Shown: one piece after another, positions 1 through 64,000 of the stretch | Layout of the letters: every line of letters starts with the position of its first letter | Position numbering within the stretch: the first letter of the stretch is position 1 | NCBI RefSeq assembly: GCF_964204645.1 | Contig: NC_134030.1 | Coordinates: forward strand, 13,510,656 to 13,574,655 | Direction: 5' to 3' | DNA length: 64,000 nucleotides | Source: Tubulanus polymorphus | Lineage: Eukaryota; Animalia; Nemertea | Notes under the pieces: generated by a model | The model's database searches: none | Seen by the model: the letters and a program-made list of their open reading frames with translations, nothing else | Told to the model about the DNA's origin: nothing | Made by a program: the position numbers and the translations under genes

Positions 1-27
1 TGGTATAAAAACATTACCTTATGGCTA

Positions 28-1323
28 TTAAAACATAAAATCAATATCATCAAACTCGAAATCACTATTGTCTTCTTCATTTTCATATAATTGTTTAGGT
101 TCTTCTTCTATTCCATTTTTTTCATTTAAATAAAGTTCTATCTTGTTCCACATTTCATCTCGCTCTCTTTGTTTCTTTTTGTTTGTTAATTCATCAAATA
201 GAATTATAATATCAAGGTTTAAATAATTTACAATCTTATTTAAAAAGAATTCATAATTTATTGAATCTGTTATTCTATTTTCTAAATGATACATTAATAT
301 TTGTTTGAATATTTTTTTTATATTTTCTATATCTTTTTCTGTTAATTTAGGTTTTTCATAATAATCGTTAAATAATAAATATAAATACATTTTCTTTTGT
401 TTTGTGTTAAATGTTGATGGAATAATTGTTTTTATAATATCTTTTTTAGTTATTTCACCATTTTCATTTTCTATTATTTTCATTTCTTCAAGCCATTGCA
501 TATATTCTGGTGTATGATCTTCTATAGAAAATGTTTTAAAAATTTCATCAAGATAATTTAATTTTGGATCTATGAGAAAATCTCTAGTTTTTTCTTCACC
601 CCATAAATTCCTTTGCCATCCACAATCAACACAAAATAACACAGGACCTTCTTGTCTTAAGGTCGTATAATAACATTGTGGGCATTTTTGTTTATAAATT
701 ATTGGTAATAGATCTTCATTAAGCTCTTGGTATTTTCTTACGTTTTCTTTATGTTTTATTGTTCTATTATGTAGATTTGAATTACTTGATGTAATAATCA
801 ATTTACAATATTTACAATAATATGTTTTTCTTGTTAATTCATTATATTGTTTTCTAACTTTTCAACTGTTTCTTCATTATCTGGTAACGTTTTTTCATAT
901 TTTATTTTTTCTAATATATTATTTTTTCTTTCATTGAATTCAGTTTCAAATTTATTAGAAATTTTATCTATATGTACTTTACGAAATTGATGATTCTCCC
1001 AATCTTCTATATTTTCGGGGTTATATTTTATTTGACAAGGCTCACAGAAATGATCTTTTATTTTATCCTTATCATAGAATAAGAAAGGTCTTTTCCAAAT
1101 AATTTCAGGTTCAACTTCAACAGAATTATTATCAACATTAGCCATTGCACCATTAATTCTACACTTCTCTGAATGTTTTTTAACATAATTTCTTGAGAAT
1201 AATTTATTACAATTTGGGCAGTTTAGTTTAGGGGGTTTATAATTTTCTTCATGTTTTTTCATATGTCGAGCCATATTACTTTTACTTCGAAGTTCACCAC
1301 AAATTTCACATGCTATCTTCCAT
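28..1323 (-). pseudogene. Multi-zinc-finger protein with C-terminal VLTF3 (poxvirus A2)-like domain; frameshifted, joins ORFs 834-1274 and 28-801
   Basis: TAAATG start at 1323. Fingers: CEICG..H..H, CPNC..H..C, CEPC..H..H, and CKYC..H..H (in frame just upstream of 801). These are followed by a CPQC..CVDCG ribbon and PKLTEKDIENIKKIFKQI / SINYEFFLNKIVNYL / KKQRERDEMWNKI, matching the VLTF3 C-terminal pattern. Confidence 0.65.
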
Positions 1324-1391
1324 TTATTAAGGAAAAATTTTATTAAAATTAATTTTTAGTGATGAGCGGTAATTTTTTTATGTTATAAATA

Positions 1392-2147
1392 ATGGTAGAA
1401 TTAAAAGAATACAGAATATTTGTTGATTCTAGAAAACTTACAAATTATAAATCACATTATTTACTAGTACAATTAGATAGAGAATTCAAGAATTGTGTAG
1501 ATTTAAAATTAGTTAATATAAGTTTATGTAATTCTTTTCATAATATATCGAATAAAAGTCTTGATCATTTAGCTTTTAAAATTCATGTTAGAAATTTGAA
1601 TAAATGGTTTCATCTTTATCTAAAACCAGGATTATATAATTTAGAAACATTAGCGCAAGAAATTAATAGAAGAGCTCGTTTAAAAATGGGTGCAGCTGCT
1701 AGATTTGAAATTAAATTTATCAAAAGTGATAGTTCGAATAAAATAAGAATAAAGTTAACTAATGAACAACATAGATTTCTAGTAAGAAAACCTTTAGCTA
1801 AACTGTTTGGAATTCTCCCGGATAGAGATTATTCAAGTATCGAAACTTATACAAATTTAATGACTTTTACACATTTTTATATTTATTGTAATTTAATCAA
1901 TCCTACAAAAACATTTGAAGCAACTAAAGATACAACATGTAATTCTAGTATAGTAAATATTTTACCATTAAAAAATGTTAAACAATTTGGAACGCAAATA
2001 AATTATAATTTAGCTGAATGTGATTTCAAACCTTGTATTCCTCAATTTAATAATTTTAAATTAGAAATAAGAAATCATAATGGATACTTAATTGATTTGA
2101 ATAACTTTCCTGTAATTTATGAATTAGTTATAAGATGTAAAGAGTAA
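1392..2147 (+). CDS. Minor capsid (penton-like) protein
   Basis: 251 aa with IFVDSR..., LKPGLYNL, FYIYCNLI, ILPL and KLEIRNHNGYLIDLN, the single-jelly-roll minor capsid pattern of Polintons/virophages. Homologs in B and C. Confidence 0.75.
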   Translation: MVELKEYRIFVDSRKLTNYKSHYLLVQLDREFKNCVDLKLVNISLCNSFHNISNKSLDHLAFKIHVRNLNKWFHLYLKPGLYNLETLAQEINRRARLKMGAAARFEIKFIKSDSSNKIRIKLTNEQHRFLVRKPLAKLFGILPDRDYSSIETYTNLMTFTHFYIYCNLINPTKTFEATKDTTCNSSIVNILPLKNVKQFGTQINYNLAECDFKPCIPQFNNFKLEIRNHNGYLIDLNNFPVIYELVIRCKE

Positions 2148-2163
2148 TTTTTCGCCTATATAA

Positions 2164-2517
2164 ATGAATATAACTGTTGGACCGAGTATATGTTTTGGGT
2201 TTGATTTTAAACGTGAGAAAGAAATAAAATTTAACATGAATGATGTAATTACACATATCAAAAATATTGCATTTTCTAATGAAACAACATTTGAGTATGA
2301 AACAACAATAGATAAAGAAACTTTAAATGTAGAAAAGATTACTAATTTAATTAGAGAATCTTTAAGATTTTATGAATTAGATGAAGATTTTATCATCGAT
2401 GATATTAAAAAAATAATAATTGAAATATATACAAATGAAACTAGTAATAAAATAAATGTTGAATTAATCATCACTAAGATAACAAAATATTTTGAAGATA
2501 GTAATTTTTTTGATTAA
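2164..2517 (+). CDS. Hypothetical viral protein
   Basis: Intact ORF with TAAATG start; homologs at 18279 and 53759. Confidence 0.6.
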   Translation: MNITVGPSICFGFDFKREKEIKFNMNDVITHIKNIAFSNETTFEYETTIDKETLNVEKITNLIRESLRFYELDEDFIIDDIKKIIIEIYTNETSNKINVELIITKITKYFEDSNFFD

Positions 2518-2520
2518 TAA

Positions 2521-2742
2521 ATGAGTGATAATAAGTGGATAATAACTGGATTATATAATGGCGCATTACTATCAGTTGGAACTGTTGGTAATTCAATGGT
2601 ATTAAAAAAAGTATTCAAAATGGGAAGTGTTAATGTTGATAGATTTGATATCAATGATATTTTGAAATTAACGTTAGCAGTTACTTTATCTAATTTAACA
2701 ATTGATTATTTGGAAAAACAAAAATATATTCCTCCCATATAA
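2521..2742 (+). CDS. Small hydrophobic viral protein
   Basis: 73 aa, hydrophobic segments, TAAATG start; homologs at 18637 and 53417. Confidence 0.6.
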   Translation: MSDNKWIITGLYNGALLSVGTVGNSMVLKKVFKMGSVNVDRFDINDILKLTLAVTLSNLTIDYLEKQKYIPPI

Positions 2743-2766
2743 ATGCATAATTTTTTTGCTAAATAA

Positions 2767-3189
2767 ATGGCTTCTGCAATTATAACTATTATAGGATCGG
2801 CAATTGTTAACGCTTTAGCATTTACTGGTGGTGGTTATTTATTTAAACATATTGATAAAAATAGTTCATTAGGAGAACAAAGAAGACATAACTTAGCGTT
2901 AGAGAAATACAATAAAGCTGCAGAAGAATATAGAGAAAAGAGACAAAACTATATGGATTACATCAATAAAGAATTATATGATCAGAAGATTTCACATAGA
3001 GATTTTCAATCAGTTGATGATGCAATGAGTTTATATAACGCAGTAACAAATAAAGAAAAATTACATCTATACAAACCTAAATTACCAGATTATTATACCC
3101 CAAGTAAAGAACAACAGAAATATGAAATAATTTGGATTTTAGGTGGAACAGTTATTGTTATATTTGTTGCTTATAAGTTTACTAATTAG
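2767..3189 (+). CDS. Small membrane protein with coiled coil
   Basis: N- and C-terminal hydrophobic helices; homologs at 18856 and 53171. Confidence 0.7.
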   Translation: MASAIITIIGSAIVNALAFTGGGYLFKHIDKNSSLGEQRRHNLALEKYNKAAEEYREKRQNYMDYINKELYDQKISHRDFQSVDDAMSLYNAVTNKEKLHLYKPKLPDYYTPSKEQQKYEIIWILGGTVIVIFVAYKFTN

Positions 3190-3208
3190 TAATTTTTATT
3201 CTAAATAA

Positions 3209-3643
3209 ATGGAAGATAAAGTTGATAGCATTGATATTATTCCTCATGATATAAATAAAACTAAATTAAAAACATATTTAGAAAAACAAATATTAGAATT
3301 TGAAAGTGACTTAAAGATAAAAAAGAAAAAATATTTAAAAAGTAAAATTATATATTATTTGATTATAAGTGGTTCGGTTACAATTAGTTCTGTAATAACA
3401 TTTTTAGCAATATTCAGCCCATTAACACCTTTAGCTATTTCAATTGGTGTATTAGGATTAAGTTCAAGTGTTTTAACCGGTATAAGTTCAAAATTAAATA
3501 TAAAAAGTAATAAAGAAAAAATTAAAACTAATATAAAAGAAATTAATAAATTAAAGAATACACTAGATTATATAATAAGTTTAAATGGCCATATAACAGT
3601 TGAAGAACAAGATAAATTATTAAAAGAATTAATAAATTATTAA
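3209..3643 (+). CDS. Two-TM membrane protein
   Basis: Two adjacent hydrophobic helices flanked by coiled coils; homologs at 19298 and 52288. Confidence 0.7.
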   Translation: MEDKVDSIDIIPHDINKTKLKTYLEKQILEFESDLKIKKKKYLKSKIIYYLIISGSVTISSVITFLAIFSPLTPLAISIGVLGLSSSVLTGISSKLNIKSNKEKIKTNIKEINKLKNTLDYIISLNGHITVEEQDKLLKELINY

Positions 3644-3659
3644 TTTTTTAGTTATATAA

Positions 3660-4961
3660 ATGGGGTTTCCAAAAGCTTTCCAATATAATAAATCAATTAA
3701 ATATAATATTCCGGCAATAGATTTTAAGAAAAATATTACGTATAAAAATGTAGTTTTAAATTCATTAACTAATTTAGAAATTTATGTTACTGAATCACAG
3801 TTTTTTATTTCTAAAATGGAAAATATATTTAATACATATGAAGTTACTTTTACTCGAGATGAATATCATATATATAAAGTAAAATCTAATATGAAATATT
3901 GGCAGAATCAATTAAATTTTGCTGTTTATTGTGCAACAACAGGATGTGGAATAAGTTGGAATGATAATTTAAATAACTTAGATAAAAATTTGAAGTATTC
4001 TGATTTAAAATTAATTCACACAATATTTAGATTTCACACATATTTTCAAATCAGAATTATATTAAATGAATTAGAATGTCCTTTACCCGGGTCTAAATAT
4101 TTTAAAGAATTGGATAATAATATTAATATATCCAAGTTTTATAAAATATGTAATGAATTTAATATAAATATTAATTCCGATTTCAGAGCGCATGGTAAAT
4201 TGCAAGGTGTTGGTGAACAGTATGAAATAAAAAGAATTGATTATATGCATAGAATTGGAGCTTATCATAATTATAAAATTGATAATAATAATGGTTGGGT
4301 TAATTTCATTTTAGAAAATGGTGAAGGTTTTACAAAATCAGGTATACAAAGAATAAATCAATCTATTAGAATTTATTTGATATGTATTTTAGGCGCTCAA
4401 GTTGAAACAAGATCCCCAATAATTGGAAATGATAACACTTCATTCGATGCGCAGAAACAGTTTAAAGTTTTATTTGAAGATTCAATTCATAATGATAAAA
4501 ATAGATCGATTCCAGAAAACATTATAAGATATCAAAATTATTTAGATAAATCTCATGTAAGACTTAATTATTGTATAGGCCCTAATCTATTAATTATTTC
4601 TAATGATTTAGTATTAAAGATGGGAAACATAATTGGTTATAATAATCTAATTAAAACTGCAACAATAAATAATTCATTTGGATTAAATGATATAAATAAA
4701 AAGATTATTACTGCTCCAAAATTAATGGAAGGTGAAAAAAATAAAAAACACATTCAATCAACTGAAACTAAAACTAATAATATTAAATTGGATAATGATT
4801 CCAAAATAAAAGATTACAATACTACAGAAAATATTAAAACTGATAATATTCAACATGATATAATTAAAACTGATAATGATAATAAATCCCATGAAAATAC
4901 TAAATTAGCTATAACTTGTATAGGAATTGTAATCGGAGGAATATTATATTTTAAATTTTAA
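3660..4961 (+). CDS. Conserved viral protein with C-terminal TM anchor
   Basis: 433 aa intact, YWQNQLNFAVYCATTGCGIS motif, C-terminal hydrophobic tail; broken homologs in B and C. Confidence 0.7.
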   Translation: MGFPKAFQYNKSIKYNIPAIDFKKNITYKNVVLNSLTNLEIYVTESQFFISKMENIFNTYEVTFTRDEYHIYKVKSNMKYWQNQLNFAVYCATTGCGISWNDNLNNLDKNLKYSDLKLIHTIFRFHTYFQIRIILNELECPLPGSKYFKELDNNINISKFYKICNEFNININSDFRAHGKLQGVGEQYEIKRIDYMHRIGAYHNYKIDNNNGWVNFILENGEGFTKSGIQRINQSIRIYLICILGAQVETRSPIIGNDNTSFDAQKQFKVLFEDSIHNDKNRSIPENIIRYQNYLDKSHVRLNYCIGPNLLIISNDLVLKMGNIIGYNNLIKTATINNSFGLNDINKKIITAPKLMEGEKNKKHIQSTETKTNNIKLDNDSKIKDYNTTENIKTDNIQHDIIKTDNDNKSHENTKLAITCIGIVIGGILYFKF

Positions 4962-4978
4962 TTTTTTTTATTATATAA

Positions 4979-6417
4979 ATGGATGTAGAAGGTGGAGAAG
5001 ATATTGGAATGGATAATTTTGATGAACCTGACATAACTGATGAACAACCACCTGATTTTGATGAAACAAGTTTCAGTAACGAAAATGAAACAGCATATAA
5101 TTCTAATTTAGCAAGACCTGATACTAATGAATATGTTAATAAAGCACGTTCAAGATTGGACATTGAAAATGAAAATCCAGATTTAATGAAAAAAGAACTA
5201 GAATATGACGAATTAACAGATAAATTCAAACCAATATTAGAAAAATCTGGATTCAATATAACAAATAAAGGTGTGAATTATTTAGTAAAAGATTTGAAAT
5301 ATTTAAATGGTGATTATTATTGGCATTTGAAAGATGACTATTATTTTAAGATTTCTTCTAATAAAAGTCTTGATAAAATAATAACAAAATCAACTTTTAT
5401 TAAATTAGAACAATCTAGAATTAAGAAAATCAATAATGATGTTATAACTGTTGTTACAGAAGAAGAGATAAATCAAAATAGAAGAGAATTTAATCGAAGA
5501 AATAATGATTTTTTGAAGATAATTAATGAAAATTTTGAACCAGAAACAATTCCTAAAGAAGATAAAACTTCCAAAACTAGTACACCTAATTCAAGAGAAA
5601 TTCAAACTAAAAAACTTTTACCGAAGGGATTACTTGATGCAACAGATCAACAATTAGAAGATTTAAATATATTTTCTGATAAAGCAATTAGAGAAATTAT
5701 TAGTATAAGACTTGCATCTGATAAAATTGCGCATGATAAAAGTATAAGAGATTTTAAAATTAGAACTTGATAAAAGAATTAACTGGTAAAAATAAAGAAA
5801 TAGAACAATTAAAGTCTGATTTAGATCATCAAGTAATTGATGAAATAGAATATAAGCAAAAAGAATTACGTTTAGAAAAAGAAATAGATGATTTAAAATA
5901 TAACAAAGAATTACAAAAAGAAGAAAGAGATACATTGTTAAAATCATATGATTATAATATTAATAGATTAAAAGTTATTTTTAAAGATTTGTTGATTAAA
6001 CCAAATCCTGAAATATCATTAAAAGACAGAATAAGATTATTATTTAAATTAGAAGGAATAACAATTCTTTCAATTCTAACAGCTGTAACTATGTTATTTA
6101 CAACAATTGGTTTAGCAATATCAAATGCTTTGAAATCTACTCCTACTCCCAATAAACCAGATAAACCTCCAGGCAATAATTCTATACAAGATAAAGTTAA
6201 GGATGGTTTAAAAAAATTAGCAAAATATTTATGGGAACTATCTAAAAAATCTGCTGCAGCTTTACCAGGAGTTATTGCTTCAATTGTTGGTTTTATATTG
6301 AAATCTGCAGGAAACATTCTTAACTTTGCCGCTGAACATATTATTTTATTTTTAATTACAGTTGTAAGTGCTATTATTTTTGGGTTAGTAAACATGATAT
6401 CAAAAAATATCAAGTAA
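4979..6417 (+). pseudogene. Acidic N-terminus, coiled-coil, C-terminal membrane protein (frameshift near 5768)
   Basis: ORFs 4979-5770 and 5767-6417 together match the single ORF 49547-50932; 1-bp deletion relative to copy B. Confidence 0.75.
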
Positions 6418-6458
6418 ACCATGATAAAAAATAAATAATTAATTTTTTTGTTAAATAA

Positions 6459-7706
6459 ATGAGTGGGAGTTATATAAGTCCTTCTAAGATTTCTAGAATA
6501 TCTAATGCTATTAAAGCAGAAAGATCACATCATATAATTACTCATAACCCTTCAAATATTAATCTCGATGAAACTTTATATGTTAGAATTCCTAGATTAA
6601 CACAAAATACTTTTTATGTTCCAAACAGTATTTATTTATCAGCTGATATAAAAGTAACTGGCCATGATAACAATTATGTTGTTGATAATGTTGGGAGATA
6701 TTTGATTAAAAAATTAATTATAAAGATTGGTCCAGAAACAGTTTTCTCATTAGATGATTATAATTTATTTATGCATTATAAAGATTTATGGTTAACTAAA
6801 GAAAATAGAAATAATATGATATTCCAAGGTATTCAATCGGTAAACCAAAATAAATTAAGATCTGAAGCCAATAATGCAGTAGTAGCTAATGACGTAGATA
6901 ATTTGATTAAAAAGATTTATGGAAGCAAATATAAAATTCCATTAGATTTTGAATTGATAAATAATAATGCACCTTTATATAAATACGCAATTCAAGAAGA
7001 TATTATATTTGAGATAACATTTGCTCCTGTAAATGAAATTGTATTATCTAGCGTTGTTAAAGATATGGGTTATAGATTATCGAATATATGTTTAGAATAT
7101 AACACAGTAACTAATGAAAATATTGCTAGCACAATTCAAACTCAATACAATCAAGGATTTTCATTATTATATGATTATATTGATAAATTTAAAACTGTAA
7201 CTATTAATGCAAATGATGAAATAATTAATGAGAATATTAACTTTCCTAGAAGATCTATTAAAGGTATATTAATATTTTTTACCATTGCAACATATTCTAA
7301 TGGCGCAATAAATGTTGATAATTATTATAATCCTGAAATAACAAAAGTAGAAATAACTATCGAAGGAATAGCGAATAAAATATTTTGCCAAGGAATGAGA
7401 ATGATTGATCAATGGCCAGAAATTAGAAAACATTTTATGAACGAAAAAGTGAAATCATCTGAAAATTGTAATATTAATCAAATTGATTATTATACTGGTA
7501 ATAAATATGCATTATGGTTAGATTTTAGAACAACAGAGGATAATTCATTACATGGTTCTGGAAAAAAACTACAGAACACTAAAGATGGAATACAATTATT
7601 CATGAAAAAGAAAAAAGGAATCAAAAATTTTAAAATGCACATTTATATTATATCTGACGCGCAATTAAATATTGTAAATTCACAATTAGATAGTATTCAA
7701 TATTAG
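6459..7706 (+). CDS. Major capsid protein (double jelly-roll, Polinton-like)
   Basis: 415 aa, beta-rich, intact, located between the membrane-protein module and the integrase; NPS, YKIPLDF, LWLDFR motifs; three copies in the window. Confidence 0.75.
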   Translation: MSGSYISPSKISRISNAIKAERSHHIITHNPSNINLDETLYVRIPRLTQNTFYVPNSIYLSADIKVTGHDNNYVVDNVGRYLIKKLIIKIGPETVFSLDDYNLFMHYKDLWLTKENRNNMIFQGIQSVNQNKLRSEANNAVVANDVDNLIKKIYGSKYKIPLDFELINNNAPLYKYAIQEDIIFEITFAPVNEIVLSSVVKDMGYRLSNICLEYNTVTNENIASTIQTQYNQGFSLLYDYIDKFKTVTINANDEIINENINFPRRSIKGILIFFTIATYSNGAINVDNYYNPEITKVEITIEGIANKIFCQGMRMIDQWPEIRKHFMNEKVKSSENCNINQIDYYTGNKYALWLDFRTTEDNSLHGSGKKLQNTKDGIQLFMKKKKGIKNFKMHIYIISDAQLNIVNSQLDSIQY

Positions 7707-7736
7707 AAATATAAAGTTAAAATTAAGGATATATAA

Positions 7737-8864
7737 ATGGGTGGTAAAAAAACTCCTAATACTAAAGAACAATATTTAAGAAATTTATATTACAACCCTG
7801 AGAGTTCGGTTGCTTATTCTTCTACTAAAAATATATGGCGTAAAGTAAAACAAGATAAATTAGATAAGCTAATCCCACAAAATTTAGTTAAATATAAAGA
7901 TATAAATGAATTTATGTTAGAACAACCAACGTATACAACACATAAAAAAATTGTTAGAAAATATAAAACTCGTAAAACTATGGTAAGTTATGTAGATCAA
8001 CAGTGGCAAGGAGATTTAATTGATATGAAAAATCTTTAAAAAGATAATAATGATTATTGGTGGATATTGAATATAATTGATATTTTTAGTCGTTATGTAT
8101 GGAGCTTCCCACTTTATAGAAAAGATGCTGCACAAACATCACATGTTTTAAGAAAATTTCTTTCAGGTGGTAAACTAAAACCAGAAAAAATTCAATTTGA
8201 TGATGGAAAAGAATTTGATAATTCATTAGTTCATGGACTTTTAGATTTTCATAATATTAAATATTTTTCGACAAAATCGGATAAAAAAGCAGCAGTTGTT
8301 GAACGATTTAATAGAACATTAAGAACAAGAATGTGGAAATATTTTACAGCAAATAATACTTTTAAATGGATTGATGTTTTACCAAAATTTATAGAAGGAT
8401 ATAATAATTCTTATCATTCTTCTATTGGAATGAAACCTATTGATGCTAGAAAACCTGAAAATGCTGAAATTGTTTGGAATAATTTATATGGAGCATTTCT
8501 TGTTGATGATTTTGGTGAACCTAAATTTAAAGTTGGTCAAAATGTTAGAATTTCTAAGTATAAAAAGATATTTGATAAAGGATACGATCGAAATTTTACT
8601 AGAGAAATATATAAAATAAAAAAGGTAATAACAACTAAACCATATTTCTATAAATTAGAAGATTTAGATGGTGAAGAAGTTGATGGCTACTTTTACGAAG
8701 AAGAATTAAGTTTAACTACTGAAAATCTAGAACAAGAATATAAAATTGAAAAAGTATTAAAAACAAAAACTATTAAAAGAAAATAATATTCTTTAGTAAA
8801 ATGGGTTGGATGGCCAGATAAATTTAATGAATGGATATTATCAAGTAAAATTAAAAATATATAA
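7737..8864 (+). pseudogene. rve (DDE) integrase with C-terminal chromodomain, two in-frame stops
   Basis: QWQGDLIDM, IDIFSRY, QFDDGKEF, VERFNRTL, LVKWVGWPDKFNEW; stops at 8037 and 8784. Confidence 0.92.
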
Positions 8865-9473
8865 ATGAATAAGGAATTATTTATATTTGAGCCTCATAAT
8901 ATGTTAATTTCTGGTGTAACAAATTGTGGAAAAACTTATTTTATATTAAATTTATTAGAAACTGTTTATGAAAACTAGTTTGATAATATAGTATTATTTT
9001 GTCCAACATATGAATTTAATCAAACTTATAATAGAAATATTACTAGAAATAATAAATTTATTATATTAGATCCTAAAACAGTAAAAGAAAATTTAGATAA
9101 TTGTATAAAAATAGCAATTGATATTTATAAAGGATCAAATACATTATTCATTATAGATGATTGTGCTAATCTACATGATTCAATAGTTAGAGAAAGTGAG
9201 TTATGTTATTTAGCTTTTTCTGGCAGACATTTTGGGATAACAACTTGGGTTTTAAATCAAAAATATAATTCAATTGTTAAAGACTTTAGAGAAAACATTA
9301 GATTTCTAGTTTTATTCTACAATAAAGATAGAAAATCGATGAAAAATGCACTTGAGGAAAATGATATTATTCCACATGATTTACATAATGAATATATGGA
9401 TAAGTTGAAAAATATTAAAAGATCAAAATTACTATTTAGATTACAACACCCATTTAAATATGAATTTATTTAA
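8865..9473 (+). pseudogene. A32/FtsK-type packaging ATPase, one premature stop
   Basis: Walker A GVTNCGKT, Walker B FIIDD, GRH motif; TAG near 8976. Not in the ORF track. Confidence 0.9.
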
Positions 9474-9474
9474 A

Positions 9475-9730
9475 TTCAATTAGTTTGTTAATCTAGTTGA
9501 ATTCTAGTTATTAGTAGTTGTAACAAAAATCAAATAGATTTAACAATATTTTAACTAGCTTGTTAATCTAGTTTAATTCTAATTACATTCTAGTTGAATT
9601 CTAGTTGTTAGAAGTTGAAACAAAAATCAACTAGAATGTAACTAGAAATAAACAAAAACAACAATATTTCAACTAGCTTGTTAATCTAGTTGAATTCTAG
9701 TTACATTCTAGTTAAATTCTAGTTGCAACA
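9475..9730. repeat. CTAG/GAATTC-rich imperfect direct and inverted repeats
   Basis: Repeated TTAATCTAGTTGAATTCTAGTTA units plus an inverted unit; homolog at ~34120-34305. Confidence 0.7.
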
Positions 9731-9756
9731 TCACAACTAATTTTTTTGTTATATAA

Positions 9757-10362
9757 ATGGTAGGTGAAAAGAAAATAAAATCTAAAAATGGTGATGTTCC
9801 AATTGAAAAAACTTTAGATGATTTAGGAATAACAGAAACAAAATTAACTCCAGATGATGGTGCTTTAAATAATGTTACAACAAATAATAATTATGAATAT
9901 TATCTTTATTGTAAACATCAATTAGAAATATTAATAGCATCTGGAAAATGTAAAAATTTTGCCGGTAAAAATTTAACTTATAATGAATTAGATACAGTGA
10001 AATCAGATGAAATTATTAGATTATTCAAGATTTATGAAGCCGCGAGAACAGCTAGAATTAATGACGCGATATCAGAAAATGTAGTAAAAGGTTATAGTAA
10101 ATTATGTAATTATATACTACCAATTGAAAATGAAAATAGATTATATTCCGATTTAAAAAATGATTATTTAGTTATGACTGAATTAAATAAATGGATTGGA
10201 TATTTATCATTTCAATTAGGTGGATTTATGACATTATTATCAACTGGGGTTATAACATTTTCAAATATTGAAAGTAAAAATATTTCTATAATAAATGAGC
10301 GAGGTGAAAGAAGTGAAGGAATTAACTGTGAAGAAAAAACCGAGAACTCAGAAACAAATTGA
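9757..10362 (+). CDS. Conserved viral protein with C-terminal hydrophobic segment
   Basis: YEYYLYCKH and DLKNDYLVMTEL conserved in four copies (9757, 29193, 33655, 41849). Confidence 0.7.
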   Translation: MVGEKKIKSKNGDVPIEKTLDDLGITETKLTPDDGALNNVTTNNNYEYYLYCKHQLEILIASGKCKNFAGKNLTYNELDTVKSDEIIRLFKIYEAARTARINDAISENVVKGYSKLCNYILPIENENRLYSDLKNDYLVMTELNKWIGYLSFQLGGFMTLLSTGVITFSNIESKNISIINERGERSEGINCEEKTENSETN

Positions 10363-10663
10363 ATGGTCTCGACAATTAGGAATTAAATCACAAGAATATA
10401 AAAAAGCTGTAAAAGAAAAAATAAGTAATAAAAATGTTAATAAAAATGGTGAAAATATTGTTATTTCTACTCCTTCTGATAGTAGAATATTTGATAAATA
10501 TTTATATTTTACAGTTGGATTTGTAATTGTATTCATTTTGATTGGGTGTAATTGGTATAAGAAATCAAATAAAATTCATGATATTAGTAATTCTGAACCA
10601 ACTGCTATCAAAAATGAAAATACTTCTGAAATTCCAAAATTAATAATAAAAAAAATGGATTAA
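10295..10663 (+). CDS. Basic N-terminus, single-TM protein
   Basis: KQIEWSRQLG motif plus TM helix; homologs at 33231, 42456 and 26600-29187. Confidence 0.65.
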   Translation: MSEVKEVKELTVKKKPRTQKQIEWSRQLGIKSQEYKKAVKEKISNKNVNKNGENIVISTPSDSRIFDKYLYFTVGFVIVFILIGCNWYKKSNKIHDISNSEPTAIKNENTSEIPKLIIKKMD

Positions 10664-11759
10664 TATTTTAGAAAAAAAGCAAAAAAAATAATTGAATATC
10701 TCACTACTTTTGTCTATCACTGTGTGGGTGCTGTTTATGGCACCATCTATGTGGAGCAATTAAATTGTCCAGATAAGTCATTTCGGATTCTAGATATTCA
10801 TTATTTTTATTAATTTATTTTGTTTTTATTTGAATATTGTATTACAGTCGTTTCTTATTATTAGTTTTTTCTTAAATTGAAAGATGGCAGTACTGGGTGT
10901 GATGCTAAAATGAATATTTGAATTTGAATTTGAATTTGTTAATCAATTAACATAGTAATTGATTACTAATTTGATTAAAAATTATATCATAATTAAGTTA
11001 AAAATCCATAATTCATTTATCAGTTTTCATTCTTATATTTTTTTCATTCGGAATAATTTATAATTTCAAATTTCACATATTTTTTTAGCACCAGCAACAT
11101 TTACTTAGGTGTTTTAGCTAAGTATATAAGGCAATTCATTCAACCACTGGAGTAGCTCTGGCCAGCAGAGGCATTTTGAAAATGCACCTTCGTCCACTCT
11201 CCGGGTTTCTCCTTCGGTTTCGAATTTCGAGGTTGGTAGAAATTACATTAGGCGCCTTTAATATAATGTGATTTCTACCAATCATTGAAGGAGATCCCGG
11301 TTGACGTGGGTCGCCGGGGGTGTAAGTAGAAATGACGGGGGATAAGCGTCCCGTGGCGCCTTTCAATAATGGGATGCTTATCCCCTGAAAACTCTGTAGG
11401 TCGAGGATAGGGCAATTTTGCTAAAACTTACCGTAAAAACATTGAAATATTCCTTTTAATCACGAGAGAATGATGACTATCCTTCTGTCGTCACGGCCGA
11501 GCTAATTTAAATAAACCTCGCTTTCAGCAACTAATGAAAACGCGGTAGTTCAATACCAGCTAACTGGCTTGTGTGTGTTGTATGTACTGCGTGCTTATTA
11601 TATAACAACAACGTTGTGCAACACCTGTTTGATTGATCAATATTCAAATGAAGCACTCTCTTATAATAACATGTAACAGATGTACTGTATGATTGTAGTT
11701 GTTTATAAAACGACTAAGGTCATTTTGGATTCTAGATATTCATTATTTTTATTTTTTAT

Positions 11760-12086
11760 TCAATCAACAATTTCTAAATCATGATGACCGTCTTCATTTT
11801 TCCCATGATATATTATTTTAAATCCTACTAAATCTTTCAATTCCTCCATACTCAATGAAACCCATTTATCGGGTAAAAACACTTTAAATTCTCGCGATGT
11901 ACTAACATTACAGTAGCTTAAATTAGCTGATACTTTCTCTCCATATTTAGTTTCTATCTTTTCTAATTTCAATATTTTATGTTCAATTTCTTTTGTAACA
12001 TCAACTAACTTTTTTATTTCAAATTGTTTTTTTGCTGGTTTTATTCTGTTATTTATTGTTGCTAAGAATGCTTTTCTATCTCCCAT
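11760..12086 (-). CDS. Small conserved protein, possible OB-fold ssDNA-binding protein
   Basis: TKYGEK, FLPD and YHGKNEDGHH shared with 32711-33037, 17181-17490 and 54526-54876; function is inference. Confidence 0.5.
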   Translation of the reverse strand: MGDRKAFLATINNRIKPAKKQFEIKKLVDVTKEIEHKILKLEKIETKYGEKVSANLSYCNVSTSREFKVFLPDKWVSLSMEELKDLVGFKIIYHGKNEDGHHDLEIVD

Positions 12087-12173
12087 TTATAAGGGAAAAA
12101 AATTTCTTGTGGTGACGAGTGGGGTGTCTCGCCCTCTCGCCCTCTGATCTGAAAGCCTACTTTTCTAATTACT

Positions 12174-13785
12174 CATGGTCACGTGCGCGACGACGCGGAG
12201 CTGTATGTTGTGTGTGGGGCGGCGATCTGCGTGGTTTCTGAAATACATTGTCTTGGGTATTTCTGGGCGGTTTTCCACTATTGTTCACAGCCGGATCCCT
12301 GGTTATAGGCGATGGAGAACGCGATCTATTATCAACATGGTTTGGGGTAGATTTATCTTGCATGTGTAGCTCAGTGTGGTGCTCGTCTCGTTTTGGTGAT
12401 GACGAATTACCTGATACCGGATCTGTGAACGATATGTTGTCGCCGGTTTGCGACAGCGTAATCATTTTGCAACTTTCATCGATAAATCGCTGAGTATTTA
12501 GAGTCTCTATTCGCTCATTCAGTTCGCGAACGGATTTGTAGGTCCGGGATTCACGTCGATCTATAATCTTTTGTGCCTTTTTTGTCCTGTCCATGAGAGC
12601 TTCAATGTTGTCACACGGCACGGTCAACATATCTACTCTTTGCAGGGTCTCGTCCATTTTTGATTTTAGGGAGTTGACATCTGATATTTTGGCACACTCG
12701 TTGACTTTCTGGTCAAGTCTCACTAATGTGGCCTGAATGTCTCCAAACAGTTTGACAATGTCCGTAACATCCATCATATTACCCGTTATGTTTGGATCGG
12801 TCTCAGCGCCGACCGATATTAGTTCTACGCTGGGTGAGGGACAGGTGGCTTGGCACACGGGCTCTGCCGAGCGTGTTTCGCATTGAGGTAGACTATCTCC
12901 TATAGTATCTGTTTGTGATCCTGTAGACTCCGAAACGGGTATTGACGATTTTGGAACACAAGGCGGACATATGTATAGTTCTTTGGTTGAGGAAGTGGCC
13001 TTGGCACGCTCCTTTTCGCCTAGGCCACAGCAATTGAAATGCGTCCAGCTACTACACAATGAACATCCGATCATCTCCTGTGTGTCGGGAGAATAACACA
13101 TCGTACATGAAGATTTTCTCTTGGGTGATAGAAGCAATTCTTTGCAACGTTTGTGTACACTGTCAACGACTCGCGGGAAGTATTCCGCCACCCATAACAG
13201 GTATGAGCTCCCCTGTACGTGGATCTTTGGCGATTTTTTCTGGGAGCCTTTGTATAACGTGATGTGTACCGAGCCGATCTGGTCACCTTTCGGGTCAATA
13301 TACGGTGTGGCGAAATGTAGTCCGTGGTTACCACGATCGGTTGGGTTACCGTGTGAAGCTCTCAGCGTTTCTAAGAAAGCTTGTACTTTGAGTTTATCTA
13401 GTATTATGACGACTGACTGAAACTGTTCATTGATTTGAATATTGTCTATTTCATTCTGATTTGTAACCGGGTTGCATTTAGTTGCGTTGCGTCTGTTGAG
13501 TGAGGTAGAGGGTTTCGAACCCTGAGTCAGTAGGTGGTCACGCAAACTCGTATACGCCGCGTTCAATTGTTGAAATTCTTCGGTCGCATTCGAATTAGAG
13601 TTCTTATCTGGGTGGAATTCCTTTGCCAATTGTATATATTTGATTCGCAGATCTTCAATCGATGGAATAATATCTAGTTGCATCGTTTTTGATAGGTTTT
13701 CTAGATCGATTTCACGACTTACATTTTCCATGGAGGGCGCCATCTTGGATTTTACATGTCGTATCTTTTTATTTATGCATTTCAC
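12174..13785 (-). CDS. DnaJ-domain + PHD-finger + coiled-coil protein, likely non-LTR retrotransposon ORF1; truncated by copy A
   Basis: LAKEFHPDKN..EEFQQLNAAY (J domain, HPD) and C4HC3 PHD CTMC..CSLC..H..C..CPPC. Intronless; the stop codon is supplied by the Polinton terminus. Confidence 0.7.
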
Positions 13786-15399
13786 TTTTATCGATAATTA
13801 GTAAAACTTTTGAAAATGAAATTATGCGCGGCTCATTAAGTGTCAGCCTAATAAATCCCAATTGACCTTTCAAATTCAAATTCAAGCAATTTTTCCTCCC
13901 TCCCTGAAATAATTCCTTTCTCAACATGTTCCTCAAGCAACATTTCCTCAAAGAAACCTGTAGAATGTCTAACATTTTCTCGACATGCCCTCTATTCTTG
14001 GATCCTTACTATGCCTTACAATAAATATTGTTTAGAAATATTTTCACCCTGTACTGAGAGTGGCAAGTTTGCAGGACTCTGTATAGGGATACAAATGGCT
14101 CAGTGAAATTCGTGTCAAATTGGGTCAAACACCCCACACAACACTGCAGTAACAGACAACACAGTTTACGATTACGATTACGATTACGATTTTATTTACA
14201 CTCCAACCATTTCCATGGTATATCGAGGAAAACTATTACACATGTATACATGTATACAAATATTTACAAAACAACACTGAAGTGATTAAAATTTAGAGAA
14301 CGTAACAAAATATATATACATCAACTATTTACAATACTATATATACTATTGGAGGGATCTATATACATCTAAGCCGGTCTTAATGAATTTAGCTAATTTG
14401 ACCGTTGGGTTTTTGGTTTACCTTTGTCAGCGATATGAAGTTGGCATTGAGCCAATTCATGTAAAATCGCGGTACGTTTTTTTATGTGAGCATTTGTTTC
14501 ATTGGTTCTCGGCTTAAACGACGTATAATCGATGCGATTGAAGACATGACGAACCTCTGTGGATGACATGGTCAACATTGTTAAAATTCTACGAAAAACA
14601 GTTTTTGGCGGGAAAATTCTTAGCTCTCGCGTATAAAATTGCATTGTTCTCGATGGGGGGGGGGGCGTTGTCTCTACGAGCGAATGTGATTGGCTGTTTT
14701 TGGGATATACGGGGAATTCCGGCGCTACTTAAATAATTATGGGAAAGCCATAGAATGGCGAACGTTTCATTGGACTAGGTGCCGTAAACGTGCGAATTTC
14801 AAACGCTCATTGCTGGTGAGAATGTAATTATTATCCGCCATAGGTATTGTTTCATTTTAAAGGCCGAGGAGTATGGATGCTAGTTAACCGGGTGGCAAAC
14901 ACTTGAGATCGGCCGTCCCACTTTTACAGTATCTTGTTCATAATGTCTAGAGTGAGCGAGGTTGGCTCACAACAGAAAAGCAGGTCACACACAGTTAAAT
15001 TTGACAAATTCATAAAAGTTTTCATATCGAGTTCTAAACAAATTTTAAATAATCTAGTCATAGTGGGAATGAAAATCTGATGCTAGCGATCTTTTTTTGT
15101 AGAGATAGGGCCAAGATTAAAGATTTTAGAGACATTTCAAATTTTTTGAAAATCATTAATTTTTATCCGATTTCGATGAAATTTGGACACAACATTGATG
15201 GTAGATAGCTAAACAAGTGTACGAAATTTCAGACTGATCCATTGACCATAGAAAAAGTTTTGATGTTGCCAAATGTTGGTACTATGAATGAGGCACGCTA
15301 TGTTTTGTTTATGTATACTGATGACTATAGGTATCAAATTACTGTTAATGTGCTCTATGAGCTACACTAATTCACTGGATAACTCCTCCCTACTTTTAA

Positions 15400-15812
15400 A
15401 CATAAAATAAGAATTTAACGCATATCAATATAAATATTCACTGTTTTAAATATGAATTATTTCATTCGTTAATTACTCGTTACTTTTTATATTGAAAATA
15501 AGAATTTAACGCATATAAATATAAATATTCAATGATTTAAATATGAATTATTTCAATCACACTTTACTAACACTTTTTATGTTTAAAAATCTAACTCATA
15601 CAAATATAAATATTGAAATATGTTTAAAATATATCTATATATCTATTCTATAAGAGCTCGTACTCTCGTACTCTGATCTGAAACCCCACTTTTCTAATTA
15701 CTTATATATGTTATTCATACATATTTTATTCATGTATATGAATATTTTAAGAGTAATAGGGATAATGGGCTTTCATATCAAAGGTTGAAATGGCTAGTGA
15801 GTAAAAAATAAA
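15400..15812 (+). repeat. Orphan Polinton terminal-region fragment
   Basis: 15548-15810 matches 31964-32215 in the same orientation and contains an A-type end motif at 15661-15702. Confidence 0.7.
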
Positions 15813-16349
15813 TTCAGGTGAAATTAGACCCTGGGTCCAAATAAAAGATTGTTATCTTACCTTTAAAAAACATTCCTCTGCACATGCCACGTTTCATGGC
15901 CGAACTTAACGAATAGATTTCACGCAAACTGGTAACGAAAAACGACAGTTCCCCGGGTCCTGTTTGAAGTACGAAACGACGAAAAATGGAACGAAATTAC
16001 GAAAAAAATGAAACGAAATGCAGAACGAAATTACAAAATGACAATTTTTCTACAACTAACGTGATGTACTACTTATGTGTAAGTCGTATTTTTACGAGTT
16101 ATTAATAAGGCATGGTTTTATACGAATTCCGCAAATAACCCGTGAAAATACGATATATACGACCCTCAGATTCCAGCATGGTTCATCATGTTCCCGATCG
16201 TAGCCTGAGCTTGCAGTGCAGATCCTATATTGCTGATATCTACCCTCAATCTATCAATTAAAGCTGCCACATGCACTACGTAGACAACGTCACAAGTAAG
16301 TTACATTTTAACTGTCTAAACACTTACAAAGACCATATCCCAAAATTTT

Positions 16350-16930
16350 TAGGCCAGCCGTAGGCTGAGCCTATTACTATACAAATGGAGCGAAATTAAA
16401 TAACATGGTTTCCAGAGCTAAGGCTCTTTGACTGTGCAACTGAGCATATATTCATACTGTTATTCATTAAAGCATTATCCATTCTCCAACCACAATGAAG
16501 CTGAACTTTGAAAAAGGGCCTTGTTGAAATTTTATATGAGCGTCTTCAAAAAAATCTGAACGCCAAAATATCTGTTTTAAAAAGCCAAACAGAAAGCAAA
16601 GACTCCTCTGTGATTGGCTTAGCCGCAGAGATCAGCAGGTGTTCACGTGTGAACCCGCGGTATAGTCTACCGTTTTACTTCCAGGTTTTATTCTAAGATC
16701 TAAAATCGTATTTTAAGATCGATTTCTGCGAAATCTTTAGTTGATTTGATTTTTGGAGGAATATTTTTATTTGCACTACAGAAAATATTGTCATTTATGC
16801 AAAGTCTGGGAATTAGCTTTTTCTCAAATCGGATGGATGACCTTGATATGCTTATTAGCCATGTGCTCAAACTACGAATTCAATCAAATTTTATTCTGCA
16901 AAAAATATCAAATCCAATTCAATTTTACTT
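16350..16930 (+). mobile_element. Truncated copy of Helentron-like family 1
   Basis: TTTTT|AGGCCAGCCGTAGGCTGAGCCTATTACTATACAAATGGAGCG identical to 26885; 16635-16920 matches 27890-28180. Confidence 0.7.
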
Positions 16931-17093
16931 TATTGCGCATATTAAACATAAATCATTCAATTTTGTTTCATCGAGCAAATTTCAGAAAAATCAATTCTAT
17001 TCCGCATTCAAATCGATAAGACCAAGGGAAAGATTAATCTGTGGTATTTGTTCCTGCCAGCTCCAGTCGCTGTTTGTGCTACTTATGAAAACA

Positions 17094-17101
17094 CGTGTGT
17101 G

Positions 17102-17133
<32 letters not shown>

Positions 17134-17180
17134 TGCGCGCGTGCGTGCGTGCGTGTATATATATATATATATATATATAT
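17094..17180. repeat. Compound microsatellite (TG)n(CGTG)n(TA)n
   Basis: Directly visible; marks the left breakpoint of copy B. Confidence 0.95.
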
Positions 17181-17507
17181 ACTTCAAATACTTCAAATGT
17201 CAAATTGTCAAATCAGTAGATTATGAATTTAAGAAGTTAAAAGAATTAATAATCCATAAGAAATATCTAATTACAAATATTGATAGAGTTACTAACAAAT
17301 ATGGAGATAAATTAGTTATACACTTAGAATATGAAGGATTAAAAGGAAATACTATAAATTCAGAACATATTTACCGGATAGATTTCATAGATTATCAAGT
17401 GAAGATCTAGAAGAATTATGTTCTGGTGATTTCTATTTCGTATACAAAGGTAAGAATGAAAAAGGGCATCATGAAATAGATTTCAAATAAGAAAATATGT
17501 AAAATAA

Positions 17508-18262
17508 ATGGCGGAATTAAAAGAATACAGAATATTTGTTGATTCAAGAAAACTTACTAATTATAAATCTCATAATTTACTAGTTCAATTAGATAGAGAA
17601 TTTAAGAATTGTGTAGATTTAAAATTAGTTAATATAAGTTCATGTAATTCTTTTTATAATATATCAGATAAAACTTTTGAACATAGAGGGTTTATGATTT
17701 ATATGAGAAATAAAGATAAATGGTTTCATATATTTTTAAAACCAGGATTATATAATTTAGAATCATTAGCGCAGGAAATTAATAGAAGAGCTCGGTTGAA
17801 AATCGGGGGCACTTCTGTATATGAAATTAAATTTAATAAAATTGATAGTACTAATAGAATAAGAATAAAGATATCTAATGAACAACATAAATTTATGGTA
17901 AACAAACCACTGGCTAAAATGTTAGGAATTAAACCTCTTACAGTTACTGGAAACGCAGAAGGCAGCTCAAATATAATACCTTTTACACACTTTTATATTT
18001 ATTGCAATTTAATCGATCCTACAAATCTTTCAGAGCAACTAAGGGAACAATTTGTAGTTTAAGTATACTAAATATTTTACCGCTAAAAAATGTTAAACAA
18101 TTTGGAACTCAAATAAATTATAATTTAACTGAATGTGATTTCAAACCTTGTATTCCACATTTCAATAATTTTAAATTAGAAATAAGAAATCAAAATGGTT
18201 ATTTAATTGATTTGAATAACTTTCCTGTGATATATGAATTAGTTATAAGATGTAAAGAGTAA
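17508..18262 (+). pseudogene. Minor capsid protein (frameshifted)
   Basis: ORFs 17508-18062 and 18002-18262 together match 1392-2147. Confidence 0.8.
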
Positions 18263-18278
18263 TTTTTTCACTATATAA

Positions 18279-21200
18279 ATGAATATAACTGTTGGGTCGA
18301 GTATATGTTTTGGGTTTGATTTTAAACATGAGAAAGAAATGAAATTTAACATTACTGATGTAATTACACATATCAAAAATATTACATTTTCTAATGAAAC
18401 AACATTTGAGTATGAAACAACAATAGATAAAGAAACTTTAAATGTAGAAAAGATTACTAATTTAATTAGAGAATCTTTAAGATTTTATGAATTAGATGAA
18501 GATTTTATCATCGATGATATTAAAAAAAATAATGATTGAAATATATACAAATGAAACTAGTAATGAAATAAATGTTGATTTAATCATCACTAAGATAACT
18601 AAATATTTTGATGATAGTAATTTTTTTGATAAATAAATGAGTGATAATAAGTGGATTACTATCAGTTGGAACTGTTGATTATTCAATGGTATTAAAAAAG
18701 TATTTAAAATGGGAAGTGTTAATGTTGATAGATTTGATATAAATGATATTTTAAAATTAACATTAGCAGTTACTTTATCTAATTTAACTATTGATTATTT
18801 GGAAAAACAAAAATATATTCCTCCCATATAAATGCATAATTTTTTTGCTAAATAAATGGCTTCTGCAATTATAACTTTTATAGGATCGGCAATTGTTAAC
18901 GCTTTAGCATTTACTGGTGGCGGTTATTTATTTAAGCATATTGATAAAAATAGTTCATTAGGAGAACAAAGAAGACATAACTTAGCATTAGAGAAATACA
19001 ATAAAGCAGCGGAAGAATATAGAGAAAAACGACAAAACTATATGGATTACATCATTAAAGAATTATATGATGAGAAGATTTCACATAGAGATTTTCAATC
19101 AGTTGATGATGCAATGAGTTTATATAACGCAGTAACAAATAAAGAAAAATTACATCTATACAAACCTAAATTATCAGATTATTATACCCCAAGTAATGAA
19201 CAACAGAAATATGAAATAATATGGATTTTAGGTGGAACTGTTATTGTTATATTTGTTGCTTATAAGTTTACTAATTAGTAATTTTTTTTCTAAATAAATG
19301 GAAGATAAAGTTGATAATATTGATATTATTCCTCATGATATAAATAAAACTAAATTAAAAACATATTTAGAAAAACAAATATTAGAATTTGAAAGTGACT
19401 TAAAGATAAAGAAGAAAAAATATTTAAAAAGTAAAATTATATATTATCTTATTATTAGTGGTTCGGTTACAATTAGTTCTGTAATAACATTTCTAGCAAT
19501 ATTCAGTCCATTAACACCTTTAGCTATATCAATTGGTGTATTAGGATTAAGTTCAAGTGTTTTAACTGGTATAAGTTCAAAATTAAATATAAAAAGTAAT
19601 AAAGAAAAAATTAAAACTAATATAAAAGAAATTAATAAATTGAAGAATACACTAGATTATATAATAAGTTTAAATGGTTATATAACAGTTGAAGAACAAG
19701 ATAAATTATTAAAAGAATTAATAAATTATTAATTTTTTAATTAAATAAATGGTAGATAGTTTTCCAAAAGCTTTCCAATATAATAAATCAATTAAATATA
19801 ATATTCCTGCAATAGATTTTAATAAAGATATTACATATAGAAATGAAGTTTTAGATTCATTAACTAATTTAGAAATTTATGTTACTGAAACTAATATTTC
19901 ATGTATATTTAATTAATTTTAAAAAATTGAAAGATGAAAAACAATGGTTATTAAAATCTAATATGAAGTATTGGCAGAACCAATTAAATTTTGCTGTTTA
20001 TTGCGCAACAACAGGATGCGGAATTAGTTGGAATGATCATTTGAATAATTCTAAATATAAATTAATTTAATAAAAGTTTATTTAGATTTCATACATACTT
20101 TCAAATCAGAATAATATTAAATGAATTAGAGTGCGCTTTACCAGGATCTAGGTATTTTAAAGAATTAGATAATAATATTAATTTATCAAAGTTTTATAAA
20201 ATTTGTAATAAATTTAATATCGATATAAATAATTCTGATTGTAGAACAAAAATTGGAACAATAAGATCACTTCCTTGCCCTAAAAAGATTGCAGAATATT
20301 GTGCACTTCCCATACCATCTAATAGTTTTTATAATATCTATAGTAATAAATTAGGTTATGGTAAAAATAGAAACTAAGGATTTAGAAACATTAAATTTCA
20401 ATAAATTACCGACATTTTATGATAATTTAAAACAAGATAACAATAATGGTTGGGTTTATTTCATTTTAGAAAATAATGAAGGTTTTACAAAATCAGGTAT
20501 ACATAGAATAAATCAATCTATTAGAACTTATTTGATATGTATTTTAGGTGCGCAAGTTGAAACAAGATCCCCAATAATTGGAAATTTAAATACATCATTT
20601 GATACACAGAAACAATTCAAAGTATTATTTGAAGATTCTATTCATAATGATAAAAATAGATTGATTCCAGAAAACATTGTAAAATATCAAAATTATTTAG
20701 ATAAATCACATATTAGATTAAATTATTGTATAGGCCCTAATCTATTAATTATTTCTAATGATTTAGTATTAAAGATGGGAAATATAATTGGTTATAATAA
20801 TCTAATTAAAACTGCAACAATAAATAATTCATTTGGATTGAATGATATAAATAAAAAGATAATTACTGCTCCAAAATTAATGGAAGGTGAAAAAAATTAA
20901 AAACATATTCATTCAACAGAAACTAAAACTAATAATATTAAATTAAATAATGATTCTAAAATAAAAGATTACAATACATCAGAAGATATAAAAACTGATA
21001 ATATTCAACATGAAATAATTAAACTAAATGATGATAATAAATCCCATGAAAATACTAAATTAGCTATAACTTGTATAGGAATTGTAATCGGAGGAATATT
21101 ATATTTTAAATTTTAATTTTATTAGTATGTAAATGGATGTAGAAGGTGGAGAAGATTATGAAATGGACAGCATAGGAAATAATAATGAAGGATATATTGA

Positions 21201-22555
21201 TGATGATTATAATGATGCAGAAACTAATATTGATAATGATGATGAATCAGCATATAATTCTAATTTAGCAGATTGTGGTTATAAAGGCCCATCAACAGAT
21301 GAATTTGATAGAAGAACTAGATCGAGAATAAATCCTGAAAATGAAAATCCAGATTTAGTAAAACAAAATTTAGAATATAATGAATATATTTATAATTTCA
21401 AACCTATATTTGAAAAAACTGGATATAATATAAATACCAGAGGCGCTAGACTTTTAGTACAAGAATTAAAGTTTTTAGATGGTGAATATTATCATCGTTT
21501 GAAAGATGATTATTATATTGATATCTCTTATAAAAAACAAGAAAAAATATTAGCAGAATCAACTTTGCTTAAGTTTGACTCATTACTATCTAGAATTAAG
21601 AGAATAAGAAATAGTAATGAAATAGAAGATGTAACACAAGAAGAAATAAATCAAAATAAAAGAGTATTTAAACAAAGAATTAATAAATTATTTGAAACAA
21701 TCGATAATAATTTAGAACCAGAAAGAAACTCTGAACAGAATATAAATTCCAAAACTAGTAAACTTAAATCAAATAAAGTTCCAATTGAAAAACTTTTACC
21801 AAATGGATTAATTGATGCAACAGATCAAGAATTAGAAGATTTAGATATATTTTCTGATAAAGCAATTAGAGAAATTATTAGTTTAAGACTTGCATCTGAT
21901 AAAATTGCACATGATAAAAGTATAAGAGATTTTAAAATTAGAACTTCAGAAAAAGAATTAACTGATAAAAATAAAGAAATAGAACAATTAAAGTCTGATC
22001 TTGTTCGTCAAGTAATTGATGAAATAGAGTATAGGCAAAAAGAATTATGATTAGAAAAAGAAATTAATAATTTAAAAGATAATTTAGAAGTACAGAAAGA
22101 AGAAATTAAATTATTATTAAAATCATATGATTTTAATAATAATAGATTAAAAGTTATTTTTAAAGATTTGTTGATGAAACCAAATTCTGAAATATAATTG
22201 AAAGATAGGATAAAATTATTATTTAAATTAGAAGGAATAACAATTCTTTCAATTCTAACAGCTGTAACTATGTTATTCACAACAATTGGTTTAGCAATAT
22301 CATAATAAACTGGATAAACCCCCGAATGATAATAATTCTATACAAGATAAAGTTAAAGATGGTTTAAAGAAATTAGCAAAATATTTATGGGAACTATCTA
22401 AAAAATCTGCTGCAGCATTACCAGGAATTATTGCATCAATTGTTGGTTTTATATTGAAATCTGCAGGAAACGTTATTAACTTTGCTGCTGAACATATTAT
22501 TTTATTTTTAATTACAGTTGTAAGTGCTATTATTCTTGGATTAGTAAACATGATA
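18279..22555 (+). pseudogene. Membrane/structural gene block of copy B (18856-19278 and 19298-19732 intact, others broken)
   Basis: Gene-by-gene homology to 2164-6417, with stops, frameshifts and small deletions. Confidence 0.8.
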
Positions 22556-22583
22556 AAAAATAATTAATTTTTTTGTTAAATAA

Positions 22584-23624
22584 ATGAGTGGGAGTTATAT
22601 CAATCCTTCTAAGAATCATAGAATATCTAATGCTATTAAAGCAGAAAGATCTCATCATATAATTACTCATAACCCTTCTAATATTAGTCCCGATGAAACT
22701 TTATATGTTAGAATTCCGAGATAAACACAAAATACTTTTTATGTTCTAAATAGTATTTATTTATCAGCCGATATAAAAGTAATCGGTAATAATAAAATTA
22801 TGTAGAAAATTGTAGATAAATCGATAAAAAGTATTTATGGAAGCAAATATAAAATTCCATTAGACTTTGAATTGATAAATAATAATGCGCCTTTATATAA
22901 ATACGCAATTCAAGAAGACGTTATATTCGAAATAACATTTGCTCCTGTTAATGAAATTGTAATATCTAGCGTTAATAAAGATATAAGTTATAAATTATCG
23001 AATATATGTTTAGAATATGATACAGTAACTGATGAAAATATTTCAAGTATAATTCAAACTAAATACAATCAAGGATTTTCATTATTATATGATTATATTG
23101 ATAAATTTAAAACCGTAAATATTAATGCAAATGATGAAATTATTAATGAGAATATTAACTTCCCAAGAAGATCTATTAAAGGTATATTAATATTTTTTAC
23201 CATTGCAACATATACTAATGGCGCAATAAATGTTGATAATTATTATAATCCTGAAATAACAAAAGTAGAAATAACTATCGAAGGAATAGCAAATAAAATA
23301 TTTTGTCAAGGAATGAGAATGATTGATCAATGGCCAGAAATTAGAAAACATTTTATGAATGAAAAAGTGAAATCATCTGAAAATTGTAATATTAATCAAA
23401 TTGATTATTATACCGGTAATAAATATGCATTACGGTTAGATTTTAGAACAACAGAGGATAATTCATTACATGGTTCTGGAAAAAAATTACAAAACACTAA
23501 AGATGGAATACAATTATTCATGACAAAGAATAAAGGAATCAAAAATTTTAAAATGCACATTTATATTATATCTGACGCGCAATTAAATATTGTAAATTCT
23601 CAATTAAATAGTGTTATGTATTAG
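22584..23624 (+). pseudogene. Major capsid protein (internal deletion, stops)
   Basis: Near-identical to 6459-7706 apart from a deletion near 22800. Confidence 0.8.
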
Positions 23625-23656
23625 AATTTTAACTTTAATAAAAATTTATATAATAA

Positions 23657-24479
23657 ATGGAAGGTGGTAAAGTATATAAACATATTCCATACATCGATAC
23701 ACATGAAAATAATGATGGTTTATATTATGTAATACCTTGTAATATAGCTTTGATATTTGATCCTATTTTCAAAATTTATAAAACTAAACTAATAGAAATC
23801 GATAATAATAAAAGTGGTGTTGTTGATAATTTAAGTAATGTAATTGATCATAATGTAATACCTTCTACATGTAATAATGTAATACCTACTACATCTAATA
23901 ATGTAATACCTTCTACATCTAATAATGAAATAATATTAAATGTTAGTGAAAATAGAAATTATTGTGGATATTGTAAAAGTGAATTTTCAAACGCTACATC
24001 AAATTGGAATAAACATATGAATACAAGGGTACATATAAATAATGTTATAGAACGTGTTGGTTTAAAAGAATTTATAGAACACCCATTTAGATATGTTACA
24101 AAGTTTGTTTCAAGTCAAAAAGTAAATGGTGAAAAAATATATGAAGATTTATTATTAGCAACACCTAATAAAGATGAATTAGATCTTACCGATGCTAATG
24201 AAATATTAGGATCAAACACTGTAAATGAAATATTAAGAGCTAATAAGAACACTAATAAAGAACACTAATAAAGATTCTATGAAACATAAAGTAGAAAATA
24301 ATGATAAATTTGATTGGATGAATAAGCATAACAATGAAACAACTATTGATGATGCGGTAAAAAAGGTGAAAAATAAGTATAAAAATAATAGAGAATTTGA
24401 AGAAGAAAATTCGGTAGAGAATTTGAATAAATTGTTAGGGTCTGATAGTGAATTGGAGAGTGATGATGAAAGTGATTAA
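23657..24479 (+). pseudogene. Zinc-finger protein with NNVIPSTS repeats
   Basis: CGYC..H..H finger and 24-bp repeats; homolog 47277-48172; absent from copy A. Confidence 0.6.
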
Positions 24480-24878
24480 GATATTAATTATATTTAACTC
24501 AAGAAGTAATAAAGGTTGAAAATTGTATAAAATAATAGTAAATAAAAAAGGGGGTTTTAAGTATTTAAGTTATCTAATACATATCTAATACATATCTAAT
24601 ACAATCTAATACATAAAATATCTTATTTTATAAACTGATATTCATATGGAAATTGAAACCTCAGTAATAATAAATAACCTTTATTATTTTCAAACTTATT
24701 CATATATTAGTTGAAAAAATAAAAATAAATTGGTTGAAAATTGTATAAATAATATTTATTTTAAAGGGGGTTTTAAGTATTTAAGGTATCTAATAGGGTA
24801 TCAGGTATTAGGGTATCTAATGGGGTATCAGGTATTAGGGTATCTAATAGGGTATCTAATACATAGGTATACAAATTG

Positions 24879-25490
24879 TTATTTTATAAATTTATATTCA
24901 TAGGGAAATTGTAGTCTCAGTAATAATTTTCAACCTTTATTATTCTTTAATTTATTCATATATTCATCATGTAATTCAGTAGGTATAATTTGATTTTCTT
25001 CCAATGATTGTTGCATAGATTTTTTATCTTTGTTATAAAATAAAACTAGAAATCTTATATTCTCCCTAAAGTCTTTAACAATTGAATTATATTTTTGATT
25101 TAAAACCCATGTTGTTATCCCAAAATGTCTTCCAGAGAAAGCTAGATAACATAACTCACTTTCTCTCACTTTTGAATCATGTAAATTTGCGCAATCATCT
25201 ACAATGAATAATGTATTTGATCCTTTATAAGTATCAATTGCTATTTTAATACAATTATCTAAATTTTCTTTTACTGTTTTAGGATTTAATATAATAAACT
25301 TTTTTATCTTAGCTATATCTCTATTATATGTTTTATTCATTTCATAAGTAGGGCAGAATAATATTATATTATCAAAATGATTCTTATAAATAGTTTCTAA
25401 CAAATCTAATATGAAATGTGTTTTACCACAATTGGTTACACCAGTAACTAACATATTATGCGGTTCAAATATAAATAAATCTTTATTCAT
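24879..25490 (-). pseudogene. Packaging ATPase (late premature stop)
   Basis: GVTNCGKT, FIVDD, GRH. Confidence 0.88.
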
Positions 25491-26593
25491 TTATTCTTTT
25501 AATTTTACTTGATAAAATCCATTCATTAAATTTATCATCATATCCTTTATATTTCACCAGAGAATACTTTTTTCCTTTAAGAGTTTTTGTTTTCAATACT
25601 TTTTCTATTTTGTATTCTATTTCATCTGGATTTGGTACAAGTGATAATTCTTGTTCATAGAAATAACCTAATATTTCTTCATCTTTTAGATCTTCTTATT
25701 TATAAACAAATGGTTTAGTTAATATTATCTTTTTAATCTTCAATATTTCTTCAGTAAAATTAGGGGTATAACCTTTATAAAAGGTTTTTCTATATTTAGA
25801 TATTCTTACGTGTTGTCCTATTTTAAATTTAGGTTCTCCGAAATCATGTGTAACAAACGCTCGATATAAATTATTCCAAACTATTTCCGAATTATCTTCT
25901 TTTCTAGCTTGTATAGGTTTCATATTTATAGAACTATGTTTAGAATTATTATAACCTTTCACTAAATCATCTAACACATCGATATATTTATATGTTTCAT
26001 TAGCAGTAAAATATTTCCACATTCTAGTTTTCAATGTTTTATTAAATCTTTCTATAATAGATGGTTTTTTATCTGAGTGTGTTGAAAAATAATCTACATC
26101 GTTATCAGATAATAGTTTTTTAAAATGTTTGTTATAAAATTCTTTACCTTCATCAAATTGTATCTTATCTGGAATAGCTTCTTTAAATATAAATTTAAAA
26201 GCATTTGTCACTTCTATTCCAGTTTTATTTTTGATTGGAATTGACCATGCGTATCGACTGAATATGTCTATAACATTTAATATCCAGAAATCTTTTGTTG
26301 TATTTTTCTAAGTTCTTCATGTCAATTAAATCTGCTTGCCATTGTTGATCGATATATGAAACCATAACTTTTCTTGTTAAATAAGTTTTATCCATTTTCT
26401 TGTGGATTTGATATGTTGGTTGATTTTGTAACCATGATTTCAATTCACTATATTTTATATCACCATGTGGGTGCCGTACTGCACCATTTTCATTATCAGA
26501 TTTAATTTTATTCCATAATTCTGAAACGTTAGAATATGATACTTCACTTTCTGGGTTATAATATAACTCTCTTAAATATTGTTCTTTTTTCAT
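25483..26593 (-). pseudogene. rve integrase with chromodomain (frameshift and stop)
   Basis: QWQADLIDM, QFDEGKEF, IERFNKTL. Confidence 0.9.
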
Positions 26594-26883
26594 CTTATTT
26601 TAATCCATTAATAATAATTCAGATTTAGTTTCAATGGCTTTATGATTTGATTTATTTTCTGGTATGATAGGTTTATTGTCATTGGAATCATCTTTATCAT
26701 CAGATTTGAATTTTGATTTATATATTACGCCGGATAATATAATAACTGTTACTAATCCAATTGTAATATATAATTTATAATTACTTCCAGCATTAGAAGA
26801 ATCAGATGGCTTATTATTTGAATCAATATCAGATAAAGTCTGTGATTCATTTATATCAGTTAATTTCTTTTTCTTAGCTTTTT

Positions 26884-29102
26884 TAGGCCAGCCGTAGGCT
26901 GAGCCTATTACTATACAAATGGAGCGAATTTAAATGACATGGTTTCCACACAAAAGGCTCTTTTGCTTGCCAAGTGAGGGCATATTCGAACAAATCACGT
27001 ATTTAAGCGTAATCCATTCTCGGAATCGTAGCGAGCAGAATTTTGAAATAGGGTCTCATAAAAATGTTTTCTGCATTTTTCACGAAAGTTAAATCGGGAA
27101 AATTTCAATTTTTATCAGCCAATCAGGATGTTGTGTCTTCCCTGTGATTGGTTTATCTGAAAATATCAGCAGCTGTTCACGTGAATTATCGCGATTTCAT
27201 TACTGGCGCTTTTGCGCATGACGACAATACTTCCGCGTTCGCTACGTGTTCGCTGATTGGCCCATTTACTAGGAAATTCCACAGAAGCCTAATGTGGTTT
27301 GTTACAAGCGCTGTGATTGGCCCGACCCGATTCTGGCATGGCTTTAGCTTAGTGGGTTCGAATCCCTTGACGGGTGAAGATGATGGATCCTATCAATATC
27401 TATTGAAACAAATAAGTTTCCCGGTTGGGCAGCTGCGGATATCTACCGGAAGTGTTCCGGTTCGATATTTCGAGGTTTCTTTGAATTTTGGAGTGATATT
27501 GAAATCCGGTAATACCAGCGGTAGATTGTGAAAACCCATTGCATGATATTTGTATTACTTAATCAACGAAAAGCGTCGGGGCCGCGCCAGGAGTTTTCGT
27601 GATTCAAGTAGCGCAATAGCCTACTTCTTCGTGTTCGTCCACCTCAATTTTCACTCCGGCGATCTCTGACACGGCTCTGTCCCCGTCGGCGCTGTGATTT
27701 CACTTTCGTACCACCAAAATTTTTTATTTCTATATCAGGGAGGTCTGGAGAATAAAAAAGTCAAAATTTGGATATCACATAGGCCTGATTTCATCGAATA
27801 AGTCGACCATGGTCGTTACGTTTCCGTACTTATTACCACCTAAAACCCTCTGAACAATTTTGTCACAACCAACATTTCGTTTACAGAAATCAGGTGTTCA
27901 CGTGAATCCGCGGTATCGTCTACTGTTTTACTTCCGGGTTTTATTTTAAGATTTAAAATTGTATTTCAAGATCGATTTCTATGAAATCTTTAGTTGATTT
28001 GGTGTTTGGGAGGAATTTTTATTTGCTCTACAGAAAATTCATCCTTGACAATTGCGCAAGGTTCGCGAAAAAAAGGTTTTACCAAATCGGGTGTATGGCC
28101 TTGATATGCTAATTAGCCATGTGCCCGAATTGCAAATTCAATCAAATTTTATTCTGCCAAAAAATGTTAAATACAATTCGCTTTCCGAGAGTTAATGGTA
28201 TGCTGCATGGAACAAAGTTGTTTTGAGATGGGTCTTGAAGCTATTGAGGTCGAGAGATAACCATCTAGATAGTTCGTGAGAGTTCCAAAGTTTTGAAGAC
28301 GCTTCAAGGTAATGTCTTGATATTTGTTTTATACGTGTATCTACCCTAGACACATCTTCAGGCCAAAAACTGGCCCTGTCAGATTCAAGATGGCCGACTG
28401 GCAGCCATTGTTGTTCGCCAAAATCAGCACTTTTTACACATTTTTGAAGTTTTCGAGGGAAATTTTGAAGACACTTTTATCAATAACCTTGATCATTCGT
28501 ATATATTTGTATCCCCCGAGGGACAATCGGCATGAGAAAAATTGAGTCGATCGGACTCAAGATGGCCGTACTGTGACCTTTTTTGTTCCCAAAAATGTCA
28601 ATTTTGGCCTGAATTCTGAGTACTGTAGCTTTCTAATGGTGCGCCATGTTTCATTGCAATTTGTAATGGGTATTCTTTGGAAAGGGATCTTTTATATCCG
28701 AGAGGGTATTTTTGACCAGGCAATTATGACGCACTTGACAGCCATCTTGGGGTCATCAGTACTCATTCGTAGGTGGAAAAAAAGTTTTTCCACATCATAA
28801 TTGATACTTAAGCATATTTTGCTACTATAATCAATTGGAAAGTTGTAGCTCATGACATGTTCTATGATCGAGGTGAGTTTCAAGCTCATTGGTTTTTTTT
28901 ATGGCCACCAGGGGGCGTTGAACAATACAATAACTTAGTATTTCTATATTACATTCGTTCCTGCTGTCTGTTTTAACACACGATTTTACTATGTAAATGA
29001 TATTGAGCAGGGAGTGTATGTTGATAAATATAACCCACAGATTACATCATTTATAAAAAGCAAATCTGACAGGCTGGCCATTGTGCCCCTTGGGGCTCTT
29101 GT
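26884..29102 (+). mobile_element. Non-autonomous Helentron/Helitron2-like element, family 1
   Basis: Inserted in a T-run without a clear TSD. 5' hairpin AGGCCAGCCGTAGGCTGAGCCT, 3' subterminal IR GGCTGGCC, then hairpin GCCCC-TT-GGGGC. Splits the ORF homologous to 42456-42824. Confidence 0.8.
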
Positions 29103-29192
29103 TTAATTCTGCAGATCTTTTACCTAATTCTCTTGCCCATTTAATTTGTTTTTCAGATCTAGCCTTTTTCTTAACGCTATCACTCATTTATT

Positions 29193-29776
29193 TTAGTTAA
29201 TTTTTTGTTCTGATTCATTTTCTTTTTCGACGTTTGGTTGTAGTACATCTGTTTCGTTCTTACCTGATTTATATTCCATAGGCTTGATGTTCGAAAATGT
29301 TATGACGCCAGTAGAAATTAATGTCATAACCGATCCTAATTGAAATGAAGCATAACCAACCCATTTTTGTAATTCAGTCATAACTAAGTAATCATTTTTT
29401 AAATCACTATATAATTTATTTTCATCATCAATTGGTATTAACTGGTTACATAATTTAGAGTAACATTTGACAATACCATCTAAAATAGAATCATTTATTC
29501 GGGCTAATCTTGCCTCTTCATAAATCTTAAAATATTTTATTACTTTATCTGGTTTCATAGCATCTAATTCTTGAAAAGTAATAATTCTATTTAAAAACTC
29601 TTTAGTTTTTCCACCGGCAATCAATAGTTCTAGATGATGCTTACAATATAAATAGTATTCATAATCTATATTACAATTAACTTGAGCACAATTAGTTACA
29701 ACTGTATCTTTATTATCACTTATACCCAAATCATCTTTTCAATATCAATACTATTCTTACTCGATTTCTTTGACAT
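29193..29776 (-). pseudogene. Homolog of 41849-42463
   Basis: Near-identical protein with a lesion near the 5' end. Confidence 0.7.
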
Positions 29777-30083
29777 TTATATTAGAGAAAAAAGCAAAAA
29801 AAAATATAAGTATTATAAAATGATACCAGTATCTCTTTAGATTAATACTAGTTAGTTAAAGGTAAAGAATTTTAGTATTAGTTATTGTTTTTTTAGTATT
29901 TTTTATTTGCGATATAAAGTATTCCCTTTTGAAAAGAATTGTAAAAGAAAATGTTAAAAATTAAAATAGAAATAATGGCTAGTTGAAGTTATTTTTTTTT
30001 AAAATATTTTATTTGAATTCTATTTGATATCTCACTACTTTTGTTTATCTATTAGGAGCAGTAATTATAACTGTCCACATAAG

Positions 30084-30761
30084 TCATTTCGGATCCTTGA
30101 TATCAAATTCCTCAACGTATTTTTCATTATTTGGATCATTGTTCCATTGATCAATAAATTTCTTTGCCTTTGTTAACTGTTCTAAATATAACTGTAAATC
30201 TAGTTTATTAGATTTAATTATGTTTTCCTTCTTTTCCAAAGGTCTTAAATTCTTCCAATTCCAAATAAGTTTTTTATTGTATTCATCATTCATGTTAAAT
30301 TTAGAAATCGGTAACGTATGATCAATATGAAAGTATTCACCATAATTATCTATATTCATTTTATCGTCGAATCGATATACAATCCATGATTTAAGAAATT
30401 TATCTGAACAACCCAATAAATTAGATAGTGTTTCTGAATGCGTTTCTTTGTTGAATAATTGTGTTAATCTAGATCTTAAGCATTGTTTCAATCTAAAATT
30501 AAGATCTGTTTGATATCTTTCTCTCATATATTCTGTCATATAATCATAATAAGCTTCTCTATTATCTTCTCAATATTGTTTGGTATATAGTTTAAAACAA
30601 GTTTTACAACAATATTGAAAACCATCTTTGCTAATCTTACACTTACTAAATTCTGTTAAAGCTAATTTGTCTAATTCACATTTAGAACACTTCTTGTAAT
30701 ATATATTTATAACACCAGTGTTATTTGTAATATTGATAGTTTGTGGTTGTTCTGGTTCCAT
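30084..30761 (-). pseudogene. Zinc-ribbon + HNH-type endonuclease (split)
   Basis: CSKC..CKTC, then LLGC, NYGEYFHIDHTLP and WKNLRPLEKKENIIKSNK. Confidence 0.7.
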
Positions 30762-32154
30762 TTATTATACGTATTTTTTACTAAATTGGTTAATATTTTA
30801 AAATCCTCTTCCATTTCTTCGACCAACGTCATCCTTTTTCATTCCTCGCTGCTTTTGATAAGTTGTTTCGATTCCTTGATATCTAAATCATACCAGTTAC
30901 AATACCCGCGTCACATGCGGACATACAGGCGCGCTTTTGCTTAATGCACATGTGTTAATCATAATCATATATTCATTCTATAAATTCTGTAAAATAGAAA
31001 CAACACATGCGTCACATGCGGCCATTGATGTCCGGTTTTGCTTAATGCACATGTTTTAATCATAATTATATATTCATTCTATAAATTCTGTAAAATAGAA
31101 ACAACTGAACATAGAAAATTCAAACGCGTTCATGTCCGCGTCACATGCGTTACATGTGTCAGTCACATGCGGCCATTTATGGCCGGTTTTGCTTAATGCG
31201 CATGCGCTAATCATAATAGAAACGACTGAACATAAAAATTCACCAAACAGATTTACACAATACATTATACAAGTTGTTCAGTCGTTTCTTCTTATACATC
31301 ATTTGATTTCTATAAATACAATTTATAATTACAAGCATTTTTTTAATTGCTGGTAAATATTTAACTACATCAACAAATGTTAAACTTAATCATTGGAGTC
31401 TTAATGTTTTTGAAATTCTTATATAGTTTCTTCGTCGATCTTTTGGCGATTCTTGTGTTTCTTGTGCTAATTTCTATTGGTTCGATATCCATTGCTGTTG
31501 ATTCCTCAGTCAGAAAGAGTATCTTGAGTTTCTCTATCACTTCTTGATGCGTATGGCGTTTTATTAATGTAAAAGATATTAGCGGCAATTCTAGCCATCT
31601 AAAAGATATACTAAATACACTTAAATATATCTAAAGGTTTCATATTTAATAGTCCTAATAACTACAAAAAACAGTACTTACATTTAGATTTAGAATTGTA
31701 AACTATAAACTCCTAATTTCGTTTCGAGAGATAGAATATCCTGAGCGTTTTGTTACAGTGGATATTCAGTTCCTGCCACGTCATCTGGTTCCGGCACACC
31801 TTTCTAGAATGTTCTCTACACGTTTGCAATATTATGACTCATATGTCTCGGCGTCATAGTAACAGCTGTAACAGCTGTGAATTTATAGATTTATTCAATA
31901 GTTCATTACATGAAATGTATATAGGCTCAAATAGAATCATATGCTAGTATAAACAGCTATGCATTATTTCAATCACACTTTACTAACACTTTTAATGTTT
32001 AAAAATCTAACTCATACAAATATGAATATTGAAATAATGTTGTAAATATATCTATATATCTATTCTATAAGAGCTTACACTTTTAAATTGAATAATCTGT
32101 CAATTTAAATGTTATTCATTTATATTTTATTCATGTATATGTGAATATTTTAAG

Positions 32155-32342
32155 AGTAATAGGGATAATAGGCTTTCAGGTTAAAGGTTGAAGGGGCGTG
32201 TGAGTAAAAAATGAAAATAATAATAATTTACAGTTGAATTAGGAGTTTGCGCGACTAATTCAACTGTAAATTATTGTTATTTTCATTTCTTACGAGCTCG
32301 ACCGTTCGACCTTTGATCTGAAAGCCTATTATCCCTATTACT
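32155..32342. repeat. Terminal imperfect palindrome (~188 bp) of copy B
   Basis: AGTAATAGGGATAATAGGCTTTCAG ... CTGAAAGCCTATTATCCCTATTACT with loop GAGTTTGCGCGA. Confidence 0.9.
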
Positions 32343-32630
32343 GCAGTCCGCAAGGTTCGTGGGGTTCTTTCGCAGGAGGTTGATAGGCAGACACGTGTGG
32401 TTAGCCACCGACATTCAGACGGTCAGGGCCTATCTTGAGAACCAGGGAGGGACCAGATCGGTTACGCTTACCGACCTTACGAAGGAGATTCTCATCTGGT
32501 GTCAGGCCCGAGGGATTCACCTGTCTGTGGTTCACCTGGCGGGCAAGAGGAACTTTGTTGCCGACGCCCTGTCCCGTCAGGATGCGGCCATTTCTACGGA
32601 ATGGTCGCTTCATCCAGAGGTGGCAGTTCG
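32343..32630 (+). pseudogene. DIRS-type retrotransposon RNase H fragment
   Basis: ATD..TVRAYLENQGGTRS..L..WC..HLAGKRNFVADALSR..EWSL is the DIRS1 RNase H signature; higher GC than the flanks. Confidence 0.8.
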
Positions 32631-34303
32631 AGTAATTGGAATATCAGGGCTTCAGATCAGAGGGCGAGAGGGCGACATACCACTCATCACCACAAGTATT
32701 TTTTTAATAAATGGGAAATAGAAAAGCATTCTTAGTGACAATAAATAACAGAATAACACCAGCAAAAAAACAATTTGAAATAAAAAAGTTAGTCGATGTT
32801 ACAAAAGAAATTGTACATTAAATATTGAAATTAGAAAAGGTAAAAACTAAATATGGAGATAAAATATCAGCAAATTTAAGTTACTGTAATGTTAGTACAA
32901 CGCGAGAATTTAAAGTATTTTTACCTGATAAATGGGTTTCATTGAGTACAGAGGAATTAAAAGATTTAGAAGGATTTAAAATAATCCATCATGGAAAAAA
33001 TGAAGACGGGCAACATGATTTAAAATTTGTTGATTAAATAAAAAAATAAATTGATAATAAGATTAATTAAATATTAAGAATCCGAAATAACTTATCTGGA
33101 CAATTTAATTGCTCCGCATAGATAGACAAAAGTAGTGAGATATTTAATTAATTAAAAATGAAATTATTTTTATGCTATTTTTCTAAAATATTAATCCATT
33201 TTTTGTGAATTTTGGAATTCCGGAAGTACTTTATTTTATATTAATAGTAGTTTCAGAATTATTGATATCATAAATTTTATTTGATTTTTTATACCAACTA
33301 TATCCAATCAAAATGAATACAATTATAAATCCAGTTGTAAAATATAAATATTTATCAAATATTCTATTATCAGAAGGAGTAGAAATAACAATATTTTTAC
33401 CATTTTTGTTAACATCTTTATTATTTATTTTTTCTTTTATAGCTTTTTTAAATTCTCTTGATTTAATTCCTAATTGCCGAGACCATTCAATTTTTTTCCG
33501 AGTTCTCGGTTTTTTCTTCACAGTTAATCCTTTCACCTCTTCCACTTCGCTCATTTATCGTAGAAAGATTTTTACTTTCAATATTTGAAAATGTTATAAC
33601 TCCAGTTGATAATAACGTCATAAATCCACCTAATTGAAATCATAAATATCCAATTCATTTATTTAATTCAGTCATGACTAAATAATCATTTTTTAAATCA
33701 AAACATAATTTATTTTCATCTTGAATTGGTAGCATATATTTACATAATTTACAATAACCTTTTACTACATTTTCTGATATCGCATCATTAATTCTAGCTA
33801 TTCTCGCAGTTTCATAAATCTTTGATAATTTAATAATTTCATCTGATTTCATTGTATCTAATTCATTATAAGTTAAATTTTTACTAATAAAACTTTTACA
33901 TTTCCCAGATGCTTTTAATATTTCTAATTGATGTTTGCAATAAAGATAATATTCATAATTATTGTTTGTAGTAATATCATTTAAAGCACCATTATTATCT
34001 GCTGTTAATTTTGTTTCTGTTATACCTAAATCATCCAAATTCTTTTCAATTGGAACATCACTATTTTTAGATTTTATTTTCTTTTCACCTCCCATTTATA
34101 TAACAAAAAAATTAATTGTGTTGTTGCAACTAGAATTTAACTAGAATGTAACTAAAAATATACTAGATTAACAAGCAAGTTGAAATATTATTGTTTTTAT
34201 TTATTTCTTGTTGAATTTTATTTTATTTTTGTTTCAACTACCTTTAACTAGAATTCAACTAGAATGTAACTAAAAATATAATAGATTAACAAGCTAGTTG
34301 AAT

Positions 34304-34905
34304 TTAAATAAATTCATATTTAAATGGGTGTTGTAATCGAAATAGTAATTTTGATCTTTTATTATTTATCGATTTATCCATATATTCATTATGTAAACCA
34401 TGTGGAATAATATCATTTTCCTCAAATGCATTTTTCATCGATTTTCTATTTTTATTGTAGAATAATACTAATAGTTTTCTCTAAAATCTTTAACAATTGA
34501 ATTATATTTTTGATTTAAAACCCACGTTGTTATCCCAAAATGTCTTCCAGAGAAAGCTAAATAACATAATTCACTCTCTCTAATTTTTGAATCATGTAAA
34601 TTTGCACAATCATCTATGATAAATAATGTATTTGTTCCTTTATGAATATCAATTGCTTTTTAAATACAATTATCTCAATTTTCTTTAACTGTTTTAGGAT
34701 CTAATACAATAAATTTATAATTTCTAGTAATATTTCTATCATAAGTTTGATTAAATTCATACGTTGGACAAAATAATACTATATTATCAAAATAGTTTTT
34801 ATAAACAGTTTCTAATAAATTTAATATAAAATAAGTTTTTCCCAAACTTGTTACTCCAGAAATAAACATATTATGAGGCTCAAATATAAATGATTCCTTA
34901 TTCAT
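34304..34905 (-). pseudogene. Packaging ATPase (broken)
   Basis: GVTSLGKT; homologous to 8865-9473. Confidence 0.8.
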
Positions 34906-37900
34906 TTATATATTTTTAATTTTACTCGATAATATCCATTCATTGAATTTATCTGGCCATTCAACCCATTTTACTAAAGAATATTTTTTTTCTATTAACA
35001 TTTTTTGTTTTTAATACTTTTTCAATTCTATATTCTTGTTCTAGATTTTCAGTAGTTAAACTTAATTCTTCTTCATAAAAGTACCCATCAACTTCTTCAC
35101 CATCTAAATCTTCTAATTTATAGACACACGGTTTTCTCTAGTAAATTTACGATCGTATCCTTTGTCCAATATATTTTTATACTTAGAAATTCTAACATTT
35201 TGACCAACTTTGAATTTAGGTTCACCAAAATCATCTACAAGAAATGCTCCGTATAAATTATTCCAAACAATTTCAGCATTTTCAGGTTTTCTAGCATCAA
35301 CAGATTTCATTCCAATAGAAGAATGATACGAATTATTATAACCTTCTATCATTTTTGGAAAAAGATCAATCCATTTATAAGTATTATTTGCTGTAAAATA
35401 TTTCCACATTCTTGTTCTTAATCTTCTATTAAATCGTTCAACAACTGCTGCTTTTTTATCCGATCTTGAAAAATATTCAATATTATGATAATCTAAGAGT
35501 TCATGAACAGATGAATTATCAAATTCTTTTCCATCACCAAATTGTATTTTTTCTGGCTTTATTTTACCACCTAAAAGAAATTTTCTTAAAAAAATTGATG
35601 TTTGTACAGCATCTTTTCTGTAAAGTGGGAAGCTCCACACATAACGACTAAAAATATCAATTATAATCAATATCCACAAATAATCATTATTATCTTTTTT
35701 AAGATTTTTCATATCAATTAAATCTCCTTGCCCCTGTTGATCTACATAACTTACCATAGTTTTACGAGTTTTATAAGCGCACAGCAAAGAATATTCACAA
35801 AATATTGTCAAAAAATGTTATTTTTAGTTCGTATTTCTCCGTAGAAACCGATTGGAAGACTGGATTCGAATCCCACAAAAAGCACAGTCCCTTAGCAACG
35901 GGTCGAATTTTTTAGAATAACAAGCGCGCCGGTTTCACAGCATCACTAAGGGTCGAGTCCCGAAGAATAACGCGTGCGCGCGGTCCGCGTGTTACAAAAT
36001 GACCGACCCGCCCCACACACAAGAACTGAATAATTAACTAAAAATTTTGCCAATCCTTGGGAGTAAAATGCCGTTCGTTTTTTAACATATCGTATCTTTT
36101 TTTTACTCCCGTTTTTCAAACGTTATTCCCCTTTTCCGTTTCGAATAAAATTCGCTATAAAAGTAATAATCCGTATTTAAAATACCGTTGTTCCATTAAT
36201 TCCGTACCCATGCAACCCGTTGATATAAATTTTATTCTCGTGAAATCCATAAAACAATAGTCTCTCAATATGTAATCAACATTCCAAAACTCCCACGTTG
36301 TTTTTTGCAGAAAATGATTTTAAAAATTTAATCACGGGTCCCTTAATTCGCCTGAAGAACTATCATAATTTGGGGTGATAATTTTCTTTGGTCTCGCCAC
36401 CGGGTGCCTTCCTTCGGCAAAACCTACATATTTTACAATGTAGAACTAGTGGGAACAAATTGCTTGTGTAAAACATATAAAACCGTTAAAGCCGTTCGTA
36501 GAACATATCTGACGATACAGAAAGATTTATTGTCGTATGAAAGATAAAACAAACAAGGCTTTCAATTTGTAATTAACACTCCCAAAGCATGTTTTTTTTC
36601 GCAAAGAATTCCTTTTCTATATTTGATCACGGCGAATCTTCGCTCATAGATCTTCGATCTCTTGGGTGATTTTCTTTGGCCACAGACCACGCCGAACACA
36701 GGTGCCCCCGCGAAACCTATGTTTTTTTACAATGTAGAATTCTATATGAGTTGGGAAGGGCACTCGCCTCTATTTATTTATTCATTAAAACTTAAGACTG
36801 GCTGTGCGCTTCATCAAGTTTCGACTTAGACATATTAAGCGCACAGCGAGCGCAGAAGGCGCGAGCTGGAAGCTCCTTAAGTTAATCTCGCGTATGAGGC
36901 AAATTCAAATTTTCTATATTTCTCCATACCGTCCTCAAAAAATGTAGTTTACATCCGGGACACATGGGCATTGGCTAAATCGTGGCAACAAAAATGACGG
37001 TCACGGACGGACTTTCGTCGAGACTTCCTGGCCGCGACGAGCGGGCAGTTTAAATACGTGAATGAAGGATAATCAAAATGATTTTGTGTAATTTGTAGAA
37101 TATTTACAAAGAATATTCACAAAATATTGTCAAAAATGTTATTGTCAGTTCGTATTTCTCCGTAGAAACCGATTGGAAGACTGGATTCGAATCCCACAAA
37201 AAGCCACAGTCCCTAGCAACGGGTCGAATTTTTTAGAATAACAAGCGCGCCGGTTTCACAGCTTCACTAAGGGTAGAGTCCCGGAGAATAAGGTGCGCGC
37301 GCGGTCTGCGCGTTACAAAATGACCGTCCCGCCCCATACAAGTACTGAATAATTAACTCAAAATTTTGCCTATCCCTGGGAGTAAAATGCCGCGTTTTTG
37401 TAACATATCTTATATTAATGTGTCTTTTACTCCCTTGACACATTATTCCCCTTTTCCGTTTCGAGTAAAATTCGTATACGCTATAATCCGTATTTAAAAT
37501 GCCGTTTTTCCATTAATTCCGTACCAATGCAACCCGTTGTAATACTTAGGAGAAATCTTTAGTGTAAAACATATAAAACTATTGAAGCCATGAGATTTAA
37601 TGTAGAAATCTGACTTTTTTTAACTCAAGAAAAATCCATTCTCGTGTAATCGATAAAACAATAGGCTCTCAATATGTAATCAACGTTCCCAAACTCCCAC
37701 GTTGTTTTTCGCAGAAAATGATTTAAAAAAAAATTTCATCACGGGTCCCTTAATTCGCTCGAAGGTCTATCATATTTTGGGTGATTTTCTTTGGTCACGC
37801 CACCGGGTGCCTTCCTTCAGCAAAACCTACATTTTTTACAATGTAGAACTTTAAAACAAATTTCTTGTGTAAAACATAAACTGTTAAAGCCGTTCGTAGA

Positions 37901-38388
37901 ACATATCTGACGATACAGAAAGATTTATTGTCGTATGAAAGATAAAACAAGCAAGGCTTTCAATTTGTAATCAACTCTCCCAAAGCATGTTTTTTTCGCA
38001 AAAAGGAATTCGAATGTATTTGATCACGGCGAATCTTCGCTCGAATAGATCTTCGACATCTTGGGTGATTTTCTTTGGCCACGGCACACCGAACACGTGC
38101 ACCCGCAAAACCTATGTTTTTACAACGTAGAATTCTATATAAATTGCCGAAAGGCCACTCGCCTTTATTTAATTCATTAAAACTCTGGCTGCGCGCTTCA
38201 CCAAGTTTCGACTTTGACATATTATCTTTATGTTTAACTAAATTTTGTGGGATTATCTTATCTAATTTATCTTGTTTTACTTGACGCCATATATGTTTGG
38301 TAGAAGAATAAGCAACCGAACTCTCAGGGTTATAATATAAATTTCTTAAATAATGTTCTTAAGTATTTCGAGTTTTTTCATCCCCCAT
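34906..38388 (-). pseudogene. rve integrase interrupted by two Helentron-like copies
   Basis: N-terminus 38223-38388, core 34906-35774 (IDIFSRY, VERFNRRL). Confidence 0.85.
35775..38222 (+). mobile_element. Two head-to-tail copies (35775-36835, 36836-38222) of Helentron-like family 2
   Basis: 5' AAGCGCACAGC; 3' GCTG(T/C)GCGCTT followed by hairpin AAGT-TTCG-ACTT and ACATAT; large internal homology between the copies. Confidence 0.75.
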
Positions 38389-39240
38389 TTATAGACGGAT
38401 GCCGGGCGCCGCAGGACGTCCCTTTGGTAAACGCGTAGCCTATATGTGGATACTACGAAGTGTCTTTTTAACCGAATCTGACTTACTGACAAAGTCAGAA
38501 TAAAATGACGTCAGAGTACGTCCGGTTTGACGTTCATGGGGAACTCGGAAGTAGAATTACGTCACGCTAAAATCCGGCAGCCAATTAACTAAAATAAGGA
38601 AACTTATGGATCGGGTTATTTCAGAATTTATTTATTTCATGAAATTTTGAACAAGATTGGGTCGATGAATAGTTTAACAATGAACCGCGTTGATCGAACG
38701 TGTTCGAAAAGCTGAGATTCCCTTAGCAACAGGAGCGAATTCATAATAAACAAACCACGCGCCGGGCCCTGGTTCGGCAGCCATCGCAGGTTCGAATCCC
38801 GGAGAATTACGCTCTCGCGCGCGCGTGCGACAGTCAACCCCAGCCGTAGTCAGTAACCTGTCTGTGGTTTAGTTTCACGATCGGATATTTTCACAAACCA
38901 GTCAGGAATGGGAAAGTCATTTTTGTATGCAATCTTAGTCAGCCAATTTGACTGACGAGTAATTTGCCTGGCATTTCATTGTCCTTTAAGATATCCGTCT
39001 AATTTTTGTTGTAATCGACGCACAACAGATTCGTAGTTTGTCTGATACCTATAACACCTCACCTGACGATCTTAATCCATGTGCAAATCGGCCGTTAAGT
39101 GAGAGTAAATTCCGTCGAGTCAACAGCTGCCATTTTGAAAATTACTGGATGGTGCTGGCACCTGTGGAATTTGGCCAGGACAACAGCACAAACTTACGAA
39201 GCGAAACGACGAAATTGAAAAAATTAAGAAATCAACACTA

Positions 39241-40141
39241 AATATAGCTGCAAAGCAGCGATAACGGGTTTTCTGGATGCATGTGATCGAAAGGAAAAAT
39301 TAATTACCGGAGGCGCTTTTACGAATTTCAAACTGAATCTTTGTAAATCGATTTAAGTTTCACGTTTACGGCACGCGGTTTAGTGAATCGGATTTGGTAA
39401 ATCAACTCGTTTATGGACGCGGTTTAGTAAACTGATTTATTAAATCGACTAACTTGCTCGGCGAGCAAGTTAGTGGCAATTTAGTCAGTGAAATCCAACA
39501 TGGCGTCCTCTTCGACCGCGGGCTTGAGACATCTATCGCAGACAATCATCTATCAATAATTCGGTCACCATTGACGCCCATTTTCTTTCGAATCGCGACC
39601 TTCAAATTGATAAATTGATTCGACTCATTTACGAAAAACGATTCGATTTACTAAATCTTTCGGTTTCCGACATCGAATCGGATTTAGCTAAACCGAATCA
39701 GATTCAATTTCGTAAAAGAGCCTCGGGTATTCGATGGAAAAAATAAAATGAGATGATTTGGATATTATCGGAGCAATCCTCTTTTTGGTTGAATGGTCTA
39801 ACCCCAGTATAGTCCCCCGTGATTTGGAAATTCTCGGAGCCCTCCTTTATTTACTTACTAAATGACGTCACAAACTGTTATTTCGCCGGTGCTTGTTGTC
39901 TAACAATTCAATTCAATTCTTTATTTACAGTAACCTAATAAGTAATTTTAAGTTTCAAATAGGATTGAAAGTACATTCAGACAATCTGTTGGTTCAGAGA
40001 GACCGTTATTACAGTATCAATTTATACATTTCGTTTCGAAGCTGTCAGTTGCCGAATATGAATGAAGATGAATTTTATTTGATGAAATCGGCGGAAAATA
40101 TATAATAAATATAGCTGCAAAGCAGCGATAACGGGTTTTCT
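39241..40141 (-). mobile_element. Helentron-like family 3 copies (partial, tandem)
   Basis: Near-identical to 61911-62365; 3' end CAGAAAACCCGTTATC-GCTGC-TTT-GCAGC-TATATT on the minus strand. Confidence 0.6.
39311..39723. mobile_element. MITE with ~15-bp TIRs and 3-bp CGG TSD (PIF/Harbinger-like by TSD length)
   Basis: AGGCGCTTTTACGAA...TTCGTAAAAGAGCCT flanked by CGG; empty site visible at 61971-61990. Confidence 0.8.
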
Positions 40142-40274
40142 GAGCAGGCGTGCTACTCATAATTTGAAAAGTGGATAATAGAAATATATCAATACGGGAT
40201 ACGCATTTGATGTGTCAAGTCACACCAATGCGGTTTAACATAACATAATTCATAGTTATAGTCAAATTGGGGGT

Positions 40275-40912
40275 AGTAATAGGGGTTTTAGTTGTTTCAT
40301 ACCAAAGGTCGAGAGGTCGAGAAATTTTCCAAATGTGAAAATAACAATAATTTCTACTTGAATTAGTCGCGTACACTCCTAATTCAAGTAGAAATTATTA
40401 TTATTTTAACATTTGGAAAATTTATCAACCTCTCAACCTTTCATATGAAACAACTAAACCCCTATTACTCTATCTAATCACAAGTCTCATAATTTACAAG
40501 CCTCAACACGTTGAGTATTGCGTATTACATGTTGATTCTAGAACCACCCATCTAGAAAACTACATTAGCCAATCACAGTTGAGTATTACTCTAGCCAATC
40601 ACAGTTGAGTATTACTCTAGCCAATCACAGTTGAGTATTTCCAGCCAATCACAGTTGGGTATTACACTATCCAATCACAGTTGAGTATTACTCTATCCAA
40701 TTACAGTTGAGTATTACTCTATCCAATCACAGTTGAGTATTCCCTATTACACTAGCCAATCACAAGCCTCATAATTTACAAGTCTCAACACGCAGCTGGG
40801 TTTTCCCCACTGTTGAGTAGTATAAATAGGCGGGACTCACGCGTGGTGGGACTCACACGTGGCGGGACGCGTTGAGAGGTAAGTGTTGAGAGGTAAGTGT
40901 TATGTTCAATTT
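40275..40912 (+). repeat. Left TIR of copy C (hairpin 40275-40469, CCAAT array, TATA)
   Basis: Reverse complement of 60025-60637. Confidence 0.95.
40567..40900 (+). promoter_or_regulatory. Putative inward Pol II promoter: 8 CCAAT boxes, TATAAATA (40821), GGCGGG, two AG|GTAAGT donors
   Basis: CCAAT at 40569, 40595, 40621, 40645, 40671, 40697, 40723 and 40756; mirrored (7 boxes) in the right TIR upstream of PolB. Confidence 0.6.
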
Positions 40913-40933
40913 AGTAAAAAATACATATAATAA

Positions 40934-41600
40934 ATGGAACCAGAACAACCACAAACTATCAATATTACAAATAACACTGGTGTTATAAATATATACTACA
41001 AGAAGTGTTCTAAATGTGAATTAGATAAATTAGCTTTAACAGAATTTAGTAAGCGTAAGATTAGCAAAGATGGTTTTCAATATTGCTGTAAAACTTGCAC
41101 TAAACTATATACCAAACAATACCGAGAAGATAATATAGAACATTATGATTATTATATGGCAGAATATATTAGAGAAAGATATCAAATAGATCTTAATTTT
41201 AGATTGAAACAATGCTTAAGATCTAGATTAACACAATTATTCAACAAAGAAACACATTCAGAAACACTATCTAATTTATTGGGTTGTACAGATGAATTTT
41301 CATATCATGGATAATATATCAATTCGACGATAAATTGAATATAGATAATTATGGAGATTATTTTCATATTGATCACGTGTTACCGATATCTAAATTTAAC
41401 ATGAATGATGAATACAATAAAAAACTTATTTGGGGTTGGAAAAATTTAAGACCTCTTGAAAAGAAAGAAAATAAAATCTAATCTAATAAACTAGATTTAC
41501 AGTTATATTTAGAGCAGTTAACAAAGGCAAAGAAATTTATTGATCAATGGAACAATGATCCAAATAATCAACAATACGTTGAGTCTTTAATGAGTGGTTA
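40934..41600 (+). pseudogene. Zinc-ribbon + HNH-type endonuclease (frameshifted)
   Basis: Near-identical to 30084-30761; FHIDHVLP lies in the shifted frame. Confidence 0.7.
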
Positions 41601-41848
41601 AAGAATCATAGATTTTAAATAAAAAGTATTAAAAATTACATATCTTCAACTAGCTAGTATTAGTTATTGTTTTTTTAATATTTTCTTTTCAAAAAAGAAT
41701 ACTTGATATCACATATGAAAAATACTTAAAAAACAATAACTAATACTAAAATTCTTTACCTTTAACTAAGCTAGTATTAATCTAAAGAGATACTGGTATC
41801 ATTTTATAATACTTATAATATTTTTCTTATTAAATTTCTCTAATATAA

Positions 41849-42463
41849 ATGTCAAAGAAATCGAGTAAGAATAGTATTGATATTGAAAAAACATTAGATG
41901 ATTTATGTATTAGTGATAATAAGGATATTCAAACCAAAATTGAAAATAATATTCAAGTTAATGGTAATATAGATTATGAATACTACTTATATTGTAAACA
42001 CCATCTTGAATTTCTAATTGCTAGCGGGAAGTGTAAACAATTTTTAACTAAGACTATTACTTTTCAAGAATTAGATGCTATGAAACCAGATAAAGTAATA
42101 AAATATTCTAAGATTTATGAAGAAGCTAGATTAGCTAGAATAAATGATTCTATTTCAGATGGTATTGTCAAATGTTACTCTAAGTTATGTAACCAGTTAA
42201 TACCAATTGATGATGAAAATAAATTATATAGTGATTTGAAAAATGACTACTTAGTTATGACTGAATTACAAAAATGGGTCGGATATGCTTCATTTCAATT
42301 AGGATCGGTTATGACATTGATTTCTACTGGCGTCATAACATTTTCGAACATCAAACCTATGGAATATAAATCAGGTAAGAACGAAACAGATGACGCTGTA
42401 CTACAACCAAACGGCGAAACAGAAAATGAATCAGAACAAAAATTAACTAAAATAAATGAGTGA
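41849..42463 (+). CDS. Conserved viral protein
   Basis: Intact 204 aa; four homologs in the window. Confidence 0.7.
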   Translation: MSKKSSKNSIDIEKTLDDLCISDNKDIQTKIENNIQVNGNIDYEYYLYCKHHLEFLIASGKCKQFLTKTITFQELDAMKPDKVIKYSKIYEEARLARINDSISDGIVKCYSKLCNQLIPIDDENKLYSDLKNDYLVMTELQKWVGYASFQLGSVMTLISTGVITFSNIKPMEYKSGKNETDDAVLQPNGETENESEQKLTKINE

Positions 42464-42824
42464 TGGAGTTAAGAAAAAGGTTAGATCTGAAAAACAAATT
42501 AAATGGGCAAGAGAATTAGGTAAAAGATCTCCAGAATTAAAAAAAGCTAAGAAAAAGAAATTAACTGATATAAATGAATCACAGACTTTATCTGATATTG
42601 ATTCAAATAATAATCCATCTAATTCTTCTAATGCTGGAAGTAATAATTACTTATATATTACAATTGGGTTAATCACAATTATTATATTATCCGGTGTAAT
42701 ATATAAATCAAAATTCAAATCTGATGATAAAGATGATTCCAATGATAATAAACCTATTATACCAGAAAATAAGTCAAATCATAAAGTCATTGAAACTAAA
42801 TCTAAATTATTATTAATGGATTAA
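42456..42824 (+). CDS. Basic single-TM protein
   Basis: Intact 122 aa; KQIKWARELG plus TM helix. Confidence 0.65.
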   Translation: MSDGVKKKVRSEKQIKWARELGKRSPELKKAKKKKLTDINESQTLSDIDSNNNPSNSSNAGSNNYLYITIGLITIIILSGVIYKSKFKSDDKDDSNDNKPIIPENKSNHKVIETKSKLLLMD

Positions 42825-42830
42825 AATAAG

Positions 42831-45800
42831 ATGAAAAAAGAACAATATTTAAGAGAGTTATATTACAACCCAGAAAGTGAAGCATCATATTCTAACGTTT
42901 CAGAATTATGGAATAAAATTAAATCTGATAATGAAAATGGTAATATAAAATATAGTGAACTAAGATTATGGTTACGAAATCAACCAACATATCAAATCCA
43001 CAAGAAAATGGATACAAGAGCCCCAAGGGGCACAATGGCCAGCCTGTCAGATTTGCTTTTTATAAATGATGTAATCTGTGGGTTATATTTATCAATATAC
43101 ACTCCCTGCTCAATGTCATTTACATAGTACAATCGTGTGTTAACACAGACAGCAGGAGCGAATGTTATATAGAAATACTAAGTTATTGTATTGTTCAACG
43201 CCCCTGGTGGCCATATACAAAAACCAATGAGCTTGAAACTCACCAAGATCATAGACCATGTCATGAGCTACAACCTTCCAATTGATTGTGGTAGCAAAAT
43301 ATGCATAGGTACGAATGTAATATAGAAATACTAAGTTATTGTATTGTTCAACGCCCCCTGGTGGCCATAAACAAAAACCAATGAGCGTGAAACTCACCTC
43401 AATCATAGAACATGTCATGAGCTACAACTTTCCAATTAATTATGGTAGCAAAATATGCTTAAGTATCAAAATGATGTGGCAAAACTTTTTTTTTCCACTA
43501 CGAATGAGTACTGATGACCCCAAGATGGCCGCCAATTGCGTCATAATTGCCTGGTCAAAAATACCCTCTCGGATATAAAAGATCCTTTTCCAAAGAATAC
43601 CCATTACAAATTGCAATGAAAAATGGCACACCATTAGAAAGCTACAGGACTCAGAATTCAGGCCAAAATTAACATTTTTGGGAACAAAAAAGGTCACAGG
43701 ACGGCCATCTTGAGTCCGATCGACCCAATTTTTCTCATGCCGATGGGCCCTTGGGGGATACAAATATATACGAATGATCAAGGTTATTGATAAAAGTGTC
43801 TTCAAAATTTCCCTCGAAAACTTCTAAAATGTGTAAAAAGTGCTGATTTTGGCGAACAACAATGGCTGCCAGTCGGCCATCTTGAATCTGACAGGGCCAG
43901 TTTTTGGCCTGAAGATGTGTCTAGGGTAGATACACGTATAAACCAAATATCAAGACATTACCTTGAAGCGTCTTCAAAACTTTGGAACTCTCACGAACTA
44001 TCTAGATGGTTATCTCTCGACCTCAATAGCTTCAAGACCCATCTCAAAACAACTTTGTTCCATGCAGCATACCATTAACTCTCGGAAAGCGAATTGGATT
44101 TAACATTTTTTTTGGCAGAATAAAATTTGATTGAATTTGCAATTCGAGCACATGGCTAATTAGCATATCAAGTTCATACACTCGATTTGGGAAAAGAAAT
44201 TTTTCGCGAACCTTGCGCAATTGTCAAGGATGAATTTTCTGTAGAGCAAATAAAAATTCCTCCCAAACACCAAATCAACTAAAGATTTCATAGAAATCGA
44301 TCTTGAAATACGATTTTAAATCTTGAAATAAAACCCGGAAGTAAAACAATAGACGATACCGCGGGTTCACGTGAACACCTGATTTCTGTAAACGAAATGT
44401 TGGTTGTGACAAAATTGTTCAGACGGTTTTAGGTGGTAATAAGTACGGAAACGTAACGACCATGGTCGACTTATTCGATGAAATCAGGCCTATGTGATAT
44501 CCAAATTTTGACTTTTTTATTCTCCAGACCTCCCTGATATAGAAATAAAAAATTTTGGTGGTACGAATAGTGCAATCACAGCGCCGACGGCGACAGAGCC
44601 GTGTCAGAGATCGGCGGAGTGAAAATTGCGGAGGTGGACGAACACGAAGAAGTAGGCTATTGAGCTACTTGAATCGCGAAAACTCCTGGCGCGGCCCCGA
44701 CGCTTTTCGTTGATTAAGTAGTACAAATATCAAGCAATGGGTTTTCACAATCTACCGCCGGTGTTTACCGGATTTCAATATCACTCCAAAATTCAAAGAA
44801 ACCTCGAAATATCGAACTGCAACACTTTCGAGAGATATCCGCAGCTGCCCAACCGGGAAACTTATTTGTTGATAGGATCCATCATCCCGTCAAGGGATTC
44901 GAACCCACTAAGCTAAAGCCGTGCCAGAATCGGGTCGGGCCAATCACAGCGCTTGTAACAAACCACATTAGGCTTCTGTGGAATTTCCCAGTAAATGGGC
45001 CAATCAGCGAACACGTAGCGAACGCGGAAGTCGCATGTTGATACATGACGTCATGCGCAAAAGCGCCAGTAATGAAATCACGATAATTCACGTGAACAGC
45101 TGCTGATATTTTTAGATAAACCAGGGAAGTGTGATGACTCATCACACTTCCCTGGATAAACCAATCACAGGGAAGACACAACTTCCTGATTGGCTGATAA
45201 AAATTGAAATTTTCCCGATTTTATTTTCGTGAAAAATGCAGAAAACATTTTTATGAAAGCCTATTTCAAAATTCTGCTCGCTACGATTCCGAGAATGCAT
45301 TACGCTTAAATACGTGATTTGTTCGAATATGCCCTCACTTGGCAAGCAAAAGAGCCTTTTGTGTGGAAACCATGTCATTTAAATTCGCTCCATTTGTATA
45401 GTAATAGGCTCAGCCTACGGCTGGCCTAAAAACTTATTTAACAAGAAAAGTTATGGTTTCATATATCGATCAACAATGGCAAGCAGATTTAATTGACATG
45501 AAGAACTTAGAAGAATACAACAAAGGATATTTCTGGATATTAAATGTTATAGACATATTCAGTAGATACGCATGGTCAATTCCAATCAAAAATAAAACTG
45601 GAATAGAAGTGACAAATGCTTTTAAATCTATATTTAAAGAAGCTATTCCAGATAAGATAACGATGTAGATTATTTTTCAACACATTCAGATAAAAAAGCA
45701 TCTATTATAGAAAGATTTAATAAAACATTGAAAACTAGAATGTGGAAATATTTTACTGCTAATGAAACATATAAATATATCGATGTGTTAGATGATTTAG

Positions 45801-46279
45801 TGAAAGGTTATAATAATTCTAAACATAGTTCTATAAATATGAAACCTATACAAGCTAGAAAAGAAGATAATTCAGAAAAAGTTTGGAATAATTTATATAG
45901 AGCGTTTGTTACACATGATTTTGGAGAACCTAAATTTAAAATTGGACAACACGTTAGAATATCTAAATATAGAAAAACCTTTTACAAAGGTTATACCCCT
46001 AATTTTACTGAAGAAATATTCAAGATTAAAAAGATAATATTAACTAAACCTTTTGTTTATAAACTAGAAGATCTAAAAGATGAAGAAATATTAGGTTATT
46101 TCTATGAACACGAATTATCACTTGTACCAAATCCAGATGAAATAGAATACAAAATAGAAAAAGTATTGAAAACAAAAACTCTTAAAGGAAAAAAGTATTC
46201 TCTGGTGAAATATAAAGGATATGATGATACATTTAATGAATGGATTTTATCTAGTAAAATTAAAAGAATAAATGAATAA
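42831..46279 (+). pseudogene. rve integrase with chromodomain, interrupted by Helentron-like insert and a small deletion
   Basis: N-terminus 42831-43013, resumes at 45429; QWQADLIDM, IDIFSRY, ERFNKTL, LVKYKGY..FNEW. Confidence 0.9.
43014..45428 (-). mobile_element. Helentron-like family 1, second full copy
   Basis: Reverse complement of 26884-29102 with the same termini and a different target site. Confidence 0.82.
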
Positions 46280-46883
46280 AGATTTATTTATATTTGAACC
46301 GCATAATATGTTAGTTACTGGACTAACCAATTGTGGTAAAACACATTTCATATTAGATTTGTTAGAAACTATTTATAAGAATCATTTTGATAATATAATA
46401 TTATTCTGTCCTACTTATGAAATGAATAAAACATATGATAGGGATATAGTTAAAATAAAAAAGTTTATTATATTAGATCCTAAAACAGTAAAAGAAAATT
46501 TAGATAATTGTATAAAAATAGCAATTGATACATATAAAGGATCAAATACATTATTCATTGTAGATGATTGCGCTAATTTACATGATTCAAAAGTGAGAGA
46601 AAGTGAGTTATGTTATTTAGCTTTCTCTGGGAGACATTTTGGGATAACAACATGGGTTTTAAATCAAAAATATAATTCAATTGTTAAAGGCTTTAGGGAG
46701 AATATAAGATTTCTAGTTTTATTCTACAATAAAGATAGAAAATCTATGCAACAATCATTGGAAGAAAATCAAATTATACCTACTGAATTACATGATGAAT
46801 GTATGAATAAATTAAAGAATAATAAAGGTTCAAAATTATTACTTAGGCTTCAATTTCCCTATGAATATAAATTTATAAAATAA
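46272..46883 (+). CDS. A32/FtsK-type DNA packaging ATPase
   Basis: Intact 203 aa: GLTNCGKT, FIVDD, GRHFGI, NQ. Confidence 0.92.
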   Translation: MNKDLFIFEPHNMLVTGLTNCGKTHFILDLLETIYKNHFDNIILFCPTYEMNKTYDRDIVKIKKFIILDPKTVKENLDNCIKIAIDTYKGSNTLFIVDDCANLHDSKVRESELCYLAFSGRHFGITTWVLNQKYNSIVKGFRENIRFLVLFYNKDRKSMQQSLEENQIIPTELHDECMNKLKNNKGSKLLLRLQFPYEYKFIK

Positions 46884-47276
46884 CTTTTTGTATACCTATG
46901 TATTAGATACCCTATTAGATACCCTAATACCTGATACCCTATTAGATACCCTATTAGATACCTTAAATACTTAAAACCCCCTTTTTTAAAATAAATATTA
47001 TTTATACAATTTTCAACCAATTTATTTTTATTTTTTCAACTAATATATGAATAAGTTTGAAAATAATAAAGGTTATTTATTATTACTGAGCTTTCAATAT
47101 AAATTTTAAAAGAAATATAATTTAAGGTATTTTCAAATAATATGTATTAGATATGTATTAGATATGTATTAGATACCTTAAATACCTTAAATACTTAAAA
47201 CCCCCTTTTTCATTTACTATTATTTTTTACAATTTTCAACTAATATTATTATTTGAGTTAAATATAATTAATATTT

Positions 47277-48172
47277 TAATCACTTTCACTATCATAACCT
47301 AACATTTTTTCAAATTCTCTACCGAATTTTCTTCTTCAAATTCTTTATTATTTTCATACTTATTTATTCACCCTTTTTACCGCATCATCAATAGTTGTTT
47401 CATTGTTATGCTTATTCATCCAATCAAATTTATCATTATTTTCTACTTTATGTTTCATAGAATCTTTATTATCAATATCTGTAACTATATTTTCATTATT
47501 ATCTTTATTAGTGTTTGCTCCTAATATTTCATTTACAATGTTTGATCCTAATATTTTATTAGCATCGGTTAAATCTAATTCATCTTTATTAGGTGTTGCT
47601 AATAATAAATCTTCATATAATTCTTTACAATTTACTTTTTTATTTGAAACAAACTTTGTAACATATATAAATGGGTGTTCTATAAATTCTCTTAAACCAA
47701 CACGTTCTATTACATTAGTAATATGTACCTTTGTATTCATATGTTTATTCCAATTTGATGGAGCGTTTGAAAATTCACCTTTACAATGATCACAATAATT
47801 TCAATTTTCACTAATATTTAATATTATTTCATTATTAGATGTAGAAGGTATTACATTATTAGATGTAGAAGGTATTGCATTATTAGATGTAGAAGGTATT
47901 ACATTATTAGATGTAGAAGGTATTACATTATTAGATGTAGAAGGTATTACATTATTAGATGTAGAAGGTATTTCATTATTATCAATTACATTACTTAAAT
48001 TATCAACAACACCACTTTTATTATTATCGATTTCTATTAGTTTAGTTTTATAAATTTTGAAAATAGGATCAAATATCAAAGCTATATTACAAGGTATTAC
48101 ATAATATAAACCATCATTATTTTCATGTGTATCGATGTATGGAATATGTTTATATACTTTACCTCCTACCAT
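47277..48172 (-). pseudogene. Zinc-finger protein with NNVIPSTS repeats
   Basis: Homolog of 23657-24479, broken near 47800. Confidence 0.6.
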
Positions 48173-48204
48173 TTATTATATAAATTTTTATTAAAGTTAA
48201 AATT

Positions 48205-49451
48205 TTAATACATAACACTATTTTATTGAGAATTTACAATATTTAATTGCGCGTCAGATACAATATAAATGTGCATTTTAAAATTTTGATTCCTTTATTC
48301 TTTGTCATGAATAATTGTATTCCATCTTTAGTGTTTTGTAGTTTTTTTCCAGAACCATGTAATGAATTATCCTCTGTTGTTCTAAAATCTAACCATAATG
48401 CATATTTATTACCGATATAATAATCAATTTGATTAATATTACAATTTTCAGATGATTTTACTTTTTCATTCATAAAATGTTTTCTAATTTCTGGCCATTG
48501 ATCAATCATTCTCATTCCTTGACAAAATATTTTATTTGCTATTCCTTCGATAGTTATTTCTACTTTTGTTATTTCAGGATTATAATAATTATCAACATTT
48601 ATTGCACCATTAGTATATGTTGCAATGGTAAAAAATATTAATATACCTTTAATAGATCTTCTTGGGAAGTTAATATTCTCATTAATTATTTCATCATTTG
48701 CATTAATAGTTACAGTCTTAGATTTATCAATATAATCATATAATAAATAAAATCCTTGATTGTATTGAGTTTGAATTATACTTGAAATATTTTCATTAGT
48801 TACTGTATCATATTCTAAACATATATTCGATAATTTATAACCCATATCTTTATTAACGCTAGATATTACAATTTCATTAACAGGAGCAAATGTTATTTCG
48901 AATATAACGTCTTCTTGAATTGCGTATTTATATAAAGGTGCATCATTATTTATCAATTCAAAGTCTAATGGAATTTTATATTTGCTTCCATATATACTTT
49001 TTATCAATTTATCTATAGCATTAGTTAATATTGCATTATGTGCTTCTGATCTTAATTTATTTTGGTTTTCTGATTGGATGCCTTGAAATATCATATTATT
49101 TCAATTTTCTTTAGTTAACCATAAATCTTTATAATGCATAAATAAATTATAATCATCTAATGAGAAAACTGTTTCTGGACCGATCTTTATTGTTAATATT
49201 TTAATCAAATATCTTCCAACATTATCGACAACATAATTATTATTATTACCGTTTACTTTTATATCGGCTGATAAATAAATACTATTTGGAACATAAAAAG
49301 TATTTTGTGTTAATCGAGGAATTCTAACATATAAAGTTTCATCGGGATTAATATTAGAAGGGTTGTGAGTAATTATATGATGTGATCTTTCTGCTTTAAT
49401 AGCATTAGATATTCTATGATTCTTAGAAGGATTGATATAACTCCCACTCAT
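48205..49451 (-). pseudogene. Major capsid protein (stop near 49101, 3' frameshift)
   Basis: ORFs 49101-49451 and 48243-49094 match 6459-7706. Confidence 0.8.
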
Positions 49452-49479
49452 TTATTTAACAAAAAAATTAATTATTTAT

Positions 49480-52400
49480 TTTTTATCATGTTTACTAACC
49501 CAAAAATAATTGCGCTTACAACTGTAATTAAAAATAAAATAATATGTTAAGCAGCAAAGTTAATAATGTTTCCTGCAGATTTCAATATAAAACCAACAAT
49601 TGATGCAATAACTCCTGGCAATGCTGCAGCAGATTTTTTAGATAGTTCCCATAAATATTTTGCTAATTTCTTTAAACCATCCTTAACTTTATCTTGTATA
49701 GAATTATTATCGGGGGGTTTATCTGGTTTATTGGGAGTAGGAGTAGATTTCAGTGAATTTGATATAGCTAAACCAATTGTTGTAAATAACATAGTTACAG
49801 CTATTAGAATTGAAAGAATTGTTATTCCTTCAAACTTAAATAATAATTTTATTCTATCTTTTAGTGATATGTCAGAATTTGGTTTTAGTATTAACTCTTT
49901 AACAACAACTTTTAATCTATTAATATAATAATCATATGATTTTAATAATAATTTCGTTTTTTCTTTCTGAAATTCTATGTTATATTCTAAATCATCAATT
50001 TCTTTTTCTAAATATGCATTTCCTTTTTTAAATTCAATTTCTTCAATAAATTTAAATTCTCTATCTAATTTTAATTTTTCTAATTCTTTTCTGGTGTCAA
50101 ATAATTTATTTTCTAAAGGTTTAATTTTATTATATCTAATATTTTTTTCGCGCGCAATTTTATCGGCTTCATTTCGTATACTTATTATTTCTCTAATTTT
50201 TTTTTTAGAAAACATACTTAATGCTTCTATTTCTTGATCTGTTGCATCAAGTAATCCATTCGGTAAAAGTTTTTCAGTTTGAACTTCGTTTGATTTAATT
50301 TTACTAGTTTTGGAAGTTTTATTCTGTTCAGAAGTTGTTTCTGTTTCTGAATTTTTATTGATTATTTTTAATAAGTCATCAATTCCTTGACTAAATTCTG
50401 TTATATTATCATCTCTTTCTTTTTGTGTAACATCAGTTATTTCATTACTATTACTTATTCTCTTAATTCTAAATGTTTCTAAATTTTTCAAAGTTGATTC
50501 CGCTAATATTTTATTTAGTCTTGTTCTTTGATTAGTGATGTCAATATAATAATCACCATCCAAATGATAATAATATTTACCTTTTAAAAGTTTTAAATTT
50601 TCTTCTAAACGTTCAGTATCTCTATCATTTATATTATACCCAGATCTTTCAAATACAGGTTTGAATTTATAAATATATTCATTATATTCTAAATTTTTCT
50701 TTAATAAACCTGGATTTTCATTTTCAGTATCTATTCTCGATTTAGCTCCTCTAATATATTCATTTGTTGATGGGGCTTTAGAACCACTATCTACTAAATT
50801 AGAATTATATGCTGATTCATCATCATTATCAATATTAGTTTCATTTAAATTGGGTTGCGGTTCATCATCAATATATCCTTCATTATTATTTCCCATGTTT
50901 TCCATTTCATAATCTTCTCCACCTTCTGCCATTTACATAATAAAAAATTAAAATTTAAAATATAATATTCCTCCGATTACAATTCCTATACAAGTTATAG
51001 CTAATTTAGTATTTTCATGGGATTTATTATCATCATTTAGTTTAATTGTATCATGTTGAATAATATCAGTTTTTATATTTTCTGTAGTATTATAATCTGG
51101 TTTAGAATCATTATTTAATTTAATATTCTTAGTTTTAGTTTCTGTTGATTGAATATGTATTTTATTTTTTTCACCTTCCATTAATTTTGGAGCAGTAATA
51201 ATCATTTTATCTATATCATTTAATCCAAATGAATTATTTATTGTTGCAGTTTTAATTAGATTATTATAACCAATTATATTTCCCATCTTTAATACTAAAT
51301 CATTAGAAATAATTAATAGATTAGGGCCTATACAATAATTTAATCTAATATGTGATTTATCTAAACAATTTTGATATCTTGCAATGTTTTCTGGAATCGA
51401 TCTATTTTTATCATTATGAATTGAATCTTCAAATAATACTTTGAATTGTTTCTGTGTATCAAATGTGATGTATTTAAATTTCCAATTATTGGGGATCTTG
51501 TTTCAACCTGTGATCCTAGAATACATATCAAATAAGTTCTAATAGATTGATTTATTCTTTGTATACCTGATTTTGTAAAACCATCATTATTTTCTAAAAT
51601 GAAATAAACCCAACCAATATTGTTTTCTTGTTTTAAATGATCATAAAATTTCGGTAATTTATTGAATTTTAATGTTTAGATGGTATTGGAAGTGTACAAT
51701 ATTGTAAAATATTTTCAGGACAAGGAAGTGATCTTATTGTTCCAATTTTTGTTCTAAAATCAGAATTATTTATATCCATATTTAATTCATTGCAAATTTT
51801 ATAAAACTTTGATAAATTGATATTATTATCTAATTCTTTAAAATATCTAGATCCTGGTAAAGCACACTCTAATTCATTTAATATTATTCTGATTTGAAAG
51901 TATGTATGAAATCTAAATAAACTTTGAATTAATTTATATTTAGAATTATTCAAATGATCATTCCAACTAATTCCACATCCTGTTGTTGCACAATAAACAG
52001 CAAAATTTAATTGGTCCTGCCAATACTTCATATTATATTTTAATAACCATTGTTTTTCATCTTTCAATTTTTAAAAATTAATTAAATATACATAAAATAT
52101 ATTTTCCATCTTTGCATTAAAATTATTAGTTTCAGTAACATAAATTTCTAAATTAGTTAATGAATCTAAAACTTCATTTCTATACGTAATATCTTTATTA
52201 AAATCTATTGCTGGAATATTATATTTAATTGATTTATTATATTGGAAAGCTTTTGGAAAACTATCTACCATTTATATAATTAAAAAATTAATAATTTATT
52301 AATTCTTTTAATAATTTATCTTGTTCTTCAACTGTTATATGACCATTTAAACTTATAATATAATCTAGTGTATTCTTTAATTCATGAATTTCTTTTATAT

Positions 52401-53759
52401 TAGTTTTAATTTTTTCTTTATTACTTTTTATATTTAATTTTGAACTTATACCAGTTAAAACACTTGAACTTAATCCTAGTACGCCAATTGATATAGCTAA
52501 AGGTGTCAATGGACTGAATATTGCTAGAAATTTTATTACAGAACTAATTGTAACTGAACCACTTATAATCAAATAATAATTAATTTTAGATTTTAAATAT
52601 TTTTTCTTTTTAACTTTTAAATCATTTTCAAATTCTAATATTTGTTTTTCTAAATATATTTTATTAATATAATTTAGTTTTATTTATATCATGAGGAATA
52701 ATATCAATATTATCAACTTTATCTTCCATTTATTTAGAAAAAAAATTACTAATTAGTAAATCTATATGCTACAAATATAACAATAACTGTTTAGCCTACA
52801 ATCCAAATTATTTCATATTTCTGTTGTTCTTTACTTGGGGTATAATAATCTGATAATTTAGGTTTGTATAGATGTAATTTTTCTTTATTGGTTACCGCGT
52901 TATATAAACTCATTGCATCATCAACTGATTGAAAATCTCTATATGAAATCTTCTGATCATATAATTCTTTGTTAATATAATCCATATAGTTTTGTCGTTT
53001 TTCTCTGTATTCTTCTGCTGCTTTATTATATTTCTCTAATGCTAAGTTATGTCTTCTTTGTTCTCCTAATGAACTATTTTTATCAAAATGCTTAAATAAA
53101 TAACCACCACCAGTAAATGCTAGAGCGTTAACAATTGCCGATCCTATAATAATTATAATTGCAGAAGCCATTTATTTAGTAAAATAATTACGCATTTATA
53201 AGGGAGGAATATATTTTTGTTTTTCTAAATAATCAATATTTAAATTAGATAAAGTAACTGCTAATGTTAATTTTAAGATATCATTTATATCAAATCTATC
53301 AACATTAACAGTTCCCATTTTGAATACTTTTTTTAATACCATTGAATAACCAACAGTTCCAACTGATAGTAATGCGCCATTATATAATCCAGTTAATATC
53401 CACTTATTATCACTCATTTATTTATAAAAAAAATTACTATCTTCAAAATATTTAGTTAACTTATTTATGATTAATTCAACATTTATTTAATTACTACTTT
53501 TATGATTATCATATATTTTGGTTAATATGTTTTTAATATCATCAATAATTCCATCTTCATTTAATTCATAATATTCTAAAGGTGATTTAATTAAATCAAT
53601 TACTTTTTCTATATTATAATTTTCTTTATTAATCATTGATGCATTGTTAAATGATTTACTTTTTATATCAGTAATTACATCATTTAGTTTAATTCTCATT
53701 TCTTTACCATGTTTAAAATCAAATCCAAAACATATACTCGGCCCAACAGTTATATTCAT
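49480..53759 (-). pseudogene. Membrane/structural gene block of copy C (six genes, mostly with lesions)
   Basis: Gene-by-gene homology to 2164-6417. Confidence 0.8.
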
Positions 53760-53775
53760 TTATATAATAAAAAAA

Positions 53776-54508
53776 TTACTCTCTACATCTTATAACTAAT
53801 TCATAAATTACAGGGAAATTATTTAAATCAATTAAGTATCCATTATGATTTCTTATTTCTAATTTAAAATTATTAAAACGAGGAATGCATGGTTTGAAAT
53901 CACACTCGGCTAAATTATAATTTATTTGTGTTCCAAATTCTTTAACATTCTTCAATGGTAAAATGTTTAGTAAACCAGAATTACAAGTTATATCTTTAGT
54001 TGCTTCGAATGTTTTTGTAGGATCAATTAAATTGCAATAAATATAAAAATGTGTAAAAGTCATTAAATTTGAATTACCTTCTACGTTTCCTGTAACAATT
54101 TCTGGTTTAATTCCTAACAATTTAGCTATTGGTTTTTTTACCATAAAAGAATGTTCATTTTCATCATCTAACTTTATTTTCATTCTATTAGTGCTATCAC
54201 TTTTCATAAATCTAATTAAAAATTTATCTTCACTTCTAATTTTCAACCGTGCTCTTCTATTAATTTCTTGCTCCAATGTTTCAATACTATATAATCCTGT
54301 TCTTAGATATAAAGTAATCCATTGTTTTTTTTTTAAATTAAAATCAAAAAAGCATTATCTTCAGCAGTTTTATTTGAAATATTATAAAAAGAATTACATA
54401 AACTTATATTTACTAATTTTAAATCTACACAATTCTTAAATTATGTGATTAATAATTTTTAAGTCTTCTAGAATCAACAAATATTCTGTATTCTTTTAAT
54501 TCTACCAT
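53776..54508 (-). pseudogene. Minor capsid protein (5' lesions)
   Basis: Homolog of 1392-2147, TAAATG start at 54508. Confidence 0.78.
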
Positions 54509-54525
54509 TTATTTTACATATTTTA

Positions 54526-54876
54526 TTCGAAATCTATTTCATGGTGTCCTTTTTCATTCTAACCTTTGTATATGAAATAGAAATCTCCAGAACATAATTC
54601 TTCTAAATCTTCACTTGATAATCTATGAAATCTATCCGGTAAATATGTTCTGAATTTATGTGCATTTCCTTTTAATCCTTCATATTCTAAGTGGATAACT
54701 AATTTATCTCCATATTTGTTAGTAACTGTATCAATATTTGTAATTAGATATTTCTTATGGATTATTAATTCTTTTAACTTCTTAAATTTATAATCTACTG
54801 ATTTGACATTTGAAGGAACTTTTATTCTATCTAGAAATAATTTGTTGTTCTCACTGTGTGTTTGTTTACTCTCCAT
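54526..54876 (-). pseudogene. Possible OB-fold ssDNA-binding protein (late stop)
   Basis: TNKYGDK, YLPDRF, FIYKG; immediately downstream of PolB. Confidence 0.5.
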
Positions 54877-54905
54877 TTATAATACATATTTTTATTAAAA
54901 TTTGA

Positions 54906-57900
54906 TTAACACGTTAGAATTCTTTTCATTATCTCGTTCTCTTTTGTTTCTTCTCTTTTAAATTTTAAGTATTCATCTAAATTGCAGCCATAAGCAACTG
55001 TATGAATTCCATCATCCAGAATATATCTTTTATCATCAAATGGGTTTAGACTAATGTTTTCAATTTCTTCAATAAACATTTCATGATCTTCAGATCTTAA
55101 ACATCTCATCTTATGTTTTCTAACTTCTTCATTGAATATACAATTGATGTAATCTTTGAAATGAATATTCTTTTCTACTACACTTTTGGTTATTCCTTTT
55201 ACTTTTTTAGCTTCATGTTCTTTAGTTTTATATGAATACATTTTAGATCTAATACCAATGAACTCTATCATTTCTTCACCACCTAATTCATCTTTGAATT
55301 TACCAGGAACTTTTTTATTATCATTGCTAAACAATTCATGATTTTTAGGATAGTTACTAAAATCAAAATGATGTTTTAATGTTTTTAAATCATCTGTTAT
55401 GTTATTAGTTTTTATCTTTAATATGTAACTGTCAGTATTTTTTATGATTAATGGAAATCCACAATTAAATGTACCATCTTCAGTTGTTAAATCATAAACA
55501 TATTCTGTAGGATTGGATATTTCAAATAAATCTAGCTTCTTCAGTTAGTTCATTTTCTACATGTGTTAATTGAAATACATTTGGTTTATCCTTTCTAATA
55601 TTAACTAACATATTAAATCCTAATGAATTGCATAATATATTTAATCCTGATATAGCAACTTTTCCTTTTTGTGTCAAAGATATAGTTTTCTGTTTTGTAT
55701 AGTTTTTTGAACCATCTGCAGCATAAAATCCAATGAAGAACCATTTTCTTAAATCATATTTTGCATTTAATACATAATCTGGAACTATCTTTTCTTTTGT
55801 TGAAGTATTACTTTTGACTATTGCATGAATATAGAATTCATCATTATATTTAATTGCAAAATCTTTAGGGTTATTTACAAGTATTCTATAAATTGCTGAT
55901 GATTTCATAAAATCTATGATTTTAAATGTTTTATTTGAGTAAACTTGTTCACAGTATTTTTTAATTCTATCTAATAATTTCAAATCTTGATTGCATAAAT
56001 ACCAACAATATTTAGTTCCACTAACATATTTATACACACCTGCTGATCCATCTCCCATAAAAAATCCTTTGATAAATTATTCTTTTTCTTCCAATGTTTC
56101 GGGTTCTATATTATAGATATTATCAATTATTTCATCAAATGACATATGATTCATTCTTGGGTAAAATCATTTATGTAATAATTCATCTCCAATTTTTGTA
56201 TCAGTTGGTTTTATTTCATCACCATTTTGTTTAATTAAACTATGATCTTCAGTAACATCAACAAATCCTAATTTAGTTCTAACTCTATAGATTTTCTTAT
56301 TCGTTTTATGTCTAATTATATTCTTTAATTTCACCCATCCATTGTTTGTCCAAACATCCATTAATCCATTTATTTGTATTAATTCTTTTTCACCATACGA
56401 AATATAAAGTTCATTTTGTTTTGGAATTATTTCTGAAATTCTTCTTATTAACATTTGATTATTATATTTTAAAAATATTGGGGTGTCAGCTGTAACAGAA
56501 TCAAAATATAATATTTCTATATGTTTTTCTCCAAAATGAGGTTGTAATACATTATAATAGAATTCATACATTAATAACTTTGGTATTTCTAAAACTGAAG
56601 CACCAACATAGATTGGTTTATTAAATTTCATTGATGTTCTTCTCATTTTAACTGCGGCTAAATTTTCATCAAATATTCTGTTACCTAAAAACTTAGGATA
56701 TGTTTGTAAATGCCTTATCCTTTTACCATTACTAACTAACTCAATATCATTTCTATTTCTAATATTTTCACAAGTCTTACCATAGAATGCATTATTCATT
56801 AACTTGAAGAAATCTTTCTCAAAATCAGTTTTAGTTTCAGTTCTCTGTTTGGTGTTAAAATCTATATATTTTTCTAACCACTTAGATTGACTAAATGAAA
56901 TATAACTATGTACTTTTTTTTAGGATCATTCCTTGTTTTAGATAAAACTTTAACATTCTATAATGTACTACATAATTAAATTTATCTTCCTGAGTAACCA
57001 TTAACTTTTCTGTATGAATATGATTTTCGGGTTTAATTCTTTTTTGATAATTTGATAATTCTTCATGAGTTACAGTTTTATGTTCTGGACAGTATGCTAG
57101 ATTTCTAGATTTAAATTTAATATGTTCAGGATATTCCAAGTCTACAACAAAAAAGTAACCAGTATCTGAATCATCTGCAATATCTAGGATTCTTTTCTTC
57201 CAATCAAATTTATCATTATTTTCATGTTGTTAAACTTCACTTATTTCAAATACTCCATAAGGTTGTGGTTCCATCATTGCCCAACCGTACAAATTATTTG
57301 CATCTATATATAATAACTTATATCCGGGGTTATCATTTACATTGAAATATCTATCGCCTAATACACCTGAAACTCCTCCTCTTATAGATTTTTCAAATAA
57401 TAATAATTGATCTATATTTGTTAACAAATCCATTTTTATATCTGTAAATTTTAAACCACAATCCCATGTTAATCCTGGACTTGAATAACAATGACAAGGA
57501 TCAATATTGAAATATTTTAGGTTTACATCTCTAAACCTTTCAAATATATCGGCTAATAATAATACATCTGATTTTAAATATAAATCTACTAATTGTCTAT
57601 GATTTTCTATTTTGAAATTATTCCAAATATTCAATGTTCTATTATAGACTTCATCTTTAACATATTCATTTTTTAATTCATCATAGAATTGTTCTTTTAA
57701 TAATTCAGATATATTGAAATCATTATGATTTTTATAGAAAGAATATGGAATCGCGCCTTTATATCTCATTAATTGAAAATCATCATTATTTGGGTAGTGT
57801 TGTTTTAATATTTTTAATTCATCATCAACTAATGATTTTGGAACTATTTAAAAATCTATATGAATCTATAAATCTTAAACACCCAAATTGGAATGATATA

Positions 57901-60002
57901 TAATTCTCAGATGTTTTAGCTAACATTTTAAATTCATAAGTTGGTATTTTATCTTTTGATCTATTTTAATTTAATCTTTCTATTTCATTATTGATTTCTT
58001 CTATTTTATAACATAGCTGTTTGATAAATAAATGTGCATCATATCCTGATAGATTATGAAATATAACTGGTACAAAGTTAATTTTCTTAGCTTGTAAGTT
58101 ACAATTCTCATGTGCAGCACCTCTAAACTTTCCATTCAAATGATCATGGTCTCTTACTTTTTTATCTCTAAAATTAAATATCTTTTCACAATAATAACAT
58201 TTATCTGCAAACTCAAATGCTTCTTTATCTTCTTCTGTCATTATAATTTCTATATTTCTATTTAACTTTTCATTAAATTTTATTTCATATTCAATTAATA
58301 AGTCACAAAAATGATTGATAACATTTTCATTTCTATAATCATATTATTCACTTTTAATTAGTTCTGGATAATCAGATTTTATGTATAATCCAATAGCAGC
58401 AGCTGATTGATGAATCTTTTTAATTGTATTTGTTTTTGGGGGATCTGAATAATCAATTATATTATTTTCATTAGAATTTAATTTCTTTCTTTTATAATAT
58501 ATTTCTTTTCTATCTTGATCAGTTAATTCTATATTTAATGATTCAAAATCTCCATATATGACAAATGGAACTTTATTTTTGTAATCACATTTTTTGAATT
58601 CTAATATTTTATCCTTTTCATTTGGTAAAACTAATTTACAATAATCATGATTTTCACAAAATTGTTTATGATTTAATAATGCACTTTCAGTTCTGAATTT
58701 ATGTAAACATTTTCTACATAGATATATTTTATTATCAAAATCATTTTCTGATTTAAAAGATAAATCAATTCTTTTAATCCACATATAATGATTCTCATAA
58801 TATAATATATCTATAACACCATTTGAATCATAATCTTTTGATAGATATAAAGGTTCTAATGTATAATGTTTTATATTGTTACCTTTTGTATTTGGCAATT
58901 TGATTAAATCAAATACATTTATCTTTATATTATTATCTCTTTCTATTTTTGGGATGTTTTTAATTATAACAGGATACTTATCTATCTTATAATTATTTTC
59001 AAATGGTTTATAATGAGTTAATCTAAAACTATGTGTAATATCTTCTGTTGGATGTAAGCAACTTATAATAGCCCATAGAAAACATTTATCATCAAAATTT
59101 TGTACATTTATTACAGCATTAGTTTTAAATGGTAGTTTAATATAACTCGATGCTTCAATATCTGGTTCTTTATAATATGATACATTATTTTCATTTATTG
59201 GTTTTGATTAAGTTAACTTATCATATTTTGTGTTATAAACATGTAAAGTCATAAATATTATTTCATCAAATATTAAACCAGATCCTTCAAAATATTTCTC
59301 TTCTATTTTAGTTTTTACTTCATTATAACATTTATCTAATTTATCATCTATATGTTGTTTTGAAATAATATGTTGTGAATGAGAATTTATATTATATATT
59401 GGGTTATCTTCAGATTTTATGAATTTAACTTTAACTGATATGCTAATTTTAGGATATTCAACATCAGTTATTATTTTCATTATTTCTTTCATATTTTCTA
59501 AATGTTTTTTATTTTCTTCTAATGTTTTTCCTTTATGAAATTTAAACTCGATAGCTGCTGGACCAATATCACTTTTAAATGCTTCGGTTATCTCTATATC
59601 TTTTTTATTATCTAATGAATTAATCTAATTTCTTACATCTTCCATGTATGGTCTTTTACTGTTTAATTTATTTTTAATGCTTTTAATTGTCTTATGTTTC
59701 TTATCATTATCTTCATCAAAATAATCTTCACCTAGAATATCATTATTCTTATTTCTAATATGACTTTTAGATTGTAAATGTTCATTATAATATCTTTTAT
59801 CACTGAATGATTGATTACATGTATCACATTTATATGTTTTTTTTTCATTCTTTAATTCATCTAATTTAGTTTCTAATATTTCATCTTCATATTCTAATTT
59901 CAATTTATTCTCTAAATGTGTTTTAGTTTTATTGTGCCTTGCTTTTTGGGATTTATCTATATTGATTTTACATGTTGAACAGTAGTACTTATTTGCTTCC
60001 AT
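54906..60002 (-). pseudogene. polB: Protein-primed family B DNA polymerase (multiple stops/frameshifts), intein-containing
   Basis: N-terminal C2H2 fingers; DDKCFLWA..ENHYMWI (OTU-like); YGDFES; CYYC..RDHDHLNGKFRGAAHENCN; FHNLSGYD; YLKSDV; YIDANNLYGWAM; KLMNNAFYGKT; YFD|TDS; GKFKDE; SKMY; KKVKG. Confidence 0.95.
55437..56499 (-). mobile_element. Intein with LAGLIDADG homing endonuclease inserted in PolB motif C
   Basis: YFD|SVTADTP; block B VTEDHSL; KGFFMGDGS and IGFYAADGS; C-terminal YVYDLTTEDGTFNCGFPLIIKN|TDS. Two stops (56167, 56077) and one frameshift (~55530). Confidence 0.93.
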
Positions 60003-60024
60003 TTTAATATTTAAATTTTTTATT

Positions 60025-60637
60025 AAAATTGAACATAACACTTACCTTTCAACGCGTCCCGCCACATGTGAGTCCAACCACGTGTGAGTCCCGCCTATTT
60101 ATACTACTCAACAGTGGGGAAAACCCAGCTGCGTGTTGAGACTTGTAAATTATGAGGCTTGTGATTGGCTAGTGTAATAGGGAATACTCATTTGTGATTG
60201 GATAGAGTAATAAACAACTGTGATTGGATAGATTTATAGTAAAGTACTCAACTGTGATTGGCTGGGAATACTCAACTGTGATTGGATAGAGTAATAGGGA
60301 ATACTCAACTGTGATTGGCTAGAGTAATACTCAACTGTGATTGGCTAATGTAGTTTTCTAGATGGATGGTTCTAGAATCAACATGTAATACGCAATACTC
60401 AACGTGTTGAGGCTTGTAAATTATGAGACTTGTGATTAGATAGAGTAATAGGGGTTTAGTTGTTTCATATCAAAGGTTGAGAGGTTGAAAAATTTTCCAA
60501 ATGTTAAAATAATAATAATTTCTACTTGAATTAGGAGTGTACGCGACTAATTCAAGTAGAAATTATTGTTATTTTCACATTTGGAAAATTTCTCGACCTC
60601 TTGACCTTTGGTATGAAACAACTAAACCCCTATTACT
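60025..60637 (-). repeat. Right TIR of copy C (hairpin 60444-60637)
   Basis: Reverse complement of the left TIR. Confidence 0.95.
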
Positions 60638-61654
60638 GGGGGTTACTCGGGTCGTTTAGTTGTCTGTGGAGTCGAGTAGATTGGTTACCCGTCTGTAACA
60701 TTGATTACGGAGACTCGTCAGCTTGATGAGTTGTATGTATTATGATTGTGCACCACCTGCATTTTCCGAAATAATGTTCATATAATTATTTGAAGGGACG
60801 ATTTAAATCAATTATCAACGTACATCTGAATATGTAATAGTCCTTAGTAACTTTCTGTTGCAGAGGGCATAGAAAAGATTTTGAAATTATTTAATTAAAA
60901 TATAAATTTTATTTACGAAAAATAAACTATTATGGTCAGTACAAATTGAAAATTCATAGTGTATTTTAAAGAACAAGCTTACATAGCTTACAGAATACAT
61001 CACGTACATTTGAATTTTATAAGTGATGGGTAAAAATCAACATGTGGCAGAAAGAAATGTAGTTAATTATTTAACAATATCGAAATATGTGCTCTCTTTT
61101 TAAACTAATGGAGTGATACGCATTTAATCACATGGCCTGTATTAAAAGATAGAACATACAAGTTGGATATTTATAAGTCGAAACATGTGAACAGAAACTA
61201 AAATTTTGATGTCAGTGACCAGTATGGAATTACACAACGACAATTGGCTTTAAACTCAACAAACATTATTAAAGAATGTTTCAAACAAAATGCTTTAACG
61301 ACATGAATAAACTTGTTTTACAAAACAAGAAAGTACATTTTGAACTTTTGAATGGTCGAATCCCATTTATTCAAAGTAACCTGTGATGTGGCGATTCTCG
61401 GAGCCATCCTTCTGTGACGTCACTAACAAGTGGTCACGGCCGTACGCGTGCACTCATTTCTTTGAAAATCTAGCTTCTTCGCGGAGCGGGACCTGGTGAC
61501 GCTGCGCCCGTCCCCTTCGCGCTGAGATATATCTTATTCCCAGTCAGCAGAGACAGGTTCTAAAGATCATAGAGTGCATCGCTGGAGGTTTTCCGATCCA
61601 TATAATTGAATTTGAATTGGTGCGGTGGCGCTCTCAATGCGGAAGTTTTTGTCA

Positions 61655-62415
61655 CTAAATGACGTCATAAACTGTTATTTCGCCGGTGCTTGTTGTCTAA
61701 CAATTCAATTCAATTCTTTATTTACAGTAACCTAATAAGTAATTTTAAGTTTCAAATAGGATGGAAAGTACATCCAGACAATCTGTTGGTTCAGAGAGAC
61801 CGTTATTACAGTATCAATTTATACATTTCGTTTCGAAGCTGTCAGTTGCCGAATCTGAATGAAGATGAATTTTATTTGACGAAATCGGCGGAAAATATAT
61901 AATAATAATAAATATAGCTGCAAAGCAGCGATAACGGGTTTTCTGGATGCATGTGATCGAAAGGAAAAATTAATTACCGGGTTTTCGATGGAAAAAATAA
62001 AATGAGATGATTTGGATATTATCGGAGCAATCCTCTTTTTGGTTGAATGGTCTAACCCCAGTATAGTCCCCGTGATTTGGAAATTCTCGGAGCCCTCCTT
62101 TATTTACTTACTAAATGACGTCACAAACTGTTATTTCGCCGGTGCTTGTTGTCTAACAATTCAATTCAATTCTTTATTTACAGTAACCTAATAAGTAATT
62201 TTAGGTTTCAAAAAGGATGGAAAGTACATTCAGACAATCTGTTGGTTCAGAGAGACCGTTATTACAGTATCAATTTATACATTTCGTTTCGAAGCTGTCA
62301 GTTGCCGAATCTGAATGAAGATGAATTTTATTTGACGAAATCGGCGGAAAATATATAATAATAATAATCAACAGAATTTCAAGAGGGTTTTCGACGAAAG
62401 TCAGAAAACCCTAAT
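61655..62415 (-). mobile_element. Helentron-like family 3 (full copy ~61911-62415 plus partial tandem copy)
   Basis: Minus-strand 5' TTATTAGGGTTTTCTGACTTTCGTCGAAAACCC hairpin; 3' subterminal IR CAGAAAACCC plus GCTGC/GCAGC hairpin. Confidence 0.6.
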
Positions 62416-62749
62416 AATTCACATTTTTCTCCATCCAGAATCTATTATTTCATTATTCATCATGGAAAGCACGAAGATTTGAAATAGATGTTTGAAAACC
62501 ATCAAAAATAAAAATTGTCGTTTCGTCTTGGGAGTTTTATATAATTCCTTGTAGGGCACCTTGTCCATCATGCCACATGTATGCAATACACAGAAATGGC
62601 GGCCAATCATGGCGAAATTTGTGGAGAAATTAATTAATTTCTCAAAATAATGTTGATTAATCATTCGAAACATACATAGAATTGGATTATTTCGAAAGGC
62701 ACCTGTGTTAATGTCTATTTCAACCTGACTTGAGAGCATTCCGGGTGGC

Positions 62750-63743
62750 CTAGCTTCACCAAGTTTCAACTTTGACATATTATTTTTTAACAATTTTTTT
62801 ATGTGTTGTATATGTTGGTTGTTCTAACATAAATTCATTTAAAAGCGCACAGCTAGCGCCGAAGTTAATCTCGCGTATGAGGCAAATTCAAATTTTCTGT
62901 ATTTCTCCATACGGTCCTTCTCAAAAAATGTAGTTTACATCCGGGACACATGGGCATTGGCTAAATCGCGGCAACGAAAATGACGGTCACGGACGGACTT
63001 TCACCGAAACTTCCTGGCCGCGTCGCGCGGGTAGTTTAAATACGTGAATGAAGGATAATCAAAATGATTTTGTGTAATTTGTAGAATATTTACAAAGAAT
63101 ATTCACAAAATATTGTCAAAAATGTTATTTTCAGTTCGTATTTCTCCATAGAAACCGATTGGAAGACTGGATTCGAATCCCACAAAAAGCCACAGTCCCT
63201 AGCAACGGGTCGAATTTTTTAGAATAACAAGCGCGCCGGTTTCACAGCTTCACTAAGGGTAGAGTCCCGGAGAATAAGGTGCGCGCGCGGTCTGCGTGTT
63301 ACAAAATGACCGTCCCGCCCTAATCAACTCTCCCAAAGCATGTTTTTTTCGCAAAAAGGAATTCGAATGTATTTGATCACGGCGAATCTTCGCTCGAATA
63401 GATCTTCGACATCTTGGGTGATTTTCTTTGGCCACGGCACACCGAACACGTGCACCCGCAAAACCTATGTTTTTACAACGTAGAATTCTATATAAATTGC
63501 CGAAAGGCCACTCGCCTTTACTTAATTCATTAAAACTCTGGCTGCGCGCTTCACCAAGTTTCGACTTTGACATATTATCTTTATGTTTAACTAAATTTTG
63601 TGGGATTATCTTATCTAATTTATCTTGTTTTACTTGACGCCATATATGTTTGGTAGAAGAATAAGCAACCGAACTCTCAGGGTTATAACATAAATTTAAA
63701 TAATTTTCTTTAGTATTTCGAGTTTTTTCATCCCCCATTTATA
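62750..63743 (-). pseudogene. A-type integrase 5' relic (62781-62841, 63576-63738) split by Helentron-like family 2 (62843-63575)
   Basis: Pieces match 7737-7962; 62843-64000 duplicates 36836-38650 with an internal deletion. Confidence 0.8.
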
Positions 63744-64000
63744 GACGGATGCCGGGCGCCGCAGGACGTCCCTTTGGTAAACGCGTAGCCTATATGTGGA
63801 TACTACGAAGTGTCTTTTTAACCGAATCTGACTTACTGACAAAGTCAGAATAAAATGACGTCAGAGTACGTCCGGTTTGACGTTCATGGGGAACTCGGAA
63901 GTAGAATTACGTCACGCTAAAATCCGGCAGCCCATTAACTAAAATAAGGAAACTTATGGGTCGGGTTATTTCAGAATTTATTTATTAAATTTCGAACAAG

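Follow-up and report, generated by a model that had tools for sequence, protein, structure and literature searches.

TAAATG start signals of poxvirus type in broken Polinton-like proviruses of the nemertean Tubulanus polymorphus

The window, a stretch of 64,000 nucleotides of Tubulanus polymorphus DNA, holds four broken copies (A to D) of a Polinton-like provirus which bears an integrase and lacks a protease. Gene starts were placed through tblastn homology between the element copies, and the features are the following.

28..843, minus strand: VLTF3-like frame of a broken gene, with zinc finger, zinc ribbon and VLTF3-like C-terminal helices; copy A only
1320..1394, unstranded: back-to-back promoter pair of A, TAAATG at 1323 (minus) and TAAATAATG at 1392 (plus)
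1392..6417, plus strand: seven conserved genes of A (251, 117, 73, 140, 144, 433 and ~460 aa)
6441..6461, plus strand: capsid gene promoter of A, type of the T-run class (AA, T-run, 6-nt spacer, TAAATG)
6459..7706, plus strand: 415-aa major capsid protein of double jelly-roll type; unbroken in A, with broken homologues at 22584 and 49451
7737..8872, plus strand: retrovirus-type integrase with chromodomain (Pfam rve, Chromo); broken in every copy
8844..8867, plus strand: ATPase promoter, type of the A-run class (AAAA core, TAAATG); overlaps the integrase end
8865..9476, plus strand: A32-like packaging ATPase (Pfam Pox_A32); that of A is broken, open frames lie at 46272-46883 and 24930-25490
9757..12086, unstranded: another three genes of A, of 201, 122 and 108 aa, each with TAAATG and no family match
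17200..30790, unstranded: copy B, gene order as in D, lacking the PolB end; TAAATG at 13 of 14 starts
32630..35790, unstranded: copy C, partial, of the subfamily of A; 4 of 4 starts in the span TAAATG
38224-38388 and again 63577-63738: integrase 5' end piece
40275..60637, unstranded: copy D, by TIR match the sole TIR-to-TIR provirus; ~18 kb without a 2.4-kb insert (43018-45425)
40275..40940, plus strand: left TIR of D, its first 196 nt a hairpin
40566..40901, plus strand: TIR-borne cassette, host Pol II-like, with a 26-bp CCAAT-box repeat (6.8 copies); the right end has its mirror image
40934..41600 (30084-30761 in B), plus strand: HNH/EndoVII-like nuclease (PHROGs endonuclease VII), A-run class TAAATG
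54906..60002, minus strand: PolB (Pfam DNA_pol_B_2, Endonuclease_7, zinc fingers), start TAAAATG
55436..56500, minus strand: LAGLIDADG intein within PolB, missing from many sister copies
59997..60637, minus strand: right TIR of D by TIR match, facing PolB

The gene set of the element comprises pPolB, integrase, packaging ATPase and double jelly-roll capsid; PolB, like the integrase, is broken in the window. The rve match scores 30.7 bits in the window, just below cut-off, and 38.3 bits in the relative L002. The predicted structure of the capsid protein (pLDDT 89.6) has Foldseek matches to the major capsid proteins of iridovirus, PBCV-1 and mavirus; none of the 55 members of the capsid family matches PF21738 (DJR_capsid), weak Capsid_N matches are found in 30, and a bivalve protein is 38% identical. 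Several genes in the seven-gene block of copy A have hydrophobic segments and six start at a T-run TAAATG, while family searches did not identify functions for this block; its 251-aa gene, which has no family match, is by size and conservation a candidate for a single jelly-roll minor capsid protein. For an adenain-type cysteine protease there was no Pfam match among 56 ORFs, and a catalytic pattern of such proteases had no match in any of the six reading frames of the window or in the 81 loci; copy D leaves no unassigned gap above 660 bp. Scans of the window and of the loci turned up neither a polymerase subunit nor a poxvirus gene.

Many genes of copy D are disrupted by stops and frameshifts. 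Its ends read AGT..ACT beside a 6-bp target duplication (GGGGGT), and 302 reads join its left flank to its right flank, which we judged by eye to be empty sites; other reads (145 + 86, run X5) skip the PolB intein. The genes of B and D are arranged in two blocks that run from the TIRs towards the interior. Three of the features which the earlier note had counted in favour of poxvirus/NCLDV-type machinery are weaker than it made them and not specific to poxviruses. The intein, described there as giant-virus-like, has four relatives of which none bears a giant-virus name and at least two lie in Polinton-type PolBs. The hairpin is pronounced (z -19.4; 0 of 200 shuffles as stable), and terminal palindromes are known from other endogenous PLVs. 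The VLTF3-like frame matches Pfam Pox_VLTF3 (E 7e-5) with 23 bits, under the 25-bit cut-off, and the match recurs in relatives that are TAAATG-negative.

The start codon lies within TAAATG at 46 of the 50 gene starts in the window, as against 94 of 1,596 other ATGs of the viral DNA (Fisher p 5e-48, the copies being non-independent), and TAAATG is the majority context in 17 of 18 gene families (binomial p 2e-20). All 13 starts that the earlier note had placed within TAAATG are where it put them, as are its strings at 3642 and 6441; omitted from its list was the start at 1392, which lacks an exact TAAATG. Its remark that PolB and integrase depart from the motif holds for PolB, where TAAAATG retains the TAAA initiator, and for the integrases at 26593 and 42831 (TAAGATG), whereas those at 7737, 38388 and 63738 read TAAATG. 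The enrichment over composition, which the note had proposed to check, is borne out: TAAATG is found at 22 of 240 out-of-frame ATGs on the sense strand and at 17 of 597 ATGs in non-viral DNA, and in 10,000 shuffles of the 20 nt upstream of the starts it averaged 4.4 per 50 and never exceeded 14.

Among 63 related metagenome loci the signal is all-or-none, with TAAATG at 77 of 91 ORFs in 21 loci and at 4 of 262 in the 42 others; the positive loci span 20-44% GC, and the negative ones include AT-rich loci. The hexamer is frequent in the window, yet the suggestion that its presence at starts is a by-product of 78% AT DNA is refuted, since all composition-matched controls fail, nine loci of GC <=36% have it at 1 of 39 starts, and GC-richer members of the clade keep it (40-44% in L007 and L008), also despite gene rearrangement. 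In the element's own clade TAA precedes ATG at 54 of 62 starts and AAA at none, whereas in an AT-rich sister group the figures are 0 of 32 and 23 of 32. The promoter architecture is kept in diverged and GC-richer relatives and missing from AT-rich sister lineages. Some sister lineages have a T-run and TATA in place of TAAATG, resembling asfarvirus late promoters.

The core of each gene's signal extends over about 20 nt: AA comes first, then a run of T or of A, a fixed T, about 6 nt of spacer, and TAAATG. A T-run of at least five precedes 25 of 46 true TAAATG starts and 3 of 94 background ones. That AATTTTTT is “usually” found upstream, as had been claimed, is true of some starts and overstated as a rule, with a six-T run at 20 of 50 starts, a five-T run at 23, an A-run core and no T-run at 17, and neither pattern at 10. 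The spacer between T-run and TAAATG measures 5-7 nt at 21 of 23 starts and exactly 6 nt at 14. A T is fixed 9 nt before TAAAT at 40 of 46 window starts; in the clade it stands 9 nt upstream at 55 of 60 starts (background 26 of 90) and 10 nt upstream at 44 of 60 (background 28 of 90). The two classes track gene families. The intermediate-promoter pattern of A-rich core, T and TAAA occurs at 17 of 50 starts, with A-runs scarcely above background (11 of 46 true starts against 10 of 94, p 0.047; A-run tests ranged over p 0.047-0.33), so that an intermediate class is weak.

The earlier note had described gaps of 3-40 bp between genes; in copy A this fits 8 of 11 junctions (3-41 bp), and there are also two overlaps between neighbouring genes and a single gap of 280 bp. 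Such tight packing, the TAA immediately before ATG and the two inward blocks of B and D would suit a translation signal, be it a Kozak-like context or the coupling of stop and start on a polycistronic RNA. We consider this very improbable. TAA serves as stop codon of the preceding gene at none of the 11 junctions of copy A and, in the loci, at 7 of 44 starts in tandem, and TAAATG is retained at the first genes of back-to-back pairs. A T at -3 is a weak context for eukaryotic ribosomes; AAAATG, favoured by the AT-rich sisters, is absent from the own clade, and the fixed upstream T is left unexplained. In 10 loci both starts of a back-to-back pair, 15-30 bp apart, carry TAAATG, which leaves ordinary 5' UTRs without room and calls for gene-internal promoters.

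The vaccinia late promoter has TAAAT+G on the start codon, with a conserved T ~10 nt upstream (Deng, 2025), and a T core with a spacer of 5-7 bp (Oliveira, 2017). An A-run followed by TAAAATG, as in the present PolB, is the intermediate scaffold of vaccinia G8R, and vaccinia A32 is an intermediate gene. With 46 of 50 starts at a poxvirus late signal, the elements likely borrow the transcription machinery of a poxvirus-like helper, TAAATG being part of a post-replicative promoter of poxvirus type read by that helper's RNA polymerase. The earlier proposal of poxvirus/NCLDV-type late transcription is thereby strengthened in its promoter architecture; the helper polymerase, and with it helper dependence, we infer from the likeness of promoters. 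Transcription would begin inside AAA, and slippage would add a 5' poly(A) leader, in which case the T at -3 is absent from the mRNA and genes may be arranged back to back or with gaps of 3-40 bp. T-run starts (capsid, most membrane-type genes) would act as late promoters, and those of the A-run class (ATPase, nuclease, PolB) in the manner of intermediate promoters; against this, the capsid-like D13 of vaccinia is an intermediate gene, whereas the present capsid belongs to the T-run class. By analogy with mavirus and CroV, the provirus would rest in the host genome and form particles only upon infection by a helper with a pox-type polymerase, and the window copies would be relics of such a system. 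Also to be set against this reading, polintoviruses of stony corals, possibly of other families, are transcribed in ordinary coral samples. No helper virus was seen, no RNA run was listed as containing the element, and among the publications listed by a search none concerned a poxvirus from an aquatic invertebrate.

The copy D TIRs bear on a different reading, in which the element is autonomous: host Pol II, guided by a VLTF3-like factor of the element and starting from the TIR promoter, would read TAAAT as the late initiator proper to the element, and the pox likeness would reflect ancestry or convergence. Besides the CCAAT repeats, the cassette holds a TATAAA box near 40822, GC boxes and two GTAAGT words resembling splice donors, all of them with putative functions. 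Through them the claim that there is “no room for Pol II promoters” fails at the element ends, and in some copies the cassette may drive nuclear Pol II transcription of PolB. VLTF3-like genes are present in copy A and in L017/L020, small NCLDV relatives encode VLTF2/3, and NCLDVs without a polymerase are known to retain VLTF3. The TAAATG-negative sisters, moreover, share the gene set and a similar upstream T-run while their initiators differ, which could mean that the whole family has such a system of its own. We nevertheless regard autonomy as unlikely. By tblastn homology the VLTF3-like gene was not found in the complete copy D; read depth drops from ~1,130 to 140 across 60050 and 517 reads depart at 60032, 30 nt before PolB, so the cassette is restricted to a minority of copies (B has just the last 34 nt of D's TIR). 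Were Pol II to start at AAA without slippage, the leader would be 3 nt long, and no AG follows the T-runs, which are therefore not splice acceptors.

If a helper is indeed involved, it need not be a poxvirus. Yeast linear virus-like elements with their own polymerase use TAAAN with slippage, so the motif is not exclusive to Poxviridae; the core polymerase reads the initiator, hence poxvirus relatives may share TAAA(T), and poxvirus gene exchange was not seen. That the helper is some other large DNA virus of the cytoplasm, or a linear element, with a TAAA(T) initiator seems improbable, however: a review describes the combination of a T core and a TAAAT at the start codon for poxviruses only, asfarviruses, mimiviruses and CroV have other late motifs, and spacing and fixed T agree with vaccinia in detail.

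Should the poxvirus-like helper be confirmed, the mavirus-style provirophage system would extend from protists to animals and poxviruses, unsampled poxvirus relatives in invertebrates would be indicated, and the helper class could be read from promoter type across the element family. We tentatively entertain a wider view, less probable than the helper itself: protease-less Polinton-like proviruses, widespread in animals, may be provirophages of Pokkesviricetes, with TAAAT lineages and lineages of asfarvirus-type T-run + TATA, the initiator having switched more than once with the helper. If so, promoters of endogenous copies would reveal to which class an undiscovered helper belongs, and the proviruses may act as a heritable defence against that virus. 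The finding bears on the expression of animal Mavericks/Polintons and on any helper dependence among them, and the prediction is that a 25-nt promoter would be active only with a poxvirus-type polymerase, yielding mRNAs with 5' poly(A).

A literature search found no publication describing a Polinton-like provirus with TAAATG promoters. Yeast pGKL elements are not known to be integrated capsid-bearing proviruses. Precedents for helper-matched promoters are mavirus with the EMALEs and the transpoviron of pacmanvirus. Mavirus and the EMALEs have a virophage capsid and protease. Like the present element, these mavirus-type elements of Cafeteria are integrated, with pPolB, rve, double jelly-roll capsid, TIRs and one short gene motif, and the motif differs between EMALE types, interpreted as a fit to different giant viruses; unlike it, they have a protist host and the CroV “TCTA” motif, and helper dependence, inferred here, was shown there (PMC8547959). 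With pGKL (PMC6211774), whose poly(A) leaders are made by slippage, the element shares linear pPolB organisation, a TAAAN initiator and, as a prediction, leaders of this kind, whereas pGKL has its own RNA polymerase and capping enzyme and an early-type upstream element. Vaccinia late and intermediate promoters (PMC11980589, PMC5294985, PMC12917281) agree in TAAAT(G), fixed T, 5-7 nt spacer, A-rich variant and back-to-back arrangement, but the present promoters belong to a polymerase-less integrated element of 18 kb, and their start sites and 5' poly(A) leaders are predictions.

A further comparison concerns the PLVs which travel with entomopoxviruses (AHEV_PLV1/2, CBEV_PLV1, Ca_PLV1; PMC11296320), small double jelly-roll viruses of animals and proposed poxvirus parasites with an A32 ATPase and, in two, pPolB. 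The earlier note had asked for this comparison, and in gene content the present element differs, with rve and no protease, whereas those PLVs have a cysteine protease, an L2-mu-like protein, a phospholipase (three of them), ~12 kb and no rve; “promoter”, “TAAAT” and “motif” are all absent from the main text of that paper. The word “promoter” is likewise absent from the main texts on Mavericks/adintoviruses, coral polintoviruses, some of which have VLTF3-like genes (PMC11131425), and Aquintovirus-related PLVs. Mavericks/Polintons (Polintoviricetes; adintoviruses, PMC8502044) and the Aquintovirus-related PLVs that octocorals, hydrozoans and bivalves carry (10.64898/2026.06.19.733378) share with the element pPolB, rve with chromodomain, A32 ATPase, double jelly-roll capsid, TIRs and the 6-bp duplication. 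Unlike Mavericks, the present element has no protease and its capsid no match to the Pfam Polinton family, and for these reasons the Aquintovirus-related, non-Maverick group fits it better.

Four related elements, Polinton-like proviruses with broken genes in every copy, lie in the window, and self-comparison and tblastn gave long matches between them that are 84-97% alike.

1 to ~12170: copy A, cut by the window edge
17200-30790: copy B, from self-comparison and tblastn
32630-35790: copy C, partial
40275-60637: copy D, complete from terminal inverted repeat (TIR) to TIR

The TIRs of copy D are ~665 bp long with ends AGT..ACT, the element is bounded by a 6-bp target duplication, and reads which connect both flanks without the element represent its empty sites. 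The gene set comprises a protein-primed, intein-containing PolB, an rve integrase carrying a chromodomain, an A32 ATPase, an EndoVII-like nuclease and a 415-aa capsid, modeled as a double jelly-roll (pLDDT 89.6; Foldseek E 2e-17 against iridovirus and PBCV-1 capsids); a similarity search also returned a bivalve-named protein as a 38% match. Along with the repeats that separate the copies and a DnaJ-PHD ORF, this match points to an animal as the probable host. No protease and no RNA polymerase was found among the window genes, and 56 window ORFs together with 56 selected ORFs (out of 521) from related loci contained no poxvirus polymerase subunit when compared with Pfam. The 433-, 201-, 108- and 251-aa families had no meaningful PDB or Pfam match; the 105-108-aa family (11760-12086 and 54559-54876) has 112 unnamed relatives, and among the metagenome-contig loci related by capsid it occurs in L004 only. 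Related ~2-kb inserts, 93% alike, sit at differing positions in the integrase region of B (26880-28962) and D (43018-45425). Beside copy A, inserted GC-richer DNA carries a 524-aa ORF (12169-13743) in which a DnaJ domain is joined to a PHD finger, probably ORF1 of a retrotransposon.

Fifty gene starts in the window could be assigned by homology, and 46 of these sit in the hexamer TAAATG, compared with 94 of 1,596 other ATGs in the viral DNA; counted by gene family, the figure is 17 of 18. The signal is real and unusually clean: it occurs at 22 of 240 out-of-frame sense-strand ATGs, and shuffling the upstream letters of the starts themselves yielded at most 14/50. These counts bear out an earlier note, made from the sequence alone, which had placed TAAATG at nearly every viral gene and called for an enrichment check against composition-matched ATGs; all 13 of its coordinates are correct, and PolB does lack the exact motif, its start reading TAAAATG. 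The other exceptions are the start at 1392 (TAAATAATG) and two integrases (TAAGATG, TAAA a few bases upstream). The same note had a T-run usually preceding the hexamer. Such runs are enriched (25/46 true starts versus 3/94 background), but they are not general: 23 of the 50 starts have AATTTTT and a spacer (5-7 nt in 21/23), 17 have an A-run and 10 have neither. The core class tracks the gene family, with T-runs at the capsid and most membrane-type genes, and A-runs at the ATPase, the 122- and 203-aa genes, the nuclease (B and D) and PolB. An integrase 5' end with TATAAATG and without an upstream core is found inside another repeat at 38224-38655 and 63577-64000 (98% alike).

A capsid alignment search of metagenome contigs detected 311 related stretches, the best 80 of which were retrieved and 63 loci of at least 2 kb counted. 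By the share of their ORFs that start at TAAATG, the loci fall into two groups, 42 at 0-0.14 (4/262) and 21 at 0.5-1.0 (77/91); this split is drawn on the motif itself, and our claim is the bimodality. Positive loci span 20 to 44% GC, and nine negative loci at 36% GC or less have the motif at 1/39. The clade of the capsid tree which contains the window has 14 rows and a support of 100/99; with fragments below 70% of the family median excluded, its family-assigned starts read TAA|ATG in 54/62 and AAA|ATG in 0/62, the counts for the AT-rich sister group being 0/32 and 23/32; all controls in these comparisons come from sister lineages within the family. A T stands exactly 9 nt before TAAAT at 55/60 clade starts versus 26/90 background TAAATG. 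Gene order and strand are shuffled between relatives while the motif is kept; back-to-back TAAATG pairs 15-30 bp apart occur in 10 loci, and in one locus (L070) the PolB start itself is TAAATG. The AAAATG with A-runs at 23/32 starts of the AT-rich sisters (L023-L028, L031, L033, L042, L081) is a third start type in the family. A search of viral contigs gave no relatives, and one of genome contigs gave a single related 798-bp fragment. Two TAAATG-clade relatives encode a deoxynucleoside kinase (L004:10340-10981; L008:2895-3380), an accessory gene typical for large DNA viruses. Short contigs of Bartonella assemblies include close capsid relatives (55%; P0045 and its cluster members), annotated there as hypothetical proteins; this is probably host DNA that entered the assemblies.

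What kind of signal is this? AT bias is excluded as its source by the start-versus-control counts, the shuffles and the cross-locus counts. Stop-start coupling was rejected, since TAA is the upstream stop in 0/11 junctions of A and 7/44 in the loci. The T-run has no AG downstream, as a splice acceptor would, and TATAAA abuts the ATG, where it is not fit to be the Pol II TATA box of that gene. An invariant T at position -3 is unfavourable for translation, and its presence is understandable if transcripts start within the AAA of TAAAT. In passages of the vaccinia literature, late promoters carry TAAAT+G on the start codon with a conserved T ~10 nt upstream, intermediate promoters have TAAA and prefer A upstream (PMC11980589), and the T core of late promoters lies 5-7 bp from TAAAT (PMC5294985); slippage yields a poly(A) leader (PMC6211774), and the core polymerase recognises TAAA directly (PMC12917281). 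The element resembles these late promoters in its TAAATG on the start codon, its T 9 nt before TAAAT and its spacers of 5-7 nt.

Given that the element encodes no polymerase, something else must read the TAAATG promoters, and the simplest reading is that a poxvirus-like helper would do so. Analogous cases are described in parts of the literature for mavirus and EMALEs, whose types differ in motif and are taken as matching different giant viruses (PMC8547959; 10.1101/2025.10.09.676808), and for the pacmanvirus transpoviron (PMC11788076); by analogy, a helper mechanism is likely.

The sister elements L017 and L020 (48% GC) have a different initiator: TATA[G/C] lies within 16 nt of the ATG at 13/23 starts versus 17/703, with TTT 7-12 nt before TATA at 8/23 versus 6/703 (L018 was excluded, its capsid being identical to that of L017). 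The distance from T-run to TATA is fairly fixed (~9 nt) and that from TATA to ATG is variable (1-16 nt), as expected for an initiator. This T-run followed by TATA, replacing TAAATG, resembles the late promoter of asfarviruses, TATA being described as the late initiator in African swine fever virus (PMC7458399). L016/L022 (7/8) and a large third group (L049-L078; 34/111) show TATA less strongly. In a capsid tree of 45 rows (capsids of at least 330 aa), TAAATG-type and TATA-type rows are interleaved with 4 changes, at least 2 of them forced by well-supported branches, and a single origin of TAAATG in one clade was rejected (AU p 0.0053, for one marker and with one long branch, L036). On one marker gene, and with the clearest TATA signal coming from two independent loci, this suggests that the initiator switched along with the helper class.

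Alternatively, the element might be autonomous, with host RNA polymerase II starting from a TIR promoter together with an element-encoded VLTF3-like factor. The main support for this is a cassette of CCAAT-box repeats, TATA box, GC boxes and GTAAGT donor-like words in the TIRs of D (40566-40901; 60040-60350); however, read depth falls ~eightfold at the cassette, indicating that a minority of the copies carry it, and 517 reads depart from the sequence 30 nt upstream of PolB, so that most sister copies share only a pox-sized core. The VLTF3-like gene, which the earlier note had counted towards a poxvirus, does not favour one: it falls below the Pfam cut-off, was not found in D by tblastn, and such genes are already reported in coral polintoviruses (PMC11131425). 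Its C-terminal part aligns with genes of L017/L020, a homologue search with the frame was empty, and the single-sequence model (pLDDT 36.7) is too low to use. The intein (55436-56500) sits at the catalytic motif of PolB, a position shared with giant-virus PolB inteins. The case for calling it giant-virus-like is weaker than the note had it: none of its four relatives is named after a giant virus, and two clearly belong to Polinton-type PolBs; 231 reads of X5, a read run compared with copy D, skip it, a presence/absence polymorphism among copies. The TIR hairpin is strong, as proposed, but lends no particular support to a pox type, palindromic TIRs being described in other endogenous Polinton-like viruses (PLVs; 10.64898/2026.07.28.741278).

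Among the matches listed in our literature search, with subscription journals and preprint supplements outside its scope, none reports pox-type promoters in an animal Polinton; the string "taaatg" occurs in a freshwater-virophage paper. By term search of the text available, "promoter" is absent from PMC8502044, PMC11131425, PMC11161782, 10.64898/2026.06.19.733378 and 10.64898/2026.10.13.758929, and promoters are nowhere mentioned in the main text on entomopoxvirus-associated PLVs (PMC11296320). Those PLVs, as described there, have a protease and an L2-mu protein and lack rve, whereas the window element has rve and lacks a protease; the element is probably a variant of the provirophage design.

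Follow-up and report, generated by a model that had tools for sequence, protein, structure and literature searches.

A zinc-finger-fused, A2/VLTF3-like gene and TAAATG start signals in a decayed Polinton-type element

The fusion gene and its element

The window, the whole stretch of 64,000 nucleotides that was analysed, contains several nested, decayed copies (A, B and C) of one AT-rich element (~23% GC), which by its predicted gene content is a Polinton/Maverick with an rve integrase, an A32 ATPase and a protein-primed PolB. The PolB of copy C gives a match to PF03175, and its pieces are 54–78% identical to the PolB of L001, a 6.5 kb sequence in which a relative of the gene described here is intact. 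The host is a eukaryote and probably an animal, the single direct sign of this being the RhoGAP exon-like flank of L001. Pox_A32 matches at 46272 (E 4e-12), where the sequence is 81% identical to 8865–9470, and the rve match at 8067 (E 5e-5) lies below the cut-off. The sole Pfam sign of a capsid is a Capsid_N match of E 0.013 on a fragment of copy C, with further searches giving nothing significant, and neither an RNA polymerase gene nor A1 was found within the window. Copy A extends past the window edge, has its left end outside and is seen in part. Next to the fusion gene lies a divergent gene (Table 1), which on the basis of its size and position, and without a family match, is called putatively penton-like.

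Table 1. Features of the fusion gene, its neighbours and the alternative gene in its slot
Feature	Position	Strand	Remarks
C-terminal tail of copy A PolB	2..31	+	GIKTLPYGY-stop, like L001 PolB end; tail-to-tail with fusion gene
Fusion-gene 3' piece	28..861	-	finger 4, ribbon, A2/VLTF3-like helical domain, acidic tail
Acidic tail	31..111	-	D/E at 12 of the last 27 residues
Helical A2/VLTF3-like domain	115..573	-	poxvirus-type motif INYxFFLxKI at 232–261
C4 zinc ribbon	622..684	-	aligns with A2/VLTF3 ribbon; four Cys invariant
Finger 4, U1-type	751..816	-	C-x2-C-x11-H-x5-H; PF06220, E 2e-7
Fusion-gene 5' piece	834..1323	-	fingers 1–3
Finger 3, U1/matrin-like	972..1046	-	C-x2-C-x14-H-x5-H
Finger 2, C2HC	1161..1220	-	C-x2-C-x11-H-x3-C
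Finger 1, C2H2	1251..1310	-	C-x2-C-x11-H-x3-H
Start signal	1321..1350	-	A-run, then TAAATG overlapping start codon; near-identical in L001 and L002
Divergent neighbour	1392..2147	+	first gene of block common to copies B and C
105-aa slot gene, copy C	54559..54876	-	between PolB end and common block; partial copy in B at ~17200–17450

The fusion gene (28–1323, minus strand) comprises 432 codons for four zinc fingers, a C4 ribbon, a helical domain and an acidic tail. An earlier note, made from the sequence alone, had joined two open reading frames into one gene of ~430 codons, and this holds, both in length and in that an intact relative matches the two pieces in order. Ribbon, helical domain and acidic tail, which the note had described, are all found in the 28–861 frame; the four fingers that it listed as C2H2/C2HC are also present, but two of them are of the U1/matrin type and not classical C2H2 fingers. 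The two minus-strand frames, 834–1355 (173 aa) and 28–861 (277 aa), are different frames that overlap at 834–861, and the ATG at 1323, in TAAATG context, is in frame with 28–861 yet is followed, five codons on, by a stop. The gene is thus broken twice, just past its start codon and in the overlap.

A phmmer search against 1.84 billion representatives returned three matches. P0001 (697 aa, 47% identical) matches the 277-aa frame with E 4e-59 and the 173-aa frame with E 9e-18 and 1e-15, the spacings of all four fingers being identical to those of the window gene; P0002 (446 aa) carries four fingers ahead of the domain, and P0003 (281 aa) consists of the domain alone, without fingers. Because P0001 and P0002 carry it intact, the fusion of fingers and domain is natural, and an assembly artefact is ruled out as its origin. 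A host zinc-finger gene is ruled out as well, by the 23% GC and the adjacency to PolB. In L001 the intact gene for P0001 lies tail-to-tail with an intact PolB of 1336 aa, and copy A is arranged likewise, as 2–31 (+) encodes the tail of a PolB. The fusion is known from two clusters only, of three members and one. Word-indexed protein searches added no relatives to P0002 and P0003, blanks that weigh little as P0001 was missed despite being in the collection; no relative emerged from viral contigs scanned with P0001, the domain and the putative capsid as queries, and the PDB, searched by sequence, contained no relevant match. In marine metagenome run X5 the share was small and 88% of it continued into dissimilar sequence, and we therefore claim no habitat. 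The finger-less 281-aa family member (P0003/P0006) occurs on contigs of 6–13 kb.

In raw reads from a different sample of organism A the fusion gene has a depth of 179–317, and these reads are mostly 90–99% alike, which makes it a multi-copy family. Length differences from the window are seen in 170 of 254 reads at one break and in 102 of 191 at the other, and the breaks are therefore not common to all copies. Of the 354 places in the whole stretch 40 are listed, and the 31 best-supported substitutions among them that lie within the gene divide over the codon positions as 9, 10 and 12, a spread to be expected of a single dead copy in neutral decay. Depth over the fusion gene is ~0.38 of that over the conserved part of the common neighbouring gene, and 339 reads pass from this neighbour into B/C-type upstream sequence. 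No second copy or remnant of the fusion gene was found elsewhere in the window, so that copies B and C lack it, as the earlier note had said of copy C; its description of copy C as full-length does not stand, copy C itself being decayed. The slot in copy C is taken by a 105-aa gene unrelated to the fusion gene. The fusion gene is an exchangeable accessory gene, optional in the family. Distant paralogues of the 105-aa gene (~30% identity), with TAAATG starts and without a family match, occur elsewhere in the window, the family positions being 54559–54876, 11760–12086, 32711–33034 and 17207–17451.

The ribbon and helical domain

Judged from sequence comparisons, the ribbon and helical domain are a remote homologue of A2/VLTF3, which we file as A2/VLTF3-like and not as a member of PF04947. 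In hhalign, an alignment of four family sequences reached 97.05% against 37 poxvirus-type A2 proteins (E 7.7e-11, 192 columns) and 93.7% against 74 giant-virus VLTF3 proteins (E 1.8e-7), with 60 column shuffles against the latter set staying at or below 5.8%; the two reference sets reach only 7.6% against one another. The giant-virus set comprises the 74 complete proteins from 120 motif matches (8 of 8 tested belong to PF04947). The A2 set, fetched by the motif INYxFFLxKI, comprises 37 proteins of 200–240 aa from 55 matches (6 of 6 tested belong to PF04947); the label poxvirus-type reflects the A2L ribbon family and the sizes of the contigs, names having played no part. Excluded from its profile were 15 frames that were short or had no ribbon (including the 270-aa L163) and three loci without an in-frame motif. 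A scan for additional A2 types brought up no contig that had not been collected before. The A2 profile gives the window domain 30.7 bits (maximum of 300 shuffles, 8.6) and the giant-virus domain profile gives it 11.9 (shuffle maxima, 7.9–9.3), with P0003 within the shuffle range on this second profile. Pairwise BLASTP to two A2 proteins gives E 3e-10 (198 columns, 23% identity) and E 2e-7, and PF04947 clusters make up 27 of 30 ESM Atlas matches (best 0.96; P0001 0.93). Pfam PF04947 itself, with its gathering threshold of 25 bits, matches neither the window protein (E<=0.05) nor P0001–P0003 (E<=1), and the whole-protein giant-virus VLTF3 profile gives the window protein -5.4 bits. The VLTF3 homology put forward in the earlier note is thus upheld by hhalign, the A2 profile, BLASTP and the Atlas; of the profile check that it proposed, the Pfam part (Pox_VLTF3) came out empty and the comparison with the A2 and VLTF3 sets positive.

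With poxvirus A2/VLTF3 (PF04947 plus the A2L zinc ribbon, PF08792) the window protein shares a C4 ribbon followed by a compact helical domain of equal length, with the invariant Cys, Phe, Asn-Tyr and Trp, and INYxFFLxKI identical at 8 of 10 positions. All four ribbon cysteines are invariant in alignments of 42 and 16 rows. Unlike A2, it adds four N-terminal fingers and an acidic tail, forms a separate long branch and is encoded in an integrating element. To the giant-virus (non-pox) VLTF3 proteins it is colinear over ribbon and helical domain, but their near-invariant KRxNHF, YEH and NFLSYSY are not kept. When the ten motif residues are masked, the scores become 13.0 versus 15.3 bits uncorrected, and 10.2 versus 3.5 with composition correction; a closer relation to the poxvirus proteins rests largely on INYxFFLxKI, as masking removes most of the poxvirus advantage. 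A tree of 30 rows (13 pox, 13 of the 39 giant-virus and 4 element sequences), built without entomopox, asfar, egovirus, mriyavirus and polinton-like virus (PLV) sequences, has three long-branch groups, the element group with support 86/74. The phylogeny with NCLDV VLTF3 that the earlier note had called for thus yields a separate group and no nesting, and because the element group nests in neither known group no donor can be named.

Structure prediction from the single sequence gave an unusable model (pLDDT 44), whereas an alignment in which 39 giant-virus VLTF3 rows joined the window domain and two relatives gave one of pLDDT 87.7. Foldseek against viral models (BFVD) places cowpox and two entomopoxvirus VLTF3 proteins at ranks 1, 2 and 4, with E 2.7e-6 and TM 0.64 for the top match, a match that is not independent, as the model was built with the 39 giant-virus rows (and no poxvirus rows). 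Against the PDB, Foldseek found no match at E<=0.001 (E>=0.33). VIA-align gives Z 5.2–6.5 and rmsd 3.3–4.5 over 82–113 residues, below the trust level of the tool; 17 of its top 20 rows bear the titles of TFIIB, cyclin, Rb or ORC entries, headed by a chain of the ORC1-6 complex (Z 6.5). A ribbon and a helical domain are also what the window protein has in common with TFIIB and the cyclin fold, from which it differs in having at most one repeat in that domain.

Start signals and possible function

TAAATG, at which the earlier note had placed promoters of the element, stands at 22 of 25 hand-chosen starts, some of them homologous and three taken from L001 and L002, versus 29 of 440 internal ATGs, and we consider the start signal to be real. 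Without selection it heads 34 of the 80 frames of at least 70 aa, fragments and flanks included. All 13 homologous starts checked in copies that lack the fusion gene keep it as well, and another factor must therefore be able to read TAAATG. The earlier note had copies without the gene depend on its product in trans; such a strict requirement is not supported, as these 13 starts, the 105-aa gene filling the slot and the depth of ~0.38 speak against it.

Upstream of TAAATG two classes were set after inspection: runs of 5–7 T ahead of eight genes, the putative capsid gene included, and runs of 4–6 A ahead of seven, including the fusion gene, integrase and ATPase. By analogy, these classes resemble the late and intermediate promoters of vaccinia, described in the accessible text of PMC5294985 and PMC11980589 as T residues with TAAATG and as A-preferring with TAAA, respectively. 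Vaccinia A2L, A32L and D13L are given as intermediate in the source text available, and the element counterparts of A2L and A32L fall in the A-run class, in agreement with this. Misfits are the T-run of the L001 PolB, the A-run of the penton-like gene of copies B and C, and the putative capsid gene, which is T-run here whereas D13 is intermediate in vaccinia; the 'late' T at -10 is present in 3 of 7 A-class starts. This start code of T-run or A-run and TAAATG occurs in all copies of the window.

We favour, with a probability of roughly 0.4, the reading that the intact protein would act as an optional factor boosting transcription of the element from TAAATG starts on the polymerase of a poxvirus-type helper. 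Genes starting at TAAATG would then be read by the helper's polymerase, as in virophages, a polymerase that we infer because no RNA polymerase gene was found in the window. The fusion gene, of the A-run class, would be expressed ahead of the T-run genes, in line with the intermediate class of vaccinia A2; ribbon and helical domain would replace or supplement the helper's A2 in the initiation complex, the fingers would tether the protein to element nucleic acid, and the intact protein would so favour the element's own TAAATG promoters within the helper's transcription system. Because the start signals persist unchanged in copies that lack the gene, we propose a booster and not an indispensable factor. 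Virophages and helper-dependent PLVs (PgVV, Mavirus, Sputnik and entomopoxvirus-associated ones) are comparable as small, capsid-type elements with promoters of a large-virus type at their gene starts: PLVs are packaged with entomopoxviruses according to the portion available of PMC11296320, in which the words 'promoter' and 'transcription' do not occur, and PgVV and its helper have a common promoter in the published text at hand. Here, with no helper known, the likeness is one of promoter resemblance only. According to the available text of PMC11464507, Zamilon lacks a transcription factor of its own. A broader reading, tentative and to our mind possible though doubtful, is that a Polinton lineage, probably of animals, consists of integrated satellites of a poxvirus-like virus, with its two-step promoter code copied genome-wide and, in some, a finger-tethered late factor from a third VLTF3 lineage; the last part is suggested by the hhalign values of the element family with the pox and giant-virus sets (97% and 94%) next to the 7.6% between these two.

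Alternatively, the protein could be a nuclear activator or TFIIB-like factor working with host RNA polymerase II, TAAATG being the element's own, helper-free initiator. Polintons integrate in nuclear DNA and L001 ends in a RhoGAP exon-like flank; ribbon, weakly cyclin-like fold and acidic tail would suit such a factor, and mriyaviruses, as far as described in the accessible part of PMC11253617, have retained VLTF3 while lacking an RNA polymerase and are presumed nuclear, which counts against a helper. We nevertheless hold this explanation to be unlikely, given that TAAATG, with its T at -3, overlaps the starts just as it does in poxviruses. Weakly against processing by polymerase II is also that AATAAA is not depleted in the coding strands of the L001 genes and the copy A block, where it occurs about once per 100–185 nt (L001 gene, 22 seen versus 19.3 expected).

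Quite unlikely, in our estimate, is that the protein is a decoy, entering the late complex of the helper and blocking the helper's late genes in a virophage-type interference. Such a role would go with a gene that is optional, far diverged from both known groups and stripped of their conserved surface motifs except one, and virophages do alter the expression of helper transcription factors (PMC11464507, text accessible in part); a general block would, on the other hand, harm the element, whose genes use the same TAAATG, and the complete ribbon and the predicted fold are retained. Very unlikely is also an A2-like fold repurposed for replication or genome handling with the adjacent PolB, even if the two genes stand tail-to-tail in the window and in L001, PolB is headed by the same type of finger and an ORC1-6 chain is the top structural row: that row's Z of 6.5 is under the trust level, and in copies B and C the slot holds an unrelated gene. 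That the VLTF3 likeness is mere chance in a helical protein that is rich in K/E/N and has a generic zinc ribbon, as the lack of a Pfam match, the negative whole-protein score and the place of P0003 in the shuffle range might suggest, is highly improbable in view of a colinearity over ~190 columns with two separately collected families, well above shuffles, and of the best Atlas value of 0.96.

The occurrence of VLTF3 in polintoviruses is already published, and the novelty that the earlier note attached to a VLTF3 in a Polinton was overstated. It is reported for coral polintoviruses (PMC11131425, citing a 2016 paper) and for ~30% of two PLV clusters (bioRxiv 10.64898/2026.06.19.733378), and is named in the figure legends of PMC8502044 (Fig. 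6) and bioRxiv 10.1101/2022.07.28.501842, all in the sections of these sources that were available. There, too, it is a patchy accessory gene in a Polinton-type element; compared by description only, those portions differ from the present case in mentioning no finger fusion, pox motif or promoter analysis. The finger fusion and poxvirus-type promoters were not found in the literature searched: titles and openings, with subscription papers and most supplements outside the search, contain neither a finger-fused A2-type factor nor TAAATG promoters in Polintons, term searches of PMC4028283 and PMC5499653 gave no match, and the one supplement of PMC11131425 covered has no VLTF, while its other supplements may describe the same family.

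These findings bear on the open question of transcription in animal Polintons and its possible dependence on a helper virus. With an initiator of poxvirus type at almost every gene, and an A2-like factor besides, such dependence becomes directly testable, and if a helper is indeed used, this would point to an unseen virus in the host. VLTF3, treated as diagnostic in the accessible text of PMC11253617, is weakened as a marker confined to Nucleocytoviricota, and divergent copies of the present kind escape Pfam.

Other features of the window

The integrase–ATPase module at 7737–9470 is unlike those at 24882–26587 and 45426–46880 in its order, its orientation and its sequence; the integrases of A-type copies are 62–69% identical to those of B/C-type copies, the structural block being common to both. 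A gene of 144 aa at 3209–3643, of a two-helix membrane type and with a weak SLATT match (E 0.004), is conserved at 94–99% among the copies. Beyond copy A, in a stretch of higher GC, a 538-aa frame with DnaJ and PHD domains (12169–13785, minus strand) is probably another mobile element. PolB (59760–59981; L001 2138–6148) starts with two U1-type fingers that have the spacing of finger 4 of the fusion protein, and contains an endonuclease VII-like insert. In copy C, PolB also holds a decayed intein with a LAGLIDADG endonuclease (55440–56500, minus strand; TIGR01445, E 1.5e-7, and PF14528), which sits between D and T of the catalytic motif YFD/TDS and is absent from the PolB of L001.

Follow-up and report, generated by a model that had tools for sequence, protein, structure and literature searches.

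Poxvirus telomeres are long, AT-rich, incompletely paired hairpins that are covalently closed, with flip/flop isomers and an A22 resolvase. The left end of MVM is likewise an imperfect terminal hairpin, and the account of this end in PMC1185569 describes a mismatch that leaves one arm active, in a virus with a single-stranded DNA genome, an NS1 HUH nickase and a host polymerase. In Streptomyces, as the relevant sections of PMC5449611 have it, linear DNA capped by a terminal protein has a palindromic end of ~170 bp, and fold-back of the 3′ strand repairs truncated ends and then primes; these ends form several short GNA-loop hairpins, in a system with an internal origin, a Tap primase and no family B polymerase. 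Bidnaviruses have a Polinton-derived pPolB and inverted terminal repeats that are stated, in the passage concerned of PMC4061559, to form no parvovirus-like hairpins. Polintons (Mavericks) carry a pPolB, an rve integrase and an A32 ATPase, with long terminal inverted repeats (TIRs), AGT...ACT ends and a 6-bp target duplication (PMC8097293; 10.1101/2023.08.22.554363). The words 'hairpin' and 'palindrom' do not occur in the main text of either of these surveys, and PMC6431247 uses 'hairpin' for Helitrons only. Among the literature that we searched on Polinton ends, the sole direct precedent for palindromic ends is a preprint on Halocafeteria, whose account of palindromes places them beside the target duplication in virophage subtypes 1, 2, 5 and 6 as well as subtype 4 of the PLVs, preferentially in elements without pPolB (10.64898/2026.07.28.741278); older descriptions may mention such ends, and the supplements of the preprint may include pPolB elements that have palindromes.

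Here, we describe a Polinton from the nemertean Tubulanus polymorphus, element C (40275-60637), within a stretch of 64,000 nucleotides (the window). We assign C to the Polintons/Mavericks on sequence features: long TIRs, AG...CT ends, a 6-bp duplication, and matches to the polymerase, the integrase and the A32 ATPase. Unlike in the surveyed Polintons, each TIR of C starts with a 190-nt quasi-palindrome, and the tip reads AGTAAT, not (AGT)2. An earlier sequence-only reading of the window had started from the premise that Polinton TIRs are normally described as plain inverted repeats, which has to be qualified in view of the Halocafeteria palindromes. Those palindromes resemble the ones in C in lying within the TIR of integrated Polisuviricotina with an rve integrase, and hairpin priming is proposed for them; however, the example given measures 52 nt, as against ~190 nt in C, the palindromes preferentially accompany non-pPolB replication genes rather than a TP-vOTU-pPolB as in C, and the section of the preprint on palindromes reports neither arm covariation nor motif asymmetry. 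With the Streptomyces telomere, C shares a working principle only, since its hairpin is one long stem with a 12-nt loop and its priming domain is polinton-type. The analogy with poxvirus and parvovirus telomeres, also drawn in the sequence-only reading, is loose: the outer end of C is joined to host DNA by an integrase, unlike the closed poxvirus end, and C is known from integrated copies only; no counterpart of the single-stranded DNA genome, NS1 HUH nickase or host polymerase of MVM was found for C, which has a terminal-protein domain; and the hairpin is missing from a sister family that shares the end motif.

Element C and its terminal hairpins

The polymerase, integrase and capsid genes of C (Table 1) are all broken, the integrase gene being interrupted by a repeat at about 43017-45432. 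The broken gene at 48243-49451 probably encodes the major capsid protein, judging from its size and position; it has no Pfam match. The named protein relatives come from a clam and a nematode. An adenovirus-type maturation protease found no match among the 27 C ORFs scanned, a set that covers ORFs of <100 aa and broken frames only in part. Behind 40274, 321 reads depart from the reference, with loose ends that match, by eye, the host sequence to the right of C. Because an exact duplication stands outside both hairpins and these reads represent the empty site, we deduced that the hairpin tips are the ends used by the integrase. The target site of C is itself multi-copy (~400 reads deep). In the TIRs (40566-40901 and 60040-60344), a 26-bp tandem array with CCAAT words comes first, and a TATA-like word with short repeats follows immediately ahead of the first start codon. 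This region is probably a promoter that is present twice, once at either end; the repeat unit of its array includes the last letters of the end motif.

The polymerase comprises zinc fingers, a terminal-protein domain (59211-59624), a vOTU protease, an endonuclease-VII-like insert (57966-58343) and a LAGLIDADG insert (55522-56076). Its N-terminal part, modelled with X at the stop (pLDDT 86.3), resembled a little-finger-like terminal-protein fold (Z 8.7 and rmsd 2.6, with 94 aligned to 4ir1_F); behind it comes an OTU fold in which Cys and His are present (Z 6.5, rmsd 3.6, 94 aligned to 6oar_A). Foldseek pointed to the same family for the N-terminus, although none of its matches fell below E 0.001. 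Of 53 aligned rows, 49 preserve a Ser in the alpha2-beta4 loop and 50 the OTU Cys. This TP-vOTU layout corresponds to that described in the relevant part of PMC11161782, and because of it we predict that C is protein-primed; given the modelled terminal-protein domain, hairpin priming would not be required in C. The endonuclease-VII-like insert (57966-58343, minus strand) lies in the exonuclease region and is also present in close and distant relatives. A LAGLIDADG domain at 55522-56919 (minus strand; PF14528, E 4.5e-8) has no such Pfam match in the three closest full-length relatives. It is flanked by stretches resembling intein splicing motifs, and is presumably an intein.

Three quasi-palindromes of ~190 nt were found, with arms of 91 bp in C and 88 bp in B and a loop of 12 nt. 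The fold-backs that the sequence-only reading had placed at both ends of C and at the end of B are thus borne out, with fold energies of -71.6 (C-left), about -75.0 (C-right) and about -59.6 kcal/mol (B) and z scores of -19.3, -20.9 and -16.4, no shuffled sequence of 200 folding as well in any case. In a palindrome scan of the window (loop <=30 nt), the three hairpins scored 55-70 and the next best 21, and they were the sole long palindromes found. Their arms differ from each other at 7 positions in C and at 11 in B. The two hairpins of C are nearly identical (191 matches, 3 mismatches, 1 gap) and represent the two halves of one TIR, so that the window holds only two independent full hairpins. 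The third is probably B's own end, judging from its position, B being without a second end or a target duplication in the window. In run X4, raw reads covered the hairpin loop to a depth of ~1,400-1,500; with a read total of 1,934 million letters, this would correspond to >70 hairpin copies if the genome exceeds 100 Mb. We rejected the idea that the hairpin is a free MITE or foldback element, because the inner and outer flanks differ in all three hairpins and the duplication brackets the whole of C.

Within 60 kb, Polinton pieces that are related to each other lie clustered among other repeats into which they were inserted; there are at least five (A, E, B, D and C). A and D, whose cores are ~85% like that of C, have the end motif and no long hairpin. 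Fragment E preserves part of a fourth hairpin end, absent from the list of the sequence-only reading, and a plain end situated inside this arm suggests that the hairpin was added outside an older plain end. The cores of B and C are 87-97% alike, whereas their hairpin arms are ~70% identical and their sub-terminal DNA is unrelated beyond 30788 and 40907, respectively; the ends therefore appear to have been exchanged or gained as units. The inner arm of C meets its repeat array at a common 10-letter word.

Several other features of the pieces were observed. One 2.4-kb repeat family occupies 26880-29100 in B and 43017-45432 in C, with a fragment at 16343-16920; a single insertion common to the integrase genes of B and C was rejected, because the sites lie ~500 bp apart in element coordinates and the repeats were inserted independently. 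The integrase-ATPase block of A (7764-9469) is inverted relative to those of B (24886-26587) and C. The ORF at 28-801 was considered as the polymerase of A and rejected, and a 538-codon frame adjoining the A end (12169-13785, minus strand) matched DnaJ (E 5e-10) and, weakly, PHD, with no atlas match. The closest metagenome relative (L001) has, at 10340-10981 on the minus strand, a 213-aa ORF without a counterpart in the ORF list of C, which we take to resemble a deoxynucleoside kinase from its P-loop motif. A pattern scan of viral contigs for the hairpin core or the end motif gave no match, and 12 pattern matches in prokaryote genomes are attributed to chance, none pairing >14 of 36 letters. 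Protein-led scans gave no loci in viral or genome contigs, and no long hairpin was present in 21 metagenome loci, all of which stop short of the element ends.

Table 1. Positions of the element ends, repeats and genes considered in the window
Feature	Coordinates	Strand	Remarks
C left terminal hairpin	40275-40469	+	outer arm 40275-40366, loop 40367-40378, inner arm 40379-40469
C right terminal hairpin	60444-60637	-	outer arm 60547-60637, loop 60535-60546, inner arm 60444-60534
Hairpin, probable B end	32155-32342	-	outer arm 32255-32342, loop 32243-32254, inner arm 32155-32242
Truncated inner arm in fragment E	15752-15812	+	B-type fourth hairpin end, cut off by unrelated sequence
Relic plain end in E	15657-15702	-	40/46 letters like A end; 49 nt inside E inner arm
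Plain end of A	12114-12173	-	end motif, in which CGA is double; long hairpin absent
Plain end of A-like fragment D	32631-32690	+	no long hairpin
Target site duplication, left copy	40269-40274	+	6 bp, GGGGGT; directly outside left hairpin
Target site duplication, right copy	60638-60643	+	6 bp; directly outside right hairpin
C left TIR	40275-40942	+	~670 bp; 26-bp tandem array at 40566-40741
C right TIR	59994-60637	-	89.8% like left TIR; extends to polymerase start
Integrase-chromodomain gene	42825-46279	+	chromo match in C; rve matches in homologous ORFs of A and D
A32-like packaging ATPase	46272-46883	+	PF04665, E 4e-12
Probable major capsid gene, broken	48243-49451	-	415 aa best match 73% identical; 1755 relatives
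Protein-primed DNA polymerase gene, broken	54906-60002	-	DNA_pol_B_2 PF03175, E 8e-10; stops and frameshifts

Joint change of the arms and the asymmetric end motif

How have the two arms of each hairpin remained paired? As described in the sequence-only reading, the stem variants of B and C differ and yet stay paired, and the loops are similar, agreeing in 10 of their 12 letters. When B is compared with C-right, 17 of 88 columns have changed identically in both arms, where 2.5 would be expected if the arms were independent; the other columns are 55 invariant ones, 2 common asymmetries and 14 others. Pairing has thus been preserved far beyond chance. However, 7 of the 17 columns belong to one shifted block near the tip, so that there were fewer events than columns, and both arms of B are 3 nt shorter than those of C. 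The reads give a similar picture: 14 of the 40 variant rows considered (88 further rows exist) form 7 mirrored pairs that keep the Watson-Crick pair, mostly at like frequencies (e.g., 30% and 27%, or 32% and 31%), and insertions of 6 nt lie at places that nearly mirror each other, in 60 reads outside and 38 inside, although the read variants are unphased and a read with one arm can align to either. Because change comes in blocks and with mirrored indels, copying from arm to arm is a simpler explanation than paired mutations. The word 'compensatory', which the sequence-only reading had used, would overstate such change, which on sequence comparison alone is no proof of selection.

The opposite possibility, that the arms were merely homogenised by one recent inverted duplication, is contradicted by the same alignment: changes common to both arms flank kept asymmetries at arm positions 35 and 70, a pattern that one recent whole-arm duplication cannot produce. 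At both positions the letter C stands outside and T inside, in element B as well as in element C. The recurrence of arm asymmetries is thereby upheld only in part, as these two account for only 2 of the 7 in C and 2 of the 11 in B; moreover, the asymmetry at position 70 is absent from 22-38% of reads (T at 40345 in 535 of 1390; G at 40400 in 280 of 1248).

A double CGA motif at arm positions 35-46 separates outer, or end-type, arms from inner arms among the ten arms in the window. The first CGA is intact in five of six end-type arms, C-right having a one-letter change, and reads TGA in all four inner arms (Fisher p 0.048, from copies that are not independent). The second is intact in all six end-type arms and altered in all four inner arms, in three different ways. 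The end-type arms with the double motif include the hairpin-less ends of the sister family A/D, and we consider the motif to be a putative ancestral end signal, kept by the outer arm and lost from the inner arm. The inner arm does recreate a second AGTAAT end, as had been noticed from the sequence, though one that has lost its CGA motifs. In the read-table rows considered (smallest share ~21%), no variant occurred at 40310, 40318, 40427 or 40435, which suggests that the outer/inner difference holds for most copies. CpG observed/expected is 0.42 in the element core, as against 1.1-1.5 in the flanks, and decay of CpGs must be taken seriously as another explanation of the inner-arm losses. In so CpG-poor a core, the CpGs kept in the outer arms and in the loop are notable; two loop CpGs are kept in all three copies, and 1 of the 12 loop positions varies among the 40 variant rows considered (of which, as above, 88 more exist). 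At the plain A-type ends, a tiny stem-loop begins at the second CGA motif (12116-12131), and in the outer arm of B (32293-32300) the letters of this mini stem-loop make up a palindrome of 8 bp without a mismatch.

In all three hairpins, folding is more stable by 5.2-10.2 kcal/mol for the strand that has its 3′ end at the terminus than for the complementary one (-77.5 vs -71.6, -80.0 vs -74.8 and -69.6 vs -59.4), because the C/T differences become G.T wobbles there. Eight distinct differences favour this strand and two the other (p 0.055), a bias for some of which CpG decay accounts; the polarity is alike at all four hairpin ends (p 0.125). Only four reads connect 40283 with 40469 across opposite strands, but flop molecules could hide as mismatches: a 50:50 flip/flop mixture predicts 21-25% at the diagnostic site, close to the smallest share displayed (~21%). 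Five reads join 40325 to 40420 via 22 letters that form a 6-bp stem and a 10-nt loop, with two more similar reads; the first four and last six letters of this loop are as in the C loop. In addition, 406 reads depart from the reference behind 40371 and 411 before 40374, with loose ends that are, by eye, largely complementary. These aggregated read tables hint at shorter and longer hairpins. If these are real, the turn would lie at a similar motif in short and long arms alike.

Alternative origins of the hairpin

Might the palindromes be assembly or library fold-back artefacts? Some reads do switch strand at the loop (at least 37, in three joint rows), but there are hairpins at three sites, their arms are specific to the family and differ from each other reproducibly, the loop is spanned by reads and contigs from 4 runs in 2 studies, and a Logan contig spans 40338-40406 without any difference. 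Since the loop is covered by both raw reads and this contig, we do not regard the hairpin as an assembly artefact and hold this explanation to be scarcely credible. A non-adaptive relic is the main alternative, though less likely than not: a fold-back or end-to-end accident would have added an inverted copy of the end, with template switching driven by the palindrome keeping the arms alike; selection would act on the outer arm alone while the inner arm decays, mostly by CpG loss. The hairpin-less ends of A and D, the plain end inside the E inner arm together with the 10-letter word at the junction of the C arm and array, which fit accretion, and the several hairpin lengths suggested by the reads are all consistent with it, and both inner-arm CG losses in C are C-to-T changes at CpG in a CpG-poor element. 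Long palindromes tend toward deletion. Yet this module has survived next to two TIR interiors that are unrelated, and the reads cover it to a high depth; its loop keeps CpGs although it is not templated by another arm, and conversion should at times have restored the inner CG, whereas the first CG is present in none of the four inner arms.

Two further explanations assign the hairpin a different function. In the first, which we consider unlikely, the 3′ hairpin self-primes as in parvoviruses, and closed or dimer forms are resolved on one side, the arm mismatch choosing the active side. The 3′ end forms a flush pairing with the inner end motif, the strand that carries this 3′ end folds best, and the fixed polarity at all four ends fits one-sided resolution; the description of MVM in PMC1185569 has a mismatch that makes one dimer-bridge arm an origin and the other inactive, and hairpin priming is proposed in the Halocafeteria preprint, in whose account, however, palindromes preferentially accompany non-pPolB elements (10.64898/2026.07.28.741278). 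The terminal-protein domain with its predicted linking Ser, and the lack of a Pfam match to a HUH/Rep (NS1) nickase among the 27 C ORFs, weigh against self-priming. Although the endonuclease-VII-like insert in the polymerase could serve such a process, it also occurs in distant polymerases. The second explanation, which we find quite improbable, is that the palindrome extrudes as a cruciform in the supercoiled chromosome and is cut by a junction nuclease (of the host, or the endonuclease-VII-like domain) or by the integrase, thereby excising the element. Long AT-rich arms at both exact ends are compatible with this, as is the PF02945 match in the C polymerase and in all three close full-length relatives. 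A 12-nt loop and 7-11 mismatches, however, disfavour cruciform extrusion; a cut at the centre would not yield the precise outer ends seen, and hairpin-less ends integrate too.

A possible fold-back telomere

Protein-primed strand displacement, as in adenovirus and phi29, frees single strands on which a duplex end must re-form for reinitiation. The explanation that we tentatively prefer, with somewhat less than even confidence, is that the hairpin is maintained by selection as a local fold-back, by which the duplex origin is rebuilt and repaired on displaced strands, its inner copy being disabled. The 3′ 190 nt of a displaced strand would snap back into a flush duplex end open to new priming, so that a local fold-back of 91 bp would replace a panhandle of 20 kb, and a nibbled 3′ end could be refilled on the inner arm. 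Refilling of a 3′ end by fold-back has been shown for the Streptomyces telomere, according to the part of PMC5449611 concerned with end repair. Patchy copying in the folded state would let the arms evolve together; it must be assumed to be patchy, because simple refilling on the inner arm would wipe out the asymmetries. Selection would keep the CGA motifs outside and tolerate or favour their loss inside, and, if the MVM bubble is a guide, this loss may prevent use of the inner copy as an origin directed outward or as an end for integration.

The view of the sequence-only reading that the hairpin is a selected DNA structure gains from the CGA asymmetry, the CpG-rich loop in a CpG-poor element and the presence of the module on unrelated TIR interiors, but not from the both-arm changes taken alone. 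The strongest fact against any essential role is the hairpin-less A/D family: as it has the same end motif, the clade as a whole does not need the hairpin. We speculate, with rather more reserve than for the fold-back repair itself, that these ends may constitute a self-panhandle telomere, that is, an evolved fold-back module with a conserved turn, one live and one disabled end signal and variable arms, transferred as a unit. Based on two independent full hairpins and unphased reads, the hairpin is best regarded as a new variant of the Polinton end rather than a new system.

Terminal palindromes, reported until now mainly for protist elements without pPolB, are hereby extended to one whose polymerase has a terminal-protein domain, and to this the present analysis adds the double CGA motif, kept in end-type arms and broken in inner arms. 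Removal of the terminal protein before integration is called unclear in the relevant part of PMC11161782, and this shedding, the exit of Polintons from the chromosome and reinitiation on displaced strands are all questions that hairpin ends touch. A genome in which one sister family has the hairpin and another lacks it, together with near-identical arms, amounts to a natural experiment, in which the few arm differences point to bases read by the polymerase or the integrase. If true, a self-panhandle telomere would mean that an integrating virus combines protein priming and the repair of its ends on a hairpin template.

Follow-up and report, generated by a model that had tools for sequence, protein, structure and literature searches.

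A decayed Polinton and its polymerase gene

The window, by which we mean the whole stretch of 64,000 nucleotides analysed, contains a complete Polinton of 20.4 kb at 40275-60637. The element is bounded by terminal inverted repeats (TIRs) of 670 bp starting with AG, the left one at 40275..40942 on the plus strand and the right one at 59994..60637 on the minus strand. Their alignment of 677 columns is 89.8% identical with gaps counted, and mismatches occupy 22 of the 632 aligned columns. The 6-bp target site duplication GGGGGT adjoins both ends (40269..40274 and 60638..60643, plus strand), and the flanks of the element are repetitive. In each TIR the outermost 195 bp (40275-40469 and 60444-60637) form a palindrome of their own, of about 89%, and 26-bp CCAAT-box tandem repeats adjoin these palindromic ends.

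On the plus strand the element codes for a broken rve integrase with a chromodomain (45408..46279; PF00665, E 5e-5, below cut-off on this broken piece, and PF00385, E 9e-5) and for an A32-type packaging ATPase (46272..46883; PF04665, 46.5 bits against a cut-off of 22.8). A likely double jelly-roll major capsid protein, also broken, is located on the minus strand at 48243..49451 and is 93% identical to an open copy at 6459-7706. This candidate gave no Pfam match; an Atlas feature matched it at 0.97 to clusters with PF21738, PF16903 and PF04451 on 10-24% of their members, a result of low recognition value. No Pfam match to an adenain-type protease was obtained among the 22 open reading frames scanned. 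Another repeat, 93% identical to 26880-28962, is inserted secondarily within the Polinton at 43307..45432.

The protein-primed DNA polymerase (pPolB) gene occupies the minus strand next to the right TIR; it was recognised by tblastn and by a PF03175 match that passed the cut-off, as did PF04665. The N-extein (56500..60002) comprises zinc fingers, an EndoVII/HNH insert, the exonuclease and the palm, and carries five stops and two frame changes. The EndoVII/HNH domain (58092..58253, minus strand; PF02945, 28 bits against a cut-off of 23.6) showed no splicing motifs. The C-extein (54906..55436, minus strand) begins with the residues TDS. In run X1 the contig depth falls about 20-fold at 60003, where the PolB gene meets the TIR. 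A pPolB, an rve integrase and an A32 ATPase in one element, with TIRs, a 6-bp target site duplication and a length within 15-25 kb, identify the Polinton that the preliminary description of this DNA had named as carrier of an intein.

At least three more partial Polinton copies, of two subfamilies, are present in positions 1-35800 of the window, none of them with a PolB gene. An open reading frame of 542 aa at 12172-13797 (minus strand) combines a DnaJ domain with a PHD finger and is perhaps a retroelement ORF1; nothing useful on this combination was found in the literature.

The whole PolB gene has seven stops and three frame changes. Three of these ten breaks, two of them stops (codons 56169 and 56079) and the third a frame change in the stretch from 55549 to 55529, are inside the intein, which makes up 21% of the gene length (p = 0.44). 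As the breaks within the intein match its share of the length, and considering the 22 mismatches between the TIRs, the Polinton appears to have decayed as a whole after integration, in agreement with the earlier view that intein and gene decayed in step. The window copy of the intein is dead.

The insert in the catalytic motif and its alleles

The insert lies on the minus strand (56499-55437) exactly between the YFD and TDS of the catalytic motif C, and its length of 1063 nt corresponds to 354 codons plus one nucleotide. The N-terminal splicing region (56236..56499) begins with SVTADTP and contains Ser1, the pair R63-H64 and the block TEDH at T83-H86. The endonuclease region (55624..56079) has two LAGLIDADG helices, GFFMGDG and GFYAADG, with D150, D262 and the block D Lys. 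The C-terminal splicing region (55437..55529) runs from YVYD to GFPLIIKN; the end of the intein reads YVYDLTTEDGTFNCGFPLIIKN and the next residue is Thr. Of these features the start, TEDH, the two helices, the KN end and the following Thr had been described from the letters, and all five were found.

Profile searches agreed with that description. TIGR01445, the intein N-terminal region, matched residues 2-88 at 32.2-34.5 bits (cut-off 24.5), and PF14528 (LAGLIDADG_3) matched at 33.7 bits (cut-off 22.5). The isolated 36-aa C-terminal piece scored 11.3 with TIGR01443, whose cut-off is 15.6, and separate pieces of the window gave no Pfam match to a Hint domain. An AF2 model of residues 1-325 with X at the stop positions (pLDDT 74, pTM 0.79) had endonuclease-bearing inteins as its best structural matches: TliVMA (E 5e-9), PI-PkoII, PI-PfuI and PI-SceI. 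Matches to I-DmoI and PI-PfuI, together with two motifs carrying acidic residues, place the central domain among LAGLIDADG homing endonucleases by both fold and motif.

The class-1 (Ser1/Thr+1) markers Ser1, block B TxxH, block F Asp, terminal Asn and Thr+1 are all present. The penultimate His of this class is a Lys in the window intein; the position varies in the family, with KN in 49 and HN in 30 of 111 relatives. The R63-H64 pair was tentatively assigned as motif NX, by analogy to PMC10189870 and from a weak alignment to 9hth (E 0.02). The GC content does not differ between intein (24.5%) and extein (23-25%). The insertion point at the D|T of motif C and the kinship with other pol-c inteins define the allele. 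Judged by its residues, domains and modelled fold, the insert is a Ser1/Thr+1 LAGLIDADG intein at the pol-c site of a Polinton protein-primed PolB.

Four runs that carry the same species label and stem from two studies supplied DNA reads, which were mapped on the PolB gene. The junction 55436/56500, which skips exactly 1063 nt, was present in all four runs: in 156 raw DNA reads of X5 with 86 starts, and in contigs of X1-X3. A further 94 X5 reads skip the intein with a few differing letters beside the site; these 94 of the 250 empty-junction X5 reads have synonymous differences in the T-D-S codons at 55428-55436. The median depth was 221 inside the intein and 643 outside it, a ratio of 0.34, and the intein is present in about a third of the copies of this Polinton. 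Copy numbers were estimated at about 330 for PolB and 115 for the intein per Gb (from 1.93 Gb read, counting reads of at least 85% identity). The insert described earlier is thereby borne out, with both its boundaries fixed to the base, and intein-plus and intein-minus alleles, the coexistence of which had been raised, both occur under this species label. An assembly artefact or chimera was considered and is ruled out by the reads.

At the two stop codons of the window intein another letter was found in 241 of 251 and 252 of 256 reads. Other full copies are therefore free of these stops, which are nearly private to the window copy. Depth at 55488-55709 was 52-93, against 188-257 in the remaining intein. 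Because of this drop most other full copies must differ from the window copy over the last 220 nt of the intein, which points either to several intein variants or to a mosaic copy.

Relatives and trees

A pPolB-type flank, judged by eye, was found in 13 of 31 near-length intein matches, and at least seven of the 120 matches listed out of 238 longer ones, including the top five, were pPolBs. P0054, P0055 and P0057 are intact intein-bearing pPolB open reading frames of 1537-1693 aa; intact pPolBs with the intein are thus present in other assemblies, alongside empty alleles. Both LAGLIDADG aspartates are kept in all eight pPolB inteins aligned. P0057 is a pPolB of another class with an intein of the same clade, known from a single sequence on a 5.3-kb contig; its class motif, which we take to be VSR-type, gave no Pfam match.

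Full and empty sites coexist among close relatives too. The 15 listed of the 136 members of the P0055 cluster comprise seven full, five empty and three fragmentary ones, on contigs of up to 1 Mb, and the full inteins among them are 96-99% identical to that of P0055. The seven full rows were compared with the five empty members and two further empty relatives: nine fixed differences were found, and in this 1191-aa protein all of them fall within -6 to +44 relative to the site. Among the 15 listed of the 121 members of the P0058 cluster the intein was present in five and the site was empty in one, whose extein agrees with that of a full copy in 740 of 742 residues. A search with the extein gave 118 new matches, of which 83 were empty, two full and 33 without coverage of the site. 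The closest exteins to that of the window, P0360-P0362 (79-83% identical), are all empty. Among these matches (P0360-P0477) motif C of the empty pPolBs reads D-T-D in 55 of 83 and D-C-D in 28 of 83; the latter is possibly resistant to cutting.

Outside the Polintons, the best profile matches scanned had PF00136 or TopoII hosts in 23 of 24 cases, plus five short Polinton-type fragments, and no new full-length pPolB was found in the best 150 of 2730 matches when cluster representatives were searched with a profile. Among 117 loci from viruses and metagenomes, none contained a pPolB and none matched the intein at more than 44% over its full length; viral contigs scanned with the intact pPolBs P0054 and P0360 held no relative. 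A related endonuclease-bearing pol-c intein is present in the nuclear DNA polymerase delta of the green alga Chloropicon primus (P0138/P0205), where it groups with viral-type rows, and another, 38% identical to that of the window, in a Promethearchaeota (Asgard) PolB (L118:3001-4008, P0018). Close relatives (P0218-P0251, P0151-P0169) also reside in type II topoisomerases and, in PF00136 polymerases, at motif B.

Separate trees were built for inteins and exteins: a FastTree of 108 inteins of 300-445 aa, from which six near-copies or mis-cut rows were removed, a mixture-model tree of 53 chosen intein rows, and a tree of 52 hand-picked exteins. The seven pPolB inteins formed one clade (100/100), the sister of which (95/97) was a clade of 12 rows in PF00136 polymerases that included the GVMAG loci L001, L002 and L009. 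The gene neighbourhood of L009 is giant-virus-like, and the inteins of the sister clade have the G-x-P/A-L ending in common with those of pPolBs. Both clades nest in a clade of 34 rows (100/98), whose 27 non-pPolB rows are in nucleic-acid-primed PolBs; the outer rows are in nucleic-acid-primed PolBs, one Asgard-type PolB, a green-algal Pol delta or TopoII. The placement of P0057 in the pPolB intein clade had a p-AU of 0.47 in the AU test. These trees sustain the proposed kinship with giant-virus PolB inteins at the pol-c site, with the inteins beside giant-virus ones and the window extein a protein-primed PolB (PF03175).

The window intein is 47% identical to that of P0057 and 42% to that of P0064. 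The corresponding exteins are unalignable with that of the window by BLASTP (E 0.5 and E 6); global alignment gives 21-27% identity between unrelated proteins. Inteins 42-47% identical are lodged in polymerases too distant for a BLASTP alignment, from which at least two horizontal transfers follow: one linking a PolB of giant-virus type with a pPolB, the other into a second class of pPolB. On outgroup rooting the direction was probably from giant virus to Polinton, and co-infection is a putative route. The window intein belongs to an old clade specific to pPolBs, with only some 42% identity to its closest giant-virus counterpart, and this lineage probably descends from an ancient transfer out of a giant-virus polymerase. 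DNA around the insertion site agrees with that of nine giant-virus loci at 10-14 of the 18 inner positions, which makes a direct recent jump unlikely; Ogata et al. pointed to the same mismatch of site DNA between Mimivirus and archaea and favoured a stepwise transfer (PMC549080). The jump between an NCLDV PolB and a pPolB that the preliminary description proposed is supported as regards kinship. It was neither private to this genome nor recent, given the old clade and its intact members in other assemblies.

Probable homing among Polinton copies and known intein systems

We consider it probable that a Polinton intein lineage derived from giant viruses persists by homing from full into empty copies. 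An intact precursor would splice by the class-1 oxyester route, using Ser1, R-H63/64, TEDH, the terminal Asn and Thr+1, and splicing, which is predicted for the intact members, would rebuild the YxDTDS active site. The intein would be shielded from deletion by this dependence of the active site on splicing. The freed endonuclease would presumably cleave empty YxD|TD sites in further copies within that nucleus; with a full copy as repair template, these would be converted together with short flanks. Since the element is multi-copy, hundreds of targets per nucleus would explain the retention of the endonuclease motifs. Intact full-length reading frames in relatives speak indirectly for splicing, and the flank tract and the scattered occupancy for cutting. 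Co-conversion from a donor family would be expected to produce a tract of fixed differences like that in the P0055 family; a similar one could result if cut-resistant empty alleles survived. A stronger form of this reading, in which a living giant-virus-derived LAGLIDADG intein drives through hundreds of Polinton copies in animal germlines, crosses hosts and pPolB classes, and selects resistant active-site variants (D-C-D, recoded T-D-S codons), is conceivable, and we would lean slightly against it as a whole.

The host is quite probably an animal, though the grounds for this view are weak. The PHD-bearing and DIRS-like repeat ORFs presumably fit an animal host. The same mechanism in a protist, oomycete or fungus would be compatible with homing and is unlikely, yet a serious contender: the window consists entirely of repeats, no host gene was found within its 64 kb and Rfam gave no match there, HNH-type pPolBs are described from oomycetes as well as nematodes in the available part of PMC10748475, and fungal adintovirus-like PolBs are on record in that of PMC8502044. 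Against it, if weakly, a named eukaryote match of this pPolB class is an insect (P0373, 39%). Contamination by chance, which the preliminary description had kept in mind, is unlikely because the element is integrated and multi-copy in a genomic library and the intein occurs in two studies.

A single ancient gain, followed by vertical inheritance and repeated precise loss with an endonuclease that no longer homes, is improbable as the whole explanation. Long vertical inheritance is part of the history, since the trees of HNH-type inteins and exteins agree in outline (window with P0054; P0055 with P0056), and change counts are blind to gain versus loss. However, occupancy is scattered over the extein tree, where 12 state changes, at least eight of them forced by the starred branches, are no fewer than in shuffles (mean 11.8), and loss would have to be precise every time. 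Loss also leaves aside the local tract of fixed differences by the site, the retention of both catalytic aspartates in lineages merely 44-62% identical, and the intein in P0057 with its unalignable extein.

Several independent jumps into different Polintons from an unsampled giant-virus lineage, with giant viruses as a standing reservoir, would account for the deep branches within the pPolB clade (0.8-1.0 for P0058 and P0057), for its poorly fixed base and for the arrival of the family in green-algal Pol delta and Asgard PolB. This we find quite improbable, because neither the tree of 108 rows nor that of 53 placed a non-pPolB row within the clade, and the 117 viral and metagenome loci contained nothing closer than the limit given above. 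An origin in pPolBs with passage to giant viruses is scarcely credible: the pPolB clade is sister to the nearest giant-virus clade and not nested in it, but all outer branches (46 of 53 rows) are in nucleic-acid-primed PolB or TopoII, including an Asgard archaeal PolB.

Homing within a clade that is probably still mobile remains our preferred reading. The clade records that giant viruses and Polintons exchanged DNA, at the single motif that their polymerases have in common. Single genomes would hold whole homing populations, with targets that are full, empty or perhaps resistant, and the homing cycle could be measured in them directly. If the host is an animal, endonuclease-bearing inteins have entered a germline; if not, the known range of inteins in protists and viruses is extended and the animal germline was not reached. 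In the accessible parts of two surveys the eukaryotic inteins are those of fungi, algae, protists and giant viruses (PMC5784728, PMC10710043).

The literature consulted on Polintons, Mavericks, adintoviruses and pPolB yielded no intein in a protein-primed polymerase, nor a record of such inteins as common in Mavericks; a case may be listed in the supplements of PMC5784728 or PMC10710043, in Repbase or in subscription papers. The word intein is absent from the main texts of PMC10748475 (as is LAGLIDADG), PMC11131425, PMC8502044 and bioRxiv 10.64898/2026.10.13.758929, and the available part of PMC12220804 makes a general remark only.

The nearest likeness within pPolBs is with the HNH and VSR nuclease inserts described in Polinton pPolB2 (Jeong 2023, PMC10748475) and proposed to stem from intein invasions (Krupovic 2024, PMC11161782). 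The window pPolB bears such an EndoVII/HNH insert too. In the accessible descriptions these inserts sit away from motif C, whereas the window intein splits the active site, has full splicing motifs and is polymorphic; it supplies a real intein for that proposal. Virus-borne polymerase inteins in nuclear genomes are also found in Klebsormidium, Tetrabaena and Hondaea, within viral-like DNA polymerases that have become endogenised, and in Anaeramoeba Pol (Gallot-Lavallee 2023, PMC10710043). Those hosts are algae and protists; the text available describes no multi-copy population of full and empty sites, and Polinton, animal and metazoa do not occur in it. Cysteine-less Ser1 inteins (Pasch 2023, PMC10189870, in the part available) are alike in Ser1/Thr+1 and in an R-H pair that precedes the N3 TxxH by about 20 residues. 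Unlike those inteins with the motif NX histidine, the window intein is contiguous and endonuclease-bearing, not split, with a penultimate Lys in place of His.

The closest known systems are the pol-c inteins of Mimivirus, other NCLDV and archaeal PolBs, which, as far as the accessible parts of PMC549080 and PMC5784728 describe them, have in common the YxD|TDS site, Ser1/Asn/Thr+1, LAGLIDADG and a length of about 350 aa. The resemblance to the Mimivirus intein stated in the preliminary description holds for the site, Ser1, Asn and Thr+1, but the KN ending was not seen in that part of PMC549080. The nearest relatives of the window intein, in GVMAG contigs, have the GFPLIxKN ending in common with it. 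The intein allele as such is known; its kind of host is new, and it forms a distinct and persistent clade in Polinton polymerases. The inteins of this clade differ from those of NCLDV and archaea in being housed in the PF03175 protein-primed PolB of an integrating element rather than in a PF00136 polymerase, in forming a clade of their own at about 42% identity, and in having full and empty targets by the hundreds in one nuclear genome.
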